A DNA stretch of 64,000 nt from an uncultured Planctomycetota bacterium (lineage in GTDB: Bacteria; Planctomycetota; PLA2; JAEUHO01). The position numbers were made by a program, and so were the translations under genes. The number at the start of each line of letters is the position of its first letter. The first letter of the stretch is position 1. The stretch covers positions 448,001 to 512,000 of the forward strand of contig CAVVXN010000002.1 of assembly GCA_963752285.1 (NCBI GenBank), read 5' to 3'. Positions 1 through 64,000 of the stretch are shown piece after piece. The notes under the pieces were generated by a model. The model saw only the letters and a program-made list of their open reading frames with translations, was not told where the DNA came from and did no database searches.

Positions 1-28
1 TCCGTTCGGCGCCGGTCTTGCGGGCACA

Positions 29-1054
29 ATGTGGGCGATGCCGTGGCTGGAACGGACGTACGCCGACCTCTCGCGCCCCCTCCAGGCGTTCACGTTCGTC
101 GTGGACGCCGTCGAGGCGGGACGTCGGCTCGACGCCCTCCTCTCCGCCCACTACCCCTGGCGCAGCCGGACGCACTACCAGGGCATGATCGCGCGGGGCG
201 AGGTCCGCGTGGACGACCGCCCGGCGAAGCCCGCGACCCGGCCGCGGCGCGGCCAGACCGTCGTGGTGCGTCTGCCCGTGGACCCCGCCGCGCCGTCCCG
301 CGAGTCGGCCGACGGCCTTCGCTTCCTCTACGAGGACGAGCACCTCGCCGCCGTGGACAAGCCGAGCGGCATGACCGTGCACCCGGCGGGCCGCACGCGC
401 CACGGGACGCTCATCAACAAGCTGCACGCGCGGTACCGTTCCGACGACCCGGCCCGGGACGTCGTGCCGCGTCTGGGCCACCGCATCGACCGTGACACGA
501 GCGGGGTCGTGCTGGTCGTGAAGAACCGCCCCGTGGACGCGCTCGTGACGGATGCCTTCACGGAACGGCGCGTCGAGAAGACGTACCTCGCGATCGTCTC
601 CGGCGTGCCGCGGGAGAGGCAGGGGTCGATCGACGCGCCCCTCGGTCCCGATCCCGAGGGCGGGACGCAGCTCGCGATGAAGGTCCGACCCGACGGCCAG
701 GCCGCGCGCACGCGCTGGCACGTCGAGCGCGCGTTCTCGCGGCACGCCCTGCTGCGCCTCGAACCGCGGACGGGCCGGACCCACCAGATTCGCGTGCACC
801 TCGCGCACCTCGGCCATCCGATCGTCTGCGACCATCTCTACGGAGACCTGCGTCCGCTGCTCCTCTCGGACGCCGACCCGCGCGTGGACGTGAGGGACGA
901 CCGCGTGATCCTGGAGCGACTCGCGCTCCACGCGCACCGGATCGAGCTCGACCACCCGGTCACGGGCGCGCGGCTCGTGATCGAGAGCCCCTTGCCCGCC
1001 GACCTCGCCGCCGCGGTGGACGCCCTCGCGGGGATGGCCGGAGCGCGCTCGTGA
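29..1054 (+). CDS. RluA/RluD-family RNA pseudouridine synthase
   Basis: S4-like N-terminus (GRRLDALL), DKPSGMTVHP, HRIDRDTSG with catalytic Asp, TGRTHQIRVHL, LALHA motifs; start may be the ATG at 38. Confidence 0.93.
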   Translation: MWAMPWLERTYADLSRPLQAFTFVVDAVEAGRRLDALLSAHYPWRSRTHYQGMIARGEVRVDDRPAKPATRPRRGQTVVVRLPVDPAAPSRESADGLRFLYEDEHLAAVDKPSGMTVHPAGRTRHGTLINKLHARYRSDDPARDVVPRLGHRIDRDTSGVVLVVKNRPVDALVTDAFTERRVEKTYLAIVSGVPRERQGSIDAPLGPDPEGGTQLAMKVRPDGQAARTRWHVERAFSRHALLRLEPRTGRTHQIRVHLAHLGHPIVCDHLYGDLRPLLLSDADPRVDVRDDRVILERLALHAHRIELDHPVTGARLVIESPLPADLAAAVDALAGMAGARS

Positions 1055-1818
1055 CGTGGACGCGCGCGCTCCGCACGCGCCTTCGGCGCATCGCGCGGGG
1101 GCAGGCCGACGAGCCGCTCCGCGTCCTCGAGGGACCCCGCGCGGTCCACGACGCCCTCGCGGCCGGCGTCGTGCGAGAGGTGTGGGTCGCGAGCGATCTC
1201 GAAGACGTCGCGCTGGGCACGATTCGCGCCGCCGCGGGACGCGTGGGCCTCGAGGTCGGCGTCGCGCCGCGCCGCGACATCGAGCAGGTGGCGGGGACGG
1301 TCACGCCCCAGGGCGTGCTCGCGCTCGTGTCCGACGTGGCCCGGCCGCTCGCGGAGGTCGTCGCACGCGCGGGCCACCTGGTCTGGCTCGACGGCGTGCA
1401 GGACCCGGGGAACGTCGGCGCAATCGTCCGCGTGGCGGCCGCGTTCGGCGCGGAAGGGCTCGTCGTGGGCGGCGGGACGGCCGATCCGCTCGGCGCGAAG
1501 GCGCTCCGCGCGTCCGCGGGTCTCGCGCTCCGCGTGCCCTTCGCGCGGGCCGAGGGGGCCGACGCCGCCCGCGCGTTCGCCGACGCGGGCGTGCCCGTGT
1601 GGGTCCTGGAACGCGGGGGCGACGACCTCCTCCGGGTGGACCGGGCCCCCGCCCGGCTGGTGGTCGCGATCGGCGCCGAGGGCCAGGGGCTCTCCGACGC
1701 CGAGCGGCGCGCGGCCTCGCGGCGCCTGGGGATCCCGATCGCCGAAGGCGTGGACTCGCTCAACGCCGCGGTGGCCGCGGGCATCGCGCTGGCGCACCTC
1801 GCGCGGAGGCGCGCGTGA
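1051..1818 (+). CDS. TrmH/SpoU-family RNA methyltransferase
   Basis: LDGVQDPGNVGAIVR, IGAEGQGL, IPIAEGVDSLNAAVA SPOUT motifs; GTGA overlap with upstream gene. Confidence 0.92.
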   Translation: MTWTRALRTRLRRIARGQADEPLRVLEGPRAVHDALAAGVVREVWVASDLEDVALGTIRAAAGRVGLEVGVAPRRDIEQVAGTVTPQGVLALVSDVARPLAEVVARAGHLVWLDGVQDPGNVGAIVRVAAAFGAEGLVVGGGTADPLGAKALRASAGLALRVPFARAEGADAARAFADAGVPVWVLERGGDDLLRVDRAPARLVVAIGAEGQGLSDAERRAASRRLGIPIAEGVDSLNAAVAAGIALAHLARRRA

Positions 1819-2774
1819 CCCCGGCGGCCGGCACGGAGGCCGCGGGTGTTCTCACCGCGAGGGTCGTCCGCCTCGACGCGCGCGGGTGTCTCGTCCATCT
1901 CGACGTGCCGCTCCCGGGCCTCTCCGACGACGGCCGCGCACTCTGGTGCGGGGTGCGCGGGACGATCCATCTCCGGGACCGGCGCGGTCAAATCTCGCCC
2001 CTCGCGGTCGGCGACGTCGTGGACGTGATCCGCTCGTCGGACGACCGGGGCGCGGTCGTCGGGATCCACGCGCGCACGAGCACCCTGTCGCGCCCCGCCG
2101 TGGGGCGAGCGCACCTGGAGCACGTGGTCGCGGCGAACGTGGACCAGGTGTTGATCGTCGGCTCCGCCTCGGATCCGGACTTCAACCCCGGTCTCGTGGA
2201 CCGGATCCTCGCCGTCGTCGAGTTCAGCGATCTCCAGGGGATCGTCGTCGTCAACAAGATGGACCTCGTCGCGCGCGAGCCGGAGGTGATCGGGACGTAC
2301 CGCGCGCTCGGCTACGGGGTCCTCGGGACGAGCGCGAGGACCGGCGTCGGCCTCGAGGCGCTGGACGCCACGCTTCGCGGTCGGAGGACCGTGGTCTGCG
2401 GCCACAGCGGCGTCGGCAAGTCGTCGCTCTTGAACGCGCTCCGGCCCGGGCTGGGCCTCCGGGTGGGCGATGTGAACGAGACGACGCGGCGGGGGCGCCA
2501 CACGACGACGGCGGCGGTGTGGGTCCCGTACGACGGCGGCGCGGTCGTGGACACGGCGGGCGTGCGCGAGTTCGGCCTCTTCGGGATCCCGCGACGCGAC
2601 GTGCCCTGGCTGTTCCGCGACCTCGCCGCGGTGGCGACCGGCTGCCGGTACCCCGACTGCCTGCACCTGGAGGAGCCGGGCTGCGCGGTGGGCGAGGCGG
2701 TCTCGTCGGGTCGCGTCGCCGCGTCGCGCTACGCCTCGTACGTCCGAATCGTGACGGCCCTCGACCCCGTCTGA
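1815..2774 (+). CDS. rsgA: Ribosome small subunit-dependent GTPase A
   Basis: Circularly permuted GTPase: AANVDQV, NKMDL, GHSGVGKSSLLN, GRHTTT, DTAGVREF, C-terminal CRYPDCLHLEEPGC zinc finger; GTG start overlaps upstream TGA. Confidence 0.95.
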   Translation: MTPAAGTEAAGVLTARVVRLDARGCLVHLDVPLPGLSDDGRALWCGVRGTIHLRDRRGQISPLAVGDVVDVIRSSDDRGAVVGIHARTSTLSRPAVGRAHLEHVVAANVDQVLIVGSASDPDFNPGLVDRILAVVEFSDLQGIVVVNKMDLVAREPEVIGTYRALGYGVLGTSARTGVGLEALDATLRGRRTVVCGHSGVGKSSLLNALRPGLGLRVGDVNETTRRGRHTTTAAVWVPYDGGAVVDTAGVREFGLFGIPRRDVPWLFRDLAAVATGCRYPDCLHLEEPGCAVGEAVSSGRVAASRYASYVRIVTALDPV

Positions 2775-2793
2775 CGACGCGTCCCCTCCCGCG

Positions 2794-4128
2794 TCACGTC
2801 TCGATCGCGCGGACGCGCCCGGCGAGGCGCACGCTGCCGCTCGCGAGGACGAGACCGTCGGGACCTGCGAGGTCGCGCGCGCGGGCGAGCGCCGACCCGA
2901 CGTCGGGCGCCGTCTCGACGGGGACGTCGGTCCGGCGCCGGCACACGGCCGCGACCTCCTCGGCCGACCGCGCGCGCGGCGTCTCGAGCGTGGTCGCGAC
3001 CACGGCGAACGCGCCCTCCAGGAGCGGGCCGAGCACGCCCTCCGCGTCCTTGCCCTGGAGGAGCGCGGTCACGAGTACGCGCCGCCTCCCGGGCCACGCC
3101 GCGCGGACTGCTTCCGCCGTCGCGCGCGACGAAGCCGGCGTGTGCGCGCCGTCGGCCACCACGAGAGGCGCGCCGGCCCGGCCGGGGAGCGGCTCCAGCA
3201 CGCCGGGGAGCGTGATCGCCGACATCGCCTCCACGAAGGTCGTGGTCGGTACGCCCACGGCCCGCGCCAGGAGGAAGGCGAGCGCCGCGTTCTCGCCCTG
3301 GTGCGCGCCCGCGATCGGCAGCGCGAGGTCCACCGTGGCGTCCGCGGCCTCGAGACGCACGCGCGTCACGGGACCGGGGGACGTCACCGACGAGCCGACG
3401 CGGACGTCCCGACCCACCACCTCGAGCGGCGCGCCGACCTCGACCGCGCGCGCCTCGATCACCTCGAGCGCGACGCCGCGCGCCGACGTCGCGGCCCGGA
3501 CGCCCGCCTTCAGGATGCCCGCCTTCTCCGCCGCGATCTGCTCGATCCGGTCGCCGAGGATCTCGGTGTGCTCGCGCTCGATCGACGTGATGCCCGTCAC
3601 GCGGGGCGCGCACGCGTTCGTCGCGTCGAGACGACCGCCGAGGCCGGTCTCCAGCACGACGCTCCGGCAGCCGCGTTCGCGGAAGATCCACCACGCGATC
3701 CCGGTCACGAGCTCGAAGAAGGTCGGCGCGGTCTGGCTGTCGAGCGTCCGCGCGACGTGCGGTAGGAGCGCGGTCGCCGCCTCGGCCCACTCGGCTTCCG
3801 TCGTCGGGACGCCGTCCACCGCTACGCGCTCGGTCAGGTCCGCGAGGTGGGGCGAGGTGTAGAGCCCGACGGGACCGCGTCCCGCGCGCTGGAGCGCGAC
3901 GGCGACCATGCGTACCACCGAACCCTTGCCCTTGCTGCCCGCGACGTGCACCGTCTCGACCCCGAGGTGGGGGTCGCCGATCGAGGTGAGCATCTCGTGG
4001 ACACGGTCGAGACGCCACGGCGGCCGATCGGGAGGTACGACGCGCCGTTCCTCCCAGTTCGTGGCGCGCGCGAGGAGGGCCTCGAGGTCGTCCCGGTCCT
4101 CGATCGACTCGGGCAGGCGCGCGCTCAC
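2794..4128 (-). CDS. folC: Folylpolyglutamate synthase/dihydrofolate synthase
   Basis: HVAGSKGKGS, YTSPHL, TFFE, LETGLGGRLDATN, IAAEKAGI, DGAHT motifs. Confidence 0.93.
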   Translation of the reverse strand: MSARLPESIEDRDDLEALLARATNWEERRVVPPDRPPWRLDRVHEMLTSIGDPHLGVETVHVAGSKGKGSVVRMVAVALQRAGRGPVGLYTSPHLADLTERVAVDGVPTTEAEWAEAATALLPHVARTLDSQTAPTFFELVTGIAWWIFRERGCRSVVLETGLGGRLDATNACAPRVTGITSIEREHTEILGDRIEQIAAEKAGILKAGVRAATSARGVALEVIEARAVEVGAPLEVVGRDVRVGSSVTSPGPVTRVRLEAADATVDLALPIAGAHQGENAALAFLLARAVGVPTTTFVEAMSAITLPGVLEPLPGRAGAPLVVADGAHTPASSRATAEAVRAAWPGRRRVLVTALLQGKDAEGVLGPLLEGAFAVVATTLETPRARSAEEVAAVCRRRTDVPVETAPDVGSALARARDLAGPDGLVLASGSVRLAGRVRAIET

Positions 4129-4203
4129 GGGCGCCGGTCGGTGGCGGGCCGCGTGCTATCCTGGCCGGCGGCCCGCCGCACCCGCCCCTCGAGACTTCGA
4201 ACC

Positions 4204-5742
4204 ATGCTCGAACCCCAACCGACGGAGCGGCAGTCTACCGCGACCTCACAGGCCCGGATGTGGTCGTACCTGGCGGGAATGCTCGTCCTGGCCGCCGTGA
4301 TCCTGGGCGCGACGCAGCTCAGCAGGACCAAGTGGGGGAGCGACAAGCTCCCCATCGCGGCCCTGTCTCCCGACCAGGCTCCGCAACCGCCGGAGCGCAT
4401 CGACGTCACGAAGATCCCCGCCGCCGACGACGACGTGGCACACGCGCGCTGGTCGCCGGCGCTCGACGACGTCGTCGAGATGGGCCGCCGCGACTACTCG
4501 GCGTTCGGCGAGCGCATCGAGACCGGCGAGCTCGCCAAGCTGCCCTTCGCGGAGGCCCGCGGGCGGGTCTTCGAGGTCGAGGGCACGATCGACGCCATGA
4601 CGGCGGAGGTCCGGGGCGAGGGATCCCTGCTCTGGGTCGTCGTCCTCGACGGCGCGGACGGACAGCGGGTTCTCGCCCTCACGACCGCGTTCGCCTCCGA
4701 CCCGAACCAGGGGCGTCCCGAGGACGCCATCGCGAACACGACGGAGTACCTCGAGGTCGGCGACCGGGTCATCGCGCGCGGCATCTACCTGCAGCGACGC
4801 ACGGGCACGTTCGCCGGTCAGATCCTGAGGAAGGCGGCGCCGGTCCTCGTCGCCACGCCTTCGGGCGCGGCGTTCAAGAAGGTCTTCCTGCCCGAGGCGC
4901 CCATCTCCGACCCCGGCGCTGCCGACTGGAGCGAGGTGAAGGACCGTTTCCTCGGCGACACGCAGCGCATCTCCGAGTCGGCCCTCTTCCAGATGATCGC
5001 CTGGGCGCGCCGCCAGGGGCACGACGCGATCGCGAAGGACATCCGCGACGGCAAGCTCCACGCCGAGATGTGGGACCAGGACGTCTTCGACCGCTGGTCG
5101 AAGGAGGTCTCCGAGACGTCCTCGGACGTACCGCGACCCTTCACGAAGGAGGCGCGCGGCAAGCTCTGGCGGACGCGCGGGCTCGTGGCGGACGTGATCC
5201 ACCAGGGCTGGACCACGACCCCTCGCCTCGGCAGCTCCTGGGGCGTCAACGAGCTCGACATCCTGGACCTCTACAGCGACAACTACGGGAACAAGGTCAT
5301 CCGGACCATCTCCGCGTTCCCGTTCTCGGCCTATCACGGGCTCACCGGAAACCCCGAGCAGCACGTCGAGATCTACGGGTACTTCCTCAAGAACTACACG
5401 TACGAGACGCCCCACGTGAACGAGCAGGGCGACACGGTGATCCTGACGATGCCGCTCTTCATCGTGGTGGACGCGCGCCTTTTCAATCCGCCGCCCTCCG
5501 TGTACCGCTCGCTGATCTGGTTCATCAGCGCGGGGATCCTCGTGCTCGCGGTCCTCTTCTACTTCGTCCTGATCCGCGGCGAGCGGCGGGAGGCCGCACG
5601 GATGGACGCCTACCGGACGGGTCTGAGGCGGCGCATCCGCGCGCACGCGAAGGAGGCGGCGGCCGGCGAGGCGATCGCGCCGGGCTCCGTCCAGGCGCCG
5701 CCGGCCGACGAGCCGCCGTCCGGGGAGGGCGCGGGCCCGTGA
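4204..5742 (+). CDS. Hypothetical membrane protein, two TM helices flanking a soluble region with two OB-fold-like repeats
   Basis: TM WSYLAGMLVLAAVILGA and LIWFISAGILVLAVLFYFVLI; repeated RGRVFEVEG..RGIYLQ / RGKLWRTRG..YGYFLK pattern; coupled to aroB. Confidence 0.7.
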   Translation: MLEPQPTERQSTATSQARMWSYLAGMLVLAAVILGATQLSRTKWGSDKLPIAALSPDQAPQPPERIDVTKIPAADDDVAHARWSPALDDVVEMGRRDYSAFGERIETGELAKLPFAEARGRVFEVEGTIDAMTAEVRGEGSLLWVVVLDGADGQRVLALTTAFASDPNQGRPEDAIANTTEYLEVGDRVIARGIYLQRRTGTFAGQILRKAAPVLVATPSGAAFKKVFLPEAPISDPGAADWSEVKDRFLGDTQRISESALFQMIAWARRQGHDAIAKDIRDGKLHAEMWDQDVFDRWSKEVSETSSDVPRPFTKEARGKLWRTRGLVADVIHQGWTTTPRLGSSWGVNELDILDLYSDNYGNKVIRTISAFPFSAYHGLTGNPEQHVEIYGYFLKNYTYETPHVNEQGDTVILTMPLFIVVDARLFNPPPSVYRSLIWFISAGILVLAVLFYFVLIRGERREAARMDAYRTGLRRRIRAHAKEAAAGEAIAPGSVQAPPADEPPSGEGAGP

Positions 5743-6827
5743 CCGAGGCCGCGACCGTCCGCCGCGACCGCGTCCGCCTCGCGGGCCGGGACACGGACGT
5801 GGTCCTCGGCGCGGGCGTCCTGGGCGGCCTCTTCGGCGAGGTCCGGTCGCGCTGGCCGCGTGCGGAGCGCGTGGGCCTCGTGATCGACCGCACGGTGGAC
5901 GCCCTTTGGCCGATCGAGGCGCCGCCCGGCGGGCCCACGGCGCTGCGCGTGCTCGCGCCGGCGGGCGAGGCCGCCAAGCGGCGCACGGTGCTCGCCGAGT
6001 TGCAGGACGCGCTGCTCGACCTCAGACGGGACGAGCCGGTGATCGTGGTGGGGGGCGGCGCGGTGCTCGACGCCGCCGGGTTCGCCGCGGCCACCGTGCG
6101 ACGCGGCCTCCCGTGGGTCGCCGTGCCGACCACGGTGGTCGGGATGGCGGACGCCGCGGTGGGCGGGAAGGTGGCGGTAAACCACCCGCGCGGCAAGAAC
6201 CTGCTCGGGACGTTTCATCCGCCGGCCCTCGTCCTCGCGGACGTCGCGTTCCTGGACACGCTCGACGACCGCGATCGCGTGGCGGGGCTGGCCGAGGTCT
6301 ACAAGGCGGGTCGCGTCGGCGACCCCGATCTCGTGGCGCGCCTCCGCCGCGGCGTCCCCGGCGACGCGGCCGCCTACGCCGAGGTCCTCGCCCGCGCGGT
6401 GGCCGTCAAGGCCCGCCTCGTCGAGGCGGACGAGCGCGACCACGGCGCGCGCCGCGCGCTGAATCTCGGGCACACGCTCGGTCACGCGCTCGAACGCCTC
6501 GTCTCGAACGAGCGGCTGCGGCACGGCGAGGCGGTCGCGATCGGCATGGCGTACGCGGCCCGTCTCGCGCTCGCGCGGGACCGCGTCGGCGCGGCCTGGG
6601 TGGCGCGTCAGGACGAGGACCTCGCGCGCCTCGGGCTGCCGACGGCCCCGCCGGGCGGTCTGGACGCGGCGGACGTCCTCGAGGCGATGGAGGTGGACAA
6701 GAAACGCCGGCCCGGCGCGCGGCACGTCCTCGTGCTCCCGCGCGCGGCGGGGGGCGTGGACGTCGTCGAGGACGTGGTCGAGGTCGAGCTCGTGGCGGCG
6801 TGGAAGGCGCTGCTGGCCGTGGCCTGA
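5739..6827 (+). CDS. aroB: 3-dehydroquinate synthase
   Basis: GEAAK, GGGAVLDAAGFAA, VPTT, DAAVGGKVAVN, KNLLGTFHPP, LNLGHTLGHALE, HGEAVAIG, DKK motifs; GTG start at 5739. Confidence 0.95.
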   Translation: MTEAATVRRDRVRLAGRDTDVVLGAGVLGGLFGEVRSRWPRAERVGLVIDRTVDALWPIEAPPGGPTALRVLAPAGEAAKRRTVLAELQDALLDLRRDEPVIVVGGGAVLDAAGFAAATVRRGLPWVAVPTTVVGMADAAVGGKVAVNHPRGKNLLGTFHPPALVLADVAFLDTLDDRDRVAGLAEVYKAGRVGDPDLVARLRRGVPGDAAAYAEVLARAVAVKARLVEADERDHGARRALNLGHTLGHALERLVSNERLRHGEAVAIGMAYAARLALARDRVGAAWVARQDEDLARLGLPTAPPGGLDAADVLEAMEVDKKRRPGARHVLVLPRAAGGVDVVEDVVEVELVAAWKALLAVA

Positions 6828-6842
6828 CGGGCGCCGGCCCGG

Positions 6843-7619
6843 CTACGCCCCCTGGACCTCGCGCCGCCACTCCGCCTGGTCGCGGATGAAACGCTCGAGG
6901 TCCTGTCGGTCCTGGTCGGAGATCTCCTCCCAGTCCACGCGTACCGCGAGCACGCGGTTCTCGTTCCCCGCGTCCTCGAAGACGCCGACCTCGCGGACGC
7001 GCGCGTCCATCTCGAAGTACCGGTCCTTTACGACGAAGGGCTGGCGGAACTTCAGCTTGAGCAACGTGCCCACGCCGACGTTCAGCTCGACGGGGTCCAG
7101 GTTGGACGCCGCCTCGTAGTGGAAGAGGATCCCGTCCTCGTACAGGGAGACGATCCGTCCCACCTGGTTCGGCGCCTCGTCCGCGCCCTCCTCGGCCCGG
7201 AGTCGGAAGATCACGGGGACCTCGCCCTGGAGCGCCTCGTCGGACTCGGTGCCCTCGAGCGCGAGCTGGGCCACGTCGGCGCCCTTCTTGAAGTGGAGGA
7301 TCGCGTCCTCGACGGTCTCCGCGAGCGGGAGGATCCCCTCGACGCCGTACGTCTTGATCGTCTTCCGCACGAACTTGCTCGGGCGGGCGAGGACGAGGCC
7401 GCCGCCCTTCTCCGCCAGGACCTTGCGGAGCCTCAGGATGTAGCCGAACGCCGAGGAGTTGAGGAACGTGAGCAACCGGACGTCGAAGACGAACCGGACG
7501 TCGCCGCTCTGGATCCAGCGCTCCATCCGCTCCGTGAAGCCCGGCAGGTTGAACGCCTCGAGCTCCCCCGTGAACTTCAGGATGACGATCTCGTCGTAGC
7601 GCTTCTTCTCGAGCTTCAT
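6843..7619 (-). CDS. STAS (anti-anti-sigma) domain protein with C-terminal PilZ-like domain
   Basis: N-terminal FDVRLLTFLNSSAFG STAS signature; C-terminal beta-rich region ending AVRVDWEEISDQDRQDLERFI typical of PilZ folds. Confidence 0.7.
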   Translation of the reverse strand: MKLEKKRYDEIVILKFTGELEAFNLPGFTERMERWIQSGDVRFVFDVRLLTFLNSSAFGYILRLRKVLAEKGGGLVLARPSKFVRKTIKTYGVEGILPLAETVEDAILHFKKGADVAQLALEGTESDEALQGEVPVIFRLRAEEGADEAPNQVGRIVSLYEDGILFHYEAASNLDPVELNVGVGTLLKLKFRQPFVVKDRYFEMDARVREVGVFEDAGNENRVLAVRVDWEEISDQDRQDLERFIRDQAEWRREVQGA

Positions 7620-7731
7620 GCCGCGGCCTCCCCCTCCGGGCCGACCCCGGGGGCCGGCATGGTAGCCCGACCCGCCCGGGGGGACACCCGACCCGACGCC
7701 GCGCCGTCCGCGGGGTCCCCGCGGGGCCCCA

Positions 7732-8733
7732 TCAGAGCTTGGCGACCGACGCCAGGGCCTGCTCGATCACCTGGGCGGTCTGGACGCCCTCGGCCTCGCC
7801 CTCGAAGTTCAGCACGATGCGATGACGGAGCGCGGCGTGCGCGACGTCGCCCAGGTCGTCGCGGGAGACGGCCGCGCGCCCGTCCGCGAGGGCCATGACC
7901 TTGCCCGCGAGCGCGAGCGCCTGGGCCGCGCGCGCGCTGGCCCCGTAGCGCACGAAGCGGCGCGCCAGGGGGACCGCGCCCTCCGCGTCAGGCCTCGTGG
8001 CGTGCACGAGCCGCGCGATCCAGTGCCGGGCGCGATCGCCGAGAGGCACCTGCCTCGTGAGCGCACGCATCTCGACGACCCGGGGCCCGTTCATGACCGG
8101 GGTGACGACCGGCAACGCCTCGGCGGTGGTGCGGTCGAGGATCCGTTCGATCTCCTCGACGCTGGGGCTCGCCACGACCGCCTTCAGGAGGAACCGGTCG
8201 AGCTGCGCCTCGGGGAGGGGGTACGTGCCCTCCATCTCGACGGGGTTCTGCGTCGCGAGGAGCACGAAGGGGTCCGGCAGCGGAAACGTCTGGTTGCCGG
8301 CCGTGACCTGCCGCTCCTCCATCGCCTCCAGGAGCGCGCTCTGCGTCTTGGGCGTCGCGCGATTCACCTCGTCCGCGAGGACCACGCTGGCGAAGACGGG
8401 CCCCGGCCGGAAGTCGAACTCGCGCCGGCCCTCCGACTCGTGGACGAGCCACGTGCCGAGGACGTCCGCCGGCATGAGGTCCGGCGTGCACTGGATGCGC
8501 CCGAACTCCAGGTCGAGCGCGCTCGCGAGCGTGCGGACGAGGAGCGTCTTCCCCGTCCCCGGGACACCCTCGAGCAGGAGATGCCCGCCCGCGAACAGGC
8601 AGAGCAGGGTGTCGCGAACCGCCTCCGCGTGGCCCACGATCACGCGTCCGACGGCCTCCTCCAGAGCGTGGAAGTCGCCGGCGTACCGCGCGACCTCGCG
8701 TGCCGCGTGCTCGACCTCGCTCGACTGCGCCAT
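7732..8733 (-). CDS. MoxR-family AAA+ ATPase
   Basis: GHLLLEGVPGTGKT, RIQCTPDLMPAD, LADEVNRATPKTQSALLEAM, ATQNPVEMEGTYPLPEAQLDRF. Confidence 0.95.
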   Translation of the reverse strand: MAQSSEVEHAAREVARYAGDFHALEEAVGRVIVGHAEAVRDTLLCLFAGGHLLLEGVPGTGKTLLVRTLASALDLEFGRIQCTPDLMPADVLGTWLVHESEGRREFDFRPGPVFASVVLADEVNRATPKTQSALLEAMEERQVTAGNQTFPLPDPFVLLATQNPVEMEGTYPLPEAQLDRFLLKAVVASPSVEEIERILDRTTAEALPVVTPVMNGPRVVEMRALTRQVPLGDRARHWIARLVHATRPDAEGAVPLARRFVRYGASARAAQALALAGKVMALADGRAAVSRDDLGDVAHAALRHRIVLNFEGEAEGVQTAQVIEQALASVAKL

Positions 8734-8761
8734 GACGCCTCCCCCGGTCCCGCTGGGGCCG

Positions 8762-10177
8762 TTACCCGACCTCGTCCAGCGCGCGGGCGCGGAACCGGAC
8801 GCCGAGCACGTCCTCGGCCAGACGTCGGCACGCCTCCACGTCCACGCCTTCGAGGCCCTCGATCGCCGTCGCGACCACGTCGATGCCGGCGGCCTTCGCG
8901 GACCGGATCCACGCGAGCATCGGGGTGAAGCCGTCGGGCGAGAACGCCGAGGGGCAGTGCCGCTCGAACGTTTCGCGGTCCTGGGCGTTCAGGCTCACGG
9001 ACGCGACGTCGATCAGCCCCGCGAGCTCGGGCGCCGTGGGGCGCTTGTGGATCAGGTCGGCGTGCCCGTTCGTGTTGAGGCGCGTGCGGCCCCCGGCCTC
9101 CTTCACGCGGCGCGCGACCTCCTTCACGACCTCGAGCCGGAGCGTCGGCTCGCCGAACCCGCAGAACACGACCTCGGGCGGGCGGGACGGGTCGCCCAGC
9201 GCGTCGAGGATCTCGGCGACGGTCGGGTCCTTCGGGCGTCGGAGGTCGTAGCCCTTCACCTCGTACGCGTCCCAGGTCCGCGGGCAGAAGGTGCACCGCG
9301 CGTCGCACGCGTTCGTCACGTTCACGTACGCGGTGCCGCGGATGAGGTAGACGGGCGGGCCGTCCGTCTCCTCGCCGGGCAGCCGGAAGAGGGACCGCGC
9401 GTTCCGGGTCGTGATCCGTCGGACGTCCGCCTCCGAGAGTCCCTTCACCGCGGCCAACGTCTTCGCGACCTCCGCCACGAACGACGGCTCGTTGCGGTGC
9501 CCGCGATGGGGCACCGGTGCGAGGAAGGGCGCGTCCGTCTCGACGAGCGCCCGCTCGACGGGGACCGCGGCGGCCGAGGCCCGCACGCCCTCGCCCTTGG
9601 GGAACGTGAGGATCCCGGACCAGGAGACGTAGAAGCCGAGCGCCACGAACCTCGCGGCGAACGCCGGGTCGCCCGTGAAGCAGTGCATCACGCCCCGGAC
9701 GCCCGGCGTGGACTCGATGGTGCGCGCCACGTCCTCGTACGCGTCGAGGCGCCCCGGCTGGTCGCGCACGTGGACGATCACCGGCAGGTCGAGGTCCCGC
9801 GCGAGGGCGGCCTGCCGGGCGAAGGCCCGGCCCTGGCGCGCGCGGTCCACACGGTCGCGGTAGTAGTCGAGGCCGGTCTCGCCGACGGCCACGAAGCCGC
9901 CCTCGCGGACGAGGGCCTCCAGCTCGTCGAGGGCCGCGGCGTCGTCCGGGGGCACGTCGTTCGGGTGGATCCCCGCCGTCGGGTAGAGACCCGTCCGCTC
10001 GCGGCAGAGCGCGAACGCGCGTCGCGCGTCCGAGACCCCCGTGGCCACCACCAGCGCCTGCCGCACGCCCGCGGACGCCATGCGGGACAGCACCGGGTCG
10101 AGGTCGTCCTGGAAGTCGTCCCAGGTCAGGTGGCAGTGCGAGTCCACGAGGTCGGGGAGGGCGCCGTTCTCGGCCAT
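8762..10177 (-). CDS. TatD-family hydrolase fused to TatD-associated radical SAM domain
   Basis: DSHCHL, GIHP, VGETGLDYY, HCFTG, ETDAPFLAPVPHRG.RNEP, then YVNVTNACDARCTFC (CxxxCxxC) and EVVFCGFGEPT; ATG at 10177. Confidence 0.92.
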   Translation of the reverse strand: MAENGALPDLVDSHCHLTWDDFQDDLDPVLSRMASAGVRQALVVATGVSDARRAFALCRERTGLYPTAGIHPNDVPPDDAAALDELEALVREGGFVAVGETGLDYYRDRVDRARQGRAFARQAALARDLDLPVIVHVRDQPGRLDAYEDVARTIESTPGVRGVMHCFTGDPAFAARFVALGFYVSWSGILTFPKGEGVRASAAAVPVERALVETDAPFLAPVPHRGHRNEPSFVAEVAKTLAAVKGLSEADVRRITTRNARSLFRLPGEETDGPPVYLIRGTAYVNVTNACDARCTFCPRTWDAYEVKGYDLRRPKDPTVAEILDALGDPSRPPEVVFCGFGEPTLRLEVVKEVARRVKEAGGRTRLNTNGHADLIHKRPTAPELAGLIDVASVSLNAQDRETFERHCPSAFSPDGFTPMLAWIRSAKAAGIDVVATAIEGLEGVDVEACRRLAEDVLGVRFRARALDEVG

Positions 10178-10292
10178 CGGGCCACGGTACCCCGACGCCG
10201 GCGGGGCGAGGACGTCGGGCGGCGCGTGCCGTAGACTCGGCGTCCGCGCGCCGCCGAGGTGGCCGCTCGCGCGACCGAGGAGCCGGGACGCC

Positions 10293-11546
10293 ATGGGTAC
10301 GACGAGATGGAAGGGCGGCCAGGCGGTCCCGTGGATCGCGCTCCTGATCGTCACGGCCTTCGCGATCGTCCTCCTCGCGCGCCGCGAGAGCCCCGCCTCG
10401 GCGGCGCGGCCCACGGCGGACGGCGCGTCGCCGCCGGCGTCGGGCCCCGCCACGACGGCGGCGCCGGCCCCCGCCGCGGCGCCCGCGCCCCGCGACGCGG
10501 CCGCGATCGAAAAGGCCGCCGCCGCGACGGAGATCGAGTACGACCGCGTGCTGCAGGACCTCGCCCAGGAGCGACAGCACGCGGCGGACCTCGCCCAGGA
10601 GGCCGCGGCCAGCCGGGCGCGGGCCGAGAGCGCCGAGGCCCGCCGCGCCGCCGCCGAGGCGCGGCTCACCGCGGTCGACGAGGCGATGGGCGCGGCGGAG
10701 GCCGAGGTGAAGGACCTGCGCCAGGCCCTCGACGCCATGGGCGGTCGCGTCGAGGGGCTCGAGGCGCGGCGCGAGGCGGCCGAGGACCCCGTGCGGCGCT
10801 GGCTCAAGGACGCGGCCGACCCCGACCCCGACCACCGCCAGCGCGCGAAGCGAGGCGCGGAGCGGGCCGGCGAGAAGGACCTCGCCCACCTGGCCGAGCT
10901 CGTGTCGAAGGACCCCGCGTATGCGGCCCCGGCCGCGACGTTCCTATCGTGGGTCGAGGCGTCCGACGCATCCGACCAGGCGACCGCGGCCGTGCTCGCC
11001 GCTGCGGACGCGACCACCGACCCGAAGGCGATCGTCGCCGCGCTCGGCGCCACGCCGGTGGCCCGGCCCGCGGCGGTCGCGCCGACGCTCTCGAACGGGG
11101 GCCCCGCACTCCGTCGCGCGGTGCTCGACGCCGTGCTGCAGAACGCCGCGCGCGTTGCCGACGACCAGAAGGCCGCCTTCGCGGCGCCGGTCGAGGGCCT
11201 CCTCGCCTCCGGCGAGCCCGACCTCGTCGCGCGCGCCGCGCGTCTCGTCGGGTACCTCCGTCTGGACGGGCTCGCCCCGAAGCTCGTCCCGCTGCTCGGG
11301 TCCGACGACGCCGCGGTCCGCGCCGGCGCCGCGTACGCGCTGTCGCGCGTGCCGGACCGCGCGTCCGTGGACGCCGAGGTGAAGGCGTCGCTCGCGACGC
11401 TCCTGGCGGCCGACTCCGTCGAGGTGCGCACGGCCGCCGTCCTGCTCGCGGAGGCCGTGCTCGGCGAGCGGGTCGCCTTCGACCCCGCCGCGCCGGCCGA
11501 CGCCCGCGCTCGGGCGCTCGACGCGCTCCGGCCGCGCCTCCCGTAG
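10293..11546 (+). CDS. Hypothetical membrane-anchored coiled-coil / HEAT-repeat protein
   Basis: N-terminal TM, Ala-rich coiled coil, HEAT-like LVPLLGSDDAAVRAGAAYAL and LLAADSVEVRTAAVLL. Confidence 0.65.
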   Translation: MGTTRWKGGQAVPWIALLIVTAFAIVLLARRESPASAARPTADGASPPASGPATTAAPAPAAAPAPRDAAAIEKAAAATEIEYDRVLQDLAQERQHAADLAQEAAASRARAESAEARRAAAEARLTAVDEAMGAAEAEVKDLRQALDAMGGRVEGLEARREAAEDPVRRWLKDAADPDPDHRQRAKRGAERAGEKDLAHLAELVSKDPAYAAPAATFLSWVEASDASDQATAAVLAAADATTDPKAIVAALGATPVARPAAVAPTLSNGGPALRRAVLDAVLQNAARVADDQKAAFAAPVEGLLASGEPDLVARAARLVGYLRLDGLAPKLVPLLGSDDAAVRAGAAYALSRVPDRASVDAEVKASLATLLAADSVEVRTAAVLLAEAVLGERVAFDPAAPADARARALDALRPRLP

Positions 11547-11574
11547 GGAGCCCGCCGCCGCCCTTGCTCGGCAC

Positions 11575-13683
11575 CTACACGTGGAGCCCGTGCCGGCGCT
11601 GGTGGAGCCACCAGCCCGCGCCGAGCCCCAGGACCGCGAGCTCCGCCGCGTAGAAGATCACCAGGCCGTTCATCACGCCCTGCGTGAACCCGTACGCGTG
11701 CAGGCCGATCCCGAGCAGGTTGATGCCCCACCACGAGAAGGCCACCACCCCGGCCAGCGCGACCGTGGCCATCGCGAACCCGAACGGCTTCAGGATGCCG
11801 CCGAGGCGCCCGTGGATCATCGCGAGCTGCCACAGCACGATCATCAGCGCGCCGTTCTCCTTGGGGTCCCAGCCCCAGAAGCGGCCCCACGACTCGTTCG
11901 CCCAGATGCCGCCGAGGATCGTCCCCACCGTGGTGAGGATCAGCGCGAACCCGAGCGTGCCGTAGGTCATCCCGTTCACGACGCGGAAGAAGCCCTGGTC
12001 CCGCTTCGCCAGCCCGAACACGCGGCCGAGCACGTATACGTGCGCGAACGCCGCGGCGAGGAGGCTCGCCATGTAGCCGAGCGCGATGCACGTGACGTGC
12101 GTGGACAGCCAGAAGTTCGTGTCGAGGACCGCCACGACCTTCTTCATGTTGTCTTCGCGCGTGATCGACTCGTAGCCGTGCGCCACGAGGAGGCCCAGGA
12201 ACCCCAGGAGGGGGACGAGGGCCAGCGCGATCCGGCGCCTCGTCAGTCCCTCGACGACGAGCCCCGTCAGCGCGGCGGTCGCGGTGACGAACAGGACGGT
12301 GTCGTAGAGGTTCGTCATCGGCGGGTGCTCGCGGATCAGGCAGCGCTCCACGATGCCCCAGATGACGAAGAGCGTCGTCCCGCCCAGGAGCCCGATCAGC
12401 GTGGCGTCGTACCACGGGATGCGCCGGCGGAAGAACCACGACACCGCGACGAACACGAAGAGCGTGAGGTAGATCCACTGCGAGTTCCCGAACGGGTTCA
12501 GCCGGAAGAGCTGGACCTCGCGCGGGATGTTCCGGTACTTGCCGATGTCGCGCGCGAGCGCCTCCGCGTCGCGCTCGAGCGTGCGGGCCCGGTCCGTGAA
12601 CGTCTTCGGGTCGCTCCGCGCCTCGTACAGGCCCTCGAAGTCCTTCAGCATGTCGAAGTGGCCCGCGACCGGGGGGAGGTCGGGACGTTCGGCCGCCTGG
12701 TAGAGGACCTCGTACGGCGTGAGCCACGCGTCGGCCTGCATATCGAGATCGCTGCCCGCGTCCTGCGCCGCCTGGATGGCCGCCATCCGCTCCTTCGAGG
12801 GCGGGAACACCGCGAGCGCGCTGGAGCTCCCCTTCGTCTGGAGCATCTGCTCGTACCCGTTCACGGCCGCGTCGAGCTCGGGGTGCTTCGGACCGGCGGC
12901 CTGCCGAAGCGCCGTCCGCAAGGCCTCGGTGATGCGCGGTGCCGCACGGACCAGCTCCGGGAACGAGACCTCGGCCTTCCCGCCGAGCTGCTGGCGGAGG
13001 ATCGGGAGGTCGGGGACGGCCACGGGCGCGCGGGCCCAGCCGATCCACGTCGTGAACTCCTCGAACTCCATCACGGCGTGGTAGAGCGTCACGATGCCGC
13101 CCTGCACCGGGTCGCGCTGCTTCTCCTCGATCTGGCCGTACTGGCGCGCCAGCGCGACCAGCCGGGTCCGACCGGGGGCCAGGAACTCGTACGCGTAGTA
13201 GTCGCGCTTCTTCTTCTCGACGGGCTTGCCGGACTCGTCGGTGAGGTGGCTCGGGTCGAGGCCCAGCGCGGTCAGCACTTCGTCGTTGTCGATCAGGAAG
13301 CACTCGTAGCGCCGCGCGGACTCGGGGAAGAACAGGCAGTCGAGGAGGAACTCGACCGGCCCGATCCGTCGGCCGTCCGGCGTCTTCACCGAACGGTGCT
13401 GCGCCATCCGCTCGAGGGCGTACGTGGCCATCGTGTTGAGCGGCTTGACGCGCCCGCCCTCCTGCACGGGGATCTCCGCGAAGAGGTCCACGACCTCGGC
13501 GGGCCACGCCGCGGGCCACGTGTGCGCCGGGGTCGAGGAGGTCGCGGCCGGGCCCTCGGCGGCGCGGGCCGGCGCGAGGCCCAGCGTCGCCGCCGCGACG
13601 CCGGCCGCGAGCAGCCCGCCCAGCAGGGCGAGCCGTCCGAACGGCACCCGGCGGTTCGGGGCGGAGTGGGTGGTGTCCCTCAT
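11575..13683 (-). CDS. ccsA: System II cytochrome c biogenesis protein CcsA/ResC
   Basis: WWD motif GGIWANESWGRFWGWDPKE, WLSTHV, GLHAYG, PVQEGGRVKPL periplasmic motif; ATG at 13683. Confidence 0.92.
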   Translation of the reverse strand: MRDTTHSAPNRRVPFGRLALLGGLLAAGVAAATLGLAPARAAEGPAATSSTPAHTWPAAWPAEVVDLFAEIPVQEGGRVKPLNTMATYALERMAQHRSVKTPDGRRIGPVEFLLDCLFFPESARRYECFLIDNDEVLTALGLDPSHLTDESGKPVEKKKRDYYAYEFLAPGRTRLVALARQYGQIEEKQRDPVQGGIVTLYHAVMEFEEFTTWIGWARAPVAVPDLPILRQQLGGKAEVSFPELVRAAPRITEALRTALRQAAGPKHPELDAAVNGYEQMLQTKGSSSALAVFPPSKERMAAIQAAQDAGSDLDMQADAWLTPYEVLYQAAERPDLPPVAGHFDMLKDFEGLYEARSDPKTFTDRARTLERDAEALARDIGKYRNIPREVQLFRLNPFGNSQWIYLTLFVFVAVSWFFRRRIPWYDATLIGLLGGTTLFVIWGIVERCLIREHPPMTNLYDTVLFVTATAALTGLVVEGLTRRRIALALVPLLGFLGLLVAHGYESITREDNMKKVVAVLDTNFWLSTHVTCIALGYMASLLAAAFAHVYVLGRVFGLAKRDQGFFRVVNGMTYGTLGFALILTTVGTILGGIWANESWGRFWGWDPKENGALMIVLWQLAMIHGRLGGILKPFGFAMATVALAGVVAFSWWGINLLGIGLHAYGFTQGVMNGLVIFYAAELAVLGLGAGWWLHQRRHGLHV

Positions 13684-15038
13684 GTCGCGCTCCCAAGCTC
13701 CACGCGCACGCGATGGTGCGACTGGCGCTCCAGGTACTTCACGAGCTTCATTACGAAGTGGATCAGCATGCCGATCGCGATGATCACGCAGGAGTAGAGG
13801 GGAACCCGATCGGAGGGGTTCGACACCACGGCGAAGTTCGAGTAGAGCCGCGAGCCGGGCGGGGCGTTCTCGGGCCCCCAGCCCGACTGGTAGAGCGTGT
13901 AGCCTTCGCTCCGCAGCGGCTCGTTCATCGTGATGTGGACCTCGCGCGGCGGGGAGCCGGCCTCGGTCTTCGTCACGAACGAGGAGAACCGCCGGGGGAT
14001 CATCGTGCCCGGGTGGTACTCGTGGACGAAGCGGTCGAGGTGGACCTGGAAGGGGAGGGTCCACCGACGCGGCCTCAGCTCGACCGTCCACTCCGCGTCG
14101 CCGAGCCGAACGCCGTAGGGCGCGGCCCTTGCGCTCACGAGCCCGCGGTGGGACGCACCGGTCGTACGCTCGACCAGGGTCACGCGCGCCCCGGGCGCGT
14201 TGTACAGGTTCTGGTCCTCCTCCGCCTTCGTGACCGGGGGACGCGTCTCGAGGGTCCAGCCGTCCACGGCGGAGGGGGCGGACGCGCCGACCCGCTTGAC
14301 CACCGCGTTCGTCGCGTAGCCCGAGACCAGCACGTCGAAGGGGAGGTCGGGGTGCGCGAAACGCGCCGTGCCGCCCTCGTTCGTCCACGAGAAGTCCTCG
14401 GCCGGGACGACGTACTCGCGCGCGGTGTGGTCCGGTCGGATCTCGGTGGTCGCGAGCTCCCAGCTCCGGAAGCTCACGTACTCGTCGGAGGCGTCGCCCT
14501 CGTAGAGAACCATCTGCCCGCTGGTCGAGAACCGGCTCTCGACCCAGGAGCCGACGAGCAGGATCACGATCCCGAGGTGGACGATGAACACGCCGAGCGT
14601 CGAGGTGCCCCGCCGCATGCGGAGCAGGCCGCCGACGATCAGGTTCACGAAGAGGAGCGGGAGGAGGAGCATGGCGCCTGGCAGCGGCAGCGGGATGTCG
14701 GCCCCCTGCGCGTACCGCACGAACGGGTAGACCGAGGTCGCCAGGAGCACGCCCGCCACGAGGGCGGTCCACGGGGAGAGCGTCCGGCGGGCCCAGTGGA
14801 GCAGGACGGTCCACACGGCCAACCCGGCCAGCACGACGCCCACCACCAGCGGGAGGAAGCCGGCGCCCCGGTGGATCACGAAGACCGAGCCGAAGTAGTG
14901 CGCCTGGACGTCGTAGATCGTGTGCGTGCCCTGGGCGATGGTGCCGAAGAGCGTCAGCAGGAGCATCAGGACGAAGAGGGCCGCGGCGAGGCGGAACGAG
15001 CCGAGGACCGCCACGAGCCGATCGAGAGGTCGTTGCAT
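13680..15038 (-). CDS. ResB/CcsB-like cytochrome c biogenesis protein
   Basis: LGSFRLAA..LLTLFGT, VFIVHLGIVILLVG (conserved His), LPFQVHLDRF, ITMNEPLR.EGYTLYQS; overlaps ccsA start. Confidence 0.85.
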   Translation of the reverse strand: MQRPLDRLVAVLGSFRLAAALFVLMLLLTLFGTIAQGTHTIYDVQAHYFGSVFVIHRGAGFLPLVVGVVLAGLAVWTVLLHWARRTLSPWTALVAGVLLATSVYPFVRYAQGADIPLPLPGAMLLLPLLFVNLIVGGLLRMRRGTSTLGVFIVHLGIVILLVGSWVESRFSTSGQMVLYEGDASDEYVSFRSWELATTEIRPDHTAREYVVPAEDFSWTNEGGTARFAHPDLPFDVLVSGYATNAVVKRVGASAPSAVDGWTLETRPPVTKAEEDQNLYNAPGARVTLVERTTGASHRGLVSARAAPYGVRLGDAEWTVELRPRRWTLPFQVHLDRFVHEYHPGTMIPRRFSSFVTKTEAGSPPREVHITMNEPLRSEGYTLYQSGWGPENAPPGSRLYSNFAVVSNPSDRVPLYSCVIIAIGMLIHFVMKLVKYLERQSHHRVRVELGSAT

Positions 15039-15064
15039 GGGATTCGGATCTCCGTGGGGTCCGT

Positions 15065-16279
15065 TCACCAGGACAGGGAGCGGCAGAAGGTCTCGAAGTT
15101 CGGCTTCTGGCCCTTCACGACGTCCGCCGGGCCCGTCAGCTTGACGAAGATCGCGCTGTCGGGGCGGAGCAGCACGAACCCGAGCATCTCGGCGGGGTCG
15201 ATCTTCTCGCCGCCCTGTCCCATCCCCGGCGTGTAGCTCCCGTCGATCGTGACGAGCACGCCCTCCATCCCGTTCGCGGTGAGGCGCGGCAGCGCCTGGA
15301 TCTCTGCGCTCGTGAGGGGGGGCTGTCCCATCTGCCCGCGCCAGCGGTTGAGGTTCATGTCGAGCCCGCCGCCGTCTCCGTTGAGCACGGTGACGTAGCA
15401 CTCCGTGTCCGAGGTGTCCTTCGGGACGTAGGTGACCTCGCGCATCGGCTTCGCGGGCTGCGGGAGCCAGGACGGCGGAGCGTCCCAGTGGAGCCCGCTG
15501 TCGCCCTCGCCGGCGGGCGGCATCTCCCCGGTCCCTCCGGGGAGGGCCGGATGACCCGGCGGCAGGTCGCTCGGGGCGCTGGACGCGCTCGCCATCGGTG
15601 CCCACGTTATCGAACGGGCGAGGGCGTCGAAGTGCGCTCGCTCCTGCGCGATCACGTCCGCGGGCCCGACCATCTTCAGGAAGAGCGCGGCCATCGGCAG
15701 CTCGAGGATCAGGCCCACCATCTTCGCGTGCTCGAGCGGCGCGGAGCCACCCATGCCGGCGTAGGCCCCGTCGAGAACCACCTCCTTCGCCGGCCGGCCG
15801 AGGATCTCGCCATCGGGCAGGTTCTGGACGGCCGCGTCCTCCTCCGGGGGGAGCCCCATCTGCTTTCGCCAGCGGTTCACGTTCTCGACGAGCCCGCCGG
15901 CGGCGCCGGGAAGGACCACGAGCGAGCACTCGGCGTCGGGCGATCCCGGGACCTTCCAGCTGCCCTTGCGCATCTCCGCCGGCGGCTCCTCCGTCCACCC
16001 CTCGGGCGTCGTCCAGGTCCACTCCCGACCGCCCGGGTCGCCGGCGCTCGCGTGCGGGCCCGCGGTGGCCCGGCCGAAGCGCTGGTCGCTCGACAGGCTG
16101 CTGGTGGGGGAGGACGAGGCGCTCGACCGCTCCCGGACGTCGTCGATCGTGTACGTCTTCTCCTTCTTGCCGCACGCGCCGAGGAGGGCCGAGAGCCCGA
16201 GGAGCACGAGCCCCGACAGCGCCAGCCGGGGCCGCGGGGTCGGGAGGGGGCGGCGTCGGGTCCGCGAAGCGTGCTTCAT
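15065..16279 (-). CDS. Lipoprotein with two tandem copies of an uncharacterised domain, first gene of the ccs operon
   Basis: Lipobox LGAC; repeats WTTPEGW..ENVNRWRKQMG..FLKMVGP and WDAPPSW..MNLNRWRGQMG..FVKLTGP; linker LPPGHP. Confidence 0.75.
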   Translation of the reverse strand: MKHASRTRRRPLPTPRPRLALSGLVLLGLSALLGACGKKEKTYTIDDVRERSSASSSPTSSLSSDQRFGRATAGPHASAGDPGGREWTWTTPEGWTEEPPAEMRKGSWKVPGSPDAECSLVVLPGAAGGLVENVNRWRKQMGLPPEEDAAVQNLPDGEILGRPAKEVVLDGAYAGMGGSAPLEHAKMVGLILELPMAALFLKMVGPADVIAQERAHFDALARSITWAPMASASSAPSDLPPGHPALPGGTGEMPPAGEGDSGLHWDAPPSWLPQPAKPMREVTYVPKDTSDTECYVTVLNGDGGGLDMNLNRWRGQMGQPPLTSAEIQALPRLTANGMEGVLVTIDGSYTPGMGQGGEKIDPAEMLGFVLLRPDSAIFVKLTGPADVVKGQKPNFETFCRSLSW

Positions 16280-16966
16280 GGCGGTGGCGACTCCGTTCTC
16301 CGACCCGCCGGGCGCCCGCCTCCGCCCGCGGCGCGCGCCGGGTCGGACCGCGCGGCGCGCCAGCCGGGAAGGGGAGGAGCGAGGGGGACGGAAGGCCGAG
16401 GATCGATCCGGGTCCGATGGGGCGGACCGCGCGCCGCGAGCGGCGCCAGGGGCCCGGCCGCGCGCCAGGGGCCGGATCCGGTTCGTGATGGTCCTACGCC
16501 CGTCGGAGACGAATCGCCGTACGATACCTCCGCTTCGGCCCGGGCTCCCCTCGGGAGACGACCGCCCGCCCCGCCTGGGACTGGGCCTTTGAGCCCTCCT
16601 CGCGACGCCGCACCATCCGCTGCGCGCGGCGCCCGCGATCCGTCCCGGAGGGGGCGACCCGGGTGCCGTCGGGACCCCTCTCTCCACGGCCCCTTCCGGG
16701 CCCCACGCCCCGCCATTTCGGGGGGGTGTGGCCCTCGGGGTGATCGTCCGATGACGCATTCTGGGTACCTACCGGAGGATCCGGGGCCGCTCCGTGCGGC
16801 CCCCGGATTGGGTCGGCCCTTCCCAAACTGCTGGTGAACAAGGGCTTGGGTAATTCGTCCGCGTGGTGCCACCCGGGGTGCGTCGCTTGCTAGGCCCTGG
16901 GGCAGGACCGGCAAAGATGAGTTCGGGGTCCGGAGGTCCGGGCCCCGGTCAGGAGCGGTACCCGGA

Positions 16967-17398
16967 GTGCTCACCCAGGCGGTCTGCCACGCAGCGAGGG
17001 CCCTCTCGTACCTCGCGTCCCACGGACGCGAGGCGGTCCTCGTCCGTGACCTGGCCGACCGGACGGGCATCCCCGGGCCGTATCTCGCAAAGATCGTGAA
17101 TCAGCTCTCCCGCAAGGGCCTGGTGCAGACGCAGCGGGGTGTCGGCGGCGGCGTCGCGCCGCTCCGCGACCCCGCCACGCTGACGCTCTACGACCTCTGC
17201 GTCGCGCTCGGCGATCCGATCGTCGAGACGCGTTGTCTGCTCGCGAACGCCACGTGCTCCGACGAGAGGGCCTGCCCCGCGCACGGCTTCTTCGTGGGGC
17301 ACCGCGAGAAGGAGCTCGAGTTCCTTCGCTCGACGACGCTCGCGCACCTGGCGGCCTTCGAGGCCGACCAGGAGAGGAGGGCGAAACAGACCGCTTGA
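16967..17398 (+). CDS. Rrf2-family transcriptional regulator, probably Fe-S binding
   Basis: wHTH IPGPYLAKIVNQL..GLVQTQRGVGGG; CLLANATCSDERACPAH (Cys3-His, IscR-like spacing); GGAG RBS before GTG. Confidence 0.92.
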   Translation: MLTQAVCHAARALSYLASHGREAVLVRDLADRTGIPGPYLAKIVNQLSRKGLVQTQRGVGGGVAPLRDPATLTLYDLCVALGDPIVETRCLLANATCSDERACPAHGFFVGHREKELEFLRSTTLAHLAAFEADQERRAKQTA

Positions 17399-17468
17399 TG
17401 GCCGAGAGTCCCCCTGATGGCAACCCGCAGGACGTCCGGGCTTTGGCCCGGGTCTGGAGAAGCAAATC

Positions 17469-18107
17469 ATGAATCGTCGCTGGCTCGCACCCCTCGCGCT
17501 CGGGGCCGCCGTCGTCGCGGTCTTCGCGCTGGTCGAGAGCGGCCGCTCCGCGGCCGCGGACGAAGGCGCCACGCCCGAGTTCGTCGGACAGACCGCCTGC
17601 AAGCAGTGCCACTTCAAGGAGCACAAGAGCTGGAAGAAGACGGTCCACGCGAAGGCGCTGGACCTCCTGAAGCCCGGCGAGGCGGCCGATGCCAAGAAGA
17701 AGGCCAACCTCGACCCGCAGAAGGACTACAGCAAGGATGCGACCTGCCTCCCGTGCCACACGACCGGCTACGGTCAGCCCGGCGGGTACCCGGAGGTCAA
17801 GGACGCCTGGAGCGAGGACGAGCAGAAGTGCGCGGACGTCAACGAAGGCGTCGGCTGCGAGGCCTGCCACGGCGCGGGCAGCCAGTACATCCCGTTCAAG
17901 AAAGACCACGACGGGGAGTACAAGCGGTCCGAGATCGCGAAGCTCGGCCTCAAGACGCCGGTCACCGCCGCGAACTGCACCGGCTGCCACAAGGCCGAGG
18001 GCAACCCGACGGTCGGGCCCGACTACAAGTTCGACTTCGAGACCATGAAGACGAAGCCGGAAGCCATTCACGAGCACCAGAAGCTCAAGAAGGACCACGA
18101 GGGATAG
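17469..18107 (+). CDS. Periplasmic tetraheme cytochrome c554-like protein
   Basis: Signal peptide; 4 CxxCH (CKQCH, CLPCH, CEACH, CTGCH); SWKKTVHAKA, KKKANLDPQKDY, GVGCEACHG, YKFDF, HEH motifs recalled from cytochrome c554. Confidence 0.88.
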   Translation: MNRRWLAPLALGAAVVAVFALVESGRSAAADEGATPEFVGQTACKQCHFKEHKSWKKTVHAKALDLLKPGEAADAKKKANLDPQKDYSKDATCLPCHTTGYGQPGGYPEVKDAWSEDEQKCADVNEGVGCEACHGAGSQYIPFKKDHDGEYKRSEIAKLGLKTPVTAANCTGCHKAEGNPTVGPDYKFDFETMKTKPEAIHEHQKLKKDHEG

Positions 18108-18113
18108 CAGAAA

Positions 18114-18139
18114 GGCCGCGCGCTTCGGGGCGCGCGGCC
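18114..18139. terminator. GC stem-loop right after the c554-like gene (terminator or mRNA stabiliser)
   Basis: GGCCGCGCGC-TTCGGG-GCGCGCGGCC 10-bp stem; no U-tract on the + strand. Confidence 0.5.
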
Positions 18140-18227
18140 CGCTCGACGAACCACGACTGACACCCGCCCGTCGGCCCCGGGCCGCGGGCGGGTCGGCCCC
18201 GAGGGTAGGGCAGGGGGGGACGCCGCC

Positions 18228-19787
18228 GTGTTTCGATCCGTCTTGGTGTCGGGCTGCCTCGTGGCGGCCTGGATCCTGGCTGGGTCCCTGGCCTGGGCCG
18301 AGCCGCCTTCGGCGGGCGCGGCGCCCGCCGCGCCCGTAGCGCCTCCGAGCGCGAGCGGGCAAAACGACGCTCCGCCCCCCGGCGCGGACGCGGCGACCGC
18401 CGCCGCCGCCGCCGGGGTCTCCGACTCTGCCGCGCCGCCTCCGCCTCCGAACCCCGCGGCGAACGCCGAGGCGAGCTACGGGGGGATCACGCCCGGCATG
18501 GTGGACCGCGCCGTGCACGCCGACGCCTTCCGAAGCGAGGCGCCGCTCTGGCAGGGCCAGGCGCGCCTGCGGTACCGGGGTCGCTTCACCTCGGAGGACG
18601 ACGCCTCCGACCACGACCTGTACGCGTACCTCAAGCTGAAGTACCGCGACGAGATGCTCCCGGGCTGGTCGGCCTCCTTCCACGGCCGGGCGACGCTCGA
18701 CATCGGAAGCTTCGGGAACCGCGACGGGTTCCATCCCTTCGACTCGATCACCGACACGTACGAGCACCGGCTGAACGGGCGGATCTACCACGCGTACGTG
18801 AACTACCGAAGCCCCCGGAGCCTGGTCGAGGAAGTGCGGCTCGGGCGGCAGTACTCCGACGTCGGCGAGTTCATCCGCTACGACGGCGTCCGCGCGACGA
18901 GCCGCCCCCTCGGGTGCGGTTGGTGGCAGGTGTCGGCGTTCGGCGGGGTCCCCTCGTACCTGTTCGACGACGGGCGCGAGGGCGACTGGACCGTGGGCGG
19001 GTCCGTGAAGGGCCGCCCGTGGCGCGCCACGGGCGTCACGCTGAGCTACACGCATGCTCACGACCAGAACGCCGTCTACGGCCACGTGGACGACAACTTC
19101 GTGGACCTGACGGTGGACCAGCGGATCGGCATGAACACGCTGGTCCGGGGCACGTACCAGCAACTGAACGCCGATCCCCGGGCGCTCCGCCTGATCTTCG
19201 ACACCTTCTTCCCCGCGCGGGACGTCACGGTGCGCGGTTCGTTCTACTCGGTGCTCTCCTCCCAGACCGAAGCCGTGTACGACTTCGACTACTACTACGC
19301 GGAGGCGCTCTCGCTCGAGCCGTACTGGCTCGGGACGCTGGCCGTCTCGAAGGGCCTCGGCGACCTCTTCACGGTCGAGGCGGGCGTCAACGAGCGCATG
19401 CTCTACGACCAGGCGGACGAGGGCACCTTCAACCGCGAGTTCACGGAGGTCTACGGGACCGTGGCCTCCTCCGACTGGCTGCTCCGGGACCTCCGCCTCG
19501 CGCTGACCGGCGAATGGTGGAAGGCGAGCGGCGACCGGATATGGACCGCCACGTTCGACCTCGACTGGCGCCCCTGTCCGGCGTGGCGCCTGAGGCTCGG
19601 CACCGACTACGCCGCGTACCGGTACGACCTCTTCACGAACTCCGAGCGGGTCCACGACCTCGGAGGCTTCGTGAGGGTCACGTGGCGGCCTCGCTCCTGC
19701 TGGGAGGTCGATGTCCGGCTGCGCGTGGACGACGACGACGACGGGACCTGGACGCAGCTCGACGCCGGGCTGACGTTCGATTTCTGA
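18228..19787 (+). CDS. Outer-membrane beta-barrel protein (putative porin of a porin-cytochrome complex)
   Basis: Signal peptide, Pro/Ala linker, many amphipathic aromatic-rich strands, VRLGRQY motif, C-terminal GLTFDF (terminal Phe); between two multiheme cytochrome genes. Confidence 0.8.
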   Translation: MFRSVLVSGCLVAAWILAGSLAWAEPPSAGAAPAAPVAPPSASGQNDAPPPGADAATAAAAAGVSDSAAPPPPPNPAANAEASYGGITPGMVDRAVHADAFRSEAPLWQGQARLRYRGRFTSEDDASDHDLYAYLKLKYRDEMLPGWSASFHGRATLDIGSFGNRDGFHPFDSITDTYEHRLNGRIYHAYVNYRSPRSLVEEVRLGRQYSDVGEFIRYDGVRATSRPLGCGWWQVSAFGGVPSYLFDDGREGDWTVGGSVKGRPWRATGVTLSYTHAHDQNAVYGHVDDNFVDLTVDQRIGMNTLVRGTYQQLNADPRALRLIFDTFFPARDVTVRGSFYSVLSSQTEAVYDFDYYYAEALSLEPYWLGTLAVSKGLGDLFTVEAGVNERMLYDQADEGTFNREFTEVYGTVASSDWLLRDLRLALTGEWWKASGDRIWTATFDLDWRPCPAWRLRLGTDYAAYRYDLFTNSERVHDLGGFVRVTWRPRSCWEVDVRLRVDDDDDGTWTQLDAGLTFDF

Positions 19788-19801
19788 GGGGGGGTGGCTC
19801 C

Positions 19802-21181
19802 ATGGCCTTCTTGCGCAATGACGGCCTGTGGCGCTGGGCCATCGTCGCCGTCGCCTTCGGCGTGGTGGGGTGCGCCGTCGCGCTGAACGCCCCGCGCCCC
19901 ACGATGGTTCCGGCGAACGTGTACCGCGCGCCTGCGCCCCCGCTCCCCGCCGGTCGGGCCGTTTTGGGCCCCCGCCTTCCGCACGAGAAGCACGCGGACC
20001 TCGGCCTGGGCTGTACCGACTGCCACGGGGTGGACGAGAAGACCGGCGAGCCCACGTACCCCAAGCCCGAGGTCTGCCTCGACTGCCACCAGGACATTCA
20101 GGACGAGGCGAAGACGCCCCCCGAGAAGCGCGTCGAGAACCTGTTCTTCGACCCGCAGGGCCTGCCGCGGTGGAAGCGCTCGATCGTGGGCTACCCGGCG
20201 GACGTCCGTTTCTCGCACAAGACCCACGCCACGGCCAACCTCGAGTGCGCCGAGTGCCACGGCAAGATGAAGGGCACGGAGCGGGTCCAGCACAAGGTCC
20301 TCCAGAAGAGCCAGTGCCTGGCCTGCCACCAGGAGCGGGACGTCTCGCTCCAGTGCGCCATCTGCCACCGCGCGACCCGCGCCGACGTGCCCCCGCCGAG
20401 CCACCAGCCCCAGACCGACTGGGAGGTGCTGCACGGGAAGACGGTTCTCGCGGCCGAGGCCCAGGGGACGAGTTCCTCCTGCCAGTACTGCCACGCCACG
20501 TCCTACTGCAACGAGTGCCACCAGGCCCGCAAGCCGTCGTCCCACGGCTTCGACTGGGAGCGACGTCACGGCCAGCTCGTCTGGCAGGCGGGGAGCCCCG
20601 ACGCCGCGAGCTGCACCTTCTGTCATCGCGACGCCGCGTTCTGTGACGGCTGCCACCAGAACCGGAAGCCCAGCTCCCACGACCACCTCTGGGAGAAGAG
20701 ACACGGCGTGCTGGCCCGCGCCGGCGACATGAGCGGCATGGCGCGGTGCACGTTCTGCCACGACAAGCCTTCCTTCTGCGAGGACTGCCACAAGGAGAAC
20801 CCGCCGCGCGACCACACCGACATCTTCCGGACGCGGACGCACGGCATGATGGCCTCCCTCGACCGCACGCGATGCATGGTCTGCCACCAGACCGACTTCT
20901 GCGTGCGCTGCCACGAGGACACCGCACCGCGCTCCCACCGCGGGCTCTGGGCCCACCTGCGGGACACGCACTGCATGCAGTGCCACTTCCCGATCCAGCA
21001 GGAGCCCGAGTGCGCGGTGTGCCACAAGCAGAACCCCACCCACGACACCGCGCCGGACCAGCCGCCGAGCCACACGCCCGGCCTCAACTGCCGTGCGTGT
21101 CACACGCCCGTGGGCGTGGGGGGGGCGCCGCCGTTGCGGCACGTTGACAACGGGACCCCCTGCCAGTTCTGCCACCACTAA
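19802..21181 (+). CDS. 17-heme cytochrome c, probable lipoprotein
   Basis: 17 CxxCH counted; possible lipobox VVGC; N-terminal c3/c7-like part (HEKH, FSHKTH) then repeated PxSH..W...HG..CxxCH..CxxCH diheme units. Confidence 0.9.
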   Translation: MAFLRNDGLWRWAIVAVAFGVVGCAVALNAPRPTMVPANVYRAPAPPLPAGRAVLGPRLPHEKHADLGLGCTDCHGVDEKTGEPTYPKPEVCLDCHQDIQDEAKTPPEKRVENLFFDPQGLPRWKRSIVGYPADVRFSHKTHATANLECAECHGKMKGTERVQHKVLQKSQCLACHQERDVSLQCAICHRATRADVPPPSHQPQTDWEVLHGKTVLAAEAQGTSSSCQYCHATSYCNECHQARKPSSHGFDWERRHGQLVWQAGSPDAASCTFCHRDAAFCDGCHQNRKPSSHDHLWEKRHGVLARAGDMSGMARCTFCHDKPSFCEDCHKENPPRDHTDIFRTRTHGMMASLDRTRCMVCHQTDFCVRCHEDTAPRSHRGLWAHLRDTHCMQCHFPIQQEPECAVCHKQNPTHDTAPDQPPSHTPGLNCRACHTPVGVGGAPPLRHVDNGTPCQFCHH

Positions 21182-21182
21182 C

Positions 21183-21286
21183 GCCGGCGCGCTGAGGGCC
21201 CCGTTCGCGGCCCTTCCTCCTCCTTGCGTGCATTCGCACGCGGCGTCGTCGTCATGACCACTCCTTGGGGCCCTCAGCGCGCCGGC
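21183..21286. repeat. 104-bp element with perfect 20-bp terminal inverted repeats and an internal hairpin (MITE/REP-like)
   Basis: GCCGGCGCGCTGAGGGCCCC (21183-21202) vs GGGGCCCTCAGCGCGCCGGC (21267-21286); internal GCGTGC-ATTC-GCACGC. Confidence 0.75.
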
Positions 21287-21302
21287 TGCGTGCGGGCGCG
21301 GC

Positions 21303-21670
21303 GCGGGGGGCTCGCGGGCCCGCCTTCGGCGGGGCCGCATCGCGGGCTTGGTGCGGGGGGCTCGCGGGCCCGCCTTCGGCGGGGCCGCATCGCGGGCTTG
21401 GTGCGGGGGGCTTGCGGGCCCGCCTTTGGCGGGGCCGCATCGCGGGCTGTGGTGCGGGGGGCTCGCGGGCCCGCCTTTGGCGGGGCCGCATCGCGGGTGT
21501 GGTGCGGGGGGCTCGCGGGCCCGCCTTCGGCGGGGCCGCATCGCGGGGTGGGGTGGGGGGCTTGCGGGCCCGCCTTGGGCGGGGCCGCATCGCGGGGGTG
21601 GTGCGGGGGGATTGCGGGCCCGCCTTTGGCGGGGCCGCATCGCGGGGGTGGGGTGGGGGGGGCTTGCGGG
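21303..21670. repeat. Tandem array of 7 (+ partial) ~50-bp palindromic REP-like units
   Basis: Units start at about 21303, 21353, 21403, 21454, 21504, 21553, 21603; first unit GCGGGGGGCTCGCGGGCCCGCCTTCGGCGGGGCCGCATCGCGGGCTTGGT with CCCGCC-TTN-GGCGGG hairpin. Confidence 0.95.
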
Positions 21671-21753
21671 ACCGTTTTGGGCGCTCCGGGAAAGGTTTGG
21701 GTGGGGCGTCGCGTTCGGGATCATGTCGCGAACGTCGTTCGGGAGTCGGTATC

Positions 21754-23826
21754 GTGCGGCTCGCGTGGCTCGCGTGGCTCGGTGGGGTCGTCTTGGCGCT
21801 CGGGCTCTCGCTCGGGGTGGGGGTTCGGGCGGCTCGGGCGGACGACGAGGTCACCGACCAGACGCTCGAGGACCACGAGTGCCTGTCGTGCCACGGGTTT
21901 GCGAAGAACGAGGAGAAGGCGCCCTTCGTGGACGGGCGACTGTTCCTCGTCTCGGTGCACAAGGACGTCGCTTGCACCGACTGCCATGGCGACTACGAGG
22001 GCAACCATCCCCAGAAGATGGCCCCGCCCGAGTCGTGCGCCTCGTGTCACTCCGACGAGTACGACCAGGTCAAGAAGAGCGTCCACGGCGTACGGTTCCC
22101 CGGGCCCGAGGCGCCCGAGACCTCGCCCGCCTGCGGGGCCTGCCACGGGATCCACGACGTCTTCAAGCCCACGGACCGCCGGTCGCACCTGTTCCCGCTC
22201 GAGGTCCCGTTCACCTGCGGGCGCTGCCACGCGAACGAGAAGGACGGCACGCCGACGCCCGCCTCCGAGCGGCCCACGGTCGATCAGCTCCTCTCGACGC
22301 TCTACGCCGACGACACGCACGGCGCGGCGCTCCTCAAGGCCGGGCTGGTCACGGCGCCGACGTGTGTCACCTGCCACGGCAAGCACGACATCCGGCACCC
22401 GGAGGACCCGGCCGCGTCGGTCAACCGGATGAACGTGTCGAAGACGTGCGGCCAGTGCCACGTCGGGATCTACGAGCACTACGTCGAGAGCATCCACGGC
22501 ACCACGCCCCGGGGCCATCCCGAGAACAACGCGAACAAGCGGGAGCCCGCCACCTGCACGGACTGCCACACGCCGCACGGGATCGAGCGTGTGGGGCTCC
22601 ACTTCAAGCTGAAGATCATCCAGACATGCTCGCGCTGCCACGGCGAGCGCGGCCGGACGTACAAGGGCACGTACCACGGTCACATCTCGGAGATCGGGCT
22701 GGGCGGCGTCGCGGCGTGCAGCGACTGCCACACCGCGCACGACATCCTGCCGTCCAGCGACCCGCGTTCCTCCGTGAACCCCGCCCACCGGACCGCGACG
22801 TGCGCGAAGTGCCACGAGGGCGCGACGCCCCGGTTCGCGAGCTACCTGGTGCACGCGAACCCGGACGACCCGAAGCGCTTCCCCATCCTCTATTACGCGC
22901 GCACCATCATGCGCGACCTGATCCTGGGCACCTGGGCCCTGTGGGGTCTCCACACGCTCCTCTGGCTGTTCCGCGCGTGGAAGGACCGGAAGAGGATTCG
23001 GGCGCACATCGAACCGGTGAGCGGGCGGTGGTACCGGCGCTGGCCCTGGAGCTACCGCGCGATCCACCTCACGCTGATCTTCTCGTTCCTGCTCCTCGCC
23101 ATGACCGGCATCCCGCTCCGCTTCAGCGAGGCGCCCTGGGCGCGGACCGTGTTCGACTTCCTGGGAGGGGCTGCGAACTGCCGGCTTCTCCACCGCATTG
23201 GCGCGGCCTTGACCTTCGCGTACGCCCTGGCCTTCGTCGTGATGATCGCCGTGCGCCTGGCCCGGGGCGAGCGTGGCATCTTCCGCGGGCCCTCGTCCCT
23301 CCTCCCGCGCGTGAAGGACCTCCACGACATCCGGGCGAACCTCAAGTGGTTCGTGAAGGGCGGGCACCCTCCGGCCTTCGACCGCTGGACCTACTACGAG
23401 AAGTTCGACTTCCTCGCCGAGGTCTGGGGGGTGATGTTCATCGGGATCACGGGCCTGGTCATGTGGTTCCCGATCTTCTTCACCGACTTCCTTCCCGGCT
23501 GGGGCATCAACCTCGCCAACATCTTCCACTCGTACGAGGCGCTGCTCGCGACGACGTTCATCTTCACGGTGCACTTCTTCAACGCGAACCTGCGGCCAGG
23601 GAAGTTCCCCGTGGACCCGATGTTCCTGCACGGCCGCATCTCCGAGGAAGAGCTGCGCCACGAGCGGCCGGCCGAGTACGAGCGCATGCGCGCCGAGGGC
23701 CGCCTCGAGAGCGAGGCCCTGCCGCCGCCCAACGAGCGCGTGACCGAGCGCGCCCACATCATGGGCATCCTGCTCATGTCGATCGGTCTCGTGCTCGTCC
23801 TCCTCATGGCCAGCACGCTTCTCTGA
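21754..23826 (+). CDS. CbcL-like inner-membrane multiheme cytochrome c / cytochrome b fusion (putative quinol dehydrogenase)
   Basis: Signal peptide, 11 CxxCH, then TM di-heme-b domain with IHLTL, LLHRIG, FDRWTYYEKFDF, IFHSYEALLA, VHFFN, ERPAEY; GGGAG RBS before GTG 21754. Confidence 0.88.
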   Translation: MRLAWLAWLGGVVLALGLSLGVGVRAARADDEVTDQTLEDHECLSCHGFAKNEEKAPFVDGRLFLVSVHKDVACTDCHGDYEGNHPQKMAPPESCASCHSDEYDQVKKSVHGVRFPGPEAPETSPACGACHGIHDVFKPTDRRSHLFPLEVPFTCGRCHANEKDGTPTPASERPTVDQLLSTLYADDTHGAALLKAGLVTAPTCVTCHGKHDIRHPEDPAASVNRMNVSKTCGQCHVGIYEHYVESIHGTTPRGHPENNANKREPATCTDCHTPHGIERVGLHFKLKIIQTCSRCHGERGRTYKGTYHGHISEIGLGGVAACSDCHTAHDILPSSDPRSSVNPAHRTATCAKCHEGATPRFASYLVHANPDDPKRFPILYYARTIMRDLILGTWALWGLHTLLWLFRAWKDRKRIRAHIEPVSGRWYRRWPWSYRAIHLTLIFSFLLLAMTGIPLRFSEAPWARTVFDFLGGAANCRLLHRIGAALTFAYALAFVVMIAVRLARGERGIFRGPSSLLPRVKDLHDIRANLKWFVKGGHPPAFDRWTYYEKFDFLAEVWGVMFIGITGLVMWFPIFFTDFLPGWGINLANIFHSYEALLATTFIFTVHFFNANLRPGKFPVDPMFLHGRISEEELRHERPAEYERMRAEGRLESEALPPPNERVTERAHIMGILLMSIGLVLVLLMASTLL

Positions 23827-23993
23827 CCCGTCGCCCGGACCGGGCGCTCGGGACGGGGGACCCGGGCACCGCGGCCCGGCCGGCCTCCGCCCGAGCGCAG
23901 GCGCCCGTCCACCGTGGGGCGTGAACCGCGCGCTCTCGAATCGCCGGGAAGCGCACGTTTGCGGGTCGGCGATCGGCCATTAGGATCCTCCGA

Positions 23994-25019
23994 ATGAAGA
24001 CCGTGCCCCCGCCCGCCGGCCCGGCCGACGGTGATGGTCCGCGCCGCTGGGCGGTCGTCGTGGGCACGATCGGGGGCCTCTTCCTCGGCGTCGTGTTCTT
24101 CGTCGCCGTCTGGGGGGTCCCGCCGATCCGCCTCGGCAAGGTGGGCGACCCGGAGGCGTTCGCGCAGGTCCTCCAGCTCGAGCGCCTCGTGGTGGTGCTG
24201 AGCCCCTTCGAGGCGGCGGTGTTCGCGATCGGAGTGGAGGCCGCCGTGGCCTTCTTCCTGCTGCTCGGGATCCGCCGGCTCTGGGTCCTGGTGCCCGTGA
24301 CGTTGGTGGTGGTCTTCTTCATGTACCTGAACGGCCGAGCGTATCTCGCGTGGATCCAGGGCGAGAAGCTCCCCGAGATGTCGTGCGGCTGTTTCGGGAA
24401 CCTCGTAGACCGCTCGCCCGCGGAGGCGTTCTGGCAGGACGCGGCCCTCCTGCTCCCCGCGCTGCTCATGGCGTACGTGGGCCGTCCCAGAGGGGAGGGC
24501 GCCTCCGCGCCTCCCGTTCGGACGGCGCTGGCGGGCCTCCTCACCATGGGCACCGTGTTCTTCGCGGCGGCCGCGCCCGAGATGAGGCTCGACGACCTTT
24601 CGACGCGGCTCCGGCCCGGAACGGACCTTCGCACCGTCTGCGCCGGCACGGGTCCGGAGCACCTGTGCCTGGCGGGCGAAGCCCTCGCGCCCGGGCTTAC
24701 GGAGGGCGAACACGTCGTCGTGCTCGCCGACCTCACCGACCCGGACTTCCAGGCGGAGGTGGCGCACCGGAGCCAGGAGCTCCTCGACTTCGCCGCGCGC
24801 GAGGACGCGCCCGACATCCTCGTTCTGTTCAGCGGGCCCAAGGAGCAGGCGACCGCGTTCCAGTTCCAGGCCCTCGCGCCCCCGTTCCAGTACCAGGACG
24901 TGCCGGCGGCGCTGCTGAGACCCCTGCACCGTCGTCTGCCGCGTACGTTCGTGGTTCGAGACGGCGTCGTGCGCGCGACCTACTCTGGACTGCCCCCGAT
25001 GGCCGATCTGGACCTGTGA
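23994..25019 (+). CDS. MauE/DoxX-family membrane protein with C-terminal thioredoxin-like region
   Basis: Several TM helices, SCGCFG MauE signature, C-terminal LPRTFVVRDGVVRA. Confidence 0.75.
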   Translation: MKTVPPPAGPADGDGPRRWAVVVGTIGGLFLGVVFFVAVWGVPPIRLGKVGDPEAFAQVLQLERLVVVLSPFEAAVFAIGVEAAVAFFLLLGIRRLWVLVPVTLVVVFFMYLNGRAYLAWIQGEKLPEMSCGCFGNLVDRSPAEAFWQDAALLLPALLMAYVGRPRGEGASAPPVRTALAGLLTMGTVFFAAAAPEMRLDDLSTRLRPGTDLRTVCAGTGPEHLCLAGEALAPGLTEGEHVVVLADLTDPDFQAEVAHRSQELLDFAAREDAPDILVLFSGPKEQATAFQFQALAPPFQYQDVPAALLRPLHRRLPRTFVVRDGVVRATYSGLPPMADLDL

Positions 25020-25042
25020 ACCCGGTCCCCCGAGGCTCCTCC

Positions 25043-25870
25043 ATGCGCCGCATCCACCCCCCGAGCCGCTGGGCGGCGATCCTCGTTCTCGCCACGCTGG
25101 CGGGGGTCCCCTCCGCGCGTGCCGGCGACGACACCGGGGACGCGCATCCGACCCTCCGCGACTTCCAGGCGACGGGGCAGTACGTCCTCTGGGCCAAGGA
25201 CGAGGCGGTGGACCAGGCGACGATCTACTACTCGGAGCCCTCGGCGGCGTATTTGATCGTCACGGAGGCCTTCCCCGACGCGGTGCTGATCCTGCCGCGC
25301 ACCCGTTGTGTCGAGTCGGTCAAGTCGGACGAGATGATCGAGCGGGACGACGGCGGCATCGACGTGAAGAAGGAGGCGATGCCCTGCGGTCTCGGCCGGT
25401 TCCGCCTGGAGGGAGCCGACGTGGTGTTCGACGTCGGCGACATCCCCGCCCGGCTGAAGCCGAAGCCGCCCCTGCTCGGCGGGCATCGGCGCGACGCGCT
25501 CCTCGAGCACTCACCGGAGTACGCGCGGGGCGCGAAGGCCTACAAGCCCGACATGGACGTCATCGAGCAGATGAAGAAGGCCAACAAGAAGGCCCGCATC
25601 CAGATCTTCTTCGGCTCGTGGTGTTCGTTCTGTGCCCGCTTCGTTCCCCACATCCTGCGCGTGGAGGAGGAGCTCCAGGGCACCGACCTTTCGTTCGAGT
25701 ACTTCGGCCTGGAGCCGCCGCCGGCGGCGTGGGTCGGCGAGACGGCGACGAAGATGGGAATCAAGAGACTCCCCACGGGCATCATCTTCGTGGACGACAA
25801 GGAGATCGGCCGGATCATCGGGACCGAGTGGATCCGCCCCGAGGTCGCGCTGGCGCGCTTCCTCCGCTGA
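25043..25870 (+). CDS. Exported thioredoxin-family protein
   Basis: Signal peptide; FFGSWCSFC CxxC motif; IKRLPT cis-Pro region; EIGRI. Confidence 0.8.
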   Translation: MRRIHPPSRWAAILVLATLAGVPSARAGDDTGDAHPTLRDFQATGQYVLWAKDEAVDQATIYYSEPSAAYLIVTEAFPDAVLILPRTRCVESVKSDEMIERDDGGIDVKKEAMPCGLGRFRLEGADVVFDVGDIPARLKPKPPLLGGHRRDALLEHSPEYARGAKAYKPDMDVIEQMKKANKKARIQIFFGSWCSFCARFVPHILRVEEELQGTDLSFEYFGLEPPPAAWVGETATKMGIKRLPTGIIFVDDKEIGRIIGTEWIRPEVALARFLR

Positions 25871-25947
25871 CGCGGACCCGCGCCGCGACCCGGGCGTCGC
25901 CGCATCCCGGCCCACGCCGGATCCGCCCGCGCGGCGCACCTACGAGA

Positions 25948-25978
25948 GCGCCCCGCGCGGCGGGGCCGCGCGGGGCGC
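25948..25978. terminator. Hairpin between convergent genes, likely bidirectional terminator
   Basis: Perfect 14-bp stem GCGCCCCGCGCGGC-GGG-GCCGCGCGGGGCGC. Confidence 0.6.
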
Positions 25979-25997
25979 GAGGGGGAGACTCCGAACG

Positions 25998-28526
25998 CTA
26001 GGGCAGCGCGAAGCTCGCGCCCGACAGCGCGCCGAGCGTGTGGGTGAACACGTCCGAGACGAAGCCCGGGTTGTGGAAGGACTTGCTGCGGTCCGCCTCG
26101 AGCATGGAGAAGTTCCAGCCCGCCTTCGCGAGCACCACCTCGGGGTTCCCGGCGAAGAGGCCGTTCAGGTAGAGCGAGCCCATCGGGAGATCGAGCGGGT
26201 CGAGGATCGTCGTGCCGCCGTGGAGCTGCACGTGGTAGATCCAGGAGCCGCCGATCTGGATGTTCATGCCCTGCCGCCCGTGCGACTCGGCGAACTCCAA
26301 CCCCCCGACGACCGACGTGGAGTCGATCGTGGCGGCGAGCGGGGTCGCCTCGTCGAGCGTCGAGCCGGTGAGGGCGATGCGGTATCCCGCACCGACCAGC
26401 GACTGGATCTCGTCCGCGAGCTTGGACTCGATGGTGAGCTTCAGGTCCTCGATGCTGGTCTCGAACTGCTTCTCGAGCGTGCCGCCGTCGAAGGCGCCGT
26501 GGCAGTTCGAGCAGATCGAGACGTCGGCGGTGAAGCCGTGGTTGGCGCCCGCGCCGCTCAGGCTGTAGTCCGCCGGGGGCGGGCTCATCTGGACGTGGCA
26601 GGTGACGCAGGTGTCCTTCAGGAAGCCGTGGGGGCCGCGGCTCGGCGTCGAGACGAAGAACATGTTCTGGCCGAAGAGCACGTCCGTCTGCGGGCCCTGG
26701 TGGGGCGCCCGGTCGGGCGAGTCGAGGCCCGTCACGTCGTTCCTCAGACCGCGCCGGCCGTTGTGGCACTCCATGCACATCGCGCCCTTGCCGACGTTCG
26801 TCGCGCTGAACCCCGACTCGAGGTTCATCGCGTTGTCCTCGACGCGCATGTGCGCGTCGTTCGCGTCGCCGGAGACCGTTCCGACGTTGTGCGGGTCGTG
26901 GCAGACCACGCACGTGATCGGGTGGACCGTATCGGCCGTCGGCGCGGCATCGACCACCCCGTCCGGCAGCCAGTCGAGGAAGCCCTGTGCGGAGTGGCAC
27001 TTCGCGCAGCTCTTGTTGGTGCCCTCAGCGATGGCGACCTCGTAGTTGCCGTGCGCGCTGTTCTCCCACTGCTGGAAGCGGCCGTGCCGCGGCGGTTCGC
27101 CGTGGCAGGAGCCGCACACGTCCGACGCCATGGAAACGCGGTACACGTCGTTGCCCATGTGGCTGCTGCCCTGGCCGTTCGGGCCGTGGCAGTTCTCACA
27201 CTGGATGTTGCCCTTCTGGGCGACCGTGGGCCACGTCGAGAGCACCTTGGCCCAGTTCCCCATGTCCATCGTCATGTGGCCACCGGGGAACATGCCGGCG
27301 TAGAAGTCGGCGTACTGCGGCGTGTCGTCCAGCCCGTCGTTCGTCGCGTCGAGGTCGAAGCCCACGGTGTGGCACGCGAAGCAGCTGCTGCTGTAGTGGT
27401 CGCTCGTGTTCAGGTTGTCCTTGAAGATCGAGGCGTGCCCGGTCTTGGCCCAGTCCGTGAATTTCTCGGGGAAGATGCCGGAGTGACAGGACATCGTGCA
27501 GGACATCGTCGGGTTGCCGGCGGCGTCCATGCCGTCGATCCCGCCGACCCACTTGCCGGCGTAGACGTCCAGGTTGACCGTCGTGCTCGTCGCGAGGTCC
27601 GTCACCGCGAGGGTGTACTTCCCCGTGACGTCGGGCACGAACCAGGGGTACCGGGTCGTGGCGTCGGAGAGCGTCGCCGTGGAGGTCCCCGGCGCCGCCT
27701 GGATCGTCCAGTCGTACGACGCCTGGGTCTTCCCGCCGAGCAGGACCGGCACGCCGACCGGCACGTTCTGGAGGCCCGTCGTCCAGGCGACGAAGGGCAG
27801 CTTCGCGGCGACCGCGGCCGTCGCCTTGTACGTGCCGCTCGTCGTCGTCACGGTGCACTGGAGGTCCACCGCCGCGCCGAGGTCGGCGACCTCGGGGTTG
27901 AGCGGGACCACCCGCCAGCGCTCGAGCTGCTCGATGCTGCCCACGAGGGCGGTCTTGTAGGCCGCGATCGCGGCCAGCGTCACGTCCGTCGTCGCCGCGG
28001 TCGGCGCCGTGATCGTCGCCGTGGCGCCCGTGCCCGTCTGCGACCAGGAGTAGCCGCTGACCGTCGATCCGTCGTAGATCGTCGGCGTGGCCGTCAGCGC
28101 GAACGACGCCCCGGGAGCGGGGCCCGTCGGCGCGCCCGTGATCTTCACGGTCACGTGCGCCGTCGGCATGAGGTCGAGGTTGCACGTGGTCGTGCCGGCT
28201 GCGAGGACGCTCACGCTGTCGGCGCCCGCCGTGAACCCGGTCGGCGCGCAGGCGAGTCCGTAGCTGCCCACCGGCAGCGTCGCGGTGTAGTGACCGGTCG
28301 CGTCGGTCACGGGGTTCACACCCGCCACGGCGGGCGTGAGGGTAACGGGCGCCCCTGCGAGGGGAGCGCCGCTCATGGCGTTGGTCACCTGACCGGTCAG
28401 CGTGCCGGTGCTCGCGCCGGGGAGGCCGGGCGCGCCGTTGCTGCCGGAACCGCAGGCGGCCAACGACAGGCAGAGGAAGGTGGCGAGCAGCCACCCGCCT
28501 CGATGGAAGCGAGTCGCAGGCGTCAT
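25998..28526 (-). CDS. Lipoprotein multiheme cytochrome c (8 CxxCH + 1 CxxxCH) with carboxypeptidase-regulatory/Ig-like stalk
   Basis: Lipobox LAAC; Thr-rich beta-sandwich domains (GTLTGQVTNA..TDATGHY; FVPDVTGKYTL); CTMSCH, CFACH, CENCH, CGSCH, CAKCH, CVVCH, CMECH, CVTCH, CSNCH; AGGAG RBS. Confidence 0.88.
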   Translation of the reverse strand: MTPATRFHRGGWLLATFLCLSLAACGSGSNGAPGLPGASTGTLTGQVTNAMSGAPLAGAPVTLTPAVAGVNPVTDATGHYTATLPVGSYGLACAPTGFTAGADSVSVLAAGTTTCNLDLMPTAHVTVKITGAPTGPAPGASFALTATPTIYDGSTVSGYSWSQTGTGATATITAPTAATTDVTLAAIAAYKTALVGSIEQLERWRVVPLNPEVADLGAAVDLQCTVTTTSGTYKATAAVAAKLPFVAWTTGLQNVPVGVPVLLGGKTQASYDWTIQAAPGTSTATLSDATTRYPWFVPDVTGKYTLAVTDLATSTTVNLDVYAGKWVGGIDGMDAAGNPTMSCTMSCHSGIFPEKFTDWAKTGHASIFKDNLNTSDHYSSSCFACHTVGFDLDATNDGLDDTPQYADFYAGMFPGGHMTMDMGNWAKVLSTWPTVAQKGNIQCENCHGPNGQGSSHMGNDVYRVSMASDVCGSCHGEPPRHGRFQQWENSAHGNYEVAIAEGTNKSCAKCHSAQGFLDWLPDGVVDAAPTADTVHPITCVVCHDPHNVGTVSGDANDAHMRVEDNAMNLESGFSATNVGKGAMCMECHNGRRGLRNDVTGLDSPDRAPHQGPQTDVLFGQNMFFVSTPSRGPHGFLKDTCVTCHVQMSPPPADYSLSGAGANHGFTADVSICSNCHGAFDGGTLEKQFETSIEDLKLTIESKLADEIQSLVGAGYRIALTGSTLDEATPLAATIDSTSVVGGLEFAESHGRQGMNIQIGGSWIYHVQLHGGTTILDPLDLPMGSLYLNGLFAGNPEVVLAKAGWNFSMLEADRSKSFHNPGFVSDVFTHTLGALSGASFALP

Positions 28527-28810
28527 GCTGATCTCCTGGTACCGATGTGCAGGTCGGGGCGCGGCGGGAACGGGAATTCCGCCCCCGACCCGCGTGATCC
28601 GCCGACGGAGCCTGGCGGCGACGACGTGGCGGCAGAGCGCGTCGAGACTGCGGGCGCGGTCGTCCTGGTGTCTCGGGTGCGGAGCAAGCGCCTTGTCGTT
28701 CATCCGACGGGCCTCGTCTCAGCGAATCGTCCCTCTTGGGGCGGAGTGTATTCGTGCCGTGGCGTCTTCCCAATCTTTGCGACGGTGTTCCGTGCGGAAT
28801 GCGTTGTTGA

Positions 28811-28859
28811 TTGCATAGTATGCAAACGAATCGTGCAGATTGAATGCAACGTTGTTGCA
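28811..28859. promoter_or_regulatory. AT-rich cluster of TGCA palindromes, putative operator
   Basis: TTGCATA-G-TATGCAA (28811-28825) and TGCAAC-GTT-GTTGCA (28845-28859), upstream of the 28526 cytochrome gene. Confidence 0.45.
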
Positions 28860-28904
28860 GCGAGGACCCCGGCGCCATGCCGCGCGCGCGCCCCGGAAAT
28901 GCGA

Positions 28905-28938
28905 GCGGCCCGCGCGAGCGGAGGCTCGCGCGGGCCGC
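28905..28938. terminator. Hairpin downstream of the decaheme cytochrome gene
   Basis: Perfect 15-bp stem GCGGCCCGCGCGAGC-GGAG-GCTCGCGCGGGCCGC. Confidence 0.6.
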
Positions 28939-28981
28939 GAATGGGGGAAGGGCGCCCGGGGGCGCCCTCCGCTGGTCGTCG

Positions 28982-31381
28982 CTACGGACGGGCGACGCTC
29001 GGCGTGCCGCCGAGGTCCACGATCGCGTCGTAGAGCAGCTGACGCATGTACTTCCCGTTGTGGATGAAGCCGCAGGGCTCCTTGATCGAGAAGTGGTAGT
29101 TGTAGGCGGCCTCGAGGAGCTGCGCGTCGAAGTTCGAGAACTTGTTCGCGTTCGTGTCCTCGCCGGCGTCGAGCACGCCGTTCCCGTTCGTGTCGATGAA
29201 CCAGTAGGGGTAGGCCGTCTCGCTGTAGACGATGCCCGAGCCGAGGTTGGCCGAGGCGTACGTCTGCATCTGCGCGAGCAGCTCACCCTGCAGGATCACG
29301 ATCTGGTCGTGGTTGTTCTTCGGTCCGAACTCGAGGGTCTCGAACGTCGAACCCGAGTGGCACAGCGTGCAGTCCGAGACCTGCGGGAGGAAGTTGTGGT
29401 CGGCGTTCGAGCCGCGGAGGTGGCAGCCGATGCAGGTGTTGAGCCCGGCGCTCACGTGGAGGCCGTTCCAGCTCGTGGGACCCGCATAGGTCTTGCCGGA
29501 GTACTGGTACCCGCCGTTCACGTTCGTCCCGAAGAAGGACGCCGCGGCGGCGAAGTAGTGGATGTTCAGGAAGGAGTAGGGGGGCAAGGTCGTGTCGATC
29601 TTGCTCTGGACCGAGACGCCCGATTCGCGACCCTGGTGGCACGTCATGCAGATGTTCGACGCGTTGCCCAGAGAGGCCGTGAGGCCCGACGGGAACGTCA
29701 CCGGCTGGAGGGCCGGGTTCGCGGCGAGGTCGTCGTACCGGGTGTCGTGGTTCGCGAACAGGTTGTTCGAGTCGTGACACGTGATGCAGTCCGTGGCGCC
29801 GAGGATCTTCGACGCCGCATCGACCGATCCGTCCGCGGCGAAGTCCACGAACCCGGGCGCGCTGTGGCACTTCGCGCAGCTCGTGGGGATCTCCGGCGGG
29901 ACGCCCGTGTCCCAGTGGCGGTACGGCGCGTCCGCGTTGTTGCCGTGGCCCGAGAGGTGCCACTGCTGCGACTTCCCCGCCTCGCTGAGCGGGGCCGTGT
30001 ACCCCGGACGGCCCGGAGCGGGCGTCATCGGGGTCTCCCCGAGGTCGGCGATCGAGTCGGTCAGGTACTGGCGCGCGTACACGCCGTTGTGGATGAAGCC
30101 GCAGGGCTCCTTGATCGCGACGTGGTAGTTGTAGGCGGCCTTGAGGAGCGTGGCGTCGAACTGGGTGAACTTGTTCGCGTTCGTGCCCTCGGCCCCGTCC
30201 ACGACGCCGTTCCCGTTCGTGTCGATGAACCAGTACGGGTAGGCGTCGGCGCTGTAGGCGATGTGCAACCCCGTGTTCGTGAACGCGTAGGCCTGCATGG
30301 CCTGCAGGAGCTGGGTCTTGTTGGCCTCGATCGCCGTGCGGTTCACGGACGGCGAGCCGCCCAGCGTCTCGAAGGTCGAGCCGCTGTGGCAAGTGGTGCA
30401 CGCGCTCAGGTCGGGCTCGAGCGTGTGGTTCCGCTCGTCGCCGCGCATGTGGCAGCCGACACAGGTCTTCTTGTCCGCCGTGTGCGACGGGAACGTGTTC
30501 CGGGCGACGTACGTCTTGCCCGGGTACTGGTAGGCGCCGCGCACCTCGCCGCCGAAGTACGTCGCGGCCGCCGCGAAGTAGTGGATGTTGATGAACGAGT
30601 AGGGCCCGGGGCCTCCGGCGATCGCGTCGTCCACCTGGACGGTCGAGGCGCGGCCCTGGTGGCACTGGGCGCAGAGGTTGCTGTTGTCGAAGAGGGAGAC
30701 CGTGTCGCCCGACGGGAAGGTGATCCAGTCGAGGTTCGGGTACATCGCGTGGTCGTCGTACGCGGTGGCCGGGGGACCGCCGAGGGCGCCGGGGTGGCAG
30801 CCCGTGCACGCCAGCCCGAAGGGCAGCGGCTGCGGCAGGTCCGTCAGCCCGGTCTGGTTGTAGTGGTCGAAGCCGGACCCGGAGTGGCACCGCGAGCAGG
30901 TGCTGTCCACCTGGCCGCTCGTGTCCCAGTGCCGCCACGGCTCGTCGCCGACCATGCCGTGTCCGCTCTCGCCCCACTGCTGGGAGATCAAGCCCCCGCC
31001 CACCGTGTAGCCGGCGGTCTGGACGGCCGAGGCGTTGCCGCTGGCGTCCACGGCGAAGTACTTGATGACCGTGTTGTTCGGCGCCGAGATCGCCGCCGAG
31101 TAGACGGCGCTCGTGTCGTCGGGCACCGAGAGGTCGGTCGTGTAGTAGATCGTGGGGTTCGCGTCACGCGCGTCGGAGGCGTGCAGCGTCACGTTCTGTG
31201 TCGAGCTGTACCAGCCCGGAGCGGGACTGGCCGAGACGGTCGGCGCCGTGGTGTCCGGCCCCGGGGGCGTGGGCGGATTGCTGCTTCCGCCGCCACCGCC
31301 GCAGCCGGCGACACCCAATGCGAGGCCGAGCACGAGGGCGGTCAGCACCTGCCCCCCATGCGACCTGGTTGCCTTGGTCAT
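28982..31381 (-). CDS. Lipoprotein decaheme cytochrome c made of two tandem pentaheme modules, with N-terminal chitobiase/Fn3-like domain
   Basis: Lipobox VAGC; PAPGWY..TIYYTTD..IKYFAVD domain; 10 CxxCH as 5+5; each module ends AAYNYH..KEPCGFIHNG; GGAGAG RBS before ATG 31381. Confidence 0.9.
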   Translation of the reverse strand: MTKATRSHGGQVLTALVLGLALGVAGCGGGGGSSNPPTPPGPDTTAPTVSASPAPGWYSSTQNVTLHASDARDANPTIYYTTDLSVPDDTSAVYSAAISAPNNTVIKYFAVDASGNASAVQTAGYTVGGGLISQQWGESGHGMVGDEPWRHWDTSGQVDSTCSRCHSGSGFDHYNQTGLTDLPQPLPFGLACTGCHPGALGGPPATAYDDHAMYPNLDWITFPSGDTVSLFDNSNLCAQCHQGRASTVQVDDAIAGGPGPYSFINIHYFAAAATYFGGEVRGAYQYPGKTYVARNTFPSHTADKKTCVGCHMRGDERNHTLEPDLSACTTCHSGSTFETLGGSPSVNRTAIEANKTQLLQAMQAYAFTNTGLHIAYSADAYPYWFIDTNGNGVVDGAEGTNANKFTQFDATLLKAAYNYHVAIKEPCGFIHNGVYARQYLTDSIADLGETPMTPAPGRPGYTAPLSEAGKSQQWHLSGHGNNADAPYRHWDTGVPPEIPTSCAKCHSAPGFVDFAADGSVDAASKILGATDCITCHDSNNLFANHDTRYDDLAANPALQPVTFPSGLTASLGNASNICMTCHQGRESGVSVQSKIDTTLPPYSFLNIHYFAAAASFFGTNVNGGYQYSGKTYAGPTSWNGLHVSAGLNTCIGCHLRGSNADHNFLPQVSDCTLCHSGSTFETLEFGPKNNHDQIVILQGELLAQMQTYASANLGSGIVYSETAYPYWFIDTNGNGVLDAGEDTNANKFSNFDAQLLEAAYNYHFSIKEPCGFIHNGKYMRQLLYDAIVDLGGTPSVARP

Positions 31382-31647
31382 GCTTCTCTCCATGGTCGCG
31401 GCGCGCCGGACTCTTCCGGCGCGGTCGCGCATCGGGTCTGCCTGGCCGCGCTTGGCCACCGCGAACGGAGGGCTCCCACCGTGGGCCTCCTGGGATTCGT
31501 GGGGAGCGGACGCGCGGGTCATTGCACCTACCCTTGCGTCACGATGGTACGCGGTTGCATCCCGAACGGCCCCGGAAAACACCGGGACTTCCGGACGGAA
31601 TCACCGCTTCTTCATCATGTCCGGCCTCGACTCTCGCATTCGAACAC

Positions 31648-31662
31648 TGAGAGTCAGTCTCA
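31648..31662. promoter_or_regulatory. Fur-like box
   Basis: TGAGAGTCAGTCTCA, 12/14 informative positions match TGAGAATnATTCTCA; about 270 bp upstream of the decaheme gene. Confidence 0.45.
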
Positions 31663-31721
31663 ATCTGCGCGGAAGATAGAGGACCGTTTCAGTACGGTTC
31701 CGCCGTGGGCCCCCGGACGCC

Positions 31722-34301
31722 TCAGGGCGCGTGGTACGCGTGGCTCTCGCGGTAGAGCGCGAGGCGCTGTTGCAGCCCCTGGACGAGCGGGCTCGTGCTG
31801 CCGTCGATGAGACGAAGCCCTTGTTCGGCCGCGTGCGCGGCGTCTTCGTAGCGGCCGCTCTCGGCCAGCGCGGCGGCGAGGGCGTCGAACGGTTCGGGAC
31901 GAGCGCCCTTGCTGACCTCCACGGCGTGCTGCGCCAGCGCGACGGCGCGCGCGCCGTCGCGGATGTTCGCGTCGGGCGAGGTGGAGAGCAGCCACGCCAG
32001 CATCGAGAGGGCCCGCACGTCGTCTGGAGCGCCCGCGACGAGGCTCTGGAGCTGGGTCTTCACGTCCTCGGCGCGCTGGAGGCGGCTGTAGACGGTCACG
32101 AGCCCCCATCGGGAGAGCGGGTCGTCGGGCTTCGCCGCGAGCGCCTTGTGGTAGTAGGCCGCCGACTCCTCGAGGCGCCCGACCTGTTCGAGGGCTTGGC
32201 CGGCGTTCTGCATGGCCCCCACGAGGCTCGGGTCGAGGCGCAGGGCCGCGAAGAGGTGGGGGATCGCGTCCTTCGGCCGCTGGAGCGCCATGTAGGCCGT
32301 CCCGAGGTTGTTCTCGGCGAACACGTTCTTCGGATCGAGCTCGAGCGTGCGGCGGTAGTTCTGGATCGCTTCGTCCCAGCGACCGACGTGGCTCAGCGCC
32401 TCGCCGAGGTTCAGGTACGCCTTCGTGAAGTCGGGCTCGATCGCGATCGCCTTCTCGAGGAGCGGGATCTCGTCGGCGTACTTCCCCTCGCGCTTCAGGT
32501 CCGTCGCCTCCCAGAAGTACCGCTGGTGCTCGACCGCGGGCACCTCGATGTGCTGCAACGCGTCGTACGGGGCGTTCATGAACTCGGGGATGTTCACGGC
32601 GCGGTTGGCCGCCGTCGAGCCCGGGACGAGGATCGCCGGGGTGTCGTTCCCGTCCGCGTCCACGTGCGTCAGGAACATCTGCGTGTACGGCGTGTTGACC
32701 TTCGACGAGAACACGAGCCAGCGCGAGTTGGGCGACCACGAGTGCCACGAGTTCATGCTGTTCGTGTTGCACCGCATCTCGCGGACCTCGCCGCCCTCGA
32801 AGGGCACGATGCACAGCCGGCCGTCCGGACGCATCAGCTGCCCGTTCTGGCACCTCGTGAAGACGATCCACCTCCCGTCCGGCGAGACCTTCGGGAACGT
32901 GTTGCTCCAGCCGTTCGCGCTGGCGCCGCGGATCGGTTCGGCGTCGCCGGCCGGCTGTCCGCCCCGGAACGGGACCCGGTACAGGTCGTACTGGATCTTG
33001 GGCTCGTTGGGGTCGTTCGGGTGGGTGGCCAGCGGGAGGCCCGAGGCGTAGGGGTCGAACGCCCGGGCGCGGGCGAACACGATCCACTTGCCGTCGGGGC
33101 TCCAGACGCCGTCCGTGTGGACGTACTCGGGGTCGTCGGCCCCGGGCACCGCCTTCATCTCGCCGTTCGAGCGGTCGTAGTACGCGAGGATCCCCCGCGT
33201 GGGATAGAAGACCTGCAGGTAGCGGTAGTCGAGGAAGTTCGAGACGTAGAGCGCCTCGTTCAACGTCGTGATCACGTACCGGCCGTCCGGGGACACGCGG
33301 GACAGGAACCCGATCGTCTTGTGGCCCTTCGGCTTGTTCGCGTACGAGTTCCACGTGATGACGTCGTCGATGTCGATCCGCATCTGGGGCGACACGGCCT
33401 TGATGGCGTAGGTGCCCTTGTCGCCCTGGGGACCGTCCACGTCCATGCCGAACGTCTTTCCGTCGCGTGAGAACGAGTGGCAGTTTCCGCACGACGGCAT
33501 GTGCGTCAGGACGAGCCGCGTCTCGGGCCGCGTGATGTCGCGCAGTCGCCACGCGATCCTCGGGATCGCGTTCTGGCCGAGGGGCTGGATCTGCCCGCGC
33601 TCGCCCTTGCCCGGCATGAGCGGGACGTCGCGGTAGAAGATGGGTGCGCCGACCGGGTCGGTCGAGGTCTGGATCCCGACCGCGCCGCGCGACAGGGGCT
33701 GGTCGGGCGCGTCGGACCGGTAGCCCACCCAGCGCACCTGGGCCGGCGCCGACGTGCTGCGCCGCTGGATCTCGTCCCACACGGCGCGCGCCGGCGTCCA
33801 CGAACGGGCGGACGCCTGGTACGGAGTCGGCTGGTAGACCTCGTTCGTGTCGCCGAGCGCTTCCGGGTCCACCTCGCCTTGCGGGGGCGGGGCCCCGGGG
33901 ACCACCGCGTGGATCGGCCGCGCTCCCGGATCCTCGAAGCGGATCTCGACGAGCCAGGTGTCCGCCTGGGTCTCGTCGTGCCAGAGGAAGGTAGGCGGCA
34001 CCATCCCCGGAGGGAACACCGAGCCGTCCCGGGGATCGTCTACCACCACGCTCGCCTCGCCCCCGGCCGGGGTCCCGAGCGCCTCGGCCTCGGCCCGCAC
34101 CATCGCCGTCGCCGCGCCGTCGTCCGCGAGCACGCCGCCCGCGTCCCACAGCGGGTCGTGAGAGGCGGCCTCGACCCCGCCCATCGCCCTGCCCTCGGCG
34201 CCCGCGGGGGCGGTCGCCTCCCCCCGCCCGCAGGCGACCAGCAGCCAGGAGGCCGCCGCGGCCAGGAACAGACGGCGGAGGCGAGGCGGGGAATCGGTCA
34301 T
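31722..34301 (-). CDS. Lipoprotein with a single CxxCH, TolB-like/PD40 propeller and TPR repeats
   Basis: Lipobox LVAC; MPSCGNCHSFS; repeated SPDG/WSPDGKWIVF/WHSWSPNSRW; C-terminal TPRs (AENNLG.A). Confidence 0.82.
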   Translation of the reverse strand: MTDSPPRLRRLFLAAAASWLLVACGRGEATAPAGAEGRAMGGVEAASHDPLWDAGGVLADDGAATAMVRAEAEALGTPAGGEASVVVDDPRDGSVFPPGMVPPTFLWHDETQADTWLVEIRFEDPGARPIHAVVPGAPPPQGEVDPEALGDTNEVYQPTPYQASARSWTPARAVWDEIQRRSTSAPAQVRWVGYRSDAPDQPLSRGAVGIQTSTDPVGAPIFYRDVPLMPGKGERGQIQPLGQNAIPRIAWRLRDITRPETRLVLTHMPSCGNCHSFSRDGKTFGMDVDGPQGDKGTYAIKAVSPQMRIDIDDVITWNSYANKPKGHKTIGFLSRVSPDGRYVITTLNEALYVSNFLDYRYLQVFYPTRGILAYYDRSNGEMKAVPGADDPEYVHTDGVWSPDGKWIVFARARAFDPYASGLPLATHPNDPNEPKIQYDLYRVPFRGGQPAGDAEPIRGASANGWSNTFPKVSPDGRWIVFTRCQNGQLMRPDGRLCIVPFEGGEVREMRCNTNSMNSWHSWSPNSRWLVFSSKVNTPYTQMFLTHVDADGNDTPAILVPGSTAANRAVNIPEFMNAPYDALQHIEVPAVEHQRYFWEATDLKREGKYADEIPLLEKAIAIEPDFTKAYLNLGEALSHVGRWDEAIQNYRRTLELDPKNVFAENNLGTAYMALQRPKDAIPHLFAALRLDPSLVGAMQNAGQALEQVGRLEESAAYYHKALAAKPDDPLSRWGLVTVYSRLQRAEDVKTQLQSLVAGAPDDVRALSMLAWLLSTSPDANIRDGARAVALAQHAVEVSKGARPEPFDALAAALAESGRYEDAAHAAEQGLRLIDGSTSPLVQGLQQRLALYRESHAYHAP

Positions 34302-34387
34302 CGGGTGGCTCCGGATCCGCTCCGACTGTACGAGGAAGCGGGGCGCCGGGGGTCGGCGGCGGGGACCGGTCCTGAACGGCCGGGTCG

Positions 34388-35260
34388 TCAGTCGAAGACT
34401 GCGGCGATGTCCTCGGTGGACGCGCCCTCGGTGGTCCGCCGGAGGTCGTGGTACGCCACCGCGGCGGTCGTGCCCTGCCAGATCGCGAACACGGCGGAGA
34501 GTGCGATCTGTAGGAGCTGGAGGCGACGGAGCTGGGCGAACGTCTGGTGCGACATCGAGGTCTGCAGCAGGTAGGCCCCCAGCCACGACGACCCGCCGAC
34601 CACGAGCAGGATCGCGAAGACGCGGAGCCGGTTCCCCTGCGTCAGCAGGTCGCTCCGGGCGATGGCCCGGAGCGGGCCCCTCCCCTCGACCACCGCGGCC
34701 GGCACCGCGACGTAGAAGCGGCAGGCGAGGTACGCGATGGCCGCGACACACAGGTAGTAGAGGCCGCGCGACCCGCTGAGCACCGCGGGGAGCGCGAGGA
34801 ACAGGTAGATCAGCATGAGGAACAGCGCGACACCGAGCACGGGGAGGAGGCGACGGATCCCCATGCCCACGGTTCGGAAGGCGGACGCCGGGTCGCCTCG
34901 AAGCTGACGGAACACGCCGAACGCCACGCACGCCTGGACGAGGAGGGGAAGGAGGTACTCGAGCATCCCCCCGAGACCGAGCAGGAACAGCAGGCTCCCA
35001 CGTCCCCGCGACCCATCCCAGTGCTCGATGCGATCGAGGAGCCAGACCCGGTACAGGGCGAGCGGCGCGTAGACCACCGCGGCCAGCACGAGGAACGCCG
35101 GCGCGTTTCGGACGGTCGCCAGGACCCCCTGCCCCAACGCGCGGCCCGGGGAGACGCGACCCACGCCGCGGCGGCCTTGGTGCCGCCGAGAGACCGGTGC
35201 GCGGACGGGTCCCGGTCGCTTCGGCGTGGCGGATCCCGTCGGCCGTTCGGTGTCGTCCAC
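34388..35260 (-). CDS. Hypothetical integral membrane protein
   Basis: About 6 TM helices; PAAVVEGRGPLRAIARS..LTQGNR and AYHDLR motifs of a widespread membrane family; GGGGAG RBS before GTG 35260. Confidence 0.7.
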   Translation of the reverse strand: MDDTERPTGSATPKRPGPVRAPVSRRHQGRRGVGRVSPGRALGQGVLATVRNAPAFLVLAAVVYAPLALYRVWLLDRIEHWDGSRGRGSLLFLLGLGGMLEYLLPLLVQACVAFGVFRQLRGDPASAFRTVGMGIRRLLPVLGVALFLMLIYLFLALPAVLSGSRGLYYLCVAAIAYLACRFYVAVPAAVVEGRGPLRAIARSDLLTQGNRLRVFAILLVVGGSSWLGAYLLQTSMSHQTFAQLRRLQLLQIALSAVFAIWQGTTAAVAYHDLRRTTEGASTEDIAAVFD

Positions 35261-35445
35261 GGCGCTCCCCTGCCCAGGCCCCTCGGAGGGACGAGCGAAG
35301 ATACGCCCGCGCCGCTTCGAGGGCACGCGTGGCCTCTTTGGACCGCGCGGCACGCGCCCACGGACCCACCTCGGGGACCCCGCGCCCCCCGGGCGCCCGC
35401 GCCTCGGGGTTGACGGGGTCCCGGCCCTCGCCTTCACTTGGCGCC

Positions 35446-36879
35446 ATGGCGTCCGGGGCGCGGGTGGTCCGAGTATTCGTCTCCTCCACCTCGGAGGACC
35501 TGAAGGACCACCGGGCGGTGGCCCGGAACGTCATCATGGACCTCGGCTGGCAGCCGAAGATGATGGAGCACTTCGGCTCGAGCCCCCACGCGACGGTGGT
35601 CGCGTGCCGGGAGGAGCTCGGACGCTGCGACCTGATGCTCCTGGTGGTCGCCTGGCGCCGGGGGTGGGTGCCGACCCCGCAGCAGGGCGGCGACGGGACC
35701 GAGTCGATCACCGCGATGGAGCTCCGGCACGCCCGGGAGCGCGGCATCCCCGTTCTGCCGCTCTTCGCCAGCGAGACCTGGCCCGGGAACCTCTGGGAGG
35801 ACGACGCGGACGCGCGCGTCTGGATGAAGTCGTTCCGTCAGAACCTGAACCAGCCGGCCGTGTTCTTCGACTACGAGCCGCTGACCGCCCAGGAGACGGA
35901 ACGGCTGCCGGCCTTCCGGGCGAAGGTGAAGGAGGCGCTCCTCGCCGAGAAGGAGCGGCTGCTCGCCCGGGTGGGCGGCGGGCAGGGTGCGCCCGAGCTC
36001 GACTACTTCGAGAGCGCGCGGGACGGCCTCTGCGACGGCACGGACGTCCCCTTCGTGGGGCCCGGGGTCTATGGGGACGGGCCGCTCGGGCGCGAGGCCC
36101 TGATGGACGCGCTCGCCGGAGAGGACGTCGGGGAGGAGGTCCAGTCGATCGCCACGGCGGCCGAGTACCGCGAGCGGTACCTGGGGTCGCGAGAGCACCT
36201 CCTCCGCCACCTGGCGCGCCTCCTCTCGGAGCAGACCGCTCGCACCGAGCCGCTGCCGATCCACGACCTGCTCGTCGGCCTGGAGCGTCTGCCGCTCGTC
36301 GTCTCGACGTGCTCGGACGAGGTGCTCGAGAACCGTCTCCGCGAGGCCGGGCGGCCGTTCGTGCTCGTGAGCCACGTGGTGCGCTCGTACAGCGGCGAGC
36401 ACGACGGCAAGGTCGTGGTCGTCCCGCCGGAGGGCGAGCCACGGTTCTTGCCGGCCGACGAGCTCACGCTCGACGAGGCGTGCACGGTGGTCTACAAGCC
36501 CGTCGGCTCGCCGTATCTGAACGACCGCCTCGACGAGGACGGCGAGATCGACACGGTGATGATCACGGAGACCGACCACGTCGCGTTCCTGCAGCGGCTC
36601 GACAACGAACGCACGGGGGTCCCGAAGCGATTCGCCATCAAGTTCGCGCGGCGGCCCCTCCTCTTCCTGGGCTACGCGCTCGACGTCTGGCAATACCGCC
36701 TCATGATGCACGTCTTCCAGTCCGCACACCGGCAGGCGCGCCGGTCCACGACGATCGCCGTCCGGCGTCCCGGCTCCGTGATCGAGCAGCTCGCGTGGAA
36801 GCGCCTGAACGCGGACCTGGTGCCGATGGACCCGAACGAGTTCGCCCGCGCCGTCCTCGGCGGCGCGGCGGCCCGATGA
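35446..36879 (+). CDS. DUF4062 (TIR/NDT-like) domain fused to a degenerate SIR2-like domain
   Basis: RVFVSSTSEDL..MEHF..SITAMEL..IPV (DUF4062); VPFVGPG, VSTCSD, YKPVGS, ITETD, LLFLGY (SIR2_2-like); ATG at 35446. Confidence 0.8.
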   Translation: MASGARVVRVFVSSTSEDLKDHRAVARNVIMDLGWQPKMMEHFGSSPHATVVACREELGRCDLMLLVVAWRRGWVPTPQQGGDGTESITAMELRHARERGIPVLPLFASETWPGNLWEDDADARVWMKSFRQNLNQPAVFFDYEPLTAQETERLPAFRAKVKEALLAEKERLLARVGGGQGAPELDYFESARDGLCDGTDVPFVGPGVYGDGPLGREALMDALAGEDVGEEVQSIATAAEYRERYLGSREHLLRHLARLLSEQTARTEPLPIHDLLVGLERLPLVVSTCSDEVLENRLREAGRPFVLVSHVVRSYSGEHDGKVVVVPPEGEPRFLPADELTLDEACTVVYKPVGSPYLNDRLDEDGEIDTVMITETDHVAFLQRLDNERTGVPKRFAIKFARRPLLFLGYALDVWQYRLMMHVFQSAHRQARRSTTIAVRRPGSVIEQLAWKRLNADLVPMDPNEFARAVLGGAAAR

Positions 36880-39800
36880 CCGACGACGCGATGCGAGCGT
36901 CCGACGGCCCCGTGGACCGCGCGTCCGCGAGCCGCGGTGTCGAGGAGGGTGACGACGGCCGGGCCCCCAGGATCGCGCCGCGCGAGGCGCAACCGTACGT
37001 GGGCCTCCGTCCGTTCGAGCGGGAGGAGAGCCACCTCTTCTTCGGCCGCGAGCGGGACGCCCAGATCCTCGAGGACAAGATCCTCTCCGCGCGTCTCACC
37101 GTGCTCTACGCGCAGTCCGGCCTCGGGAAGTCGTCCCTGCTCCGCGCGCTCGTGGTGCCGCGGCTCGAGGAGAACGAAGCCCTCGTCGTCGAGTTCGACG
37201 CGTGGGCGCAGTCGGATCCGCTCGCGGCGTTGAAGGAGACGCTCGCCGGCGAGGCGGAGGGCCTCGGCGTCCCCGACGCCGGCCTCGGCGCGCCGACGCT
37301 GCTCGAGCTCGCGCGATTGATCCAGACCGCCACCGACCGGAGCCTCGTCCTCGTCCTCGACCAGTTCGAGGAGCTCCTCGTCCACCACGGTCGCTCGATC
37401 GAGCCGCTGCGCCGCGAGCTGGCCGCGCTCGTGAGCTCGCGGGCGGTGGACGTCCACGTCCTGCTCTCGCTGCGGGAGGAGTTCCTCGGCGCGCTCCAGC
37501 CGTTCCGCCAGGCGATGCTCGGCCTCTTCCAGTCCACGTACCGGCTGGAGGGCCTCGCCCCGGACGGGCTCCGCGACGCGATCGTCGAGCCGGCCCGGCT
37601 CTCGGGCGGCGCGTGCGACCCCGGGCTCGTCGAGGCGCTCGCGAAGGACCTCCGTTCCGAGGCGCAGGACGAGACCGGCGGCGAGCCGACGGGCGCGTCC
37701 GTCGAGCTCCCGATGCTGCAGCTCGTGTGCGCCGAGCTCTGGCAGGCCGCGACCTCGGTCGGGAGCCGCCACCTGACCGAGGACCTGTACCGCGCGCGCG
37801 GCGGCGCCGAGCGGATCCTCGCCGACTACGTGCGGAGCGTGATGCCGCGTCGCGCTTCGCAGCGCCGCGTCGTGGCCCGGCTCCTGCGGCTCCTCGCGCC
37901 GCCGAGCGGCCTCAAGATGGCGTACACCGAGGAAGACCTCGCCTCGACCACGGGCATCGGCCTCTCGCGCGTCCGCGAGGTGCTCGACCGTCTGGCGGCC
38001 GCGCGCATCCTGCGGACGCGGGAGGACCGCGCGGGCGTCCGATACGAGCTCCAACACGACGCGTTCATCGGCGTGGTCGGGCCCTGGCGCGACGACGTCC
38101 TCCGGCGCGCGCACCGGCGAAGGGTCGCGACGTGGATCCTCGCCACGGCCGCGATCGTCGCTGCGGGGACTTGGGGCTTCTGGACCTTTCGTCTGGGGCA
38201 GGAGCAGAAGGAGAACCGGCTCCTCCTCGACCGCCAGCGCGCGACGGCGGAGCGGGAGCAGGCGCGCGCGGAGCAGGCCGCCGTGGACCGCTGGCTCGCG
38301 GGCGACGCCCTCGACGAGCTCGCGCGCGGCGACGACGCGGCGAGCGAGGGAAAGCGCGGGAGCCGGCTCGACATGCTCGCCGGCTACCTCCTCTGGCCGC
38401 GCGAGGGCTCGGCGCGGATCGACGACCTCGCCGCGGTGCTCCAGCGGCACGAGGACCTGATTCCCGAGCGCTACGGCGTCGCGACGGCGGGCATCGACGA
38501 GCTCGACCTCCCGCCCCGCGAGTGGCCCCTCTCGCTCGCGGTCGCGCCCGACCGGAAGGTGGACGCTCCGCTCTTCGGGCTCGAGTGGCGTCGGCTCGCG
38601 CGGCTCGTCAACCAGCAGCGGGGCGTCCCCACGCCGCTCCGGATCCGCGTCGTTCACGACGCGGACCTGTCCGGCGAGGACGTCCGCCTGGAGGCGGCGG
38701 GCGCCGACCCCGTGACCTTCGCGGTCGCTCGCCAGGAGGGACGCGCGCTCCTCGACGTGCCCGAGGGCGGGCTCGGCGAGCCCGCGCGGGGGTTCTACGA
38801 GCGATTCGGCGCCGGGTGGCCGACGCTCTCGACGAGCTCCACCTCGCGCATCGTCCCGCGGTGGACCCTCCCCGTGTGGCACGTCACCGGCTACGCCGTC
38901 GAGAGCGGGAGCGCGATCACCGCCTACCGCGTGCTCAAGGAGGCCCTCGACCGCGCGGATCCGCTGCTCTCGCCGGCGGCGGTCGAGCACCTCCTCCGGC
39001 GCGCGGCCGCCGTCGCGCCGCGCACGGTGGCCGAGGTCCGCGCGGCGCGCGGCGATCGTCTCCCGCGCGACCTGGCGACGTGGGTGCGCCGCGGCCACGC
39101 GCTCGATCGCCCGGCCGAGCTCTTCGACGTGCTCGCCGACCGCGTGGCCGGCTCGTCCGAGGAGATCGCCGACGCGTGGGCGGAGGACGGCGTCCTCGAC
39201 ACGGCGAGCGGCGCGCCCGATCTCCACGGGCCGTGGCGCGGACCGCCGCCCGCCGACCTCGGCGAGGAACCGCCGGCGTACCGCGACACGAGCGCTTGGC
39301 TGCCCGTCGTCGGTCAACCGGTGCGCGTCGAGGCGGGCCCGGACCTCGAACCGTCGTGGTTCGACGACGATCGGCTGCGACCGGATCTCGTGGAGGCCAT
39401 CGAGGCCGCGCGAGACGAGTCGCACCGTCGCTACGGCATCGAGCTGCCGGGGATCCGGTTCCGCTCCGAGGACGCGCCGGGCCACGTGGGCGCGGGGTCG
39501 TTCCGCGTCGAGGTGTTCGACGAGGACGCGACGAGCCCCGAGGCCCCGGCCGTGACGCCGGAGGCCGGCGCCGCGCTCGCCCGGCTCGGGCGCGCGCTCG
39601 ACGTGCGAGCCGCGTGCTGGCGCGTGCACTGGCTGACGGCGGAGGTCGTCCACGACCTCGAGGCCGAGACGCACCCGGCCGTGGCGAAGTGGCTCGACGC
39701 GCGCTACGCGCTGACCGACCTGAAGGTGCTGCTCCGCGGCGTGCTCTCCCCCGACCCCCGGGAGGTCGCCGCGCTCCGCGCGGCCGAGGCGGGCGACGGA

Positions 39801-41612
39801 CGGCTCCCCGACCCGGTGGACCCCGGGTCCACGGTCCGCTACGCGCCGTGGCTCCTCGACGCGCTCGTCTTCTACACGGTGGCCGAGAAGCCGCTCGACG
39901 GCGAGGCGCTGGTGCGGGACCTGCGGCACCTCGCGCGCCTGCGCGTCGCCGGCGAGCGTTCCGCCGCCGAGGCGGTCTCGGTCCCGCCCTCCGTGCCGCC
40001 CGAGGTCCGCGCGGGGGTGGACGCGCTGCTCCGGGGCCGGCCCGAGGACGCGGCCGCGAGGTTCCTGTCGGCGCTCCAGGCCGATCGGGCGGTCGCCATG
40101 CGCGCGTTCGCGACGGCCTGGGTGGACCGTCTCGGCTCCGTGTGGCTCGACGACGAGACGCGCAGCCTGACCAGCCTGGACCTCGCGCGGCTCGATCGGC
40201 GGGCGCGCCTCGACCTGGAGGACCTGCTCCGCCGGCCCGACGTCCAGGCGTCGCGGCTCCTCCGTACGCGGCTCGGCATCCTGCTGCTCGCCGCGAGCGC
40301 GGACGACGCCGAGCCGGAGAAGGCGACGCTCCCGTCGCTGCTCGCCGCGTCGGACCTCGCGGACGAGCTCCCGGCCTCCGAGGCGGCGTGGCTCGGCCAG
40401 CGGGGCCTCCACGCGTACGATCCCGCGGAGCCGGACGCCGCCGCGCTCGAGCAGGCGGCGCGTCTGCTCGTCTCGGCGGCCCGGCGTCTCGACGACGACG
40501 GCGCGTACCGCATCGTGACCGACCTCCTGGATGTGTGGCGAGGGCCGAAGGGCGGCCGGTGGTGCCGACGGCTGCTCGAGCGTCTCGCGCAGGCGAAGCC
40601 CGACAGCGTGAAGCCGAGCCTCCCGCTGGAGCTCGCCTTCCACCTCGCGTACCTGCAGTCCCCGGACGACCTGCACGAGGCGCGCGCGCTGCTCGAGACC
40701 GAGAGGAAGAAGCTCGACGCGCCCGTCTTCACCGACGACGACCGCGCGTACCGGCGCGCCGTGCTGGCGTTCGTGGACGCGAAGAGCCTCACGAACCTCG
40801 CCGCCGCCGGCGAGGACCGGCGCTGGCCCGAGGCCGAGGCGGCGTGGCGGTCGCTCCTCGACGTGAACCAGGGGAGCTTCGCGGAGGAGGCGCACGGCGA
40901 GCTCGCCGAGGCGCTCATCTCGCTCGACCGGGTCGACGACGCCCGGAAGGTGCTCGACGAGGGGCAGGCCCGGTGGCCGAAGAACACGCGCTTCGAGATC
41001 CTGCGGCTCCTGGCCGCTCTCCGCGTGGGAGACACGAACGCCGTCGCGGCCGTCTCGCTCCAGGCGGTCGCGCGGCTGGGCCCGGAGGTGGACGACGCCT
41101 GGTACGTCGCGGCCCTGGGCCAGGTGCTCACCGGTCGGGGACCGGGCGACGGCGCGGTCCGCACGTACTACGAGAAGAAGCACTGGGCGGAAACGTTCGT
41201 CTCTCTCCTCGCCCGGGCGATGCGGAGGGAGCCCCTCGCCGCGGAGGCCGACGCCCGGCTCCGCGCGCGATGGAACGATCTGGAGGCCGAACGCGCGGGA
41301 TGGCCCGAGCGTCTCGCGCAGGGCGACCCGAACGTCTGGTCGGATCTCCTGCTCGGCTTCGCGCTGGGGGAGGTGCCGCGCGAGGACGTCTTCCCAGCGC
41401 TGGCCGACGACGAGTCCTTCCGGGCGTCCCCGTACGTCCACCTCGGGGCCGTCCGGCGGGCGTTTTTGTGCGAGGCGCACTTCGCCGACGCGCTCGCGCT
41501 CCTGGCGAAGGGCGACGCCGCCGCGGCGAAGCAGGCCCTGGAACGGGTGGTCCAGAGCGGGCAGCGGACGTACCTCGACTACACGATCGCGAAGTACCTG
41601 CTCTCCCGGTGA
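36876..41612 (+). CDS. nSTAND1-type NTPase, TM helix, two FlhA/FHIPEP-like domains and TPR-like repeats
   Basis: PYVGLRPF..FFGRE, Walker A AQSGLGKSS, Walker B LVLDQFEE, LPMLQL, YELQHD; TM WILATAAIVAAGTWGFW; YGIELPGIRFR and related segments; ATGA overlap with upstream gene. Confidence 0.8.
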   Translation: MTDDAMRASDGPVDRASASRGVEEGDDGRAPRIAPREAQPYVGLRPFEREESHLFFGRERDAQILEDKILSARLTVLYAQSGLGKSSLLRALVVPRLEENEALVVEFDAWAQSDPLAALKETLAGEAEGLGVPDAGLGAPTLLELARLIQTATDRSLVLVLDQFEELLVHHGRSIEPLRRELAALVSSRAVDVHVLLSLREEFLGALQPFRQAMLGLFQSTYRLEGLAPDGLRDAIVEPARLSGGACDPGLVEALAKDLRSEAQDETGGEPTGASVELPMLQLVCAELWQAATSVGSRHLTEDLYRARGGAERILADYVRSVMPRRASQRRVVARLLRLLAPPSGLKMAYTEEDLASTTGIGLSRVREVLDRLAAARILRTREDRAGVRYELQHDAFIGVVGPWRDDVLRRAHRRRVATWILATAAIVAAGTWGFWTFRLGQEQKENRLLLDRQRATAEREQARAEQAAVDRWLAGDALDELARGDDAASEGKRGSRLDMLAGYLLWPREGSARIDDLAAVLQRHEDLIPERYGVATAGIDELDLPPREWPLSLAVAPDRKVDAPLFGLEWRRLARLVNQQRGVPTPLRIRVVHDADLSGEDVRLEAAGADPVTFAVARQEGRALLDVPEGGLGEPARGFYERFGAGWPTLSTSSTSRIVPRWTLPVWHVTGYAVESGSAITAYRVLKEALDRADPLLSPAAVEHLLRRAAAVAPRTVAEVRAARGDRLPRDLATWVRRGHALDRPAELFDVLADRVAGSSEEIADAWAEDGVLDTASGAPDLHGPWRGPPPADLGEEPPAYRDTSAWLPVVGQPVRVEAGPDLEPSWFDDDRLRPDLVEAIEAARDESHRRYGIELPGIRFRSEDAPGHVGAGSFRVEVFDEDATSPEAPAVTPEAGAALARLGRALDVRAACWRVHWLTAEVVHDLEAETHPAVAKWLDARYALTDLKVLLRGVLSPDPREVAALRAAEAGDGRLPDPVDPGSTVRYAPWLLDALVFYTVAEKPLDGEALVRDLRHLARLRVAGERSAAEAVSVPPSVPPEVRAGVDALLRGRPEDAAARFLSALQADRAVAMRAFATAWVDRLGSVWLDDETRSLTSLDLARLDRRARLDLEDLLRRPDVQASRLLRTRLGILLLAASADDAEPEKATLPSLLAASDLADELPASEAAWLGQRGLHAYDPAEPDAAALEQAARLLVSAARRLDDDGAYRIVTDLLDVWRGPKGGRWCRRLLERLAQAKPDSVKPSLPLELAFHLAYLQSPDDLHEARALLETERKKLDAPVFTDDDRAYRRAVLAFVDAKSLTNLAAAGEDRRWPEAEAAWRSLLDVNQGSFAEEAHGELAEALISLDRVDDARKVLDEGQARWPKNTRFEILRLLAALRVGDTNAVAAVSLQAVARLGPEVDDAWYVAALGQVLTGRGPGDGAVRTYYEKKHWAETFVSLLARAMRREPLAAEADARLRARWNDLEAERAGWPERLAQGDPNVWSDLLLGFALGEVPREDVFPALADDESFRASPYVHLGAVRRAFLCEAHFADALALLAKGDAAAAKQALERVVQSGQRTYLDYTIAKYLLSR

Positions 41613-41631
41613 GGCGGCGGCGCGGGGCGGG

Positions 41632-43980
41632 TCACGCGTCCGCAACGGCCGCGAAGACGAAGACCTCGACCGGCGTGCCCTCCTTCGCGCCGACCACGAT
41701 CAGGTCCACGTCCATCGCGGACTCGACCGAGAACGAGAACGCGGGGAAGTGGTCTCCGCTGCTGTCCTCGCCGACGACGCTCCCGTCGCCGGCGTTCACG
41801 GCCTTCATGTCGATTGGCTCGAACCCAGGCGCCACCGCGACCGCGAGATAGGGCCCGTCGTGGGGGAGGGACGCCCGCTCGCGGGCGACGCCCTTCTCGT
41901 CGAGCTGGAAGCTCCCCGAAGCGACGGCCTTCGCCGACCACGACCCGCCCTTCGCGCGGGCGATGTTCTGGAGCCAGTGGTCGAGGAGCCGCCCTCGGAT
42001 CCGGGCGGGCGTCATCGCGCTCAGCGCGGCGCGGTAGAGCTGCCCTCGGATGCGCGTCGCGCCGCCTTCGACCTCGAGCTTGACCTGGAGGTCGCCGGCC
42101 GTGTCGGTCTCGAGGCTCGCCACGCCGAGCCACGGCGCGAGCCGCGTCGGCGCCACGGGCACGGGGTTCCCCGAGGCGGGCGCGAATTGGATGTCCATCC
42201 CGATCTCGCGCCGGCGGTCCGCGTCCACGATGGCGAGGTACCGGCCCGGGCTGTCGAGCCGGAGCACGAGTGGGGCGTCCGGCGCCTGCTTGCCCGGAGG
42301 CACGGGCGCCTCGAGCTCGCTCTGCTTCGCCCACGCGACCGTCTGCGTCATGTTCGAGCCGCTCTCGATCTCGTGGACCGCCTTCGCGAGGACCTGTTCC
42401 ACGTCGAGGTCGCGTTGGAGGAGGTGGCCCGAGGCGTAGAGCGTCTGGATGCGCGACTCCCACGCGGTCTCGCGCCCCGCCTGCTTCGCGTCGGCCGTGT
42501 CCTTCAGCAGCTCGTTCACGAGATCCGCACGCTGGCCGTAGTTCACGCCGACCCCGGTCGAGATGCGGGGGCCGCCGCCGATCTGCAACACGTTGCCTGC
42601 GCTGAGGACCGCGATCACCCGGCCCTGCGCGTCGATCATCGGGCTCCCGCTCGCGCCGCCGGCGGCCGGGCAGCTGTGCTGGATCAGGAGGTTGTCCGCG
42701 CGCGCCTCCGCCGACTCGCCGTGCGCGCCGAAGTAGTCGGTCATGGCCGTGACCGAGCCGATCTGCGTCTGCGCGGTCGGCTGGTGGAGCGGCGTCCCCC
42801 CGAACGCCACGCCCTCCATCGGGTATCCGATGTAGCCCACGGCGTCGCCCGCGTCGAGCCGGCAAAGCGCCACGTCGGACTCGATCGGGAGGGGCGGCGC
42901 GAGGCCCTCGAAGGGGGCCTTCAGGTGGAGCAGCCCGACGTCGCACGCGCCGCCGGGGAACCGGATCGTGTTCGCGTTCTTGGCGTCCGTTCCCTCCACG
43001 GGCACGTAGCCCTCCCACACGTGCTCGAACGCCGCGTAGCCGGGGTGGACGATCACGGAGTCCACCACGTACGTCCGCGGCGTCTCCGCGTTCGAGCGCA
43101 CGAGCATGCGCACGCCGGGTGCGAGCTGGCCGAAGACCTCGGCGACGTGGGCGTTCGTCGCCAGGGTCCCGTCCGAGACCACCCAGGCGGTCCCCAGGCC
43201 GTTCTCGAATCCCTCGGCGTTCTCCAGCAGGACGAGGTAGACGGACGGCCGCGCCTTTCGCAGCGCCTCCTCGATGCGGTCCTTGTTCGCGGCGAGCTCC
43301 TCCTCGACCGCGTGGAACTTCTGCGTCATCGACCCGACCGTCTCGGTCAGGTTCCCGAGGTCGCCGCCGACCGCGCTCAGGTCGTTTTGGACGTGCGTGA
43401 TCTCGTCGTGCATGGAGCCGAGCGAGCTCCGGACGTCGGCGATCGCGTGGCCTTCCTCGGCGAGACGACGCGTGACCGCGTCCTCGGCCGTGTCGATCCG
43501 CTCCGACTGCCGGAGGAGCGCGCGGAGGCCCACGGCCGCCGCCCCGAGGACGACCACGAGCACCCCGAAGAGGAGCCAGCGGGTGCGGCCGGTCGCGGCG
43601 ACGGCCTGGTGGAGGACCGTGGCCTGTCCCGCGCGGTGGCCCTGCCGGATCGTGGGCGACAGGTCCTCGCGCTCCACGCGTCGGACCACCACGCGCGGCC
43701 CGTCCGGCCCGAGCCGGAGCTCGCACTGCTCCGGTAGCTCCTGGTCGTCGTACGCCGGCTTCCCGTCCACGAGGACCAGGTTGTCGCCGTTGAGCACGAC
43801 GCGGTAGCGGCCGAGCACGCGCCGCAACGCCACGTGCTCGCGACCCACCACCGTCTGGTCGCCGGGAAACACGACCTGACAGCGATCCGGGTCGCGGCCG
43901 AAGACGATCTCCTCCTGGTCGTCGCCGAACGACCGGCTCGCCTCCGCGCTGTCGTCCCGAACGCGCACCACGAGCCCCAT
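41632..43980 (-). CDS. FHA - TM - coiled coil - trypsin-like serine protease
   Basis: FGRD..VGREH FHA-like; TM WLLFGVLVVVLGAAAVGL; catalytic triad TNAHV / CDVGLL / GGASGSP. Confidence 0.85.
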   Translation of the reverse strand: MGLVVRVRDDSAEASRSFGDDQEEIVFGRDPDRCQVVFPGDQTVVGREHVALRRVLGRYRVVLNGDNLVLVDGKPAYDDQELPEQCELRLGPDGPRVVVRRVEREDLSPTIRQGHRAGQATVLHQAVAATGRTRWLLFGVLVVVLGAAAVGLRALLRQSERIDTAEDAVTRRLAEEGHAIADVRSSLGSMHDEITHVQNDLSAVGGDLGNLTETVGSMTQKFHAVEEELAANKDRIEEALRKARPSVYLVLLENAEGFENGLGTAWVVSDGTLATNAHVAEVFGQLAPGVRMLVRSNAETPRTYVVDSVIVHPGYAAFEHVWEGYVPVEGTDAKNANTIRFPGGACDVGLLHLKAPFEGLAPPLPIESDVALCRLDAGDAVGYIGYPMEGVAFGGTPLHQPTAQTQIGSVTAMTDYFGAHGESAEARADNLLIQHSCPAAGGASGSPMIDAQGRVIAVLSAGNVLQIGGGPRISTGVGVNYGQRADLVNELLKDTADAKQAGRETAWESRIQTLYASGHLLQRDLDVEQVLAKAVHEIESGSNMTQTVAWAKQSELEAPVPPGKQAPDAPLVLRLDSPGRYLAIVDADRRREIGMDIQFAPASGNPVPVAPTRLAPWLGVASLETDTAGDLQVKLEVEGGATRIRGQLYRAALSAMTPARIRGRLLDHWLQNIARAKGGSWSAKAVASGSFQLDEKGVARERASLPHDGPYLAVAVAPGFEPIDMKAVNAGDGSVVGEDSSGDHFPAFSFSVESAMDVDLIVVGAKEGTPVEVFVFAAVADA

Positions 43981-44066
43981 GTCGCACCCTCCCGGCCTCG
44001 GCCGGCCACGCTACCAGGGTCGGACCGGGCCGGGCGCCGGCCGGCGCCTGCGCGCGTCCGCCCGGG

Positions 44067-45305
44067 TCACCCCGCGTCCAGCCACGCGTCGATGCGCTCG
44101 GTCCGCCCCGCGGCGGCGAGGATCCGGTCGGCCTGCGCCCGGGTGCCCGAGATGTCGTCCTTCCGCGCGGCGTACGTCCGAAACGCGCGCTGGTAGTGCC
44201 GGGCCGCCGCCGCCGGCTCGCCCGCGAGGAGCAGCGCCTCGGCGCGCATCACCTGCGTGTAGTAGGGGAGGCGCGACGTGTCCACGCCGCCGCGCTCCAG
44301 GGTCGCCTCCCGCGCATCGAGCAGCGCGCGGACCTCGCCGGCCAGCGCCTCCGCGGCGTCCGTCCGGCCGAGCAGGAGCGCCGTCGTCGCGGCGTTGATC
44401 CCGAGGTACGCGTTCTCCCGGCCCGAGCCGCGCCAGGCGTCCCGGTAGATCCGGTGCGCGCGCTCGAGCGCCGGCGTCCCATCCTCGGCCAGGCCCACGC
44501 GCTTCAACGCCCCGGCGAGGATCCCCGCCGTCTCGTCGTCCGTCGGCTGGCGCCGGCGGAGGGGCTCGAGCCGTCGGATCGCCTCGGCGGGGTCTCCGCG
44601 ACGGCTCGCGAGGAACGCGGCGAGCTGGACGAGGCGCACGTCGGAGGGCGCGTCGGCGAGGCCGCGCGCGAGGAGGGCGTCCGCGTCCTCGAGAGCGCCG
44701 CGGCGGATCTCGAGCTCCGCGCCGAGCGCGAGGAGCGCGGCGCCGCCGGGGTGCGCCGCGCGGCCGGGCGCCGAGAGCGCCGCCCGTGCCGGGGCCGGGA
44801 GCGGACGGCCCTCGCGCGCGAGGTCGCGCAGGGCGTCGAGGAGCGACCCCGTGCCGCCGGGCGTCCGCGGGGGCCACGGTCCGCCGTCCATGGTGAGCGA
44901 GGCGAGCGCGGGCCCCCCGGCGCGCCGCCGGAAGAACCAGTCGAGCCACGCGCCGAGGAGGTGCCCGACGATTTCCGCGTCCTCGGGCTCCGGCGCGTAC
45001 CCCACGTGCCGGACGGCGTTCCCGAGGCGCCGCACGGTGTGGCCCACGGTCACGTCGAGCTCGTCGAGGAGGCCCATGTCCTCGAGGTTCACCAACGTGC
45101 CGTAGCAGCTGGTCCCCGGCTCGATCCCGAGGGCGGCGACGGCGGCGCTCGCGAGCGCCTCGACGACGCGGGCCGCGTAGAGCACCGCCGCCTCGGGTGC
45201 GTCCACGCCGCGCACGGCCTCCAGCCGCTCGAGGTCCCGCGCGAGCCGAAACGGTCCCGACGCGAACGCGAGGACCTCGGGGCGGAGCCGTCCGACCTCG
45301 CTCAC
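44067..45305 (-). CDS. HEPN (DUF4145-like) domain + TPR-S / TRAFs-binding-like domain protein
   Basis: RRLGNAVRH (Rx6H); ETAGILAGALKR..YRDAW..YLGINAATTALLLG..RAEALLL; GTG start overlaps kinase stop. Confidence 0.7.
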   Translation of the reverse strand: MSEVGRLRPEVLAFASGPFRLARDLERLEAVRGVDAPEAAVLYAARVVEALASAAVAALGIEPGTSCYGTLVNLEDMGLLDELDVTVGHTVRRLGNAVRHVGYAPEPEDAEIVGHLLGAWLDWFFRRRAGGPALASLTMDGGPWPPRTPGGTGSLLDALRDLAREGRPLPAPARAALSAPGRAAHPGGAALLALGAELEIRRGALEDADALLARGLADAPSDVRLVQLAAFLASRRGDPAEAIRRLEPLRRRQPTDDETAGILAGALKRVGLAEDGTPALERAHRIYRDAWRGSGRENAYLGINAATTALLLGRTDAAEALAGEVRALLDAREATLERGGVDTSRLPYYTQVMRAEALLLAGEPAAAARHYQRAFRTYAARKDDISGTRAQADRILAAAGRTERIDAWLDAG

Positions 45306-47335
45306 GACGCGTCCGCCCCCAGGTCGGCGAGGATCGCGTCGAGGCGCCTCGCGACCTCGTGCGCCGACGGCCGGCGGCGCGGCGACTTCGCGAGCATCTC
45401 GTCGAGCAGACGGACGAGGCCGTCGGGCAGCCCGCGCCGGAGCTCCCGAACGGGCATGGGCGTCGTCTCCCGGATCGCGCGGGCCGCGGCCTCGACGTCG
45501 TGCGACGGCAGGTGGAGGGGGAGGAGGCCGGTCAGCCACTCGTAGAGGACCACGCCGAGCGCGTACACGTCCGCGCGCGCGCCGACGCCCTTGCCCGCCG
45601 CCTGCTCCGGCGCCATCGTGGCCAGCGTTCCGACGACCGCCTGGCGGTCGAACGCGTTCGGGTCACGGGGCAGGTACGCGACGCCCATGTCGATCAAGAC
45701 GGGACGGCCCGCCGGCGTGACGATCACGTTGGCCGGCTTCACGTCGCGATGCACGACCCCGGCGTCGTGGAGGGCCTGGAGCGCGTCCGCGACGTCGCGC
45801 ACCGTCTCGATCACGAGCCCGAGGGGCGCGCTCGCGTCGGTGGGCATCGCCGACCGGAGCGAGCGTCCCGGAACGTAGTCCTCGACGATGTACGTCCGGC
45901 CGCCCCGGTCCGTGCCGATGGCGCGCACGCGCGCGACGCCCGGATGCCGCACCCGCGAGGCCGCCTCGAGCTCCACGCGGATCGAGCGGAGTCGCGCGCG
46001 CCGCTCCTCCGGGTCGTAGAGGTCCTCGAGGCGGAGGACCTTCAGGGCCACCTCCTCGCCGCGCCGGACGTCGAGGGCGAGGTGCACCTCGCCGAAGCTC
46101 CCCTCGCCGAGCTTCGAGAGCAGCGTGTACGCCTGGTCCGGCCCGGGAACGGGGCGAGCCAGGTCGAGGCGCCCCTCCTCGACCTCGGCGCCCGGAGGGA
46201 GGTCGAGACCCTCCATCGCCTCGCGAATCGGGGCCAGGTGCCGGTGGAGCCCCGCCTCGCGCGCCAACGCGAGCGCGCGGGCGAGGCTCGCGTGCGCGTC
46301 CCCTCTCCGCCCGCGCCGCACGAGCTCGGTGGCGAGGTCCAGGAGGACGGGCACCTCGGCGTCGGGGGTCGAGAGCCGCTCGAGCGCGCGCGCGGACCGG
46401 ATCAGGGCGTCGGCGGCCGAGGCGTCGCCCTTCGCGGCGAGAACGAGCCCCTCCGCGTGCGTCAGGAGCGCGCGTGCGAAAGGGTCGTCGCGGCCTTCGA
46501 GGAGGCGTCGCCCCTCGGCCACGGCCGCCTCGGCCCGGGCGCGACGGTCGGGATCGTCGCGCGCGCCCTCCCCGGAGAGGAGCGCGAGCGCCGTGTCCTT
46601 CGCGGCGAACGCGAGGACGTCGTCGAACCCGCCCGCCGTGGCCACCACCCGGCACGCCTCGAGCGACTCGATCGCCTGGTCGGCGGCGCCGAGGGCCATG
46701 TGCGCGCGCGCGATGTCGTTTTGCATCCGGGCCTCGCCACGCCGGTCGCCGAGCGCGCGCGACATCTCGAGGTCGAGCCGGAAGCAGTGGAGCGCTTCGC
46801 GGGCCCGACCCGCGCTGAGGAGCAGCCGGCCCAGGTTCCCGAGCGTGATGGCCACGCCGGCGCGGTCGTCCGAGATCGACTTCTGCGCGATCGCCAGCGC
46901 GTAGTAGCCCGACGCCGGCTCGAGCTGGCCGTCGAATGCGTACGCCATGCCGAGCGAGTCGTAGACCTCCGCCTCGCGCCGCGACTCGCCGTGGGCCTCG
47001 TACACCTCGAGCGCGCGGAGGAGGCTCTGTACGGCCGGGCCGGTCCGCGCCGCGCGCGCGAGGACGACGCCCCTCACGTGCTCGGCGCGCGCCTCGATCT
47101 CGCTTCCGCGCGGCACGCGGCCGAGGACCGCCTCGAGCGCGTCGAGGACGGCCCCGTGCGGCCGGCCGGCGCGCGCGTCGAGGAGGAGGAGCTCGATCTC
47201 GACCGCGTCGGGACGCGCGCCCCGGACCGCCTCGAAGGCCTCCCGCGCCGCGCGGTCCTCGCCCCGTTCGGCGAGCGCCACCGCGCGCGCGAAGCCCGCG
47301 TGCGCGGACGGGGCTGCGGGCGCGGTGTCCTCCAC
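45302..47335 (-). CDS. TPR-containing Ser/Thr protein kinase
   Basis: N-terminal TPRs (AITLGNLG); LGEGSFGEV, VALK, HRDVKPAN, DMG, GT..MAPEQ, DVYALG. Confidence 0.92.
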   Translation of the reverse strand: MEDTAPAAPSAHAGFARAVALAERGEDRAAREAFEAVRGARPDAVEIELLLLDARAGRPHGAVLDALEAVLGRVPRGSEIEARAEHVRGVVLARAARTGPAVQSLLRALEVYEAHGESRREAEVYDSLGMAYAFDGQLEPASGYYALAIAQKSISDDRAGVAITLGNLGRLLLSAGRAREALHCFRLDLEMSRALGDRRGEARMQNDIARAHMALGAADQAIESLEACRVVATAGGFDDVLAFAAKDTALALLSGEGARDDPDRRARAEAAVAEGRRLLEGRDDPFARALLTHAEGLVLAAKGDASAADALIRSARALERLSTPDAEVPVLLDLATELVRRGRRGDAHASLARALALAREAGLHRHLAPIREAMEGLDLPPGAEVEEGRLDLARPVPGPDQAYTLLSKLGEGSFGEVHLALDVRRGEEVALKVLRLEDLYDPEERRARLRSIRVELEAASRVRHPGVARVRAIGTDRGGRTYIVEDYVPGRSLRSAMPTDASAPLGLVIETVRDVADALQALHDAGVVHRDVKPANVIVTPAGRPVLIDMGVAYLPRDPNAFDRQAVVGTLATMAPEQAAGKGVGARADVYALGVVLYEWLTGLLPLHLPSHDVEAAARAIRETTPMPVRELRRGLPDGLVRLLDEMLAKSPRRRPSAHEVARRLDAILADLGADAS

Positions 47336-47438
47336 GGCGGTCCTCCCTCGGGGACCGCGGATTGTATCGGCCGTGCTCCCGCGCCGGCCTGCGGGAGCCT
47401 CGTCCGTGCCCGCTCGGCGGTCGCGCCCTGTCGCGCCC

Positions 47439-48584
47439 TCAGCGCGAGCGCGTCGAGACCGGCGAGAAGCCTCCGCCCTGGTGTCCGGGGCCGAGGTCGA
47501 TGCCGAAGATCACGTACATCTCGAGGTCGGGGGCGTCGCCCGTCAGCCCGAAGAGCGGGACGACGTCGAGGTGCGTGTTCCGCCAGGGCCGCCACTGGAG
47601 GCTCGGCCCGAGCAGCACCTCCTGTGCCGGGTCGCTGCGCGCGCCCTCGACGGTCGCGCGCTCGTACTGGAGCTCGACACCGAGCGAGAGCTTCTGGTCG
47701 AGGATCGCGCGGCCCGCGGCCACGCTCACGCCCATCTCCTCCGCGAGCTCCCCGCTCGTCTCGCGCTCGAAGAAGAGGTTCGCGCCGAGGTGCCAGTAGC
47801 AGCCCACGTCTTGTGCGAGGAGGAGCTTCGCCTCCCAGGCGTCGGGTGCGTCGTGCGTGTTGAACTTCCACTCGCCGTAGAGGGTGGGGTTGAGGGGGAG
47901 GCGCCCCCACGCGGCCAGCGCCCACCGGACCTCGACCTGCGTTCCCTCGTAGATCGTCGGCCCACCGGGACCGTGCGCGACGTTGCCGTAGAGGTCGAGC
48001 TGCAACCGATAGGGGAGACCGATGCCGACCTCCTCCTGGAACAGGTGGTCGGGCTTCTCGCCCTTGCTCATCTTCCCCTTCCACCACGTCTCGAGCTCGA
48101 CCTGCCCCGGCGCGAGGACGTAGGACCGCGTCGTCGCGAAGCGCCGCTGGGTCGTCCACTCGGGCTGCAGGTTCGGGCCGACGCGATCGGCCTCGGAGAA
48201 CGCCGTCCTCCGGGAGCGGTACACGCCGCCCGGACCCGGCACGCCGGCGTAGCCCGTGCCGTTCGGGGGACGCACCACCACCTCGGGCAGGCGGCGCACG
48301 TCCGCGCCACCGGCGGGCCCGGCCGGCGGCGTCCCGCCCGCGGGGTCGTCCACGAGGACGAACCGGGTCGCGGCGGCGACGGCCGAGCGGGCGAGACGGG
48401 GCGGGCCGCCGGCGTCGGGGGCCGGGGCCGCGGCCCCCCACGGCGGTGCCCCGGGCTGCGACGCCGCGGGCTGCGGCGCGGGGGCCGCGGCACGCTCCCC
48501 GGCGTGCAGGACCGGCGAGGAGAGCGCGAGCGTCAGGACGACGGCGGCGACGGGGACGGTGAGGCGGATCGTACGGGTTCGCAT
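47439..48584 (-). CDS. Exported hypothetical protein, probable outer-membrane beta-barrel
   Basis: Signal peptide, Pro-rich linker, alternating aromatic strands (LYGEWKF, LGVELQY, GPSLQWRP, MYVIFGIDL); ATG at 48584. Confidence 0.6.
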   Translation of the reverse strand: MRTRTIRLTVPVAAVVLTLALSSPVLHAGERAAAPAPQPAASQPGAPPWGAAAPAPDAGGPPRLARSAVAAATRFVLVDDPAGGTPPAGPAGGADVRRLPEVVVRPPNGTGYAGVPGPGGVYRSRRTAFSEADRVGPNLQPEWTTQRRFATTRSYVLAPGQVELETWWKGKMSKGEKPDHLFQEEVGIGLPYRLQLDLYGNVAHGPGGPTIYEGTQVEVRWALAAWGRLPLNPTLYGEWKFNTHDAPDAWEAKLLLAQDVGCYWHLGANLFFERETSGELAEEMGVSVAAGRAILDQKLSLGVELQYERATVEGARSDPAQEVLLGPSLQWRPWRNTHLDVVPLFGLTGDAPDLEMYVIFGIDLGPGHQGGGFSPVSTRSR

Positions 48585-48860
48585 GACGAGGCGTCCTCCC
48601 GGGAGGGCCCGATCGGGGGTGGGAAGTCCGCCCACCCGGCACGCCGACCTGCCTCCCCGGCGGGGGAACGGACGGACCCCCGCTCGGGTTCGGGCCGACG
48701 CCGAGACCGGAAGGGTTCCCGAGGCCGCGACCTTCCCCGGACCCCGCCGGCTCGTCCGGAGGGAGAATGCACGGCCCACGGCGGGAGGGGCCTCACCCCC
48801 CAGGGACCCGTGGCGAGGAGTTGTTCACCATGCACCGGTTCCGTATGCACCCTGTTCCGT

Positions 48861-49442
48861 ATGCGCCTTGTCCGTCTGGCCTCGATCGCCTCCGTGTTGC
48901 CGTTCCTGGTCGTGTGCCTCGGCGCCGCGCGCGCCGAGGACGAGATGATCGACAACCCCGAGTACACGCAGTGGTCCCAGTTCAAGGTCGGCGCCTTCGC
49001 GACCATGAAGACGGAGACGTCGATGGGCGAGCAGTCCACGACCATGACCACCAAGACGAAGCTGGTGGAGTTGGCGGACGACCACGCCGTCCTCGAAACG
49101 ACCACGACCATGACGATGATGGGTCAGGAGATCAAGCAGCCGGCCCAGAAGCGCCAGGTCCCGGCCAAGATCGCGAAGATGGACCCGCCCGAGGTCGAGG
49201 GCCAGGACGACATGCCCAAGCCGACCATGAAGGAGGGGACCGAGACGGTCACCGTGAAGGGCAAGTCGATCGCCTGCAAGACCGTCGAGTCCACGTTCGA
49301 GTACTCGGGCATGAAGACCTGGTCGAAGTCCTGGAGCAGCGACAAGGTGCCCGGCAGCATCGTGAAGATGGAGTCCAAGAGCGAGAGCTCGATGGGCGCC
49401 ACCACCGTGAAGTCCACGCTCGAGGACTTCGCCACGGAGTAG
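48861..49442 (+). CDS. Exported hypothetical protein
   Basis: Signal peptide; NPEY..WSQFKVG, EGTETVTV.GK...CK, WSSDKVPGSIVK; Lys/Thr-rich non-random composition. Confidence 0.75.
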   Translation: MRLVRLASIASVLPFLVVCLGAARAEDEMIDNPEYTQWSQFKVGAFATMKTETSMGEQSTTMTTKTKLVELADDHAVLETTTTMTMMGQEIKQPAQKRQVPAKIAKMDPPEVEGQDDMPKPTMKEGTETVTVKGKSIACKTVESTFEYSGMKTWSKSWSSDKVPGSIVKMESKSESSMGATTVKSTLEDFATE

Positions 49443-49464
49443 CGGCGCAGGGCCGCGCCCGCCG

Positions 49465-49689
49465 CTACGGTCGTCGAGGCGGAACGAGGTCCACCGCGGT
49501 CGAAGCGGCCGCGGTGCCGACCGCCCGGTACGCGGCGCCCAGCCGTGCCGCGAGCGAGGGCGCCGAGACGCGGAACGTCCGCTCGGGGTCCATCAACCAC
49601 GTCACGCCGTTCTCGTCCACGAACGACAGGCACTCCTGGGCGAGCGAGGCGAGCCTCTGGAGCGTGAGGGGCGAGGTCTCCACGCTCAC
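49465..49689 (-). CDS. Small hypothetical protein
   Basis: GTG start overlapping the upstream stop, G-rich RBS; protein-like composition. Confidence 0.45.
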   Translation of the reverse strand: MSVETSPLTLQRLASLAQECLSFVDENGVTWLMDPERTFRVSAPSLAARLGAAYRAVGTAAASTAVDLVPPRRP

Positions 49690-49895
49690 CTCCCCCCCTC
49701 GTCGGGGTGCTCCGCCAGGCGCCAGTGCGTCGCGCGGTCGCAGCGCGGGCACGTGGGCAGGCGGTCCCCGGGAAGGAAGGCCTCCAGCTCCTTCGGGTGG
49801 CACCCGGCGCGGTAGATGCCGGCGCGGGCGCATCGGGAGCCGGTGGCTGTGGACGGCGGGGTGTCCGTCGCGGGCAGCGCGCGGTCCTGGGACAT
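49686..49895 (-). CDS. Small YjzC-like / zinc-ribbon protein
   Basis: TGSRC..AGIY..GDRLPTCPRC...HW pattern; GAGGAG RBS. Confidence 0.6.
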   Translation of the reverse strand: MSQDRALPATDTPPSTATGSRCARAGIYRAGCHPKELEAFLPGDRLPTCPRCDRATHWRLAEHPDEGGR

Positions 49896-50003
49896 GGAGC
49901 CCCCTCCTCGCCCTTCGGGGCCCTCCACGCCGTGCACATATCGGCAACCCGTCCGGGCCATCTGAAGGGCCCGTTGGGACGCCCCGACCGACGGGGCCCG
50001 CGC

Positions 50004-51431
50004 TCAGCGCCGGAAGTCCTCCTTGCGGAGGCCGTGGTGGCGCATCTTGTCGTAGAGGGAGCGGGCCGAGATCCCAGCCTTGGCCGCGGTCGCGCCCACC
50101 CGGCCGTGCGTGGAGCGGAGCTGGGCCGTCAGGTAGGCGCGCTCGAACCGCTCGATCAGCTCGCGCCGCGCGTCGGCGAGAGGCCGGTCCTGCATCGCCG
50201 TGTCGAGAAAGGTCCGCGTGATCACGTCGGGACCCTCGGGCCCTTCCGGCGATCCCCCCCCGAGAGATGGCGGCAGGTCCGCGACGGTGATCTCGTCGCC
50301 GCGGGCGACGAGCATCGCGCGCTCGATCGTGTTGATGACCTCGCGCACGTTGCCCGGCCACGCGTGACCGAGCATGGCGTCGAGCGCGGCCGGGTGGATG
50401 CCGCCGACGTCCTGCCGCCCCATGCGCTCCCGGTAGAGACGCAGGAGGCTCCCCAGCAGCACGGGGAGGTCCTCGCGCCGGTCCCGGAGCGGCGGGATGG
50501 TCAGCGGCACGACGTTCAGGCGGTAGAAGAGGTCGCGGCGGAAGCGACCGCTCTCGACGTCCGCCGAGAGGTCCCGGTTCGTCGCGGCGACGACGCGCAC
50601 GTCCACCGGACGCGGCGTCTCGGCGCCGAGCGGGCGGATCTCGTGCCGTTGCAGGACGGTCAGCAGCTTCACCTGCAACGAGCTGGGCATCTCGCCGACC
50701 TCGTCGAGGAAGATCGTCCCGCCGCTTGCGACCTCGAACAGCCCGCGCCGCGCCGCCGCGGCGCCCGTGAACGCCCCGCGCTCGTGGCCGAAGAGCTCGC
50801 TCTCGAGCAGGGTCTCGGGCAGCGCGCCGCAGTTGACCGTCACGAAACGGTGCTCGCGTCGCGCCCCCTCGGCGTGGATCGCGCGCGCGAGGTGCTCCTT
50901 CCCGACGCCCGTCTCGCCCTGGATGAGCAGCGTGGTGTCCACGTCGAGCAGACGACGGACGAACTCTACGAACGTTCGCATCCGGCGGTTGTGCGAGGCA
51001 AAGTCGGCGAGGCTCGGCGTCGGGCCCTCGGGCCCCACGTCCGGTGCGGGCGGGCGCTGCGCGCCCTCCTCGAGCGCGAGCAGCGTGTCGCGAAGCTCCG
51101 CGTCGCCCGTGCCGGTCGAGAGGACGTCGGTCGCCCCCGCGGCGATCCACCGCGTCTGGTCGGCGCTGGACGGGTCGTCGGCGAGCACGAGCACACGCGG
51201 GGCCCGCTCGACCAGCGCGTGGTCCAGGCGCCCGAACCCGTCGCCCACGCCCGCCTGCACGACCAGGAGGTCCACGTCGCCGAGCGAGCCGGACGGCGCG
51301 AGACCGCGCGCCGGGTCGAGAACCTCCACGCGTCGGAACGTCCGACCGAGGATCTGCAGGAGGCGATGGCGGAGCGGACCGTCCGGAACGGCCACGGCCA
51401 CCGCGCCCTTGGCGGTTACGTGGAGTGCCAT
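50004..51431 (-). CDS. Sigma-54-dependent transcriptional activator (NtrC/Fis family)
   Basis: GETGVGKE, ESELFGHERGAFTGA, FLDEVGE, RDLFYRLNV, WPGNVRE, C-terminal Fis HTH; degenerate receiver-like N-terminus. Confidence 0.95.
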   Translation of the reverse strand: MALHVTAKGAVAVAVPDGPLRHRLLQILGRTFRRVEVLDPARGLAPSGSLGDVDLLVVQAGVGDGFGRLDHALVERAPRVLVLADDPSSADQTRWIAAGATDVLSTGTGDAELRDTLLALEEGAQRPPAPDVGPEGPTPSLADFASHNRRMRTFVEFVRRLLDVDTTLLIQGETGVGKEHLARAIHAEGARREHRFVTVNCGALPETLLESELFGHERGAFTGAAAARRGLFEVASGGTIFLDEVGEMPSSLQVKLLTVLQRHEIRPLGAETPRPVDVRVVAATNRDLSADVESGRFRRDLFYRLNVVPLTIPPLRDRREDLPVLLGSLLRLYRERMGRQDVGGIHPAALDAMLGHAWPGNVREVINTIERAMLVARGDEITVADLPPSLGGGSPEGPEGPDVITRTFLDTAMQDRPLADARRELIERFERAYLTAQLRSTHGRVGATAAKAGISARSLYDKMRHHGLRKEDFRR

Positions 51432-51482
51432 GCGCTTCCTTTCCCGACGTGTCGGGCGAGGCCGTCAGCACGACGAGCGAGG

Positions 51483-51827
51483 CTAGCACCGTCCGGGGGG
51501 CGACTCGCGAGGGCTTACGTCGTGGTCCACGTCCTTCACCGCGCTCTCCACGAGCTCGGCCGTGTTCGTGAGAGCGAGCCAGGCGCGGTCCACGGCGTCG
51601 CGCGCCTCCGCGACGCGCTCGACGGGCGCGCGACGCAGACCTTCGGCCTTCACGCGAAGCGTTGCGAGCTGATGCGAGAGCGCCTCCACGTGCTCCGAGA
51701 GCCCCTGCGTCCGTGCGGCGAGGTCACGGCGTGCGCGCGTGAGCAGACCATCGACTCGCGCCTCCGCCGCGCGGAGGCGCTGGTCCGCGTCACGAAGCGC
51801 TTCGAAACGGTCGGGCGTCGCCTTCAC
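51483..51827 (-). CDS. Hypothetical coiled-coil protein
   Basis: Helical heptad composition; GGAGG RBS. Confidence 0.55.
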   Translation of the reverse strand: MKATPDRFEALRDADQRLRAAEARVDGLLTRARRDLAARTQGLSEHVEALSHQLATLRVKAEGLRRAPVERVAEARDAVDRAWLALTNTAELVESAVKDVDHDVSPRESPPGRC

Positions 51828-52002
51828 CGGGACCTCCGGGCCGAACGCCGGTTCGTACGCAAGCCCCGGGCCGGGGACGCCCCACGCCGCCCCGGCCTCG
51901 ATCGGCGGCTTCGCCGGCCGGTGCCCACGCTCGCCTTCGGCGACGACGCCTCCGATGGGCGAGGCGCGGAGCTGCCGATCCCGGGTGGGCAGGGACCTCC
52001 GT

Positions 52003-52644
52003 TCAGTCCCGGGACCGCTGTCCGTCGAGGTGCTGCGTGTCGTTCCAGTGGACGAGCTGCGGCCGGCCTCGCCGGAAGTCGATCATCGAGAGCCCGCAAT
52101 TCGCCCGCATCGACAGCCGGTCCAGGTGTTCCGGCGCCAGCCGGATCAGGTGCGCGATCAGGGTCTTCGCCGCCCCCCCGTGCGTCACGACCAGCACCTG
52201 CTCTCCCGCGTGATCCGCCCGCAGCCGGTCGAACCCCGCCCGGAGTCGCGCCTCGAACTCGGGATACGGCTCGGCCCCATCGACGAGCGGACCCGACGCC
52301 CGCGCCGCCGCCGAAACGAGCTCGCCGTACTGGCGCTCGCAGGTGGCCTGGTCCGTGCCCTCGATCACACCCAATCCGATCTCGCGCCACGCGGGCGACA
52401 CGACGGGCGACAACCCGATCACGGACGCGACCGCCTCGGCCGTGGATGTGGCACGCACGAGGTCGCTCGCATGAATCGTGTCGATCGGGACCGTCGAGAG
52501 CCGCCGCGCGAGGCGCGCCGCCTGGGCGCGCCCCCGCTCGTTCAGAGGGACGTCCGCCTGCCCCTGGACCCGCCCGAGCGCGTTCCACTCCGTCTCGCCG
52601 TGACGGGCGATCCAGAGACACGCGAGCTCGGTCGTCGAAGCCAT
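52003..52644 (-). CDS. Histidine phosphatase (phosphoglycerate mutase) family protein
   Basis: RHGETEWN..QG..DVPL, SDLVRA, EIGLG..EG, VTHGG, NDTQHL. Confidence 0.93.
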   Translation of the reverse strand: MASTTELACLWIARHGETEWNALGRVQGQADVPLNERGRAQAARLARRLSTVPIDTIHASDLVRATSTAEAVASVIGLSPVVSPAWREIGLGVIEGTDQATCERQYGELVSAAARASGPLVDGAEPYPEFEARLRAGFDRLRADHAGEQVLVVTHGGAAKTLIAHLIRLAPEHLDRLSMRANCGLSMIDFRRGRPQLVHWNDTQHLDGQRSRD

Positions 52645-52721
52645 CGGACCATCCTGCCCGACCGCGCGGGGTCGGAGCCGAGGCCCCGGGCAGGGTCACG
52701 GCGGCGCGCGCGGCCGCCGCG

Positions 52722-53972
52722 TCATGGCGGCGCGCGCGGCCGCCCGGCCTGCCCGTGGCGCTCCCGCCCTGCGGCGGGCGTACCACGCTCCCGCCCTGCA
52801 GCGGGCTCGCCACGCGCCCGCCCTGCGGCGGGCTCTCGGCGCTCCCGCCCTGCGGCGGGTTCGCGCCGCCGCCGCCGCGGCGTCTTCCCGACCGCGCGGA
52901 GCAGCCACGCCGGCCGCTCGGGCGGCTCGCGATCCTCGGGGAGGGGCTTGGGCGCGAGGAACGCGCCCGTCGCCGCGATCACGAACAGAGGTCGCCCGTC
53001 CGTGGACCAGCACCGAAGCGCGATCATCCCCAGGTCGTAGTTCTTGTGGTGGACCACGCAGCCGTCGAAGAGGTCCTTCGCCTCCCGACCGCTCCCGTCC
53101 GCGTGCGGCCTCACGTGGCACAGCTCCGCCGCTACGCGCGTGCAGAGCCCGACCTCGCACAGGCCTCCCGAACGCCGACGGATCGCCCGGACCACCTCCG
53201 CCGGGACCTCCCGGTCCCCGGGGCGCTCTTCGGTCGGCGGAAGACGCCGCGGCCTGGGCTCCTTCCGCGTCGGGTCCCACCGTGCCCGGTACGCGTACGC
53301 GAGCACCGCCAGGAGCTGGCCGTTGTCGATCGCGCACTCGGCCTTCTTCTTCGCGATCCTGCGGCACGCCCGCAGGTCGTCCGCGGCGTCGGGTCCCACG
53401 TGCGCGACGAAGGTCGTGACGTCGGACTCCGGCGCGACGTGACGTCGCGCGGCCAGGCGGCGTCCCACGCGACGGCGGAGCGCGCCGACGCGCAAGGACC
53501 TGGCGAGGTCGAGCCAGTCGTCGCCCGCCTCGAGGTAGCGCTCCGGGTCTACGAAGACGTCGCCGAGCAGGATGGCCGCCGCGAAGGAGATCCCGCCCGC
53601 GCGGACCTCCTCCTCCAGGCCGGGCAGGCGCTCCAGGGCGTAGCCGAGCATCAGGAGCTGACGCCCCCGCGCGCCGTCGAACCCGTAGCGCTCGGAGAGC
53701 TCCCAGGTCGAGGCGGCGCTCTCCCACACGCAGGAGCCCTGCTCGTGGAGGCGGACCATCAGCTTCGCGTAGGCGATCTCGGCGTCGCCGAGCGCGCGGC
53801 TCCGGGCCCGCAGGAGCGCGATCCCCTCGGGGTCCTTCTCTCCGCGGAGGGTGCGCCGGTCGATGCGCCGCTCGGAGATCCCGCCCTCGGAGACTCCGCG
53901 CTCGGAGGGGCGGCCCTCGGAGGGGCGGCGCTCGGGGTCGCTTCGTTCGTGGAGTTCGCGTTCCGACAGCAC
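52722..53972 (-). CDS. HNH-endonuclease-like protein (DUF222-like architecture)
   Basis: C-terminal RRRSGGLCEVGLC..LCHVRPH..CVVHH Zn/HNH motif; helical N-terminal part; low-complexity ends; start uncertain. Confidence 0.65.
   Translation of the reverse strand: MLSERELHERSDPERRPSEGRPSERGVSEGGISERRIDRRTLRGEKDPEGIALLRARSRALGDAEIAYAKLMVRLHEQGSCVWESAASTWELSERYGFDGARGRQLLMLGYALERLPGLEEEVRAGGISFAAAILLGDVFVDPERYLEAGDDWLDLARSLRVGALRRRVGRRLAARRHVAPESDVTTFVAHVGPDAADDLRACRRIAKKKAECAIDNGQLLAVLAYAYRARWDPTRKEPRPRRLPPTEERPGDREVPAEVVRAIRRRSGGLCEVGLCTRVAAELCHVRPHADGSGREAKDLFDGCVVHHKNYDLGMIALRCWSTDGRPLFVIAATGAFLAPKPLPEDREPPERPAWLLRAVGKTPRRRRREPAAGRERREPAAGRARGEPAAGRERGTPAAGRERHGQAGRPRAPP
52759..52866. repeat. 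4 x 27-bp in-frame tandem repeat with palindromic core
   Basis: CGCTCCCGCCCTGCGGCGGG-N7-type units at 52759, 52786, 52813, 52840; encodes repeated PAAGR(E/A)R in the HNH protein tail. Confidence 0.9.
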
Positions 53973-54020
53973 GAACGAAACGGTAACGCATGGGGGGGAC
54001 AGTCCCGGAGAGCCCGGAAA

Positions 54021-55220
54021 TCAGGCGTCCGACGCCCCGGAGGCCGCCTCCGCGGAGGGCCGCCCGCGGTTTCGGGCGGGCTCTCGGGCGACGGTCCGGC
54101 CGGGTCGCGCGGCCCGGGCGAGGGCCACCTGGACGGCGAGGAGCGCCAGGAGGGACGCGGCGGCCGCGATCCACCTGCCGTACGCGGTGCCGATGCCGAG
54201 GGTCTCTGTGACGGTGCCGGCGGCGGGACGCCCGATGGCGTCCGCCAGGAGCGGCGCGACCGTCAGCGCGCTCGCCGTCGCGAGGAAGAGGCGGGCCGCG
54301 CGGAGCGCCCCCGCCGCGGCCGCGCCCGAGATCGGAGCCATCCAGCGCGGCACGGTGGACCACGCGCACACGAGGCCGAGCGCGAGGGCCACCACGACGG
54401 CGCGCCCGTCGCCGAGATAGCCCTGGACCGTGCCGTCTTCCGGTCGCAGTCGGAGGAGGGCCTGCAGGCTCGACCCCGAACCCGAGGACCCGGGAGCCGA
54501 GCCGACACCGAGCTTCCACCACGGGAGATACGTGGCCGCGAGTGCGAGCGTGGAGAGCACGACTCCGACGCGGGCCCACGCCCGGTGTCCGAGTGGCACG
54601 GTCCTAAAAGCGTCGTCGGGGCGGTCGCCCGGCTCCTCGCTCGCTACGTCCGTCGCGTCGGTTGCGAGCCTCGTCCCGAGGGTCGCACGAAGCACGAGCA
54701 CCGCCGCGAACGAGGCTCCGAGCGACGCGCCCACGAAGGCCCAGAGCCCGTACGCGGGCCCGTAGCCCCGGCGCTCGAACCCCATCTGGAGCGCCTGCGT
54801 CCCGGCGAGGAGCGCCCCGGTGAAGAACGACATGGAGGCGAGCGCAGGGGGGCTGGCGCTCCACGCTCCGAGGCCAGAGCTCCTCTTGCGAGACGCGAGG
54901 AGGCCGAGTCCGAGCACGGCGAACCCGAGCGGCAGGAGCCCACCGGCATAGACGCCGGACGTGCCCGACCCGCAGCCCGCCAGCAGCGCGGAAACGACGT
55001 GCGCGCGGGCGGACGCGTCCCCGATCTGGGGCCGAAGCCACGGGAGCAAGCAGGCCACGAGCGCGGCCAGCGCGAGCACGACCCCGAGGAGACGCCAGCC
55101 GCCATCCGAGGAGCCAGGTCGAGGCGAAGACCGAGCGCGACCCACGGGCCCCCCCTCCACGAACGCCGTGAGGATACCGGGATCGACTCGCGCGAGTGCA
55201 GTCCCTAGATGGGATGACAC
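54021..55220 (-). CDS. Hypothetical membrane protein with duplicated multi-TM domain
   Basis: Two segments each starting with LPW (ACLLPWL; TYLPWW) and ending with a YG.W motif; start uncertain. Confidence 0.55.
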   Translation of the reverse strand: MSSHLGTALARVDPGILTAFVEGGPVGRARSSPRPGSSDGGWRLLGVVLALAALVACLLPWLRPQIGDASARAHVVSALLAGCGSGTSGVYAGGLLPLGFAVLGLGLLASRKRSSGLGAWSASPPALASMSFFTGALLAGTQALQMGFERRGYGPAYGLWAFVGASLGASFAAVLVLRATLGTRLATDATDVASEEPGDRPDDAFRTVPLGHRAWARVGVVLSTLALAATYLPWWKLGVGSAPGSSGSGSSLQALLRLRPEDGTVQGYLGDGRAVVVALALGLVCAWSTVPRWMAPISGAAAAGALRAARLFLATASALTVAPLLADAIGRPAAGTVTETLGIGTAYGRWIAAAASLLALLAVQVALARAARPGRTVAREPARNRGRPSAEAASGASDA

Positions 55221-55569
55221 CTGAACCTCCGTAAATCACGCGGCCCTGCCCACGCCCGGACCCCGATGACTGCGTTGCTCGTCGTCGGCGACCCCCAAGT
55301 CGCAACCGTGGACGGGAGGTCGCCTCCTCCTCTCGACTCGTCCTTGGGGCCCAGGCGCACGCAGTCGATCCCGTGGGCGGAGGCGTGACCTTCTCGCGAT
55401 CCCAGCTCGGGCTCGCTTCGACACGCTCGTCGAACACGCCGCGCGCTCCACGGGTCGTCCCATCCCGCGGCACGAACCGTCCGCCCAAACGTCGCGCGTG
55501 CGCCCCGATTCGCCCGTGGCCCTCCGCGAGGCCTACCCTCCGACACGAGGCCGTGAGGAAGGAACCGCC

Positions 55570-55974
55570 GTGGGGACGGTCGAGACCCTCGTTCGCATCG
55601 TGGTGTCGGGCGTCCTCTCCGGGGCCGCCTACCTGGCTTTCCTCGGGTACCGCACCGACTACGTCGGCCACTTCCTCGCCGGGATGGGGGGGACGCTGTT
55701 CCTCCTGTCCTTCGCGCTCGGGCGCGAGGGTCGGACGCTCCGCTGGGAGCCGGTGGTCCTCGCACTCCTCGCGATCCTCCTCGGCGCCGGGACCGAGGCC
55801 ACGGTGTTTTGCATCGCGATCTTCGATCCCGTGGACTTCCTGAACCAGAGCCTCGGCGCCGGCATCGCCGCGGCGTGCGTCCTCGGCAGCCGCGCCTCCA
55901 CCCGCACCGCGACGGCTACGTTCCTCCTCTCGTTCGTGTTCCTCGTCGTGGGAGCGCTCTATGCGTTCGCCTAG
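55570..55974 (+). CDS. Hypothetical membrane protein
   Basis: 4-5 TM helices; DYVGHFLAG, DPVDFLNQSLG; AGGAAGGA RBS. Confidence 0.65.
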   Translation: MGTVETLVRIVVSGVLSGAAYLAFLGYRTDYVGHFLAGMGGTLFLLSFALGREGRTLRWEPVVLALLAILLGAGTEATVFCIAIFDPVDFLNQSLGAGIAAACVLGSRASTRTATATFLLSFVFLVVGALYAFA

Positions 55975-56374
55975 GCCCTGGCTCTTCCTGCTCGTCGTCG
56001 TGCTCGCCGCCGGCGACGCCTGGGTCGCGTTTCGTCGTTCGGGCATCCCGGTCGCCCTCGACGGCCGCGTGGAGCGGATCGACCTGCGCCGCGAGAAGCA
56101 CCCCGGTCTCGACGACGTGTACCTCGTCACGATCGGCCCGCGCGAGGTCCACCTCGACGACGCCGTCGCGAGGCAGCTCGCGGTGGGGGAGCACGCGCAC
56201 AAGGACGCGTGGTCCACCCGACTCGAGACCTCGCACGGTCCGATCGCGCTCGCACCCTCGAAGGACACGGGCGGCATGGCCCGCGCGATGCCGCTCCTCG
56301 TGATCCTCGCGCTCGGGCTCCTCCTCCCACGCCGAGGCACGTCCCCGGCCAAGACCCCTCGGCCCCTGACGTGA
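55961..56374 (+). CDS. Hypothetical membrane-anchored protein
   Basis: N- and C-terminal hydrophobic segments; overlaps upstream gene. Confidence 0.6.
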   Translation: MRSPRPWLFLLVVVLAAGDAWVAFRRSGIPVALDGRVERIDLRREKHPGLDDVYLVTIGPREVHLDDAVARQLAVGEHAHKDAWSTRLETSHGPIALAPSKDTGGMARAMPLLVILALGLLLPRRGTSPAKTPRPLT

Positions 56375-56461
56375 AGGTGTCGCCTCGGCGCGCGCGTCTT
56401 TTGGCGCGATCTTCACCTCGTCTCGGCACGACGTTCCCCGGGGTCGGCGATTCCTGGGGGC

Positions 56462-56929
56462 ATGGGCGATCGCGTGGCGAAGAGCTTCCTCGTGGGTCTC
56501 GTCGCGACCGCAGCGGACGTCGGCGGCCTGGCGCTCCTCATCACGGGTTGCGGCGTCTCGCCGGCCCTCGCGAACGGTCCGGCGCTGCTCCTCGGGGTCG
56601 CGATCCAGTTCCTGGGAAACAAGTACTTCGCGTTCGGTGACCGCTCGCGCGGCGTGATGCGACAGGGGGCGCTCTTCTCGCTCGTCGAGTGCGGGACGTT
56701 CGCGCTGAACGCCGGGGTCTTCCACGTGCTCGCCGTCGTCGGTCCGCTGCCGTACTACCTCGCCCGGCCGGTCGGCACGCTGCTCGTGTACCTCGCGTTC
56801 AGCTATCCCCTCTGGACGCGGATCTTCGGACCGACGGACCGGCGTCGCCGCGCGCGGTCCACACCCCCGGCCCCCACGCCGGCCTTCGGGCCGAGCGAGC
56901 CGCCGCTCCTCGATCCCGGTCGCCGCTGA
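56462..56929 (+). CDS. GtrA-family membrane protein
   Basis: VGLVATAAD..N...FLGNKYFAF; four TM helices; W.RIF ending. Confidence 0.8.
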   Translation: MGDRVAKSFLVGLVATAADVGGLALLITGCGVSPALANGPALLLGVAIQFLGNKYFAFGDRSRGVMRQGALFSLVECGTFALNAGVFHVLAVVGPLPYYLARPVGTLLVYLAFSYPLWTRIFGPTDRRRRARSTPPAPTPAFGPSEPPLLDPGRR

Positions 56930-57008
56930 GGCCCCCGCCGCGCCCGCGTGTTCGCCCCCACGCTTGAACCGGAATCGGGCGCGGCGGACATTGCCTCGTG
57001 GAGGCGCG

Positions 57009-60000
57009 TTGCGACCGCACCCGGCCGTCGATCCCGAGATCCTGCTGGCCCACGCCGCGGCGCTGAGGCGTCTCGCCCGCGCGCTCGTCCACGACGGGAT
57101 CGAGGCGGAGGACGTCGCGCAGGAGACGCTCGTCCGGGCGCTCGAGCGGGGACCGCGCGCGGGCTGGGACCTCTGGGCGTGGCTCTCGGGCGTCGCGCGA
57201 AACGTCGCGCGGACCGGAGCACGGGCGCGCGCGCGCCGGCTCCGGCGCGAGGCGGGGGCCGCGCGTCTCGAGGAGACCCCTTCGACGCTCGACGTGGTCG
57301 CGAGTCTCGCCGAGCGCCGCGCGCTCGTCACGGCCGTACGCGCCCTCCCCGAGCCGTACCGGACCGTGGTGACGCTCCGCTGGCTCGAGGGCATGTCGCC
57401 GCGCGCGGTCGCGCACCGGCTCGGCGTTCCCGTCGAGACGGTCCGGACGCGGGCGAGGCGCGCGCTCCCCATGCTGCGGGCGCTCTTGACGCGGCGCCAC
57501 GACGGCAACGAGCGGCGGGCGATCCTCGCGCTCCTGCCCCTCGCGGGCGGCGGGCCGACCCCGCTCACGGCGCTGGGAGGCGCGGCCATGGCGACGAAGA
57601 CCTACGTGACCGCCGCGGCGGCGGTCTGTCTCCTCCTCGTGGGGCTCGCCGCGTGGCTCGCCCTCGGCCGCGGTGGCGTCGGCGACGCGGCGCCTCGGCC
57701 CGGAAGGCCGGCGCTCGGTCCGAGCGCGCCGCCGCGCCTCGTCGGTACGGAGACGGAGCCCGACACGCGACCGTCGCCGGCCGTGACGTGGCACGTGGAC
57801 GCCGGCGTGAAGGGACGCGTGGTGGGGCCGGGGGACGCCCCCGTCCCCGGCGCGAGCGTCGTGTTCGTGGCGCCGGACCTCTACGTCTCGGCCGACCCGG
57901 AGCCCGCCGCACGAACCGCTGCCGACGGGACGTTTCGCTTCGAGGTGCCCGCGGCGCTCCGGTCGGGCGTGCGGCTGTTCGTGCACGCGCCGGGGTACCG
58001 CACGGCGAGCCGCCTCGCGAGGGCCGACCCAAGCGAGGAGACCGTGCTCCGCCTCGTGCCCGTACCGAGCGTGCGGCTCCGCGTCCTCGACTCGGACACG
58101 GACGCGCCGATCCGAGGCGCGGTCGTCGAGACGTGGACGCTCGAGCTCGGAGGCGAGAGCGCGGAACGCGCGACGACGGATGCGGAGGGCGTCGCCATCC
58201 TCTCCGATCCGGGGCCGGCCTCGGGCGACGTCCTGTTCGGGCCGTTCGTGCACGTGGCCCATCCCGGGTACGAGCCCGCGCGCGTCGAGCTCTGGCAGGG
58301 CGACCGTCCCCGCGCAGCGGGCGGGAAGCCCACGGAGGTGTATCTGCGTCCCGGGAGCCCGAGCCGGATCCTCGTGCTGGAGGCGGACGGCTCGACGCCG
58401 GCGGCCGGCGTGCGCGTCCGCGGCTGGTCCGGCGGCGGCCTCCCGGTCGGGGCGGGCGCGGACGTGGTGATCCCCCAGGCCAGCGTCACGTCGATCGGCG
58501 AGGGGGTCACCTCGGCCGACGGCAGCGTGCGGTTGGGCGCACCCGCGCGAGACGAGCAGCTCTTCCTCCTCGCGGACCGGCCGGGTCATCTCGCCGTGCG
58601 CTGCCTCGAGAACGGCGGCGAGGATGCCGCGAGCCCGTGGCGGCTCGTGCTCTCTCCCGCCGGGTCCGTCTCCGGCCGCGTCGTGGACGCCTCCGATCGC
58701 CCCATCCCCGGCGCGCACGTCGAGACGGACTGGCGCGCCTGGTTCCCTACCCGAGCCGATCGCGCCGCGGGCGACGGTTTCCCGAGGGCGTACCCCCCTC
58801 CCGCGCTCTACGAACGCGTGGCCGTCACGTCCGGGCCCGATGGCCGCTTCACCGTGCCGTGGGTGGTGTGTCCTGGCGGTCGGACCCGGGTCTGGGCGTA
58901 CGCCGCGGGCCGGGAGACCGCGAGCGAGGACGTCCTCGCTCCGGCCGAGGGCGCGCCCCGCGACGAGGTCGTGCTTCGCCTTCCCCTGCGGGAGGACGCG
59001 TGGACGGTGCGCGTCCACGACGCGTCGGGCCACCCGATCGAACGGGCGCTCGTGGGACAACCTCGAACGTATCCGATGACGCGGACCGACCGGCTGGGCG
59101 TGGCCCGCCTCGTACCCGTCGCCGCGCCGGGAGAGCCGGCGTTCGTCTTCGCCTCGGCGCCCGGCTTCGCGTCGGTCCGGGTCGAGGTCGATCCGGCGTC
59201 ACCGGACCGCGCCCTCGACCTCGCGCTGGGACCCGCGCGGTCCCTCGAGGTCCGGACGATCGACGAGACGAACGGTCCCGTGCCCGCGTCGGTCGAGGTG
59301 TACGCCGGCGACCTCCCTCCCTCGGTCGAGCTCCCACTCTCGACGGCGCTCGACGTGCGGCGCCTCGCCGAGGGCATCACCGACACGGGCGGGGTGGTGC
59401 GGTTCGACGACCTGCCCCCGGGGGACCTCGTCGTGTGGGCGGGGCGACCGGGCGCGGGCCGCGGGGGCGTGCGGACCTCGGTCGGGCACGAGCCGGGCGT
59501 CGAGCTCCGCCTTCCCGGTCGCCACGACGATCCCGCGGCCGGCTCCGTCGTCGAGGGCCACGTGGTGGACGTCGAGGGGCGCGCCGTCCTCCGGTACCGG
59601 GCCACGATCGAGTCGGACTCGGTGGCGCAGGGCGCCGCGCTCGAGGGCCGCCGGTTCCGGTTCGAGGGTCTCCCGCCGGGAGCCTACGACCTCCTGGTCA
59701 CCCCGCGGGGGGACTGGAAGCGGGTCATCGTGCCCGTCGTCGTGCGCCGGGGCGAGGACGTCCACGACCTCACGGTGCGCGTGGGGGAGGGCGCGAGCGT
59801 TCTCGGGGTCGTCGCGGCGCCCGCGAACACGAGCGTCGCGCGCCTGCGCGTCCTGGCGATGGCCGTCGGTACGCGTCGCGCATGGGGAACCAGCGCCGAC
59901 GTGGGCAAGGACGGTCGTTTCGTGCTCGAGGGCCTGAACGCGGGACGCTACGCCCTCCGTCTCAGCGCCGAGGGCGGCGCTCACGACTCTCCGCTCCAGC

Positions 60001-60365
60001 TGGTGGACGCGGTCGTGGACCTCGCGCCGGGCGAACGCCTCGAGCGGACGTTTCGTGCCGTCGGGGCGGTGCGCCTGTGGCTGCGCGGCGACGATCCCTC
60101 GCTCGCGGACCGCCCCCCGCCCGTCCTCACGGTCGCCACGCAGTCGGTGGACAACGTCTCTTCCTGGGTCGTGATCGAGCTCCAGGACGAGGCCGGCGCC
60201 CGCCAGAGCGCGGGAGGCCTCTACCGGGAACGGACGCGCACTCCGTTCCTGCTCGTGCCGGGTCGATACCATCTGCGGGTCAGCCATCACCGCCTGGGTC
60301 GGTACGAAGCCGACCTCGACGTACGGGGCGACGACGACGTGGACGTGCTCGTTCACCTCGAGTAG
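57009..60365 (+). CDS. ECF sigma-70 factor with TM helix and long extracytoplasmic extension of carboxypeptidase-regulatory-like domains
   Basis: sigma2 LRRLARAL..AEDVAQET, WLSGVARN; sigma4 ALPEPYRTV..GVPVETVRTR; TM; repeated GRVV...P.PGA.V..T..DG.F beta-sandwiches; start could be 56964 or TTG 57009. Confidence 0.85.
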   Translation: MRPHPAVDPEILLAHAAALRRLARALVHDGIEAEDVAQETLVRALERGPRAGWDLWAWLSGVARNVARTGARARARRLRREAGAARLEETPSTLDVVASLAERRALVTAVRALPEPYRTVVTLRWLEGMSPRAVAHRLGVPVETVRTRARRALPMLRALLTRRHDGNERRAILALLPLAGGGPTPLTALGGAAMATKTYVTAAAAVCLLLVGLAAWLALGRGGVGDAAPRPGRPALGPSAPPRLVGTETEPDTRPSPAVTWHVDAGVKGRVVGPGDAPVPGASVVFVAPDLYVSADPEPAARTAADGTFRFEVPAALRSGVRLFVHAPGYRTASRLARADPSEETVLRLVPVPSVRLRVLDSDTDAPIRGAVVETWTLELGGESAERATTDAEGVAILSDPGPASGDVLFGPFVHVAHPGYEPARVELWQGDRPRAAGGKPTEVYLRPGSPSRILVLEADGSTPAAGVRVRGWSGGGLPVGAGADVVIPQASVTSIGEGVTSADGSVRLGAPARDEQLFLLADRPGHLAVRCLENGGEDAASPWRLVLSPAGSVSGRVVDASDRPIPGAHVETDWRAWFPTRADRAAGDGFPRAYPPPALYERVAVTSGPDGRFTVPWVVCPGGRTRVWAYAAGRETASEDVLAPAEGAPRDEVVLRLPLREDAWTVRVHDASGHPIERALVGQPRTYPMTRTDRLGVARLVPVAAPGEPAFVFASAPGFASVRVEVDPASPDRALDLALGPARSLEVRTIDETNGPVPASVEVYAGDLPPSVELPLSTALDVRRLAEGITDTGGVVRFDDLPPGDLVVWAGRPGAGRGGVRTSVGHEPGVELRLPGRHDDPAAGSVVEGHVVDVEGRAVLRYRATIESDSVAQGAALEGRRFRFEGLPPGAYDLLVTPRGDWKRVIVPVVVRRGEDVHDLTVRVGEGASVLGVVAAPANTSVARLRVLAMAVGTRRAWGTSADVGKDGRFVLEGLNAGRYALRLSAEGGAHDSPLQLVDAVVDLAPGERLERTFRAVGAVRLWLRGDDPSLADRPPPVLTVATQSVDNVSSWVVIELQDEAGARQSAGGLYRERTRTPFLLVPGRYHLRVSHHRLGRYEADLDVRGDDDVDVLVHLE

Positions 60366-60474
60366 CCCACCCTGCGGCGGACGAGCGGCACCCCGGATCC
60401 GCCGAAACGAAGAGCGTCCGCTCCCGGAGACCGTCGCATCGCGTCCGAGAGCGACGTCCGCACGCCCGGAGGGA

Positions 60475-60548
60475 TGGAGGCGCCGTCCGGAATCGAACCG
60501 GAGTGCGCGGATTTGCAATCCGCTGCCTAACCACTCGGCCACGGCGCC
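60475..60548 (-). tRNA. tRNA-Cys (GCA)
   Basis: Reverse complement GGCGCCGTGGCCGAGTGGTTAGGCAGCGGATTGCAAATCCGCGCACTCCGGTTCGATTCCGGACGGCGCCTCCA: full cloverleaf, anticodon GCA, encoded CCA. Confidence 0.97.
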
Positions 60549-60549
60549 C

Positions 60550-60622
60550 GGGTCCGGGCTGGGGAGTTGAAACCGGGTTCGCCGGATTGGCAAGCCCGGT
60601 CCGAGGTCGGAGGTCCGCCCGC
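60550..60622 (-). pseudogene. Degenerate tRNA-Gly(GCC)-like sequence
   Basis: 73 nt directly upstream of tRNA-Cys: GCGGGCG 5' end, CCGGG-C-TTGCCAA-TCCGG anticodon arm, GGTTTCAACTCC T-loop remnant, partial acceptor stem, ends ACCC; D-arm lost. Confidence 0.55.
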
Positions 60623-60917
60623 GGCTACGGGCTGCGGGCCGGCGGTGGTGCGTCCCGGGCGCCGGCCGCCGGGGGCGGGAGTCCGGGCGGAGCCCGTCGC
60701 GGCGTTGCGTCGCGGCGCTGCGGAGCCGAGGGTCCCCCGGAGCCGACGGCGTCCCGGAGTCGCGGGCGGCGCGGCGCCGGGGCCGGGACAACCGGCGGGC
60801 GCGGTCCCCGCGGGCGTGGGGCCGGCCTGGGTCACGGCGGCCCGGCGTACCGAGCGTCGGTCCCTGCGCGTCGGGCCCCCGCCTTGGCGAGGGCGCGCCG
60901 GCGCGCCTGTTTATTCG

Positions 60918-60972
60918 TTCGTGTGCGAATCGATTCACTTCGTGTGCGATACCCATCGCAGGATCGCACGCG
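60918..60972. promoter_or_regulatory. Direct/inverted repeat cluster in the divergent intergenic region, putative operator
   Basis: TTCGTGTGCGA at 60918 and 60939; GAATCGATTC palindrome; TGCGAT-ACCC-ATCGCA. Confidence 0.4.
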
Positions 60973-61195
60973 CGGTACACACCTCGGCAACCCGGTAACC
61001 ATCCCCCGCTTGGCGGCGGTTGCGTCGAAGTTCCAAGACGCCCGGCGCGCGATCGCATTTCGTGCGGTCCCCGACGGGGCGAGAAGAGAATTACGCGGTA
61101 GCTACCTCGAGCGCGCCGCGCGGTGCGACGTTTGCCTACAAGAGTCGGGCGGGTACCCGAAACGCAACCGCGGGCTCGCTCCAAGGAGAGGCGTC

Positions 61196-64000
61196 ATGTC
61201 ACGCTCCCGTGTCGTGGGGATCTCCCTCACCCTTCTTGCCTCGGTCGTCCTCGCGTCTTGCGGTGGCAGCGGCCAGGGCCTCCGGATGCCGAGCGACTCG
61301 GTCCGGTTCCTGAGCACGTCGCTTCCGGCGATGACGTCGGGCGTGCCCTACGACTACCAGATCCCGCTCACCGGCGGTTGCGGCGGCCCCTACGTGATGA
61401 AGACGATCTCGGGCGGGCTGCCCGCTGGGCTCGTGTTCGACCCCCAGAACCACGCGATCCGGGGTACGCCGCTCGTAGACGGGGTGTTCTCCTTCGAGAT
61501 CCAGATCCAGGACACCGGTTGCAACCCATTCTCGGCCGCGGCGGCCAAGTTCAGCGCGAACGTCACGGTCGGAGCCGTCACCGTCGTGGACGTCCTGCAG
61601 GACGGGAACCCGAGCCTCTCTGCGCCCGGAACGGCACCCGAGTTCCCCGACCTGCCCGCGCTCCCGAACACGGTCTACAACGAGTTCACCTCGCTGCACT
61701 TCCTCTGCGCCGGCGGGCAGGGGCCCTACACGATGAAGATCGCCGACGACCCTGCGAACCCCGACGATGGCGCACTTCCCCTGGGCGTGAGCGTCGCGCC
61801 GAAGTCCACCGATCTCGTGGGGTCTCCGGCGGAGGTGGGCCCGAACGAAGGACCGTTCTGCCTGACGTTCGACGTCCAGGACTCCCTGGGCAACACCTCT
61901 CGCTTCACCTGCTGCTGGCGGGTGGACACGCCGCCGATCCTGGTGGCCGTCACGAGCCTCGCGAACGGCGCCTGCGGCCAGGTCTACAGCGAGCAGCTCT
62001 CGGTCAGCGGCGGCGTCCCGCCCTTCTCCCACGAGCTCGTGGAGAAGGGGCTTCCCCTCGACTACACGATCGACCGCGGACCGAACCCGTCCAATCCCTC
62101 GGCCGACGTGATCTTCGAGCCCGGGGCGGAGCCTACGGTCAACCCGCCGGAGGCGCTGAACCGCATCGACTCGTGGGTCTACCCCGCGCCCGCCGCGCTG
62201 GGCCCCAACTATGCGGCCTCGAATCCGGGCGCTCCGCCCGAGGGCGTCTACATCGTCGAGGACACGGGCTCCCTCCGCGGCATCCCGCGTCGCCGCGGCG
62301 CCTTCCTGATCCACTACCACGTCAAGAGCGCGCTGGTCCCCCTGAGCTTCGGACAGCACGCCTGGCGCTCGTTCAACGTCACCTTCTCCCCGGCCCCGGC
62401 TCCCGCGCAGAACCCCGCCTACACGGTGGAGGGCTCGTTCTCCTCCATCCCGCCCTACGCCCGCGTCCCCGAGATGCAGCAGGGGCAGGTCTACAACCCC
62501 GACGCCGGACCGCTCGGGCTCCAGCTCCTCGCCACGGGTGGCGTGCCCCAGGACGGCTACTCGGACCATCCGCACAAGAGCCAGATCGACAGCGACCCGG
62601 TCGTCGGCGAGACCGCCGGCGCCTACCTCTGGTCGATCGACTGGGACCCCGACGGCCTCGGAAGCAGCCAACCGCTGCACGTGGAGTTCCTCCCGTCGGG
62701 CGTCCTCCGGCCGGTCACCGGCGAGGAGGCGAACCTGGTCCCGCAGGCTCCCGCGGCCATCGCCGTCACCGCGCAGGACTTCGCCCTTCCACAGTCTCTC
62801 GCCGGCACGCAGACGCAGAAGGTGCGCCTCGGCATCGGGCCGGACCGGATCATCGTGACCCAGTCCACGACCTCCTACACGAGCGACTACTACACCATGG
62901 CGTTGAACGACCCCGTCATGACGGTGCGCATGATGCTGCCGTACACGTCGGGCGCTCAGCTCCGGAACCTGAACGACTCCGATCTCGTAGGCAACGGCAC
63001 CGACCGCATCCCGCTGCCGACGGAGATCGGTTCGAGCACCTCGATCTCCACGCTGCTCACGAACATCGACATCGTGCGTGTGTCGGTCAACCCGACGGGT
63101 TGGTGGGACGACACCAACGCCCTGAACCCGCGAGGCGCGCGCCCGTGGCAGCACGGTGACCGCAACGAGTACTACCCGTACTACGGCATCGGCTACAACG
63201 GCAACACGTACGACATCTACGGCTACAACTCGGACCAGGTCCAGCCGTCCGCCACGGCGGTTCGGCTGCCGGCCTGCACGTCTTCGGCGGTCACGGCCGA
63301 CCTCCAGACCGGCGTGTACACGGACGGCGGCAAGCTCTACGTCTTCGACGCCGCCTCCTACTTCGGGATCTTCATCATCCGCAAGGACGGTCGCATCTAC
63401 GTCCCGGCCGCGTTCTCGAAGTCCGGGACGTGGAGCTCCTTCGGCGACAACTGGATGGAGTCCTACTCGACCAGCACCTCGCAGCTGAGCCTCGTGAAGA
63501 TCCCGCAGATGACCGTGAGCCCGGACGGCCGCTTCGCGGCGTTCAAGCTGCGGCGTTCGCTCAACCAGTGGGAGAACGCGAGCTCGTCGGGCATCCTGCT
63601 CATCTCCCTGACGGGGGAGCGGGTCGGTGGCTGGGGTGACGACGTCCACCACGTCATCTCGACGGGCTCGGACGGGAGCTGGTCCCAGGGCGAGATCGTC
63701 TTCGCCTCGAGCCTCACCCTGACCGGCCAGTACCTGTACTACCTGGTCGGCAGCGGAAGCACCGACTACATGCACTTCCGCGACCACTACATCTATCGCG
63801 CCGACATCACGTCGGGCGCCTCGGCGGGCGCGCTGCTCCACCCGGGCTTCTCCTCGGCCTGGCCGAACAGCCCGGGCAGTCCGATGCAGACGCCCTTCCA
63901 GTGCTTCTCGCGATCGTTCGGGTCGTCGAGCGGCCCGGACATGGTGATGATCTCGACGTACGGCTACAACGGGTTCGAGGCGTCGCTCGCCCCGCACCCG
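61196..64000 (+). CDS. Large surface lipoprotein with putative Ig (He_PIG-like) domains, truncated by the window end
   Basis: AAGGAGAGG RBS, ATG 61196, MSRSRVVGISLTLLASVVLASCGGSG lipobox; STSLP..GVPY..GGCGGPY..SGGLPAGL..IRGTP Ig motif repeated; frame appears open to 64000 and is absent from the ORF track. Confidence 0.85.
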   Translation, partial: MSRSRVVGISLTLLASVVLASCGGSGQGLRMPSDSVRFLSTSLPAMTSGVPYDYQIPLTGGCGGPYVMKTISGGLPAGLVFDPQNHAIRGTPLVDGVFSFEIQIQDTGCNPFSAAAAKFSANVTVGAVTVVDVLQDGNPSLSAPGTAPEFPDLPALPNTVYNEFTSLHFLCAGGQGPYTMKIADDPANPDDGALPLGVSVAPKSTDLVGSPAEVGPNEGPFCLTFDVQDSLGNTSRFTCCWRVDTPPILVAVTSLANGACGQVYSEQLSVSGGVPPFSHELVEKGLPLDYTIDRGPNPSNPSADVIFEPGAEPTVNPPEALNRIDSWVYPAPAALGPNYAASNPGAPPEGVYIVEDTGSLRGIPRRRGAFLIHYHVKSALVPLSFGQHAWRSFNVTFSPAPAPAQNPAYTVEGSFSSIPPYARVPEMQQGQVYNPDAGPLGLQLLATGGVPQDGYSDHPHKSQIDSDPVVGETAGAYLWSIDWDPDGLGSSQPLHVEFLPSGVLRPVTGEEANLVPQAPAAIAVTAQDFALPQSLAGTQTQKVRLGIGPDRIIVTQSTTSYTSDYYTMALNDPVMTVRMMLPYTSGAQLRNLNDSDLVGNGTDRIPLPTEIGSSTSISTLLTNIDIVRVSVNPTGWWDDTNALNPRGARPWQHGDRNEYYPYYGIGYNGNTYDIYGYNSDQVQPSATAVRLPACTSSAVTADLQTGVYTDGGKLYVFDAASYFGIFIIRKDGRIYVPAAFSKSGTWSSFGDNWMESYSTSTSQLSLVKIPQMTVSPDGRFAAFKLRRSLNQWENASSSGILLISLTGERVGGWGDDVHHVISTGSDGSWSQGEIVFASSLTLTGQYLYYLVGSGSTDYMHFRDHYIYRADITSGASAGALLHPGFSSAWPNSPGSPMQTPFQCFSRSFGSSSGPDMVMISTYGYNGFEASLAPHP

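Follow-up and report, generated by a model that had tools for sequence, protein, structure and literature searches.

A cluster of multiheme cytochrome genes in an uncultured member of the Planctomycetota probably encodes a trans-envelope electron conduit that operates mainly in the outward, respiratory direction. At its core, an outer-membrane barrel is followed by a 17-heme lipoprotein, here called the wire. The cluster is a genuine porin-cytochrome system that probably functions; its kind is known, but its list of parts and the architecture of its wire are new; what is new here is the apparent expansion of the wire by diheme repeats within the order to which this organism belongs. The first-pass annotation had described the cluster as an apparently complete and self-contained quinone-to-surface conduit. 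Our analysis agrees with the porin-cytochrome conduit, the CbcL-type protein, and the likely surface cytochromes, but not with the idea that the cluster is self-contained.

The window (the whole stretch of 64,000 nucleotides that was analyzed) carries the following features, given with the evidence for each assignment.

11575..13683, minus strand: CcsA/ResC-type System II heme attachment protein, 702 aa (PF01578 above cut-off, TIGR03144 below)
13680..15014, minus strand: ResB-like System II protein, 444 aa (PF05140; single copy by BLAST)
15065..16279, minus strand: unannotated two-repeat lipoprotein (no Pfam match; halves 39% identical)
16740..16755, no strand assigned: candidate operator, a near-palindrome in the divergent promoter region (aligned in three genomes, weak)
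16967..17398, plus strand: Rrf2-family regulator (PF02082 and TIGR00738 above cut-off)
17469..18107, plus strand: c554-like tetraheme with signal peptide, a predicted periplasmic shuttle (PF13435; NF043010 below cut-off)
18228..19787, plus strand: 22-strand outer-membrane barrel of the Kuenenia-type Pcc porin family (AF2 model; homology)
19802..21181, plus strand: 17-heme lipoprotein wire (alignment, PDB profile match to ActA, motif spacing, Kuenenia homology)
21754..23826, plus strand: CbcL/MtrH/MtoC-like protein with 11 c-type motifs and a cytochrome b561 domain (PF01292 above cut-off)
23994..25019, plus strand: MauE/DoxX-like membrane protein, accessory, probably in thiol handling (PF07291)
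25043..25870, plus strand: exported thioredoxin-like protein with CxxC (weak thioredoxin matches below cut-off)
25998..28526, minus strand: stalked 9-heme lipoprotein with a predicted OcwA/OmhA/NrfA-superfamily fold (best profile match 6I5B; fold comparison)
28982..31393, minus strand: 10-heme lipoprotein of two pentaheme modules (lipobox; halves 52% identical)
31722..34301, minus strand: monoheme TolB-propeller/TPR lipoprotein (PD40 and TPR)

When ORFs were called with a genome-trained codon model, all 13 gene types listed in the first-pass annotation were recovered, each in its place; that list had missed the lipoprotein gene at 15065-16279 in the maturation operon. A recount gives the same total of 51 CxxCH motifs and 1 CxxxCH, distributed among the c554-like protein (4), the wire (17), the CbcL-like protein (11), the 10-heme lipoprotein (10), the TolB/TPR protein (1), and the 9-heme lipoprotein, which has eight CxxCH and the single CxxxCH. 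Residue shuffling (1000 times for each protein) never produced more than two motifs, with maxima of 0-2 among the proteins, far below the real counts. The genome (4.64 Mb, 89% complete) holds 169 CxxCH motifs, with 23 proteins having at least two, and thus about 30% of its motifs lie at this one locus. The tandemly arrayed 50-bp units at 21292-21674 belong to a dispersed repeat found throughout the genome and form no part of the conduit system.

The cognate cytochrome is the next gene after the barrel in 61 of 61 loci (one of them cut by a contig end), and the first heme motif of the partner lies 126-244 nt past the porin. These loci, from 59 genomes in more than 20 families, comprise the window, all 20 non-self matches of a single-protein search, and 40 loci from a profile search that were picked for long contigs and family spread; there are kin among them, so the rows are not independent. 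Synteny across genomes had been proposed in the first-pass annotation as a check, which the pair bears out; what escaped that annotation is the spread through the phylum, the repeat expansion, and the swapping of MtrC/OmcA-type partners. The barrel was found in 12 of 24 genomes of the same family and 6 of 11 of the sister family by the single-protein search, and in 87 of 401 genomes of the phylum by the profile search, some of whose matches are partial. At 50% identity the barrel family has 963 representatives. Among ten unnamed porin homologs that were looked up, one could be given an organism name, Omnitrophota, and the ESM Atlas yielded clusters that are unnamed or generically named.

The AF2 model of the barrel (pLDDT 85.7) has 22 strands without a plug domain, and the protein carries a Pro-rich N-terminal linker and a terminal Phe. 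It has no match in Pfam or NCBIfam, and no NCBIfam Ext model matches either barrel or wire. Among solved structures, fold searches place it closest to generic transporters of 18-24 strands, with MtrB in 30th place (Z 13.7), a result that does not discriminate. Co-folding of barrel and wire gave weak support for a complex, scoring 0.36 when the best of three controls scored 0.00; of the benchmark pairs, 116 of 157 solved ones passed the co-fold mark and so did 2 of 215 mismatched ones, but those passing at 0.60 or less were only 18 solved pairs and both mismatches, and contact agreement between runs was at least 0% at a partner pLDDT of at least 64.

Alignment and motif spacing divide the wire into an ActA/c7-like pentaheme head, four diheme repeats, and a tetraheme tail. 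The head resembles ActA of alternative complex III (PDB profile match, E 1e-18), and each repeat unit spans 45 residues with two extra His. The motif count and the adjacency to the barrel are as first described, but the protein is not a plain periplasmic cytochrome, since it is a predicted lipoprotein with a VVGC lipobox (Cys24). This Cys is kept in 16 of 17 aligned near homologs, the 23-heme one being without it, and a permissive pattern finds a lipobox-like Cys in 38 of 40 further partners, the other two of which also end a hydrophobic stretch in Cys.

Across the 61 rows, partners with 13 hemes are the most frequent (37), and the others have 12 (2 rows), 14 (3), 15 (9), 17 (7), 19 (1), or 23 hemes (1), with one row cut. 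Within the order of the window, 17 of 19 complete partners have three, four, five, or seven repeats, and a quick tree indicates that repeat number changed at least seven times. Outside the order, heme gain through repeats was seen in 0 of 41 partners; a basic count of repeats returned 1 or 3 in four of these rows with 13 motifs, which reflects spacing drift, and one partner with 15 motifs (genome G273) owes them to extra N-terminal hemes. An AU test of the porins of families f1 and f2 as one clade gave p 0.515, so that one origin and several origins of the repeat expansion are both compatible with the data. Because the repeats vary in length and the size of the barrel is constant, the repeats would lie outside the barrel, with either head or tail threaded through it. 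We favor the tail, in which motif spacing is nearly fixed among wires and which would then be seated in the manner of MtrA. The literature searched, weighted to open-access sources, yielded nothing on the spread, lipobox, or repeat expansion of this family.

The closest described relative of the pair is found in anammox bacteria. In family f33, 15 genomes match the barrel, and the three that were tested all have full matches to hydrazine synthase alpha. The partner in a Kuenenia-type genome (G162) has 338 aa and 14 motifs and clusters with Kuenenia CAJ74788.1. The window barrel is 30% identical to the porin of that genome over 360 aa (E 3e-40), and the window wire is 30% identical to CAJ74788.1 (E 1e-31). 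Kuster_4024/4025 has been described as a two-gene Kuenenia Pcc whose cytochrome has 338-344 aa and 14 hemes, and Kuster_4024 is listed as 8-17% identical to the other 27 porins and 14% to OmbB (PMC4245776, Table S1). Based on these shared features, rather than on a locus tag, we infer that pairs of the G162/CAJ74788.1 type are Kuster_4024/4025. The gene order is the same as in the window, porin and then multiheme cytochrome, but the Kuenenia system consists of two genes, whereas the window has 17 hemes in its wire and adds the CbcL-like and c554-like proteins and two surface-type lipoproteins. Furthermore, the Kuenenia cytochrome is called periplasmic in PMC4245776, whereas the sequences have a lipobox-like Cys. 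At five anammox loci, no other cytochrome with four or more hemes occurs within the 20 kb examined, and no surface cytochrome lies within about 9 kb. The Brocadia ortholog of the Kuenenia pair is reported to be expressed in electrode-grown cells (10.1101/855817). The window pair therefore resembles Pcc systems in the adjacency of porin and cytochrome, in a strand number (22) within the range of 18-22, and in its homology to the listed Kuenenia member; its partner, with 17 hemes here and 12-23 across complete partners, lies beyond the usual 5-14 and widens that range.

Other known systems share the design to different degrees. Likened by description rather than by direct sequence comparison, the Geobacter Pcc systems (OmbB-OmaB-OmcB, Ext) have in common with the window a porin of the 18-22-strand class, a partner cytochrome, outer lipoprotein cytochromes, and a CbcL-type quinol oxidase; they differ in that the partner here has 12-23 hemes and the CbcL-like gene lies inside the cluster. 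No fold for OmcB was found in PMC11492766. Shewanella MtrCAB/OmcA follows the same design, and relatives of the window organism place true OmcA/MtrC-family proteins beside the barrel-wire pair. The parts in the window are nonetheless non-Mtr, as was first proposed: the barrel has no family match and 22 strands, as against 28 predicted motifs for Shewanella MtrB (PMC4245776), and the wire falls below the DmsE/MtrA cut-off (TIGR03508, 41 vs. 192 bits). PCC3 and PCC4, compared by description, are predicted clusters of porin, multiheme, and inner-membrane proteins, with repeats in the PCC3 cytochromes and no c/b fusion; they include a conserved 300-aa five-helix inner-membrane protein with two WX3HX13H motifs (PMC5566968), and no stand-alone gene for a protein of this type occurs among the ORFs called here. 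Comparable genome-only clusters, again by description, are EET1-4 from peat Acidobacteriota and Verrucomicrobiota (10.64898/2026.05.27.727921). It had been stated that extracellular electron transfer (EET) is little characterized in the Planctomycetota, which is too strong given that the Kuenenia Pcc (PMC4245776), anammox EET (10.1101/855817), and CbcL with novel clusters (10.1101/2022.03.26.485925) have been published; PCC-type genes, CbcL, and unassigned multiheme clusters are on record for non-anammox members (PMC10732223; 10.1101/2022.03.26.485925).

The quinone-facing end of the path would be the CbcL-like protein. CbcL/MtrH/MtoC proteins are described as a c domain with 3-23 motifs fused to a HydC/FdnI-like b domain (PMC6295460), and the window protein has an N-terminal multiheme c domain of 11 motifs and a fused b domain with conserved His. 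Of 22 aligned membrane domains, all keep His400/438/480 and 21 keep His592/607. Members of this group have 4-6 membrane helices, and beyond the signal peptide four stretches of the window protein exceed a strict hydropathy threshold. At the 60 loci other than the window, counted over a central stretch that is often cut short, the most frequent neighbors of the pair are c554-like proteins (33) and CbcL-type membrane domains (19), followed by CcsA-like (12), 10-heme type (7), and 9-heme type (5) proteins; rarer are thioredoxin (3), MauE (2, at threshold), Rrf2 (2), and TolB/TPR (1). Lipoproteins of the 15065-16279 type occur at eight loci, all of which also have ResB and CcsA. The two other loci with Rrf2 at this place belong to a genome of the same genus (G001) and one of the same family (G009). 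The candidate operator is aligned in the three genomes, at 227 (window), 226 (G001), and 223 bp (G009) ahead of rrf2, and its pattern is weak because it derives from these three alone.

These neighbors bear on whether the pair might serve uptake or assimilation, that is, reductive iron solubilization or charge storage instead of energy-conserving respiration, with a barrel that exports or displays the lipoprotein and does not sheathe it. We regard this as very improbable. The likeness of the barrel to generic transporter folds, the lipid anchor of its partner, the upstream regulator of the Fe-S/iron-sensing Rrf2 family, and the solitary pair in anammox genomes would fit such a role. However, the barrel is modeled without a plug, a quinone-linked CbcL-type gene accompanies the pair at about a third of the loci, 50 hemes would be a costly investment for iron acquisition, and rrf2 occupies this site in only three genomes.

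The outer end of the path varies among relatives. In near relatives, 6 of 17 proteins beside the pair exceed the TIGR03507 (OmcA/MtrC) cut-off and two fall just under it; at further loci, 15 of 42 neighbor proteins, from 13 of 40 loci, exceed it and one falls just under, the 42 being 52 candidates minus 10 CbcL-like ones, some trimmed at the N-terminus. Neither window lipoprotein, nor any other protein of the window's genome, matches this model. As many relatives have MtrC/OmcA and the window has probable OcwA/NrfA folds, different genomes appear to use unrelated folds for the surface slot, which agrees with outer cytochromes of Pcc systems being described as lacking co-evolution (PMC4245776).

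The two window lipoproteins are related to each other. The 10-heme protein, whose two pentaheme copies are 52% identical, is homologous to the C-terminal part of the 9-heme protein (hhalign probability 99.6, 10-heme vs. 9-heme family). Both had been called stalked, which holds for the 9-heme protein with its Ig/PKD stalk of about 300 aa but not for the 10-heme protein, which has one Fn3-like domain only. Single-sequence PDB searches with either lipoprotein gave no matches at E 0.01, and Foldseek with the 9-heme model (pLDDT 71.5, residues 132-214 below 50) gave nothing at E 0.001. The profile of the 9-heme protein has its best match in OcwA (6I5B) and weak matches to octaheme nitrite reductase. 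In the fold comparison, OcwA leads (Z 10.8, rmsd 3.0, 183 residues aligned), followed by 6QVM (10.3, 5.0, 211) and NrfA (9.6, 4.3, 207); the lead of OcwA over NrfA and octaheme nitrite reductase is about one Z unit, and the match lies mainly in the C-terminal half. OcwA of Thermincola and the Carboxydothermus S-layer undecaheme 6QVM thus provide the best profile and fold matches, through a C-terminal helix bundle and the nine motifs of the 9-heme protein, which differs from them in its diderm host, its Ig-stalked lipoprotein form, a beta insertion in the helix bundle, and an identity of about 25%. OcwA itself is a surface reductase of NrfA-like build with weak nitrite activity (PMC6703420; PMC7096707).

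Given these matches, the barrel and wire could form a real conduit while the large lipoproteins are periplasm-facing NrfA/ONR-like enzymes for nitrite, hydroxylamine, or a sulfur oxyanion, in which case the locus would not be one complete path. The apparent NrfA-superfamily fold speaks for this, with Z scores of 9.0-9.6 for such enzymes against 10.3-10.8 for surface proteins, as do the nitrite reductase profile matches and the loose linkage of the lipoprotein genes: both lie on the strand opposite to barrel and wire as a separate unit, in G001 the 9-heme gene is about 45 kb from the porin, and the stretch of G001 that was examined has no 10-heme ortholog. We nevertheless consider these enzymes quite unlikely, because the 9-heme protein carries a long Ig stalk, the host has a separate NrfA-like gene, and in relatives the homologs share an operon slot with MtrC/OmcA. 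In the sister family f2 (G028, G031, G032, G034), the genes for the 9-/10-heme homologs come immediately after that of the wire, in the same orientation. The lipoproteins also lack CxxCK and any match to the NrfA model, but the NrfA-like gene of the host likewise has only CxxCH, so the missing lysine is not decisive against nitrite reductase function. We prefer to see both lipoproteins as likely surface located; their sequences show lipoboxes, from which sorting itself is not legible.

The idea that the cluster is a self-contained, horizontally acquired island finds no support. Its composition is not deviant, with GC3s of the cluster genes at the 9th-96th percentiles of the genome and native codon use; G001 and G009 carry it in the same chromosomal position, following moxR, tatD, and a HEAT gene; and no integrase was found among the scanned ORFs, the nearest tRNA being 26 kb off. 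Some of its genes also probably serve, or have counterparts, beyond the cluster. BLAST of the genome found no second ResB homolog and no other full-length CcsA, a short second PF01578 ORF adjoining hemA elsewhere; as the sole copies found, the two maturation proteins probably act on all cellular c-type cytochromes, a housekeeping role. The TolB/TPR gene has three paralogs elsewhere in the genome (50-54%), and its monoheme product is probably not a dedicated part of the conduit. The placement of the host in the Planctomycetota, first offered as probable, is supported by relatives and 16S: all 10 loci found with a close porin alignment belong to Planctomycetota, Planctomycetia, or Planctomycetales, and the 16S gene has one mismatch to a planctomycete primer. 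The host encodes complex I, alternative complex III with an aa3-type oxidase, a cbb3-like subunit, a NorB-family protein, and formate dehydrogenase. Neither RuBisCO, the one marker of carbon fixation searched for, nor NiFe hydrogenase was found in the 89% complete genome. The simplest reading is a facultative respiring heterotroph.

The path that we propose draws on what CbcL, Pcc, and MtrC/OcwA-type proteins are known to do and on synteny; the binding of wire and barrel, the end that enters the barrel, surface exposure, the order of carriers, the direction, and the acceptor are inferred. Quinol would be oxidized at the b-hemes of the CbcL-like protein, whose 11 c-hemes would hand the electrons on to the pentaheme head of the lipid-anchored wire, either by way of the c554-like tetraheme or without it. 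The diheme repeats would then conduct them to the C-terminal hemes, which do not vary in length and would be seated in the 22-strand barrel, and at the surface the two OcwA-like lipoproteins would reduce an external acceptor, which may be a partner cell, humics, or an oxide of Fe(III) or Mn(IV). As was recognized from the outset, the direction of flow is unreadable from sequence, and CbcL-type proteins work both ways. The same conduit could run inward, with Fe(II), reduced humics, or a partner cell supplying electrons that the CbcL/MtoC-type protein would deliver to quinone and that would go on to oxygen or nitrogen oxides. CbcL/MtrH/MtoC homologs are reported from Fe(III) reducers and Fe(II) oxidizers alike with no distinguishing feature (PMC6295460), and the three heme-copper-family genes and alternative complex III of the host would accommodate inward flow. 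This seems unlikely, however, because oxidative Mtr-type clusters are described as tending to be without surface cytochromes (PMC4245776), which these loci have, because no RuBisCO was found, and because anammox EET is reported as outward (10.1101/855817). With the host read as a facultative respiring heterotroph, outward flow is favored, and we hold it to be likely.

The widest value of these findings lies in the pattern across the family and not in the single locus. We tentatively raise the possibility, which we consider less than even, of a conduit found throughout the Planctomycetota, with the anammox pair as a stripped-down member, in which one lipid-anchored polypeptide lengthened by diheme units to as many as 23 hemes spans periplasm and outer membrane and docks interchangeable surface reductases of two unrelated folds, MtrC/OmcA or OcwA-type. 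If this is true, the length of the wire would track the width of the envelope or make a soluble shuttle unnecessary. The natural series of 13-, 15-, 17-, 19-, and 23-heme wires on one scaffold bears on how wire length relates to envelope geometry and conductance. That homologs of the anammox pair have MtrC/OmcA and CbcL-type genes as neighbors is independent support, from comparative genomics, for kuste4024/4025 as an electron conduit and names it as a pair of interest for anammox electrode cultures. Finally, because the barrel is present in 87 of 401 Planctomycetota genomes and goes unseen by Pfam and NCBIfam, the capacity for EET may be undercounted in a phylum that is common in soil, sediment, and wastewater.

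Elsewhere in the genome that contains the window, two Rieske/cytochrome b operons, one of which has a flavoprotein gene upstream, could possibly be further feeders of the porin-cytochrome conduit, and three multiheme lipoproteins could possibly be additional surface partners. These loci are listed below with three others from the same genome (coordinates count within each DNA stretch, L; C2 and C5 are contigs):

L137:3220-9159 and L146:5735-10434, Rieske/cytochrome b operons linked with multiheme cytochrome genes
L138:6662-8062, multiheme lipoprotein, 7 motifs
L141:6912-9470, multiheme lipoprotein, 8 motifs
L143:7508-8749, multiheme lipoprotein, 5 motifs
L147:8112-9563 (C5), NrfA-like pentaheme gene
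L148:7851-10840 (C5), hydrazine-synthase-like genes, weak matches to NF052342 and PF18582
L154:3849-6158 (C2), NorB-family protein, 770 aa

The hydrazine-synthase-like genes score 70 bits against 1250 for NF052342 and match PF18582 only partially, and their host genome is non-anammox; genes of this kind are described in PMC10732223. The NrfA-like sequence contains five CxxCH motifs and lacks a CxxCK motif. The NorB-family protein may be either a quinol NO reductase or an NO dismutase.

The window contributes the following features:

15065-16279, two-repeat lipoprotein gene without family assignment
21292-21674, 7.6 tandem copies of a GC-rich 50-bp repeat, separating the genes for the 17-heme cytochrome and the CbcL-like protein
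31722-34301, monoheme TolB-propeller/TPR protein
35446-41612, DUF4062/SIR2-like gene, then nSTAND1 NTPase with TPRs
60475-60548, minus strand, tRNA-Cys

The genes at 35446-41612 look like an anti-phage defence pair. Arrays related to the 50-bp repeat occur at no fewer than 10 other sites in the genome, and the TolB/TPR protein belongs to a family of four monoheme proteins (50-54% identity), with the other members on C5 at 252476, 504894, and 668211. In relatives (L023, L024, L035, L036, and L038), the conduit cluster contains additional inserted genes: second CbcL-like genes with 17-19 hemes, a pair of ORFs of membrane type, and a cytochrome with either 4 or 9 hemes. The two-repeat lipoprotein is accompanied by the System II cytochrome c maturation genes ccsA/resB in all eight loci where it was seen, which makes it a candidate planctomycete accessory factor of System II, so far undescribed.
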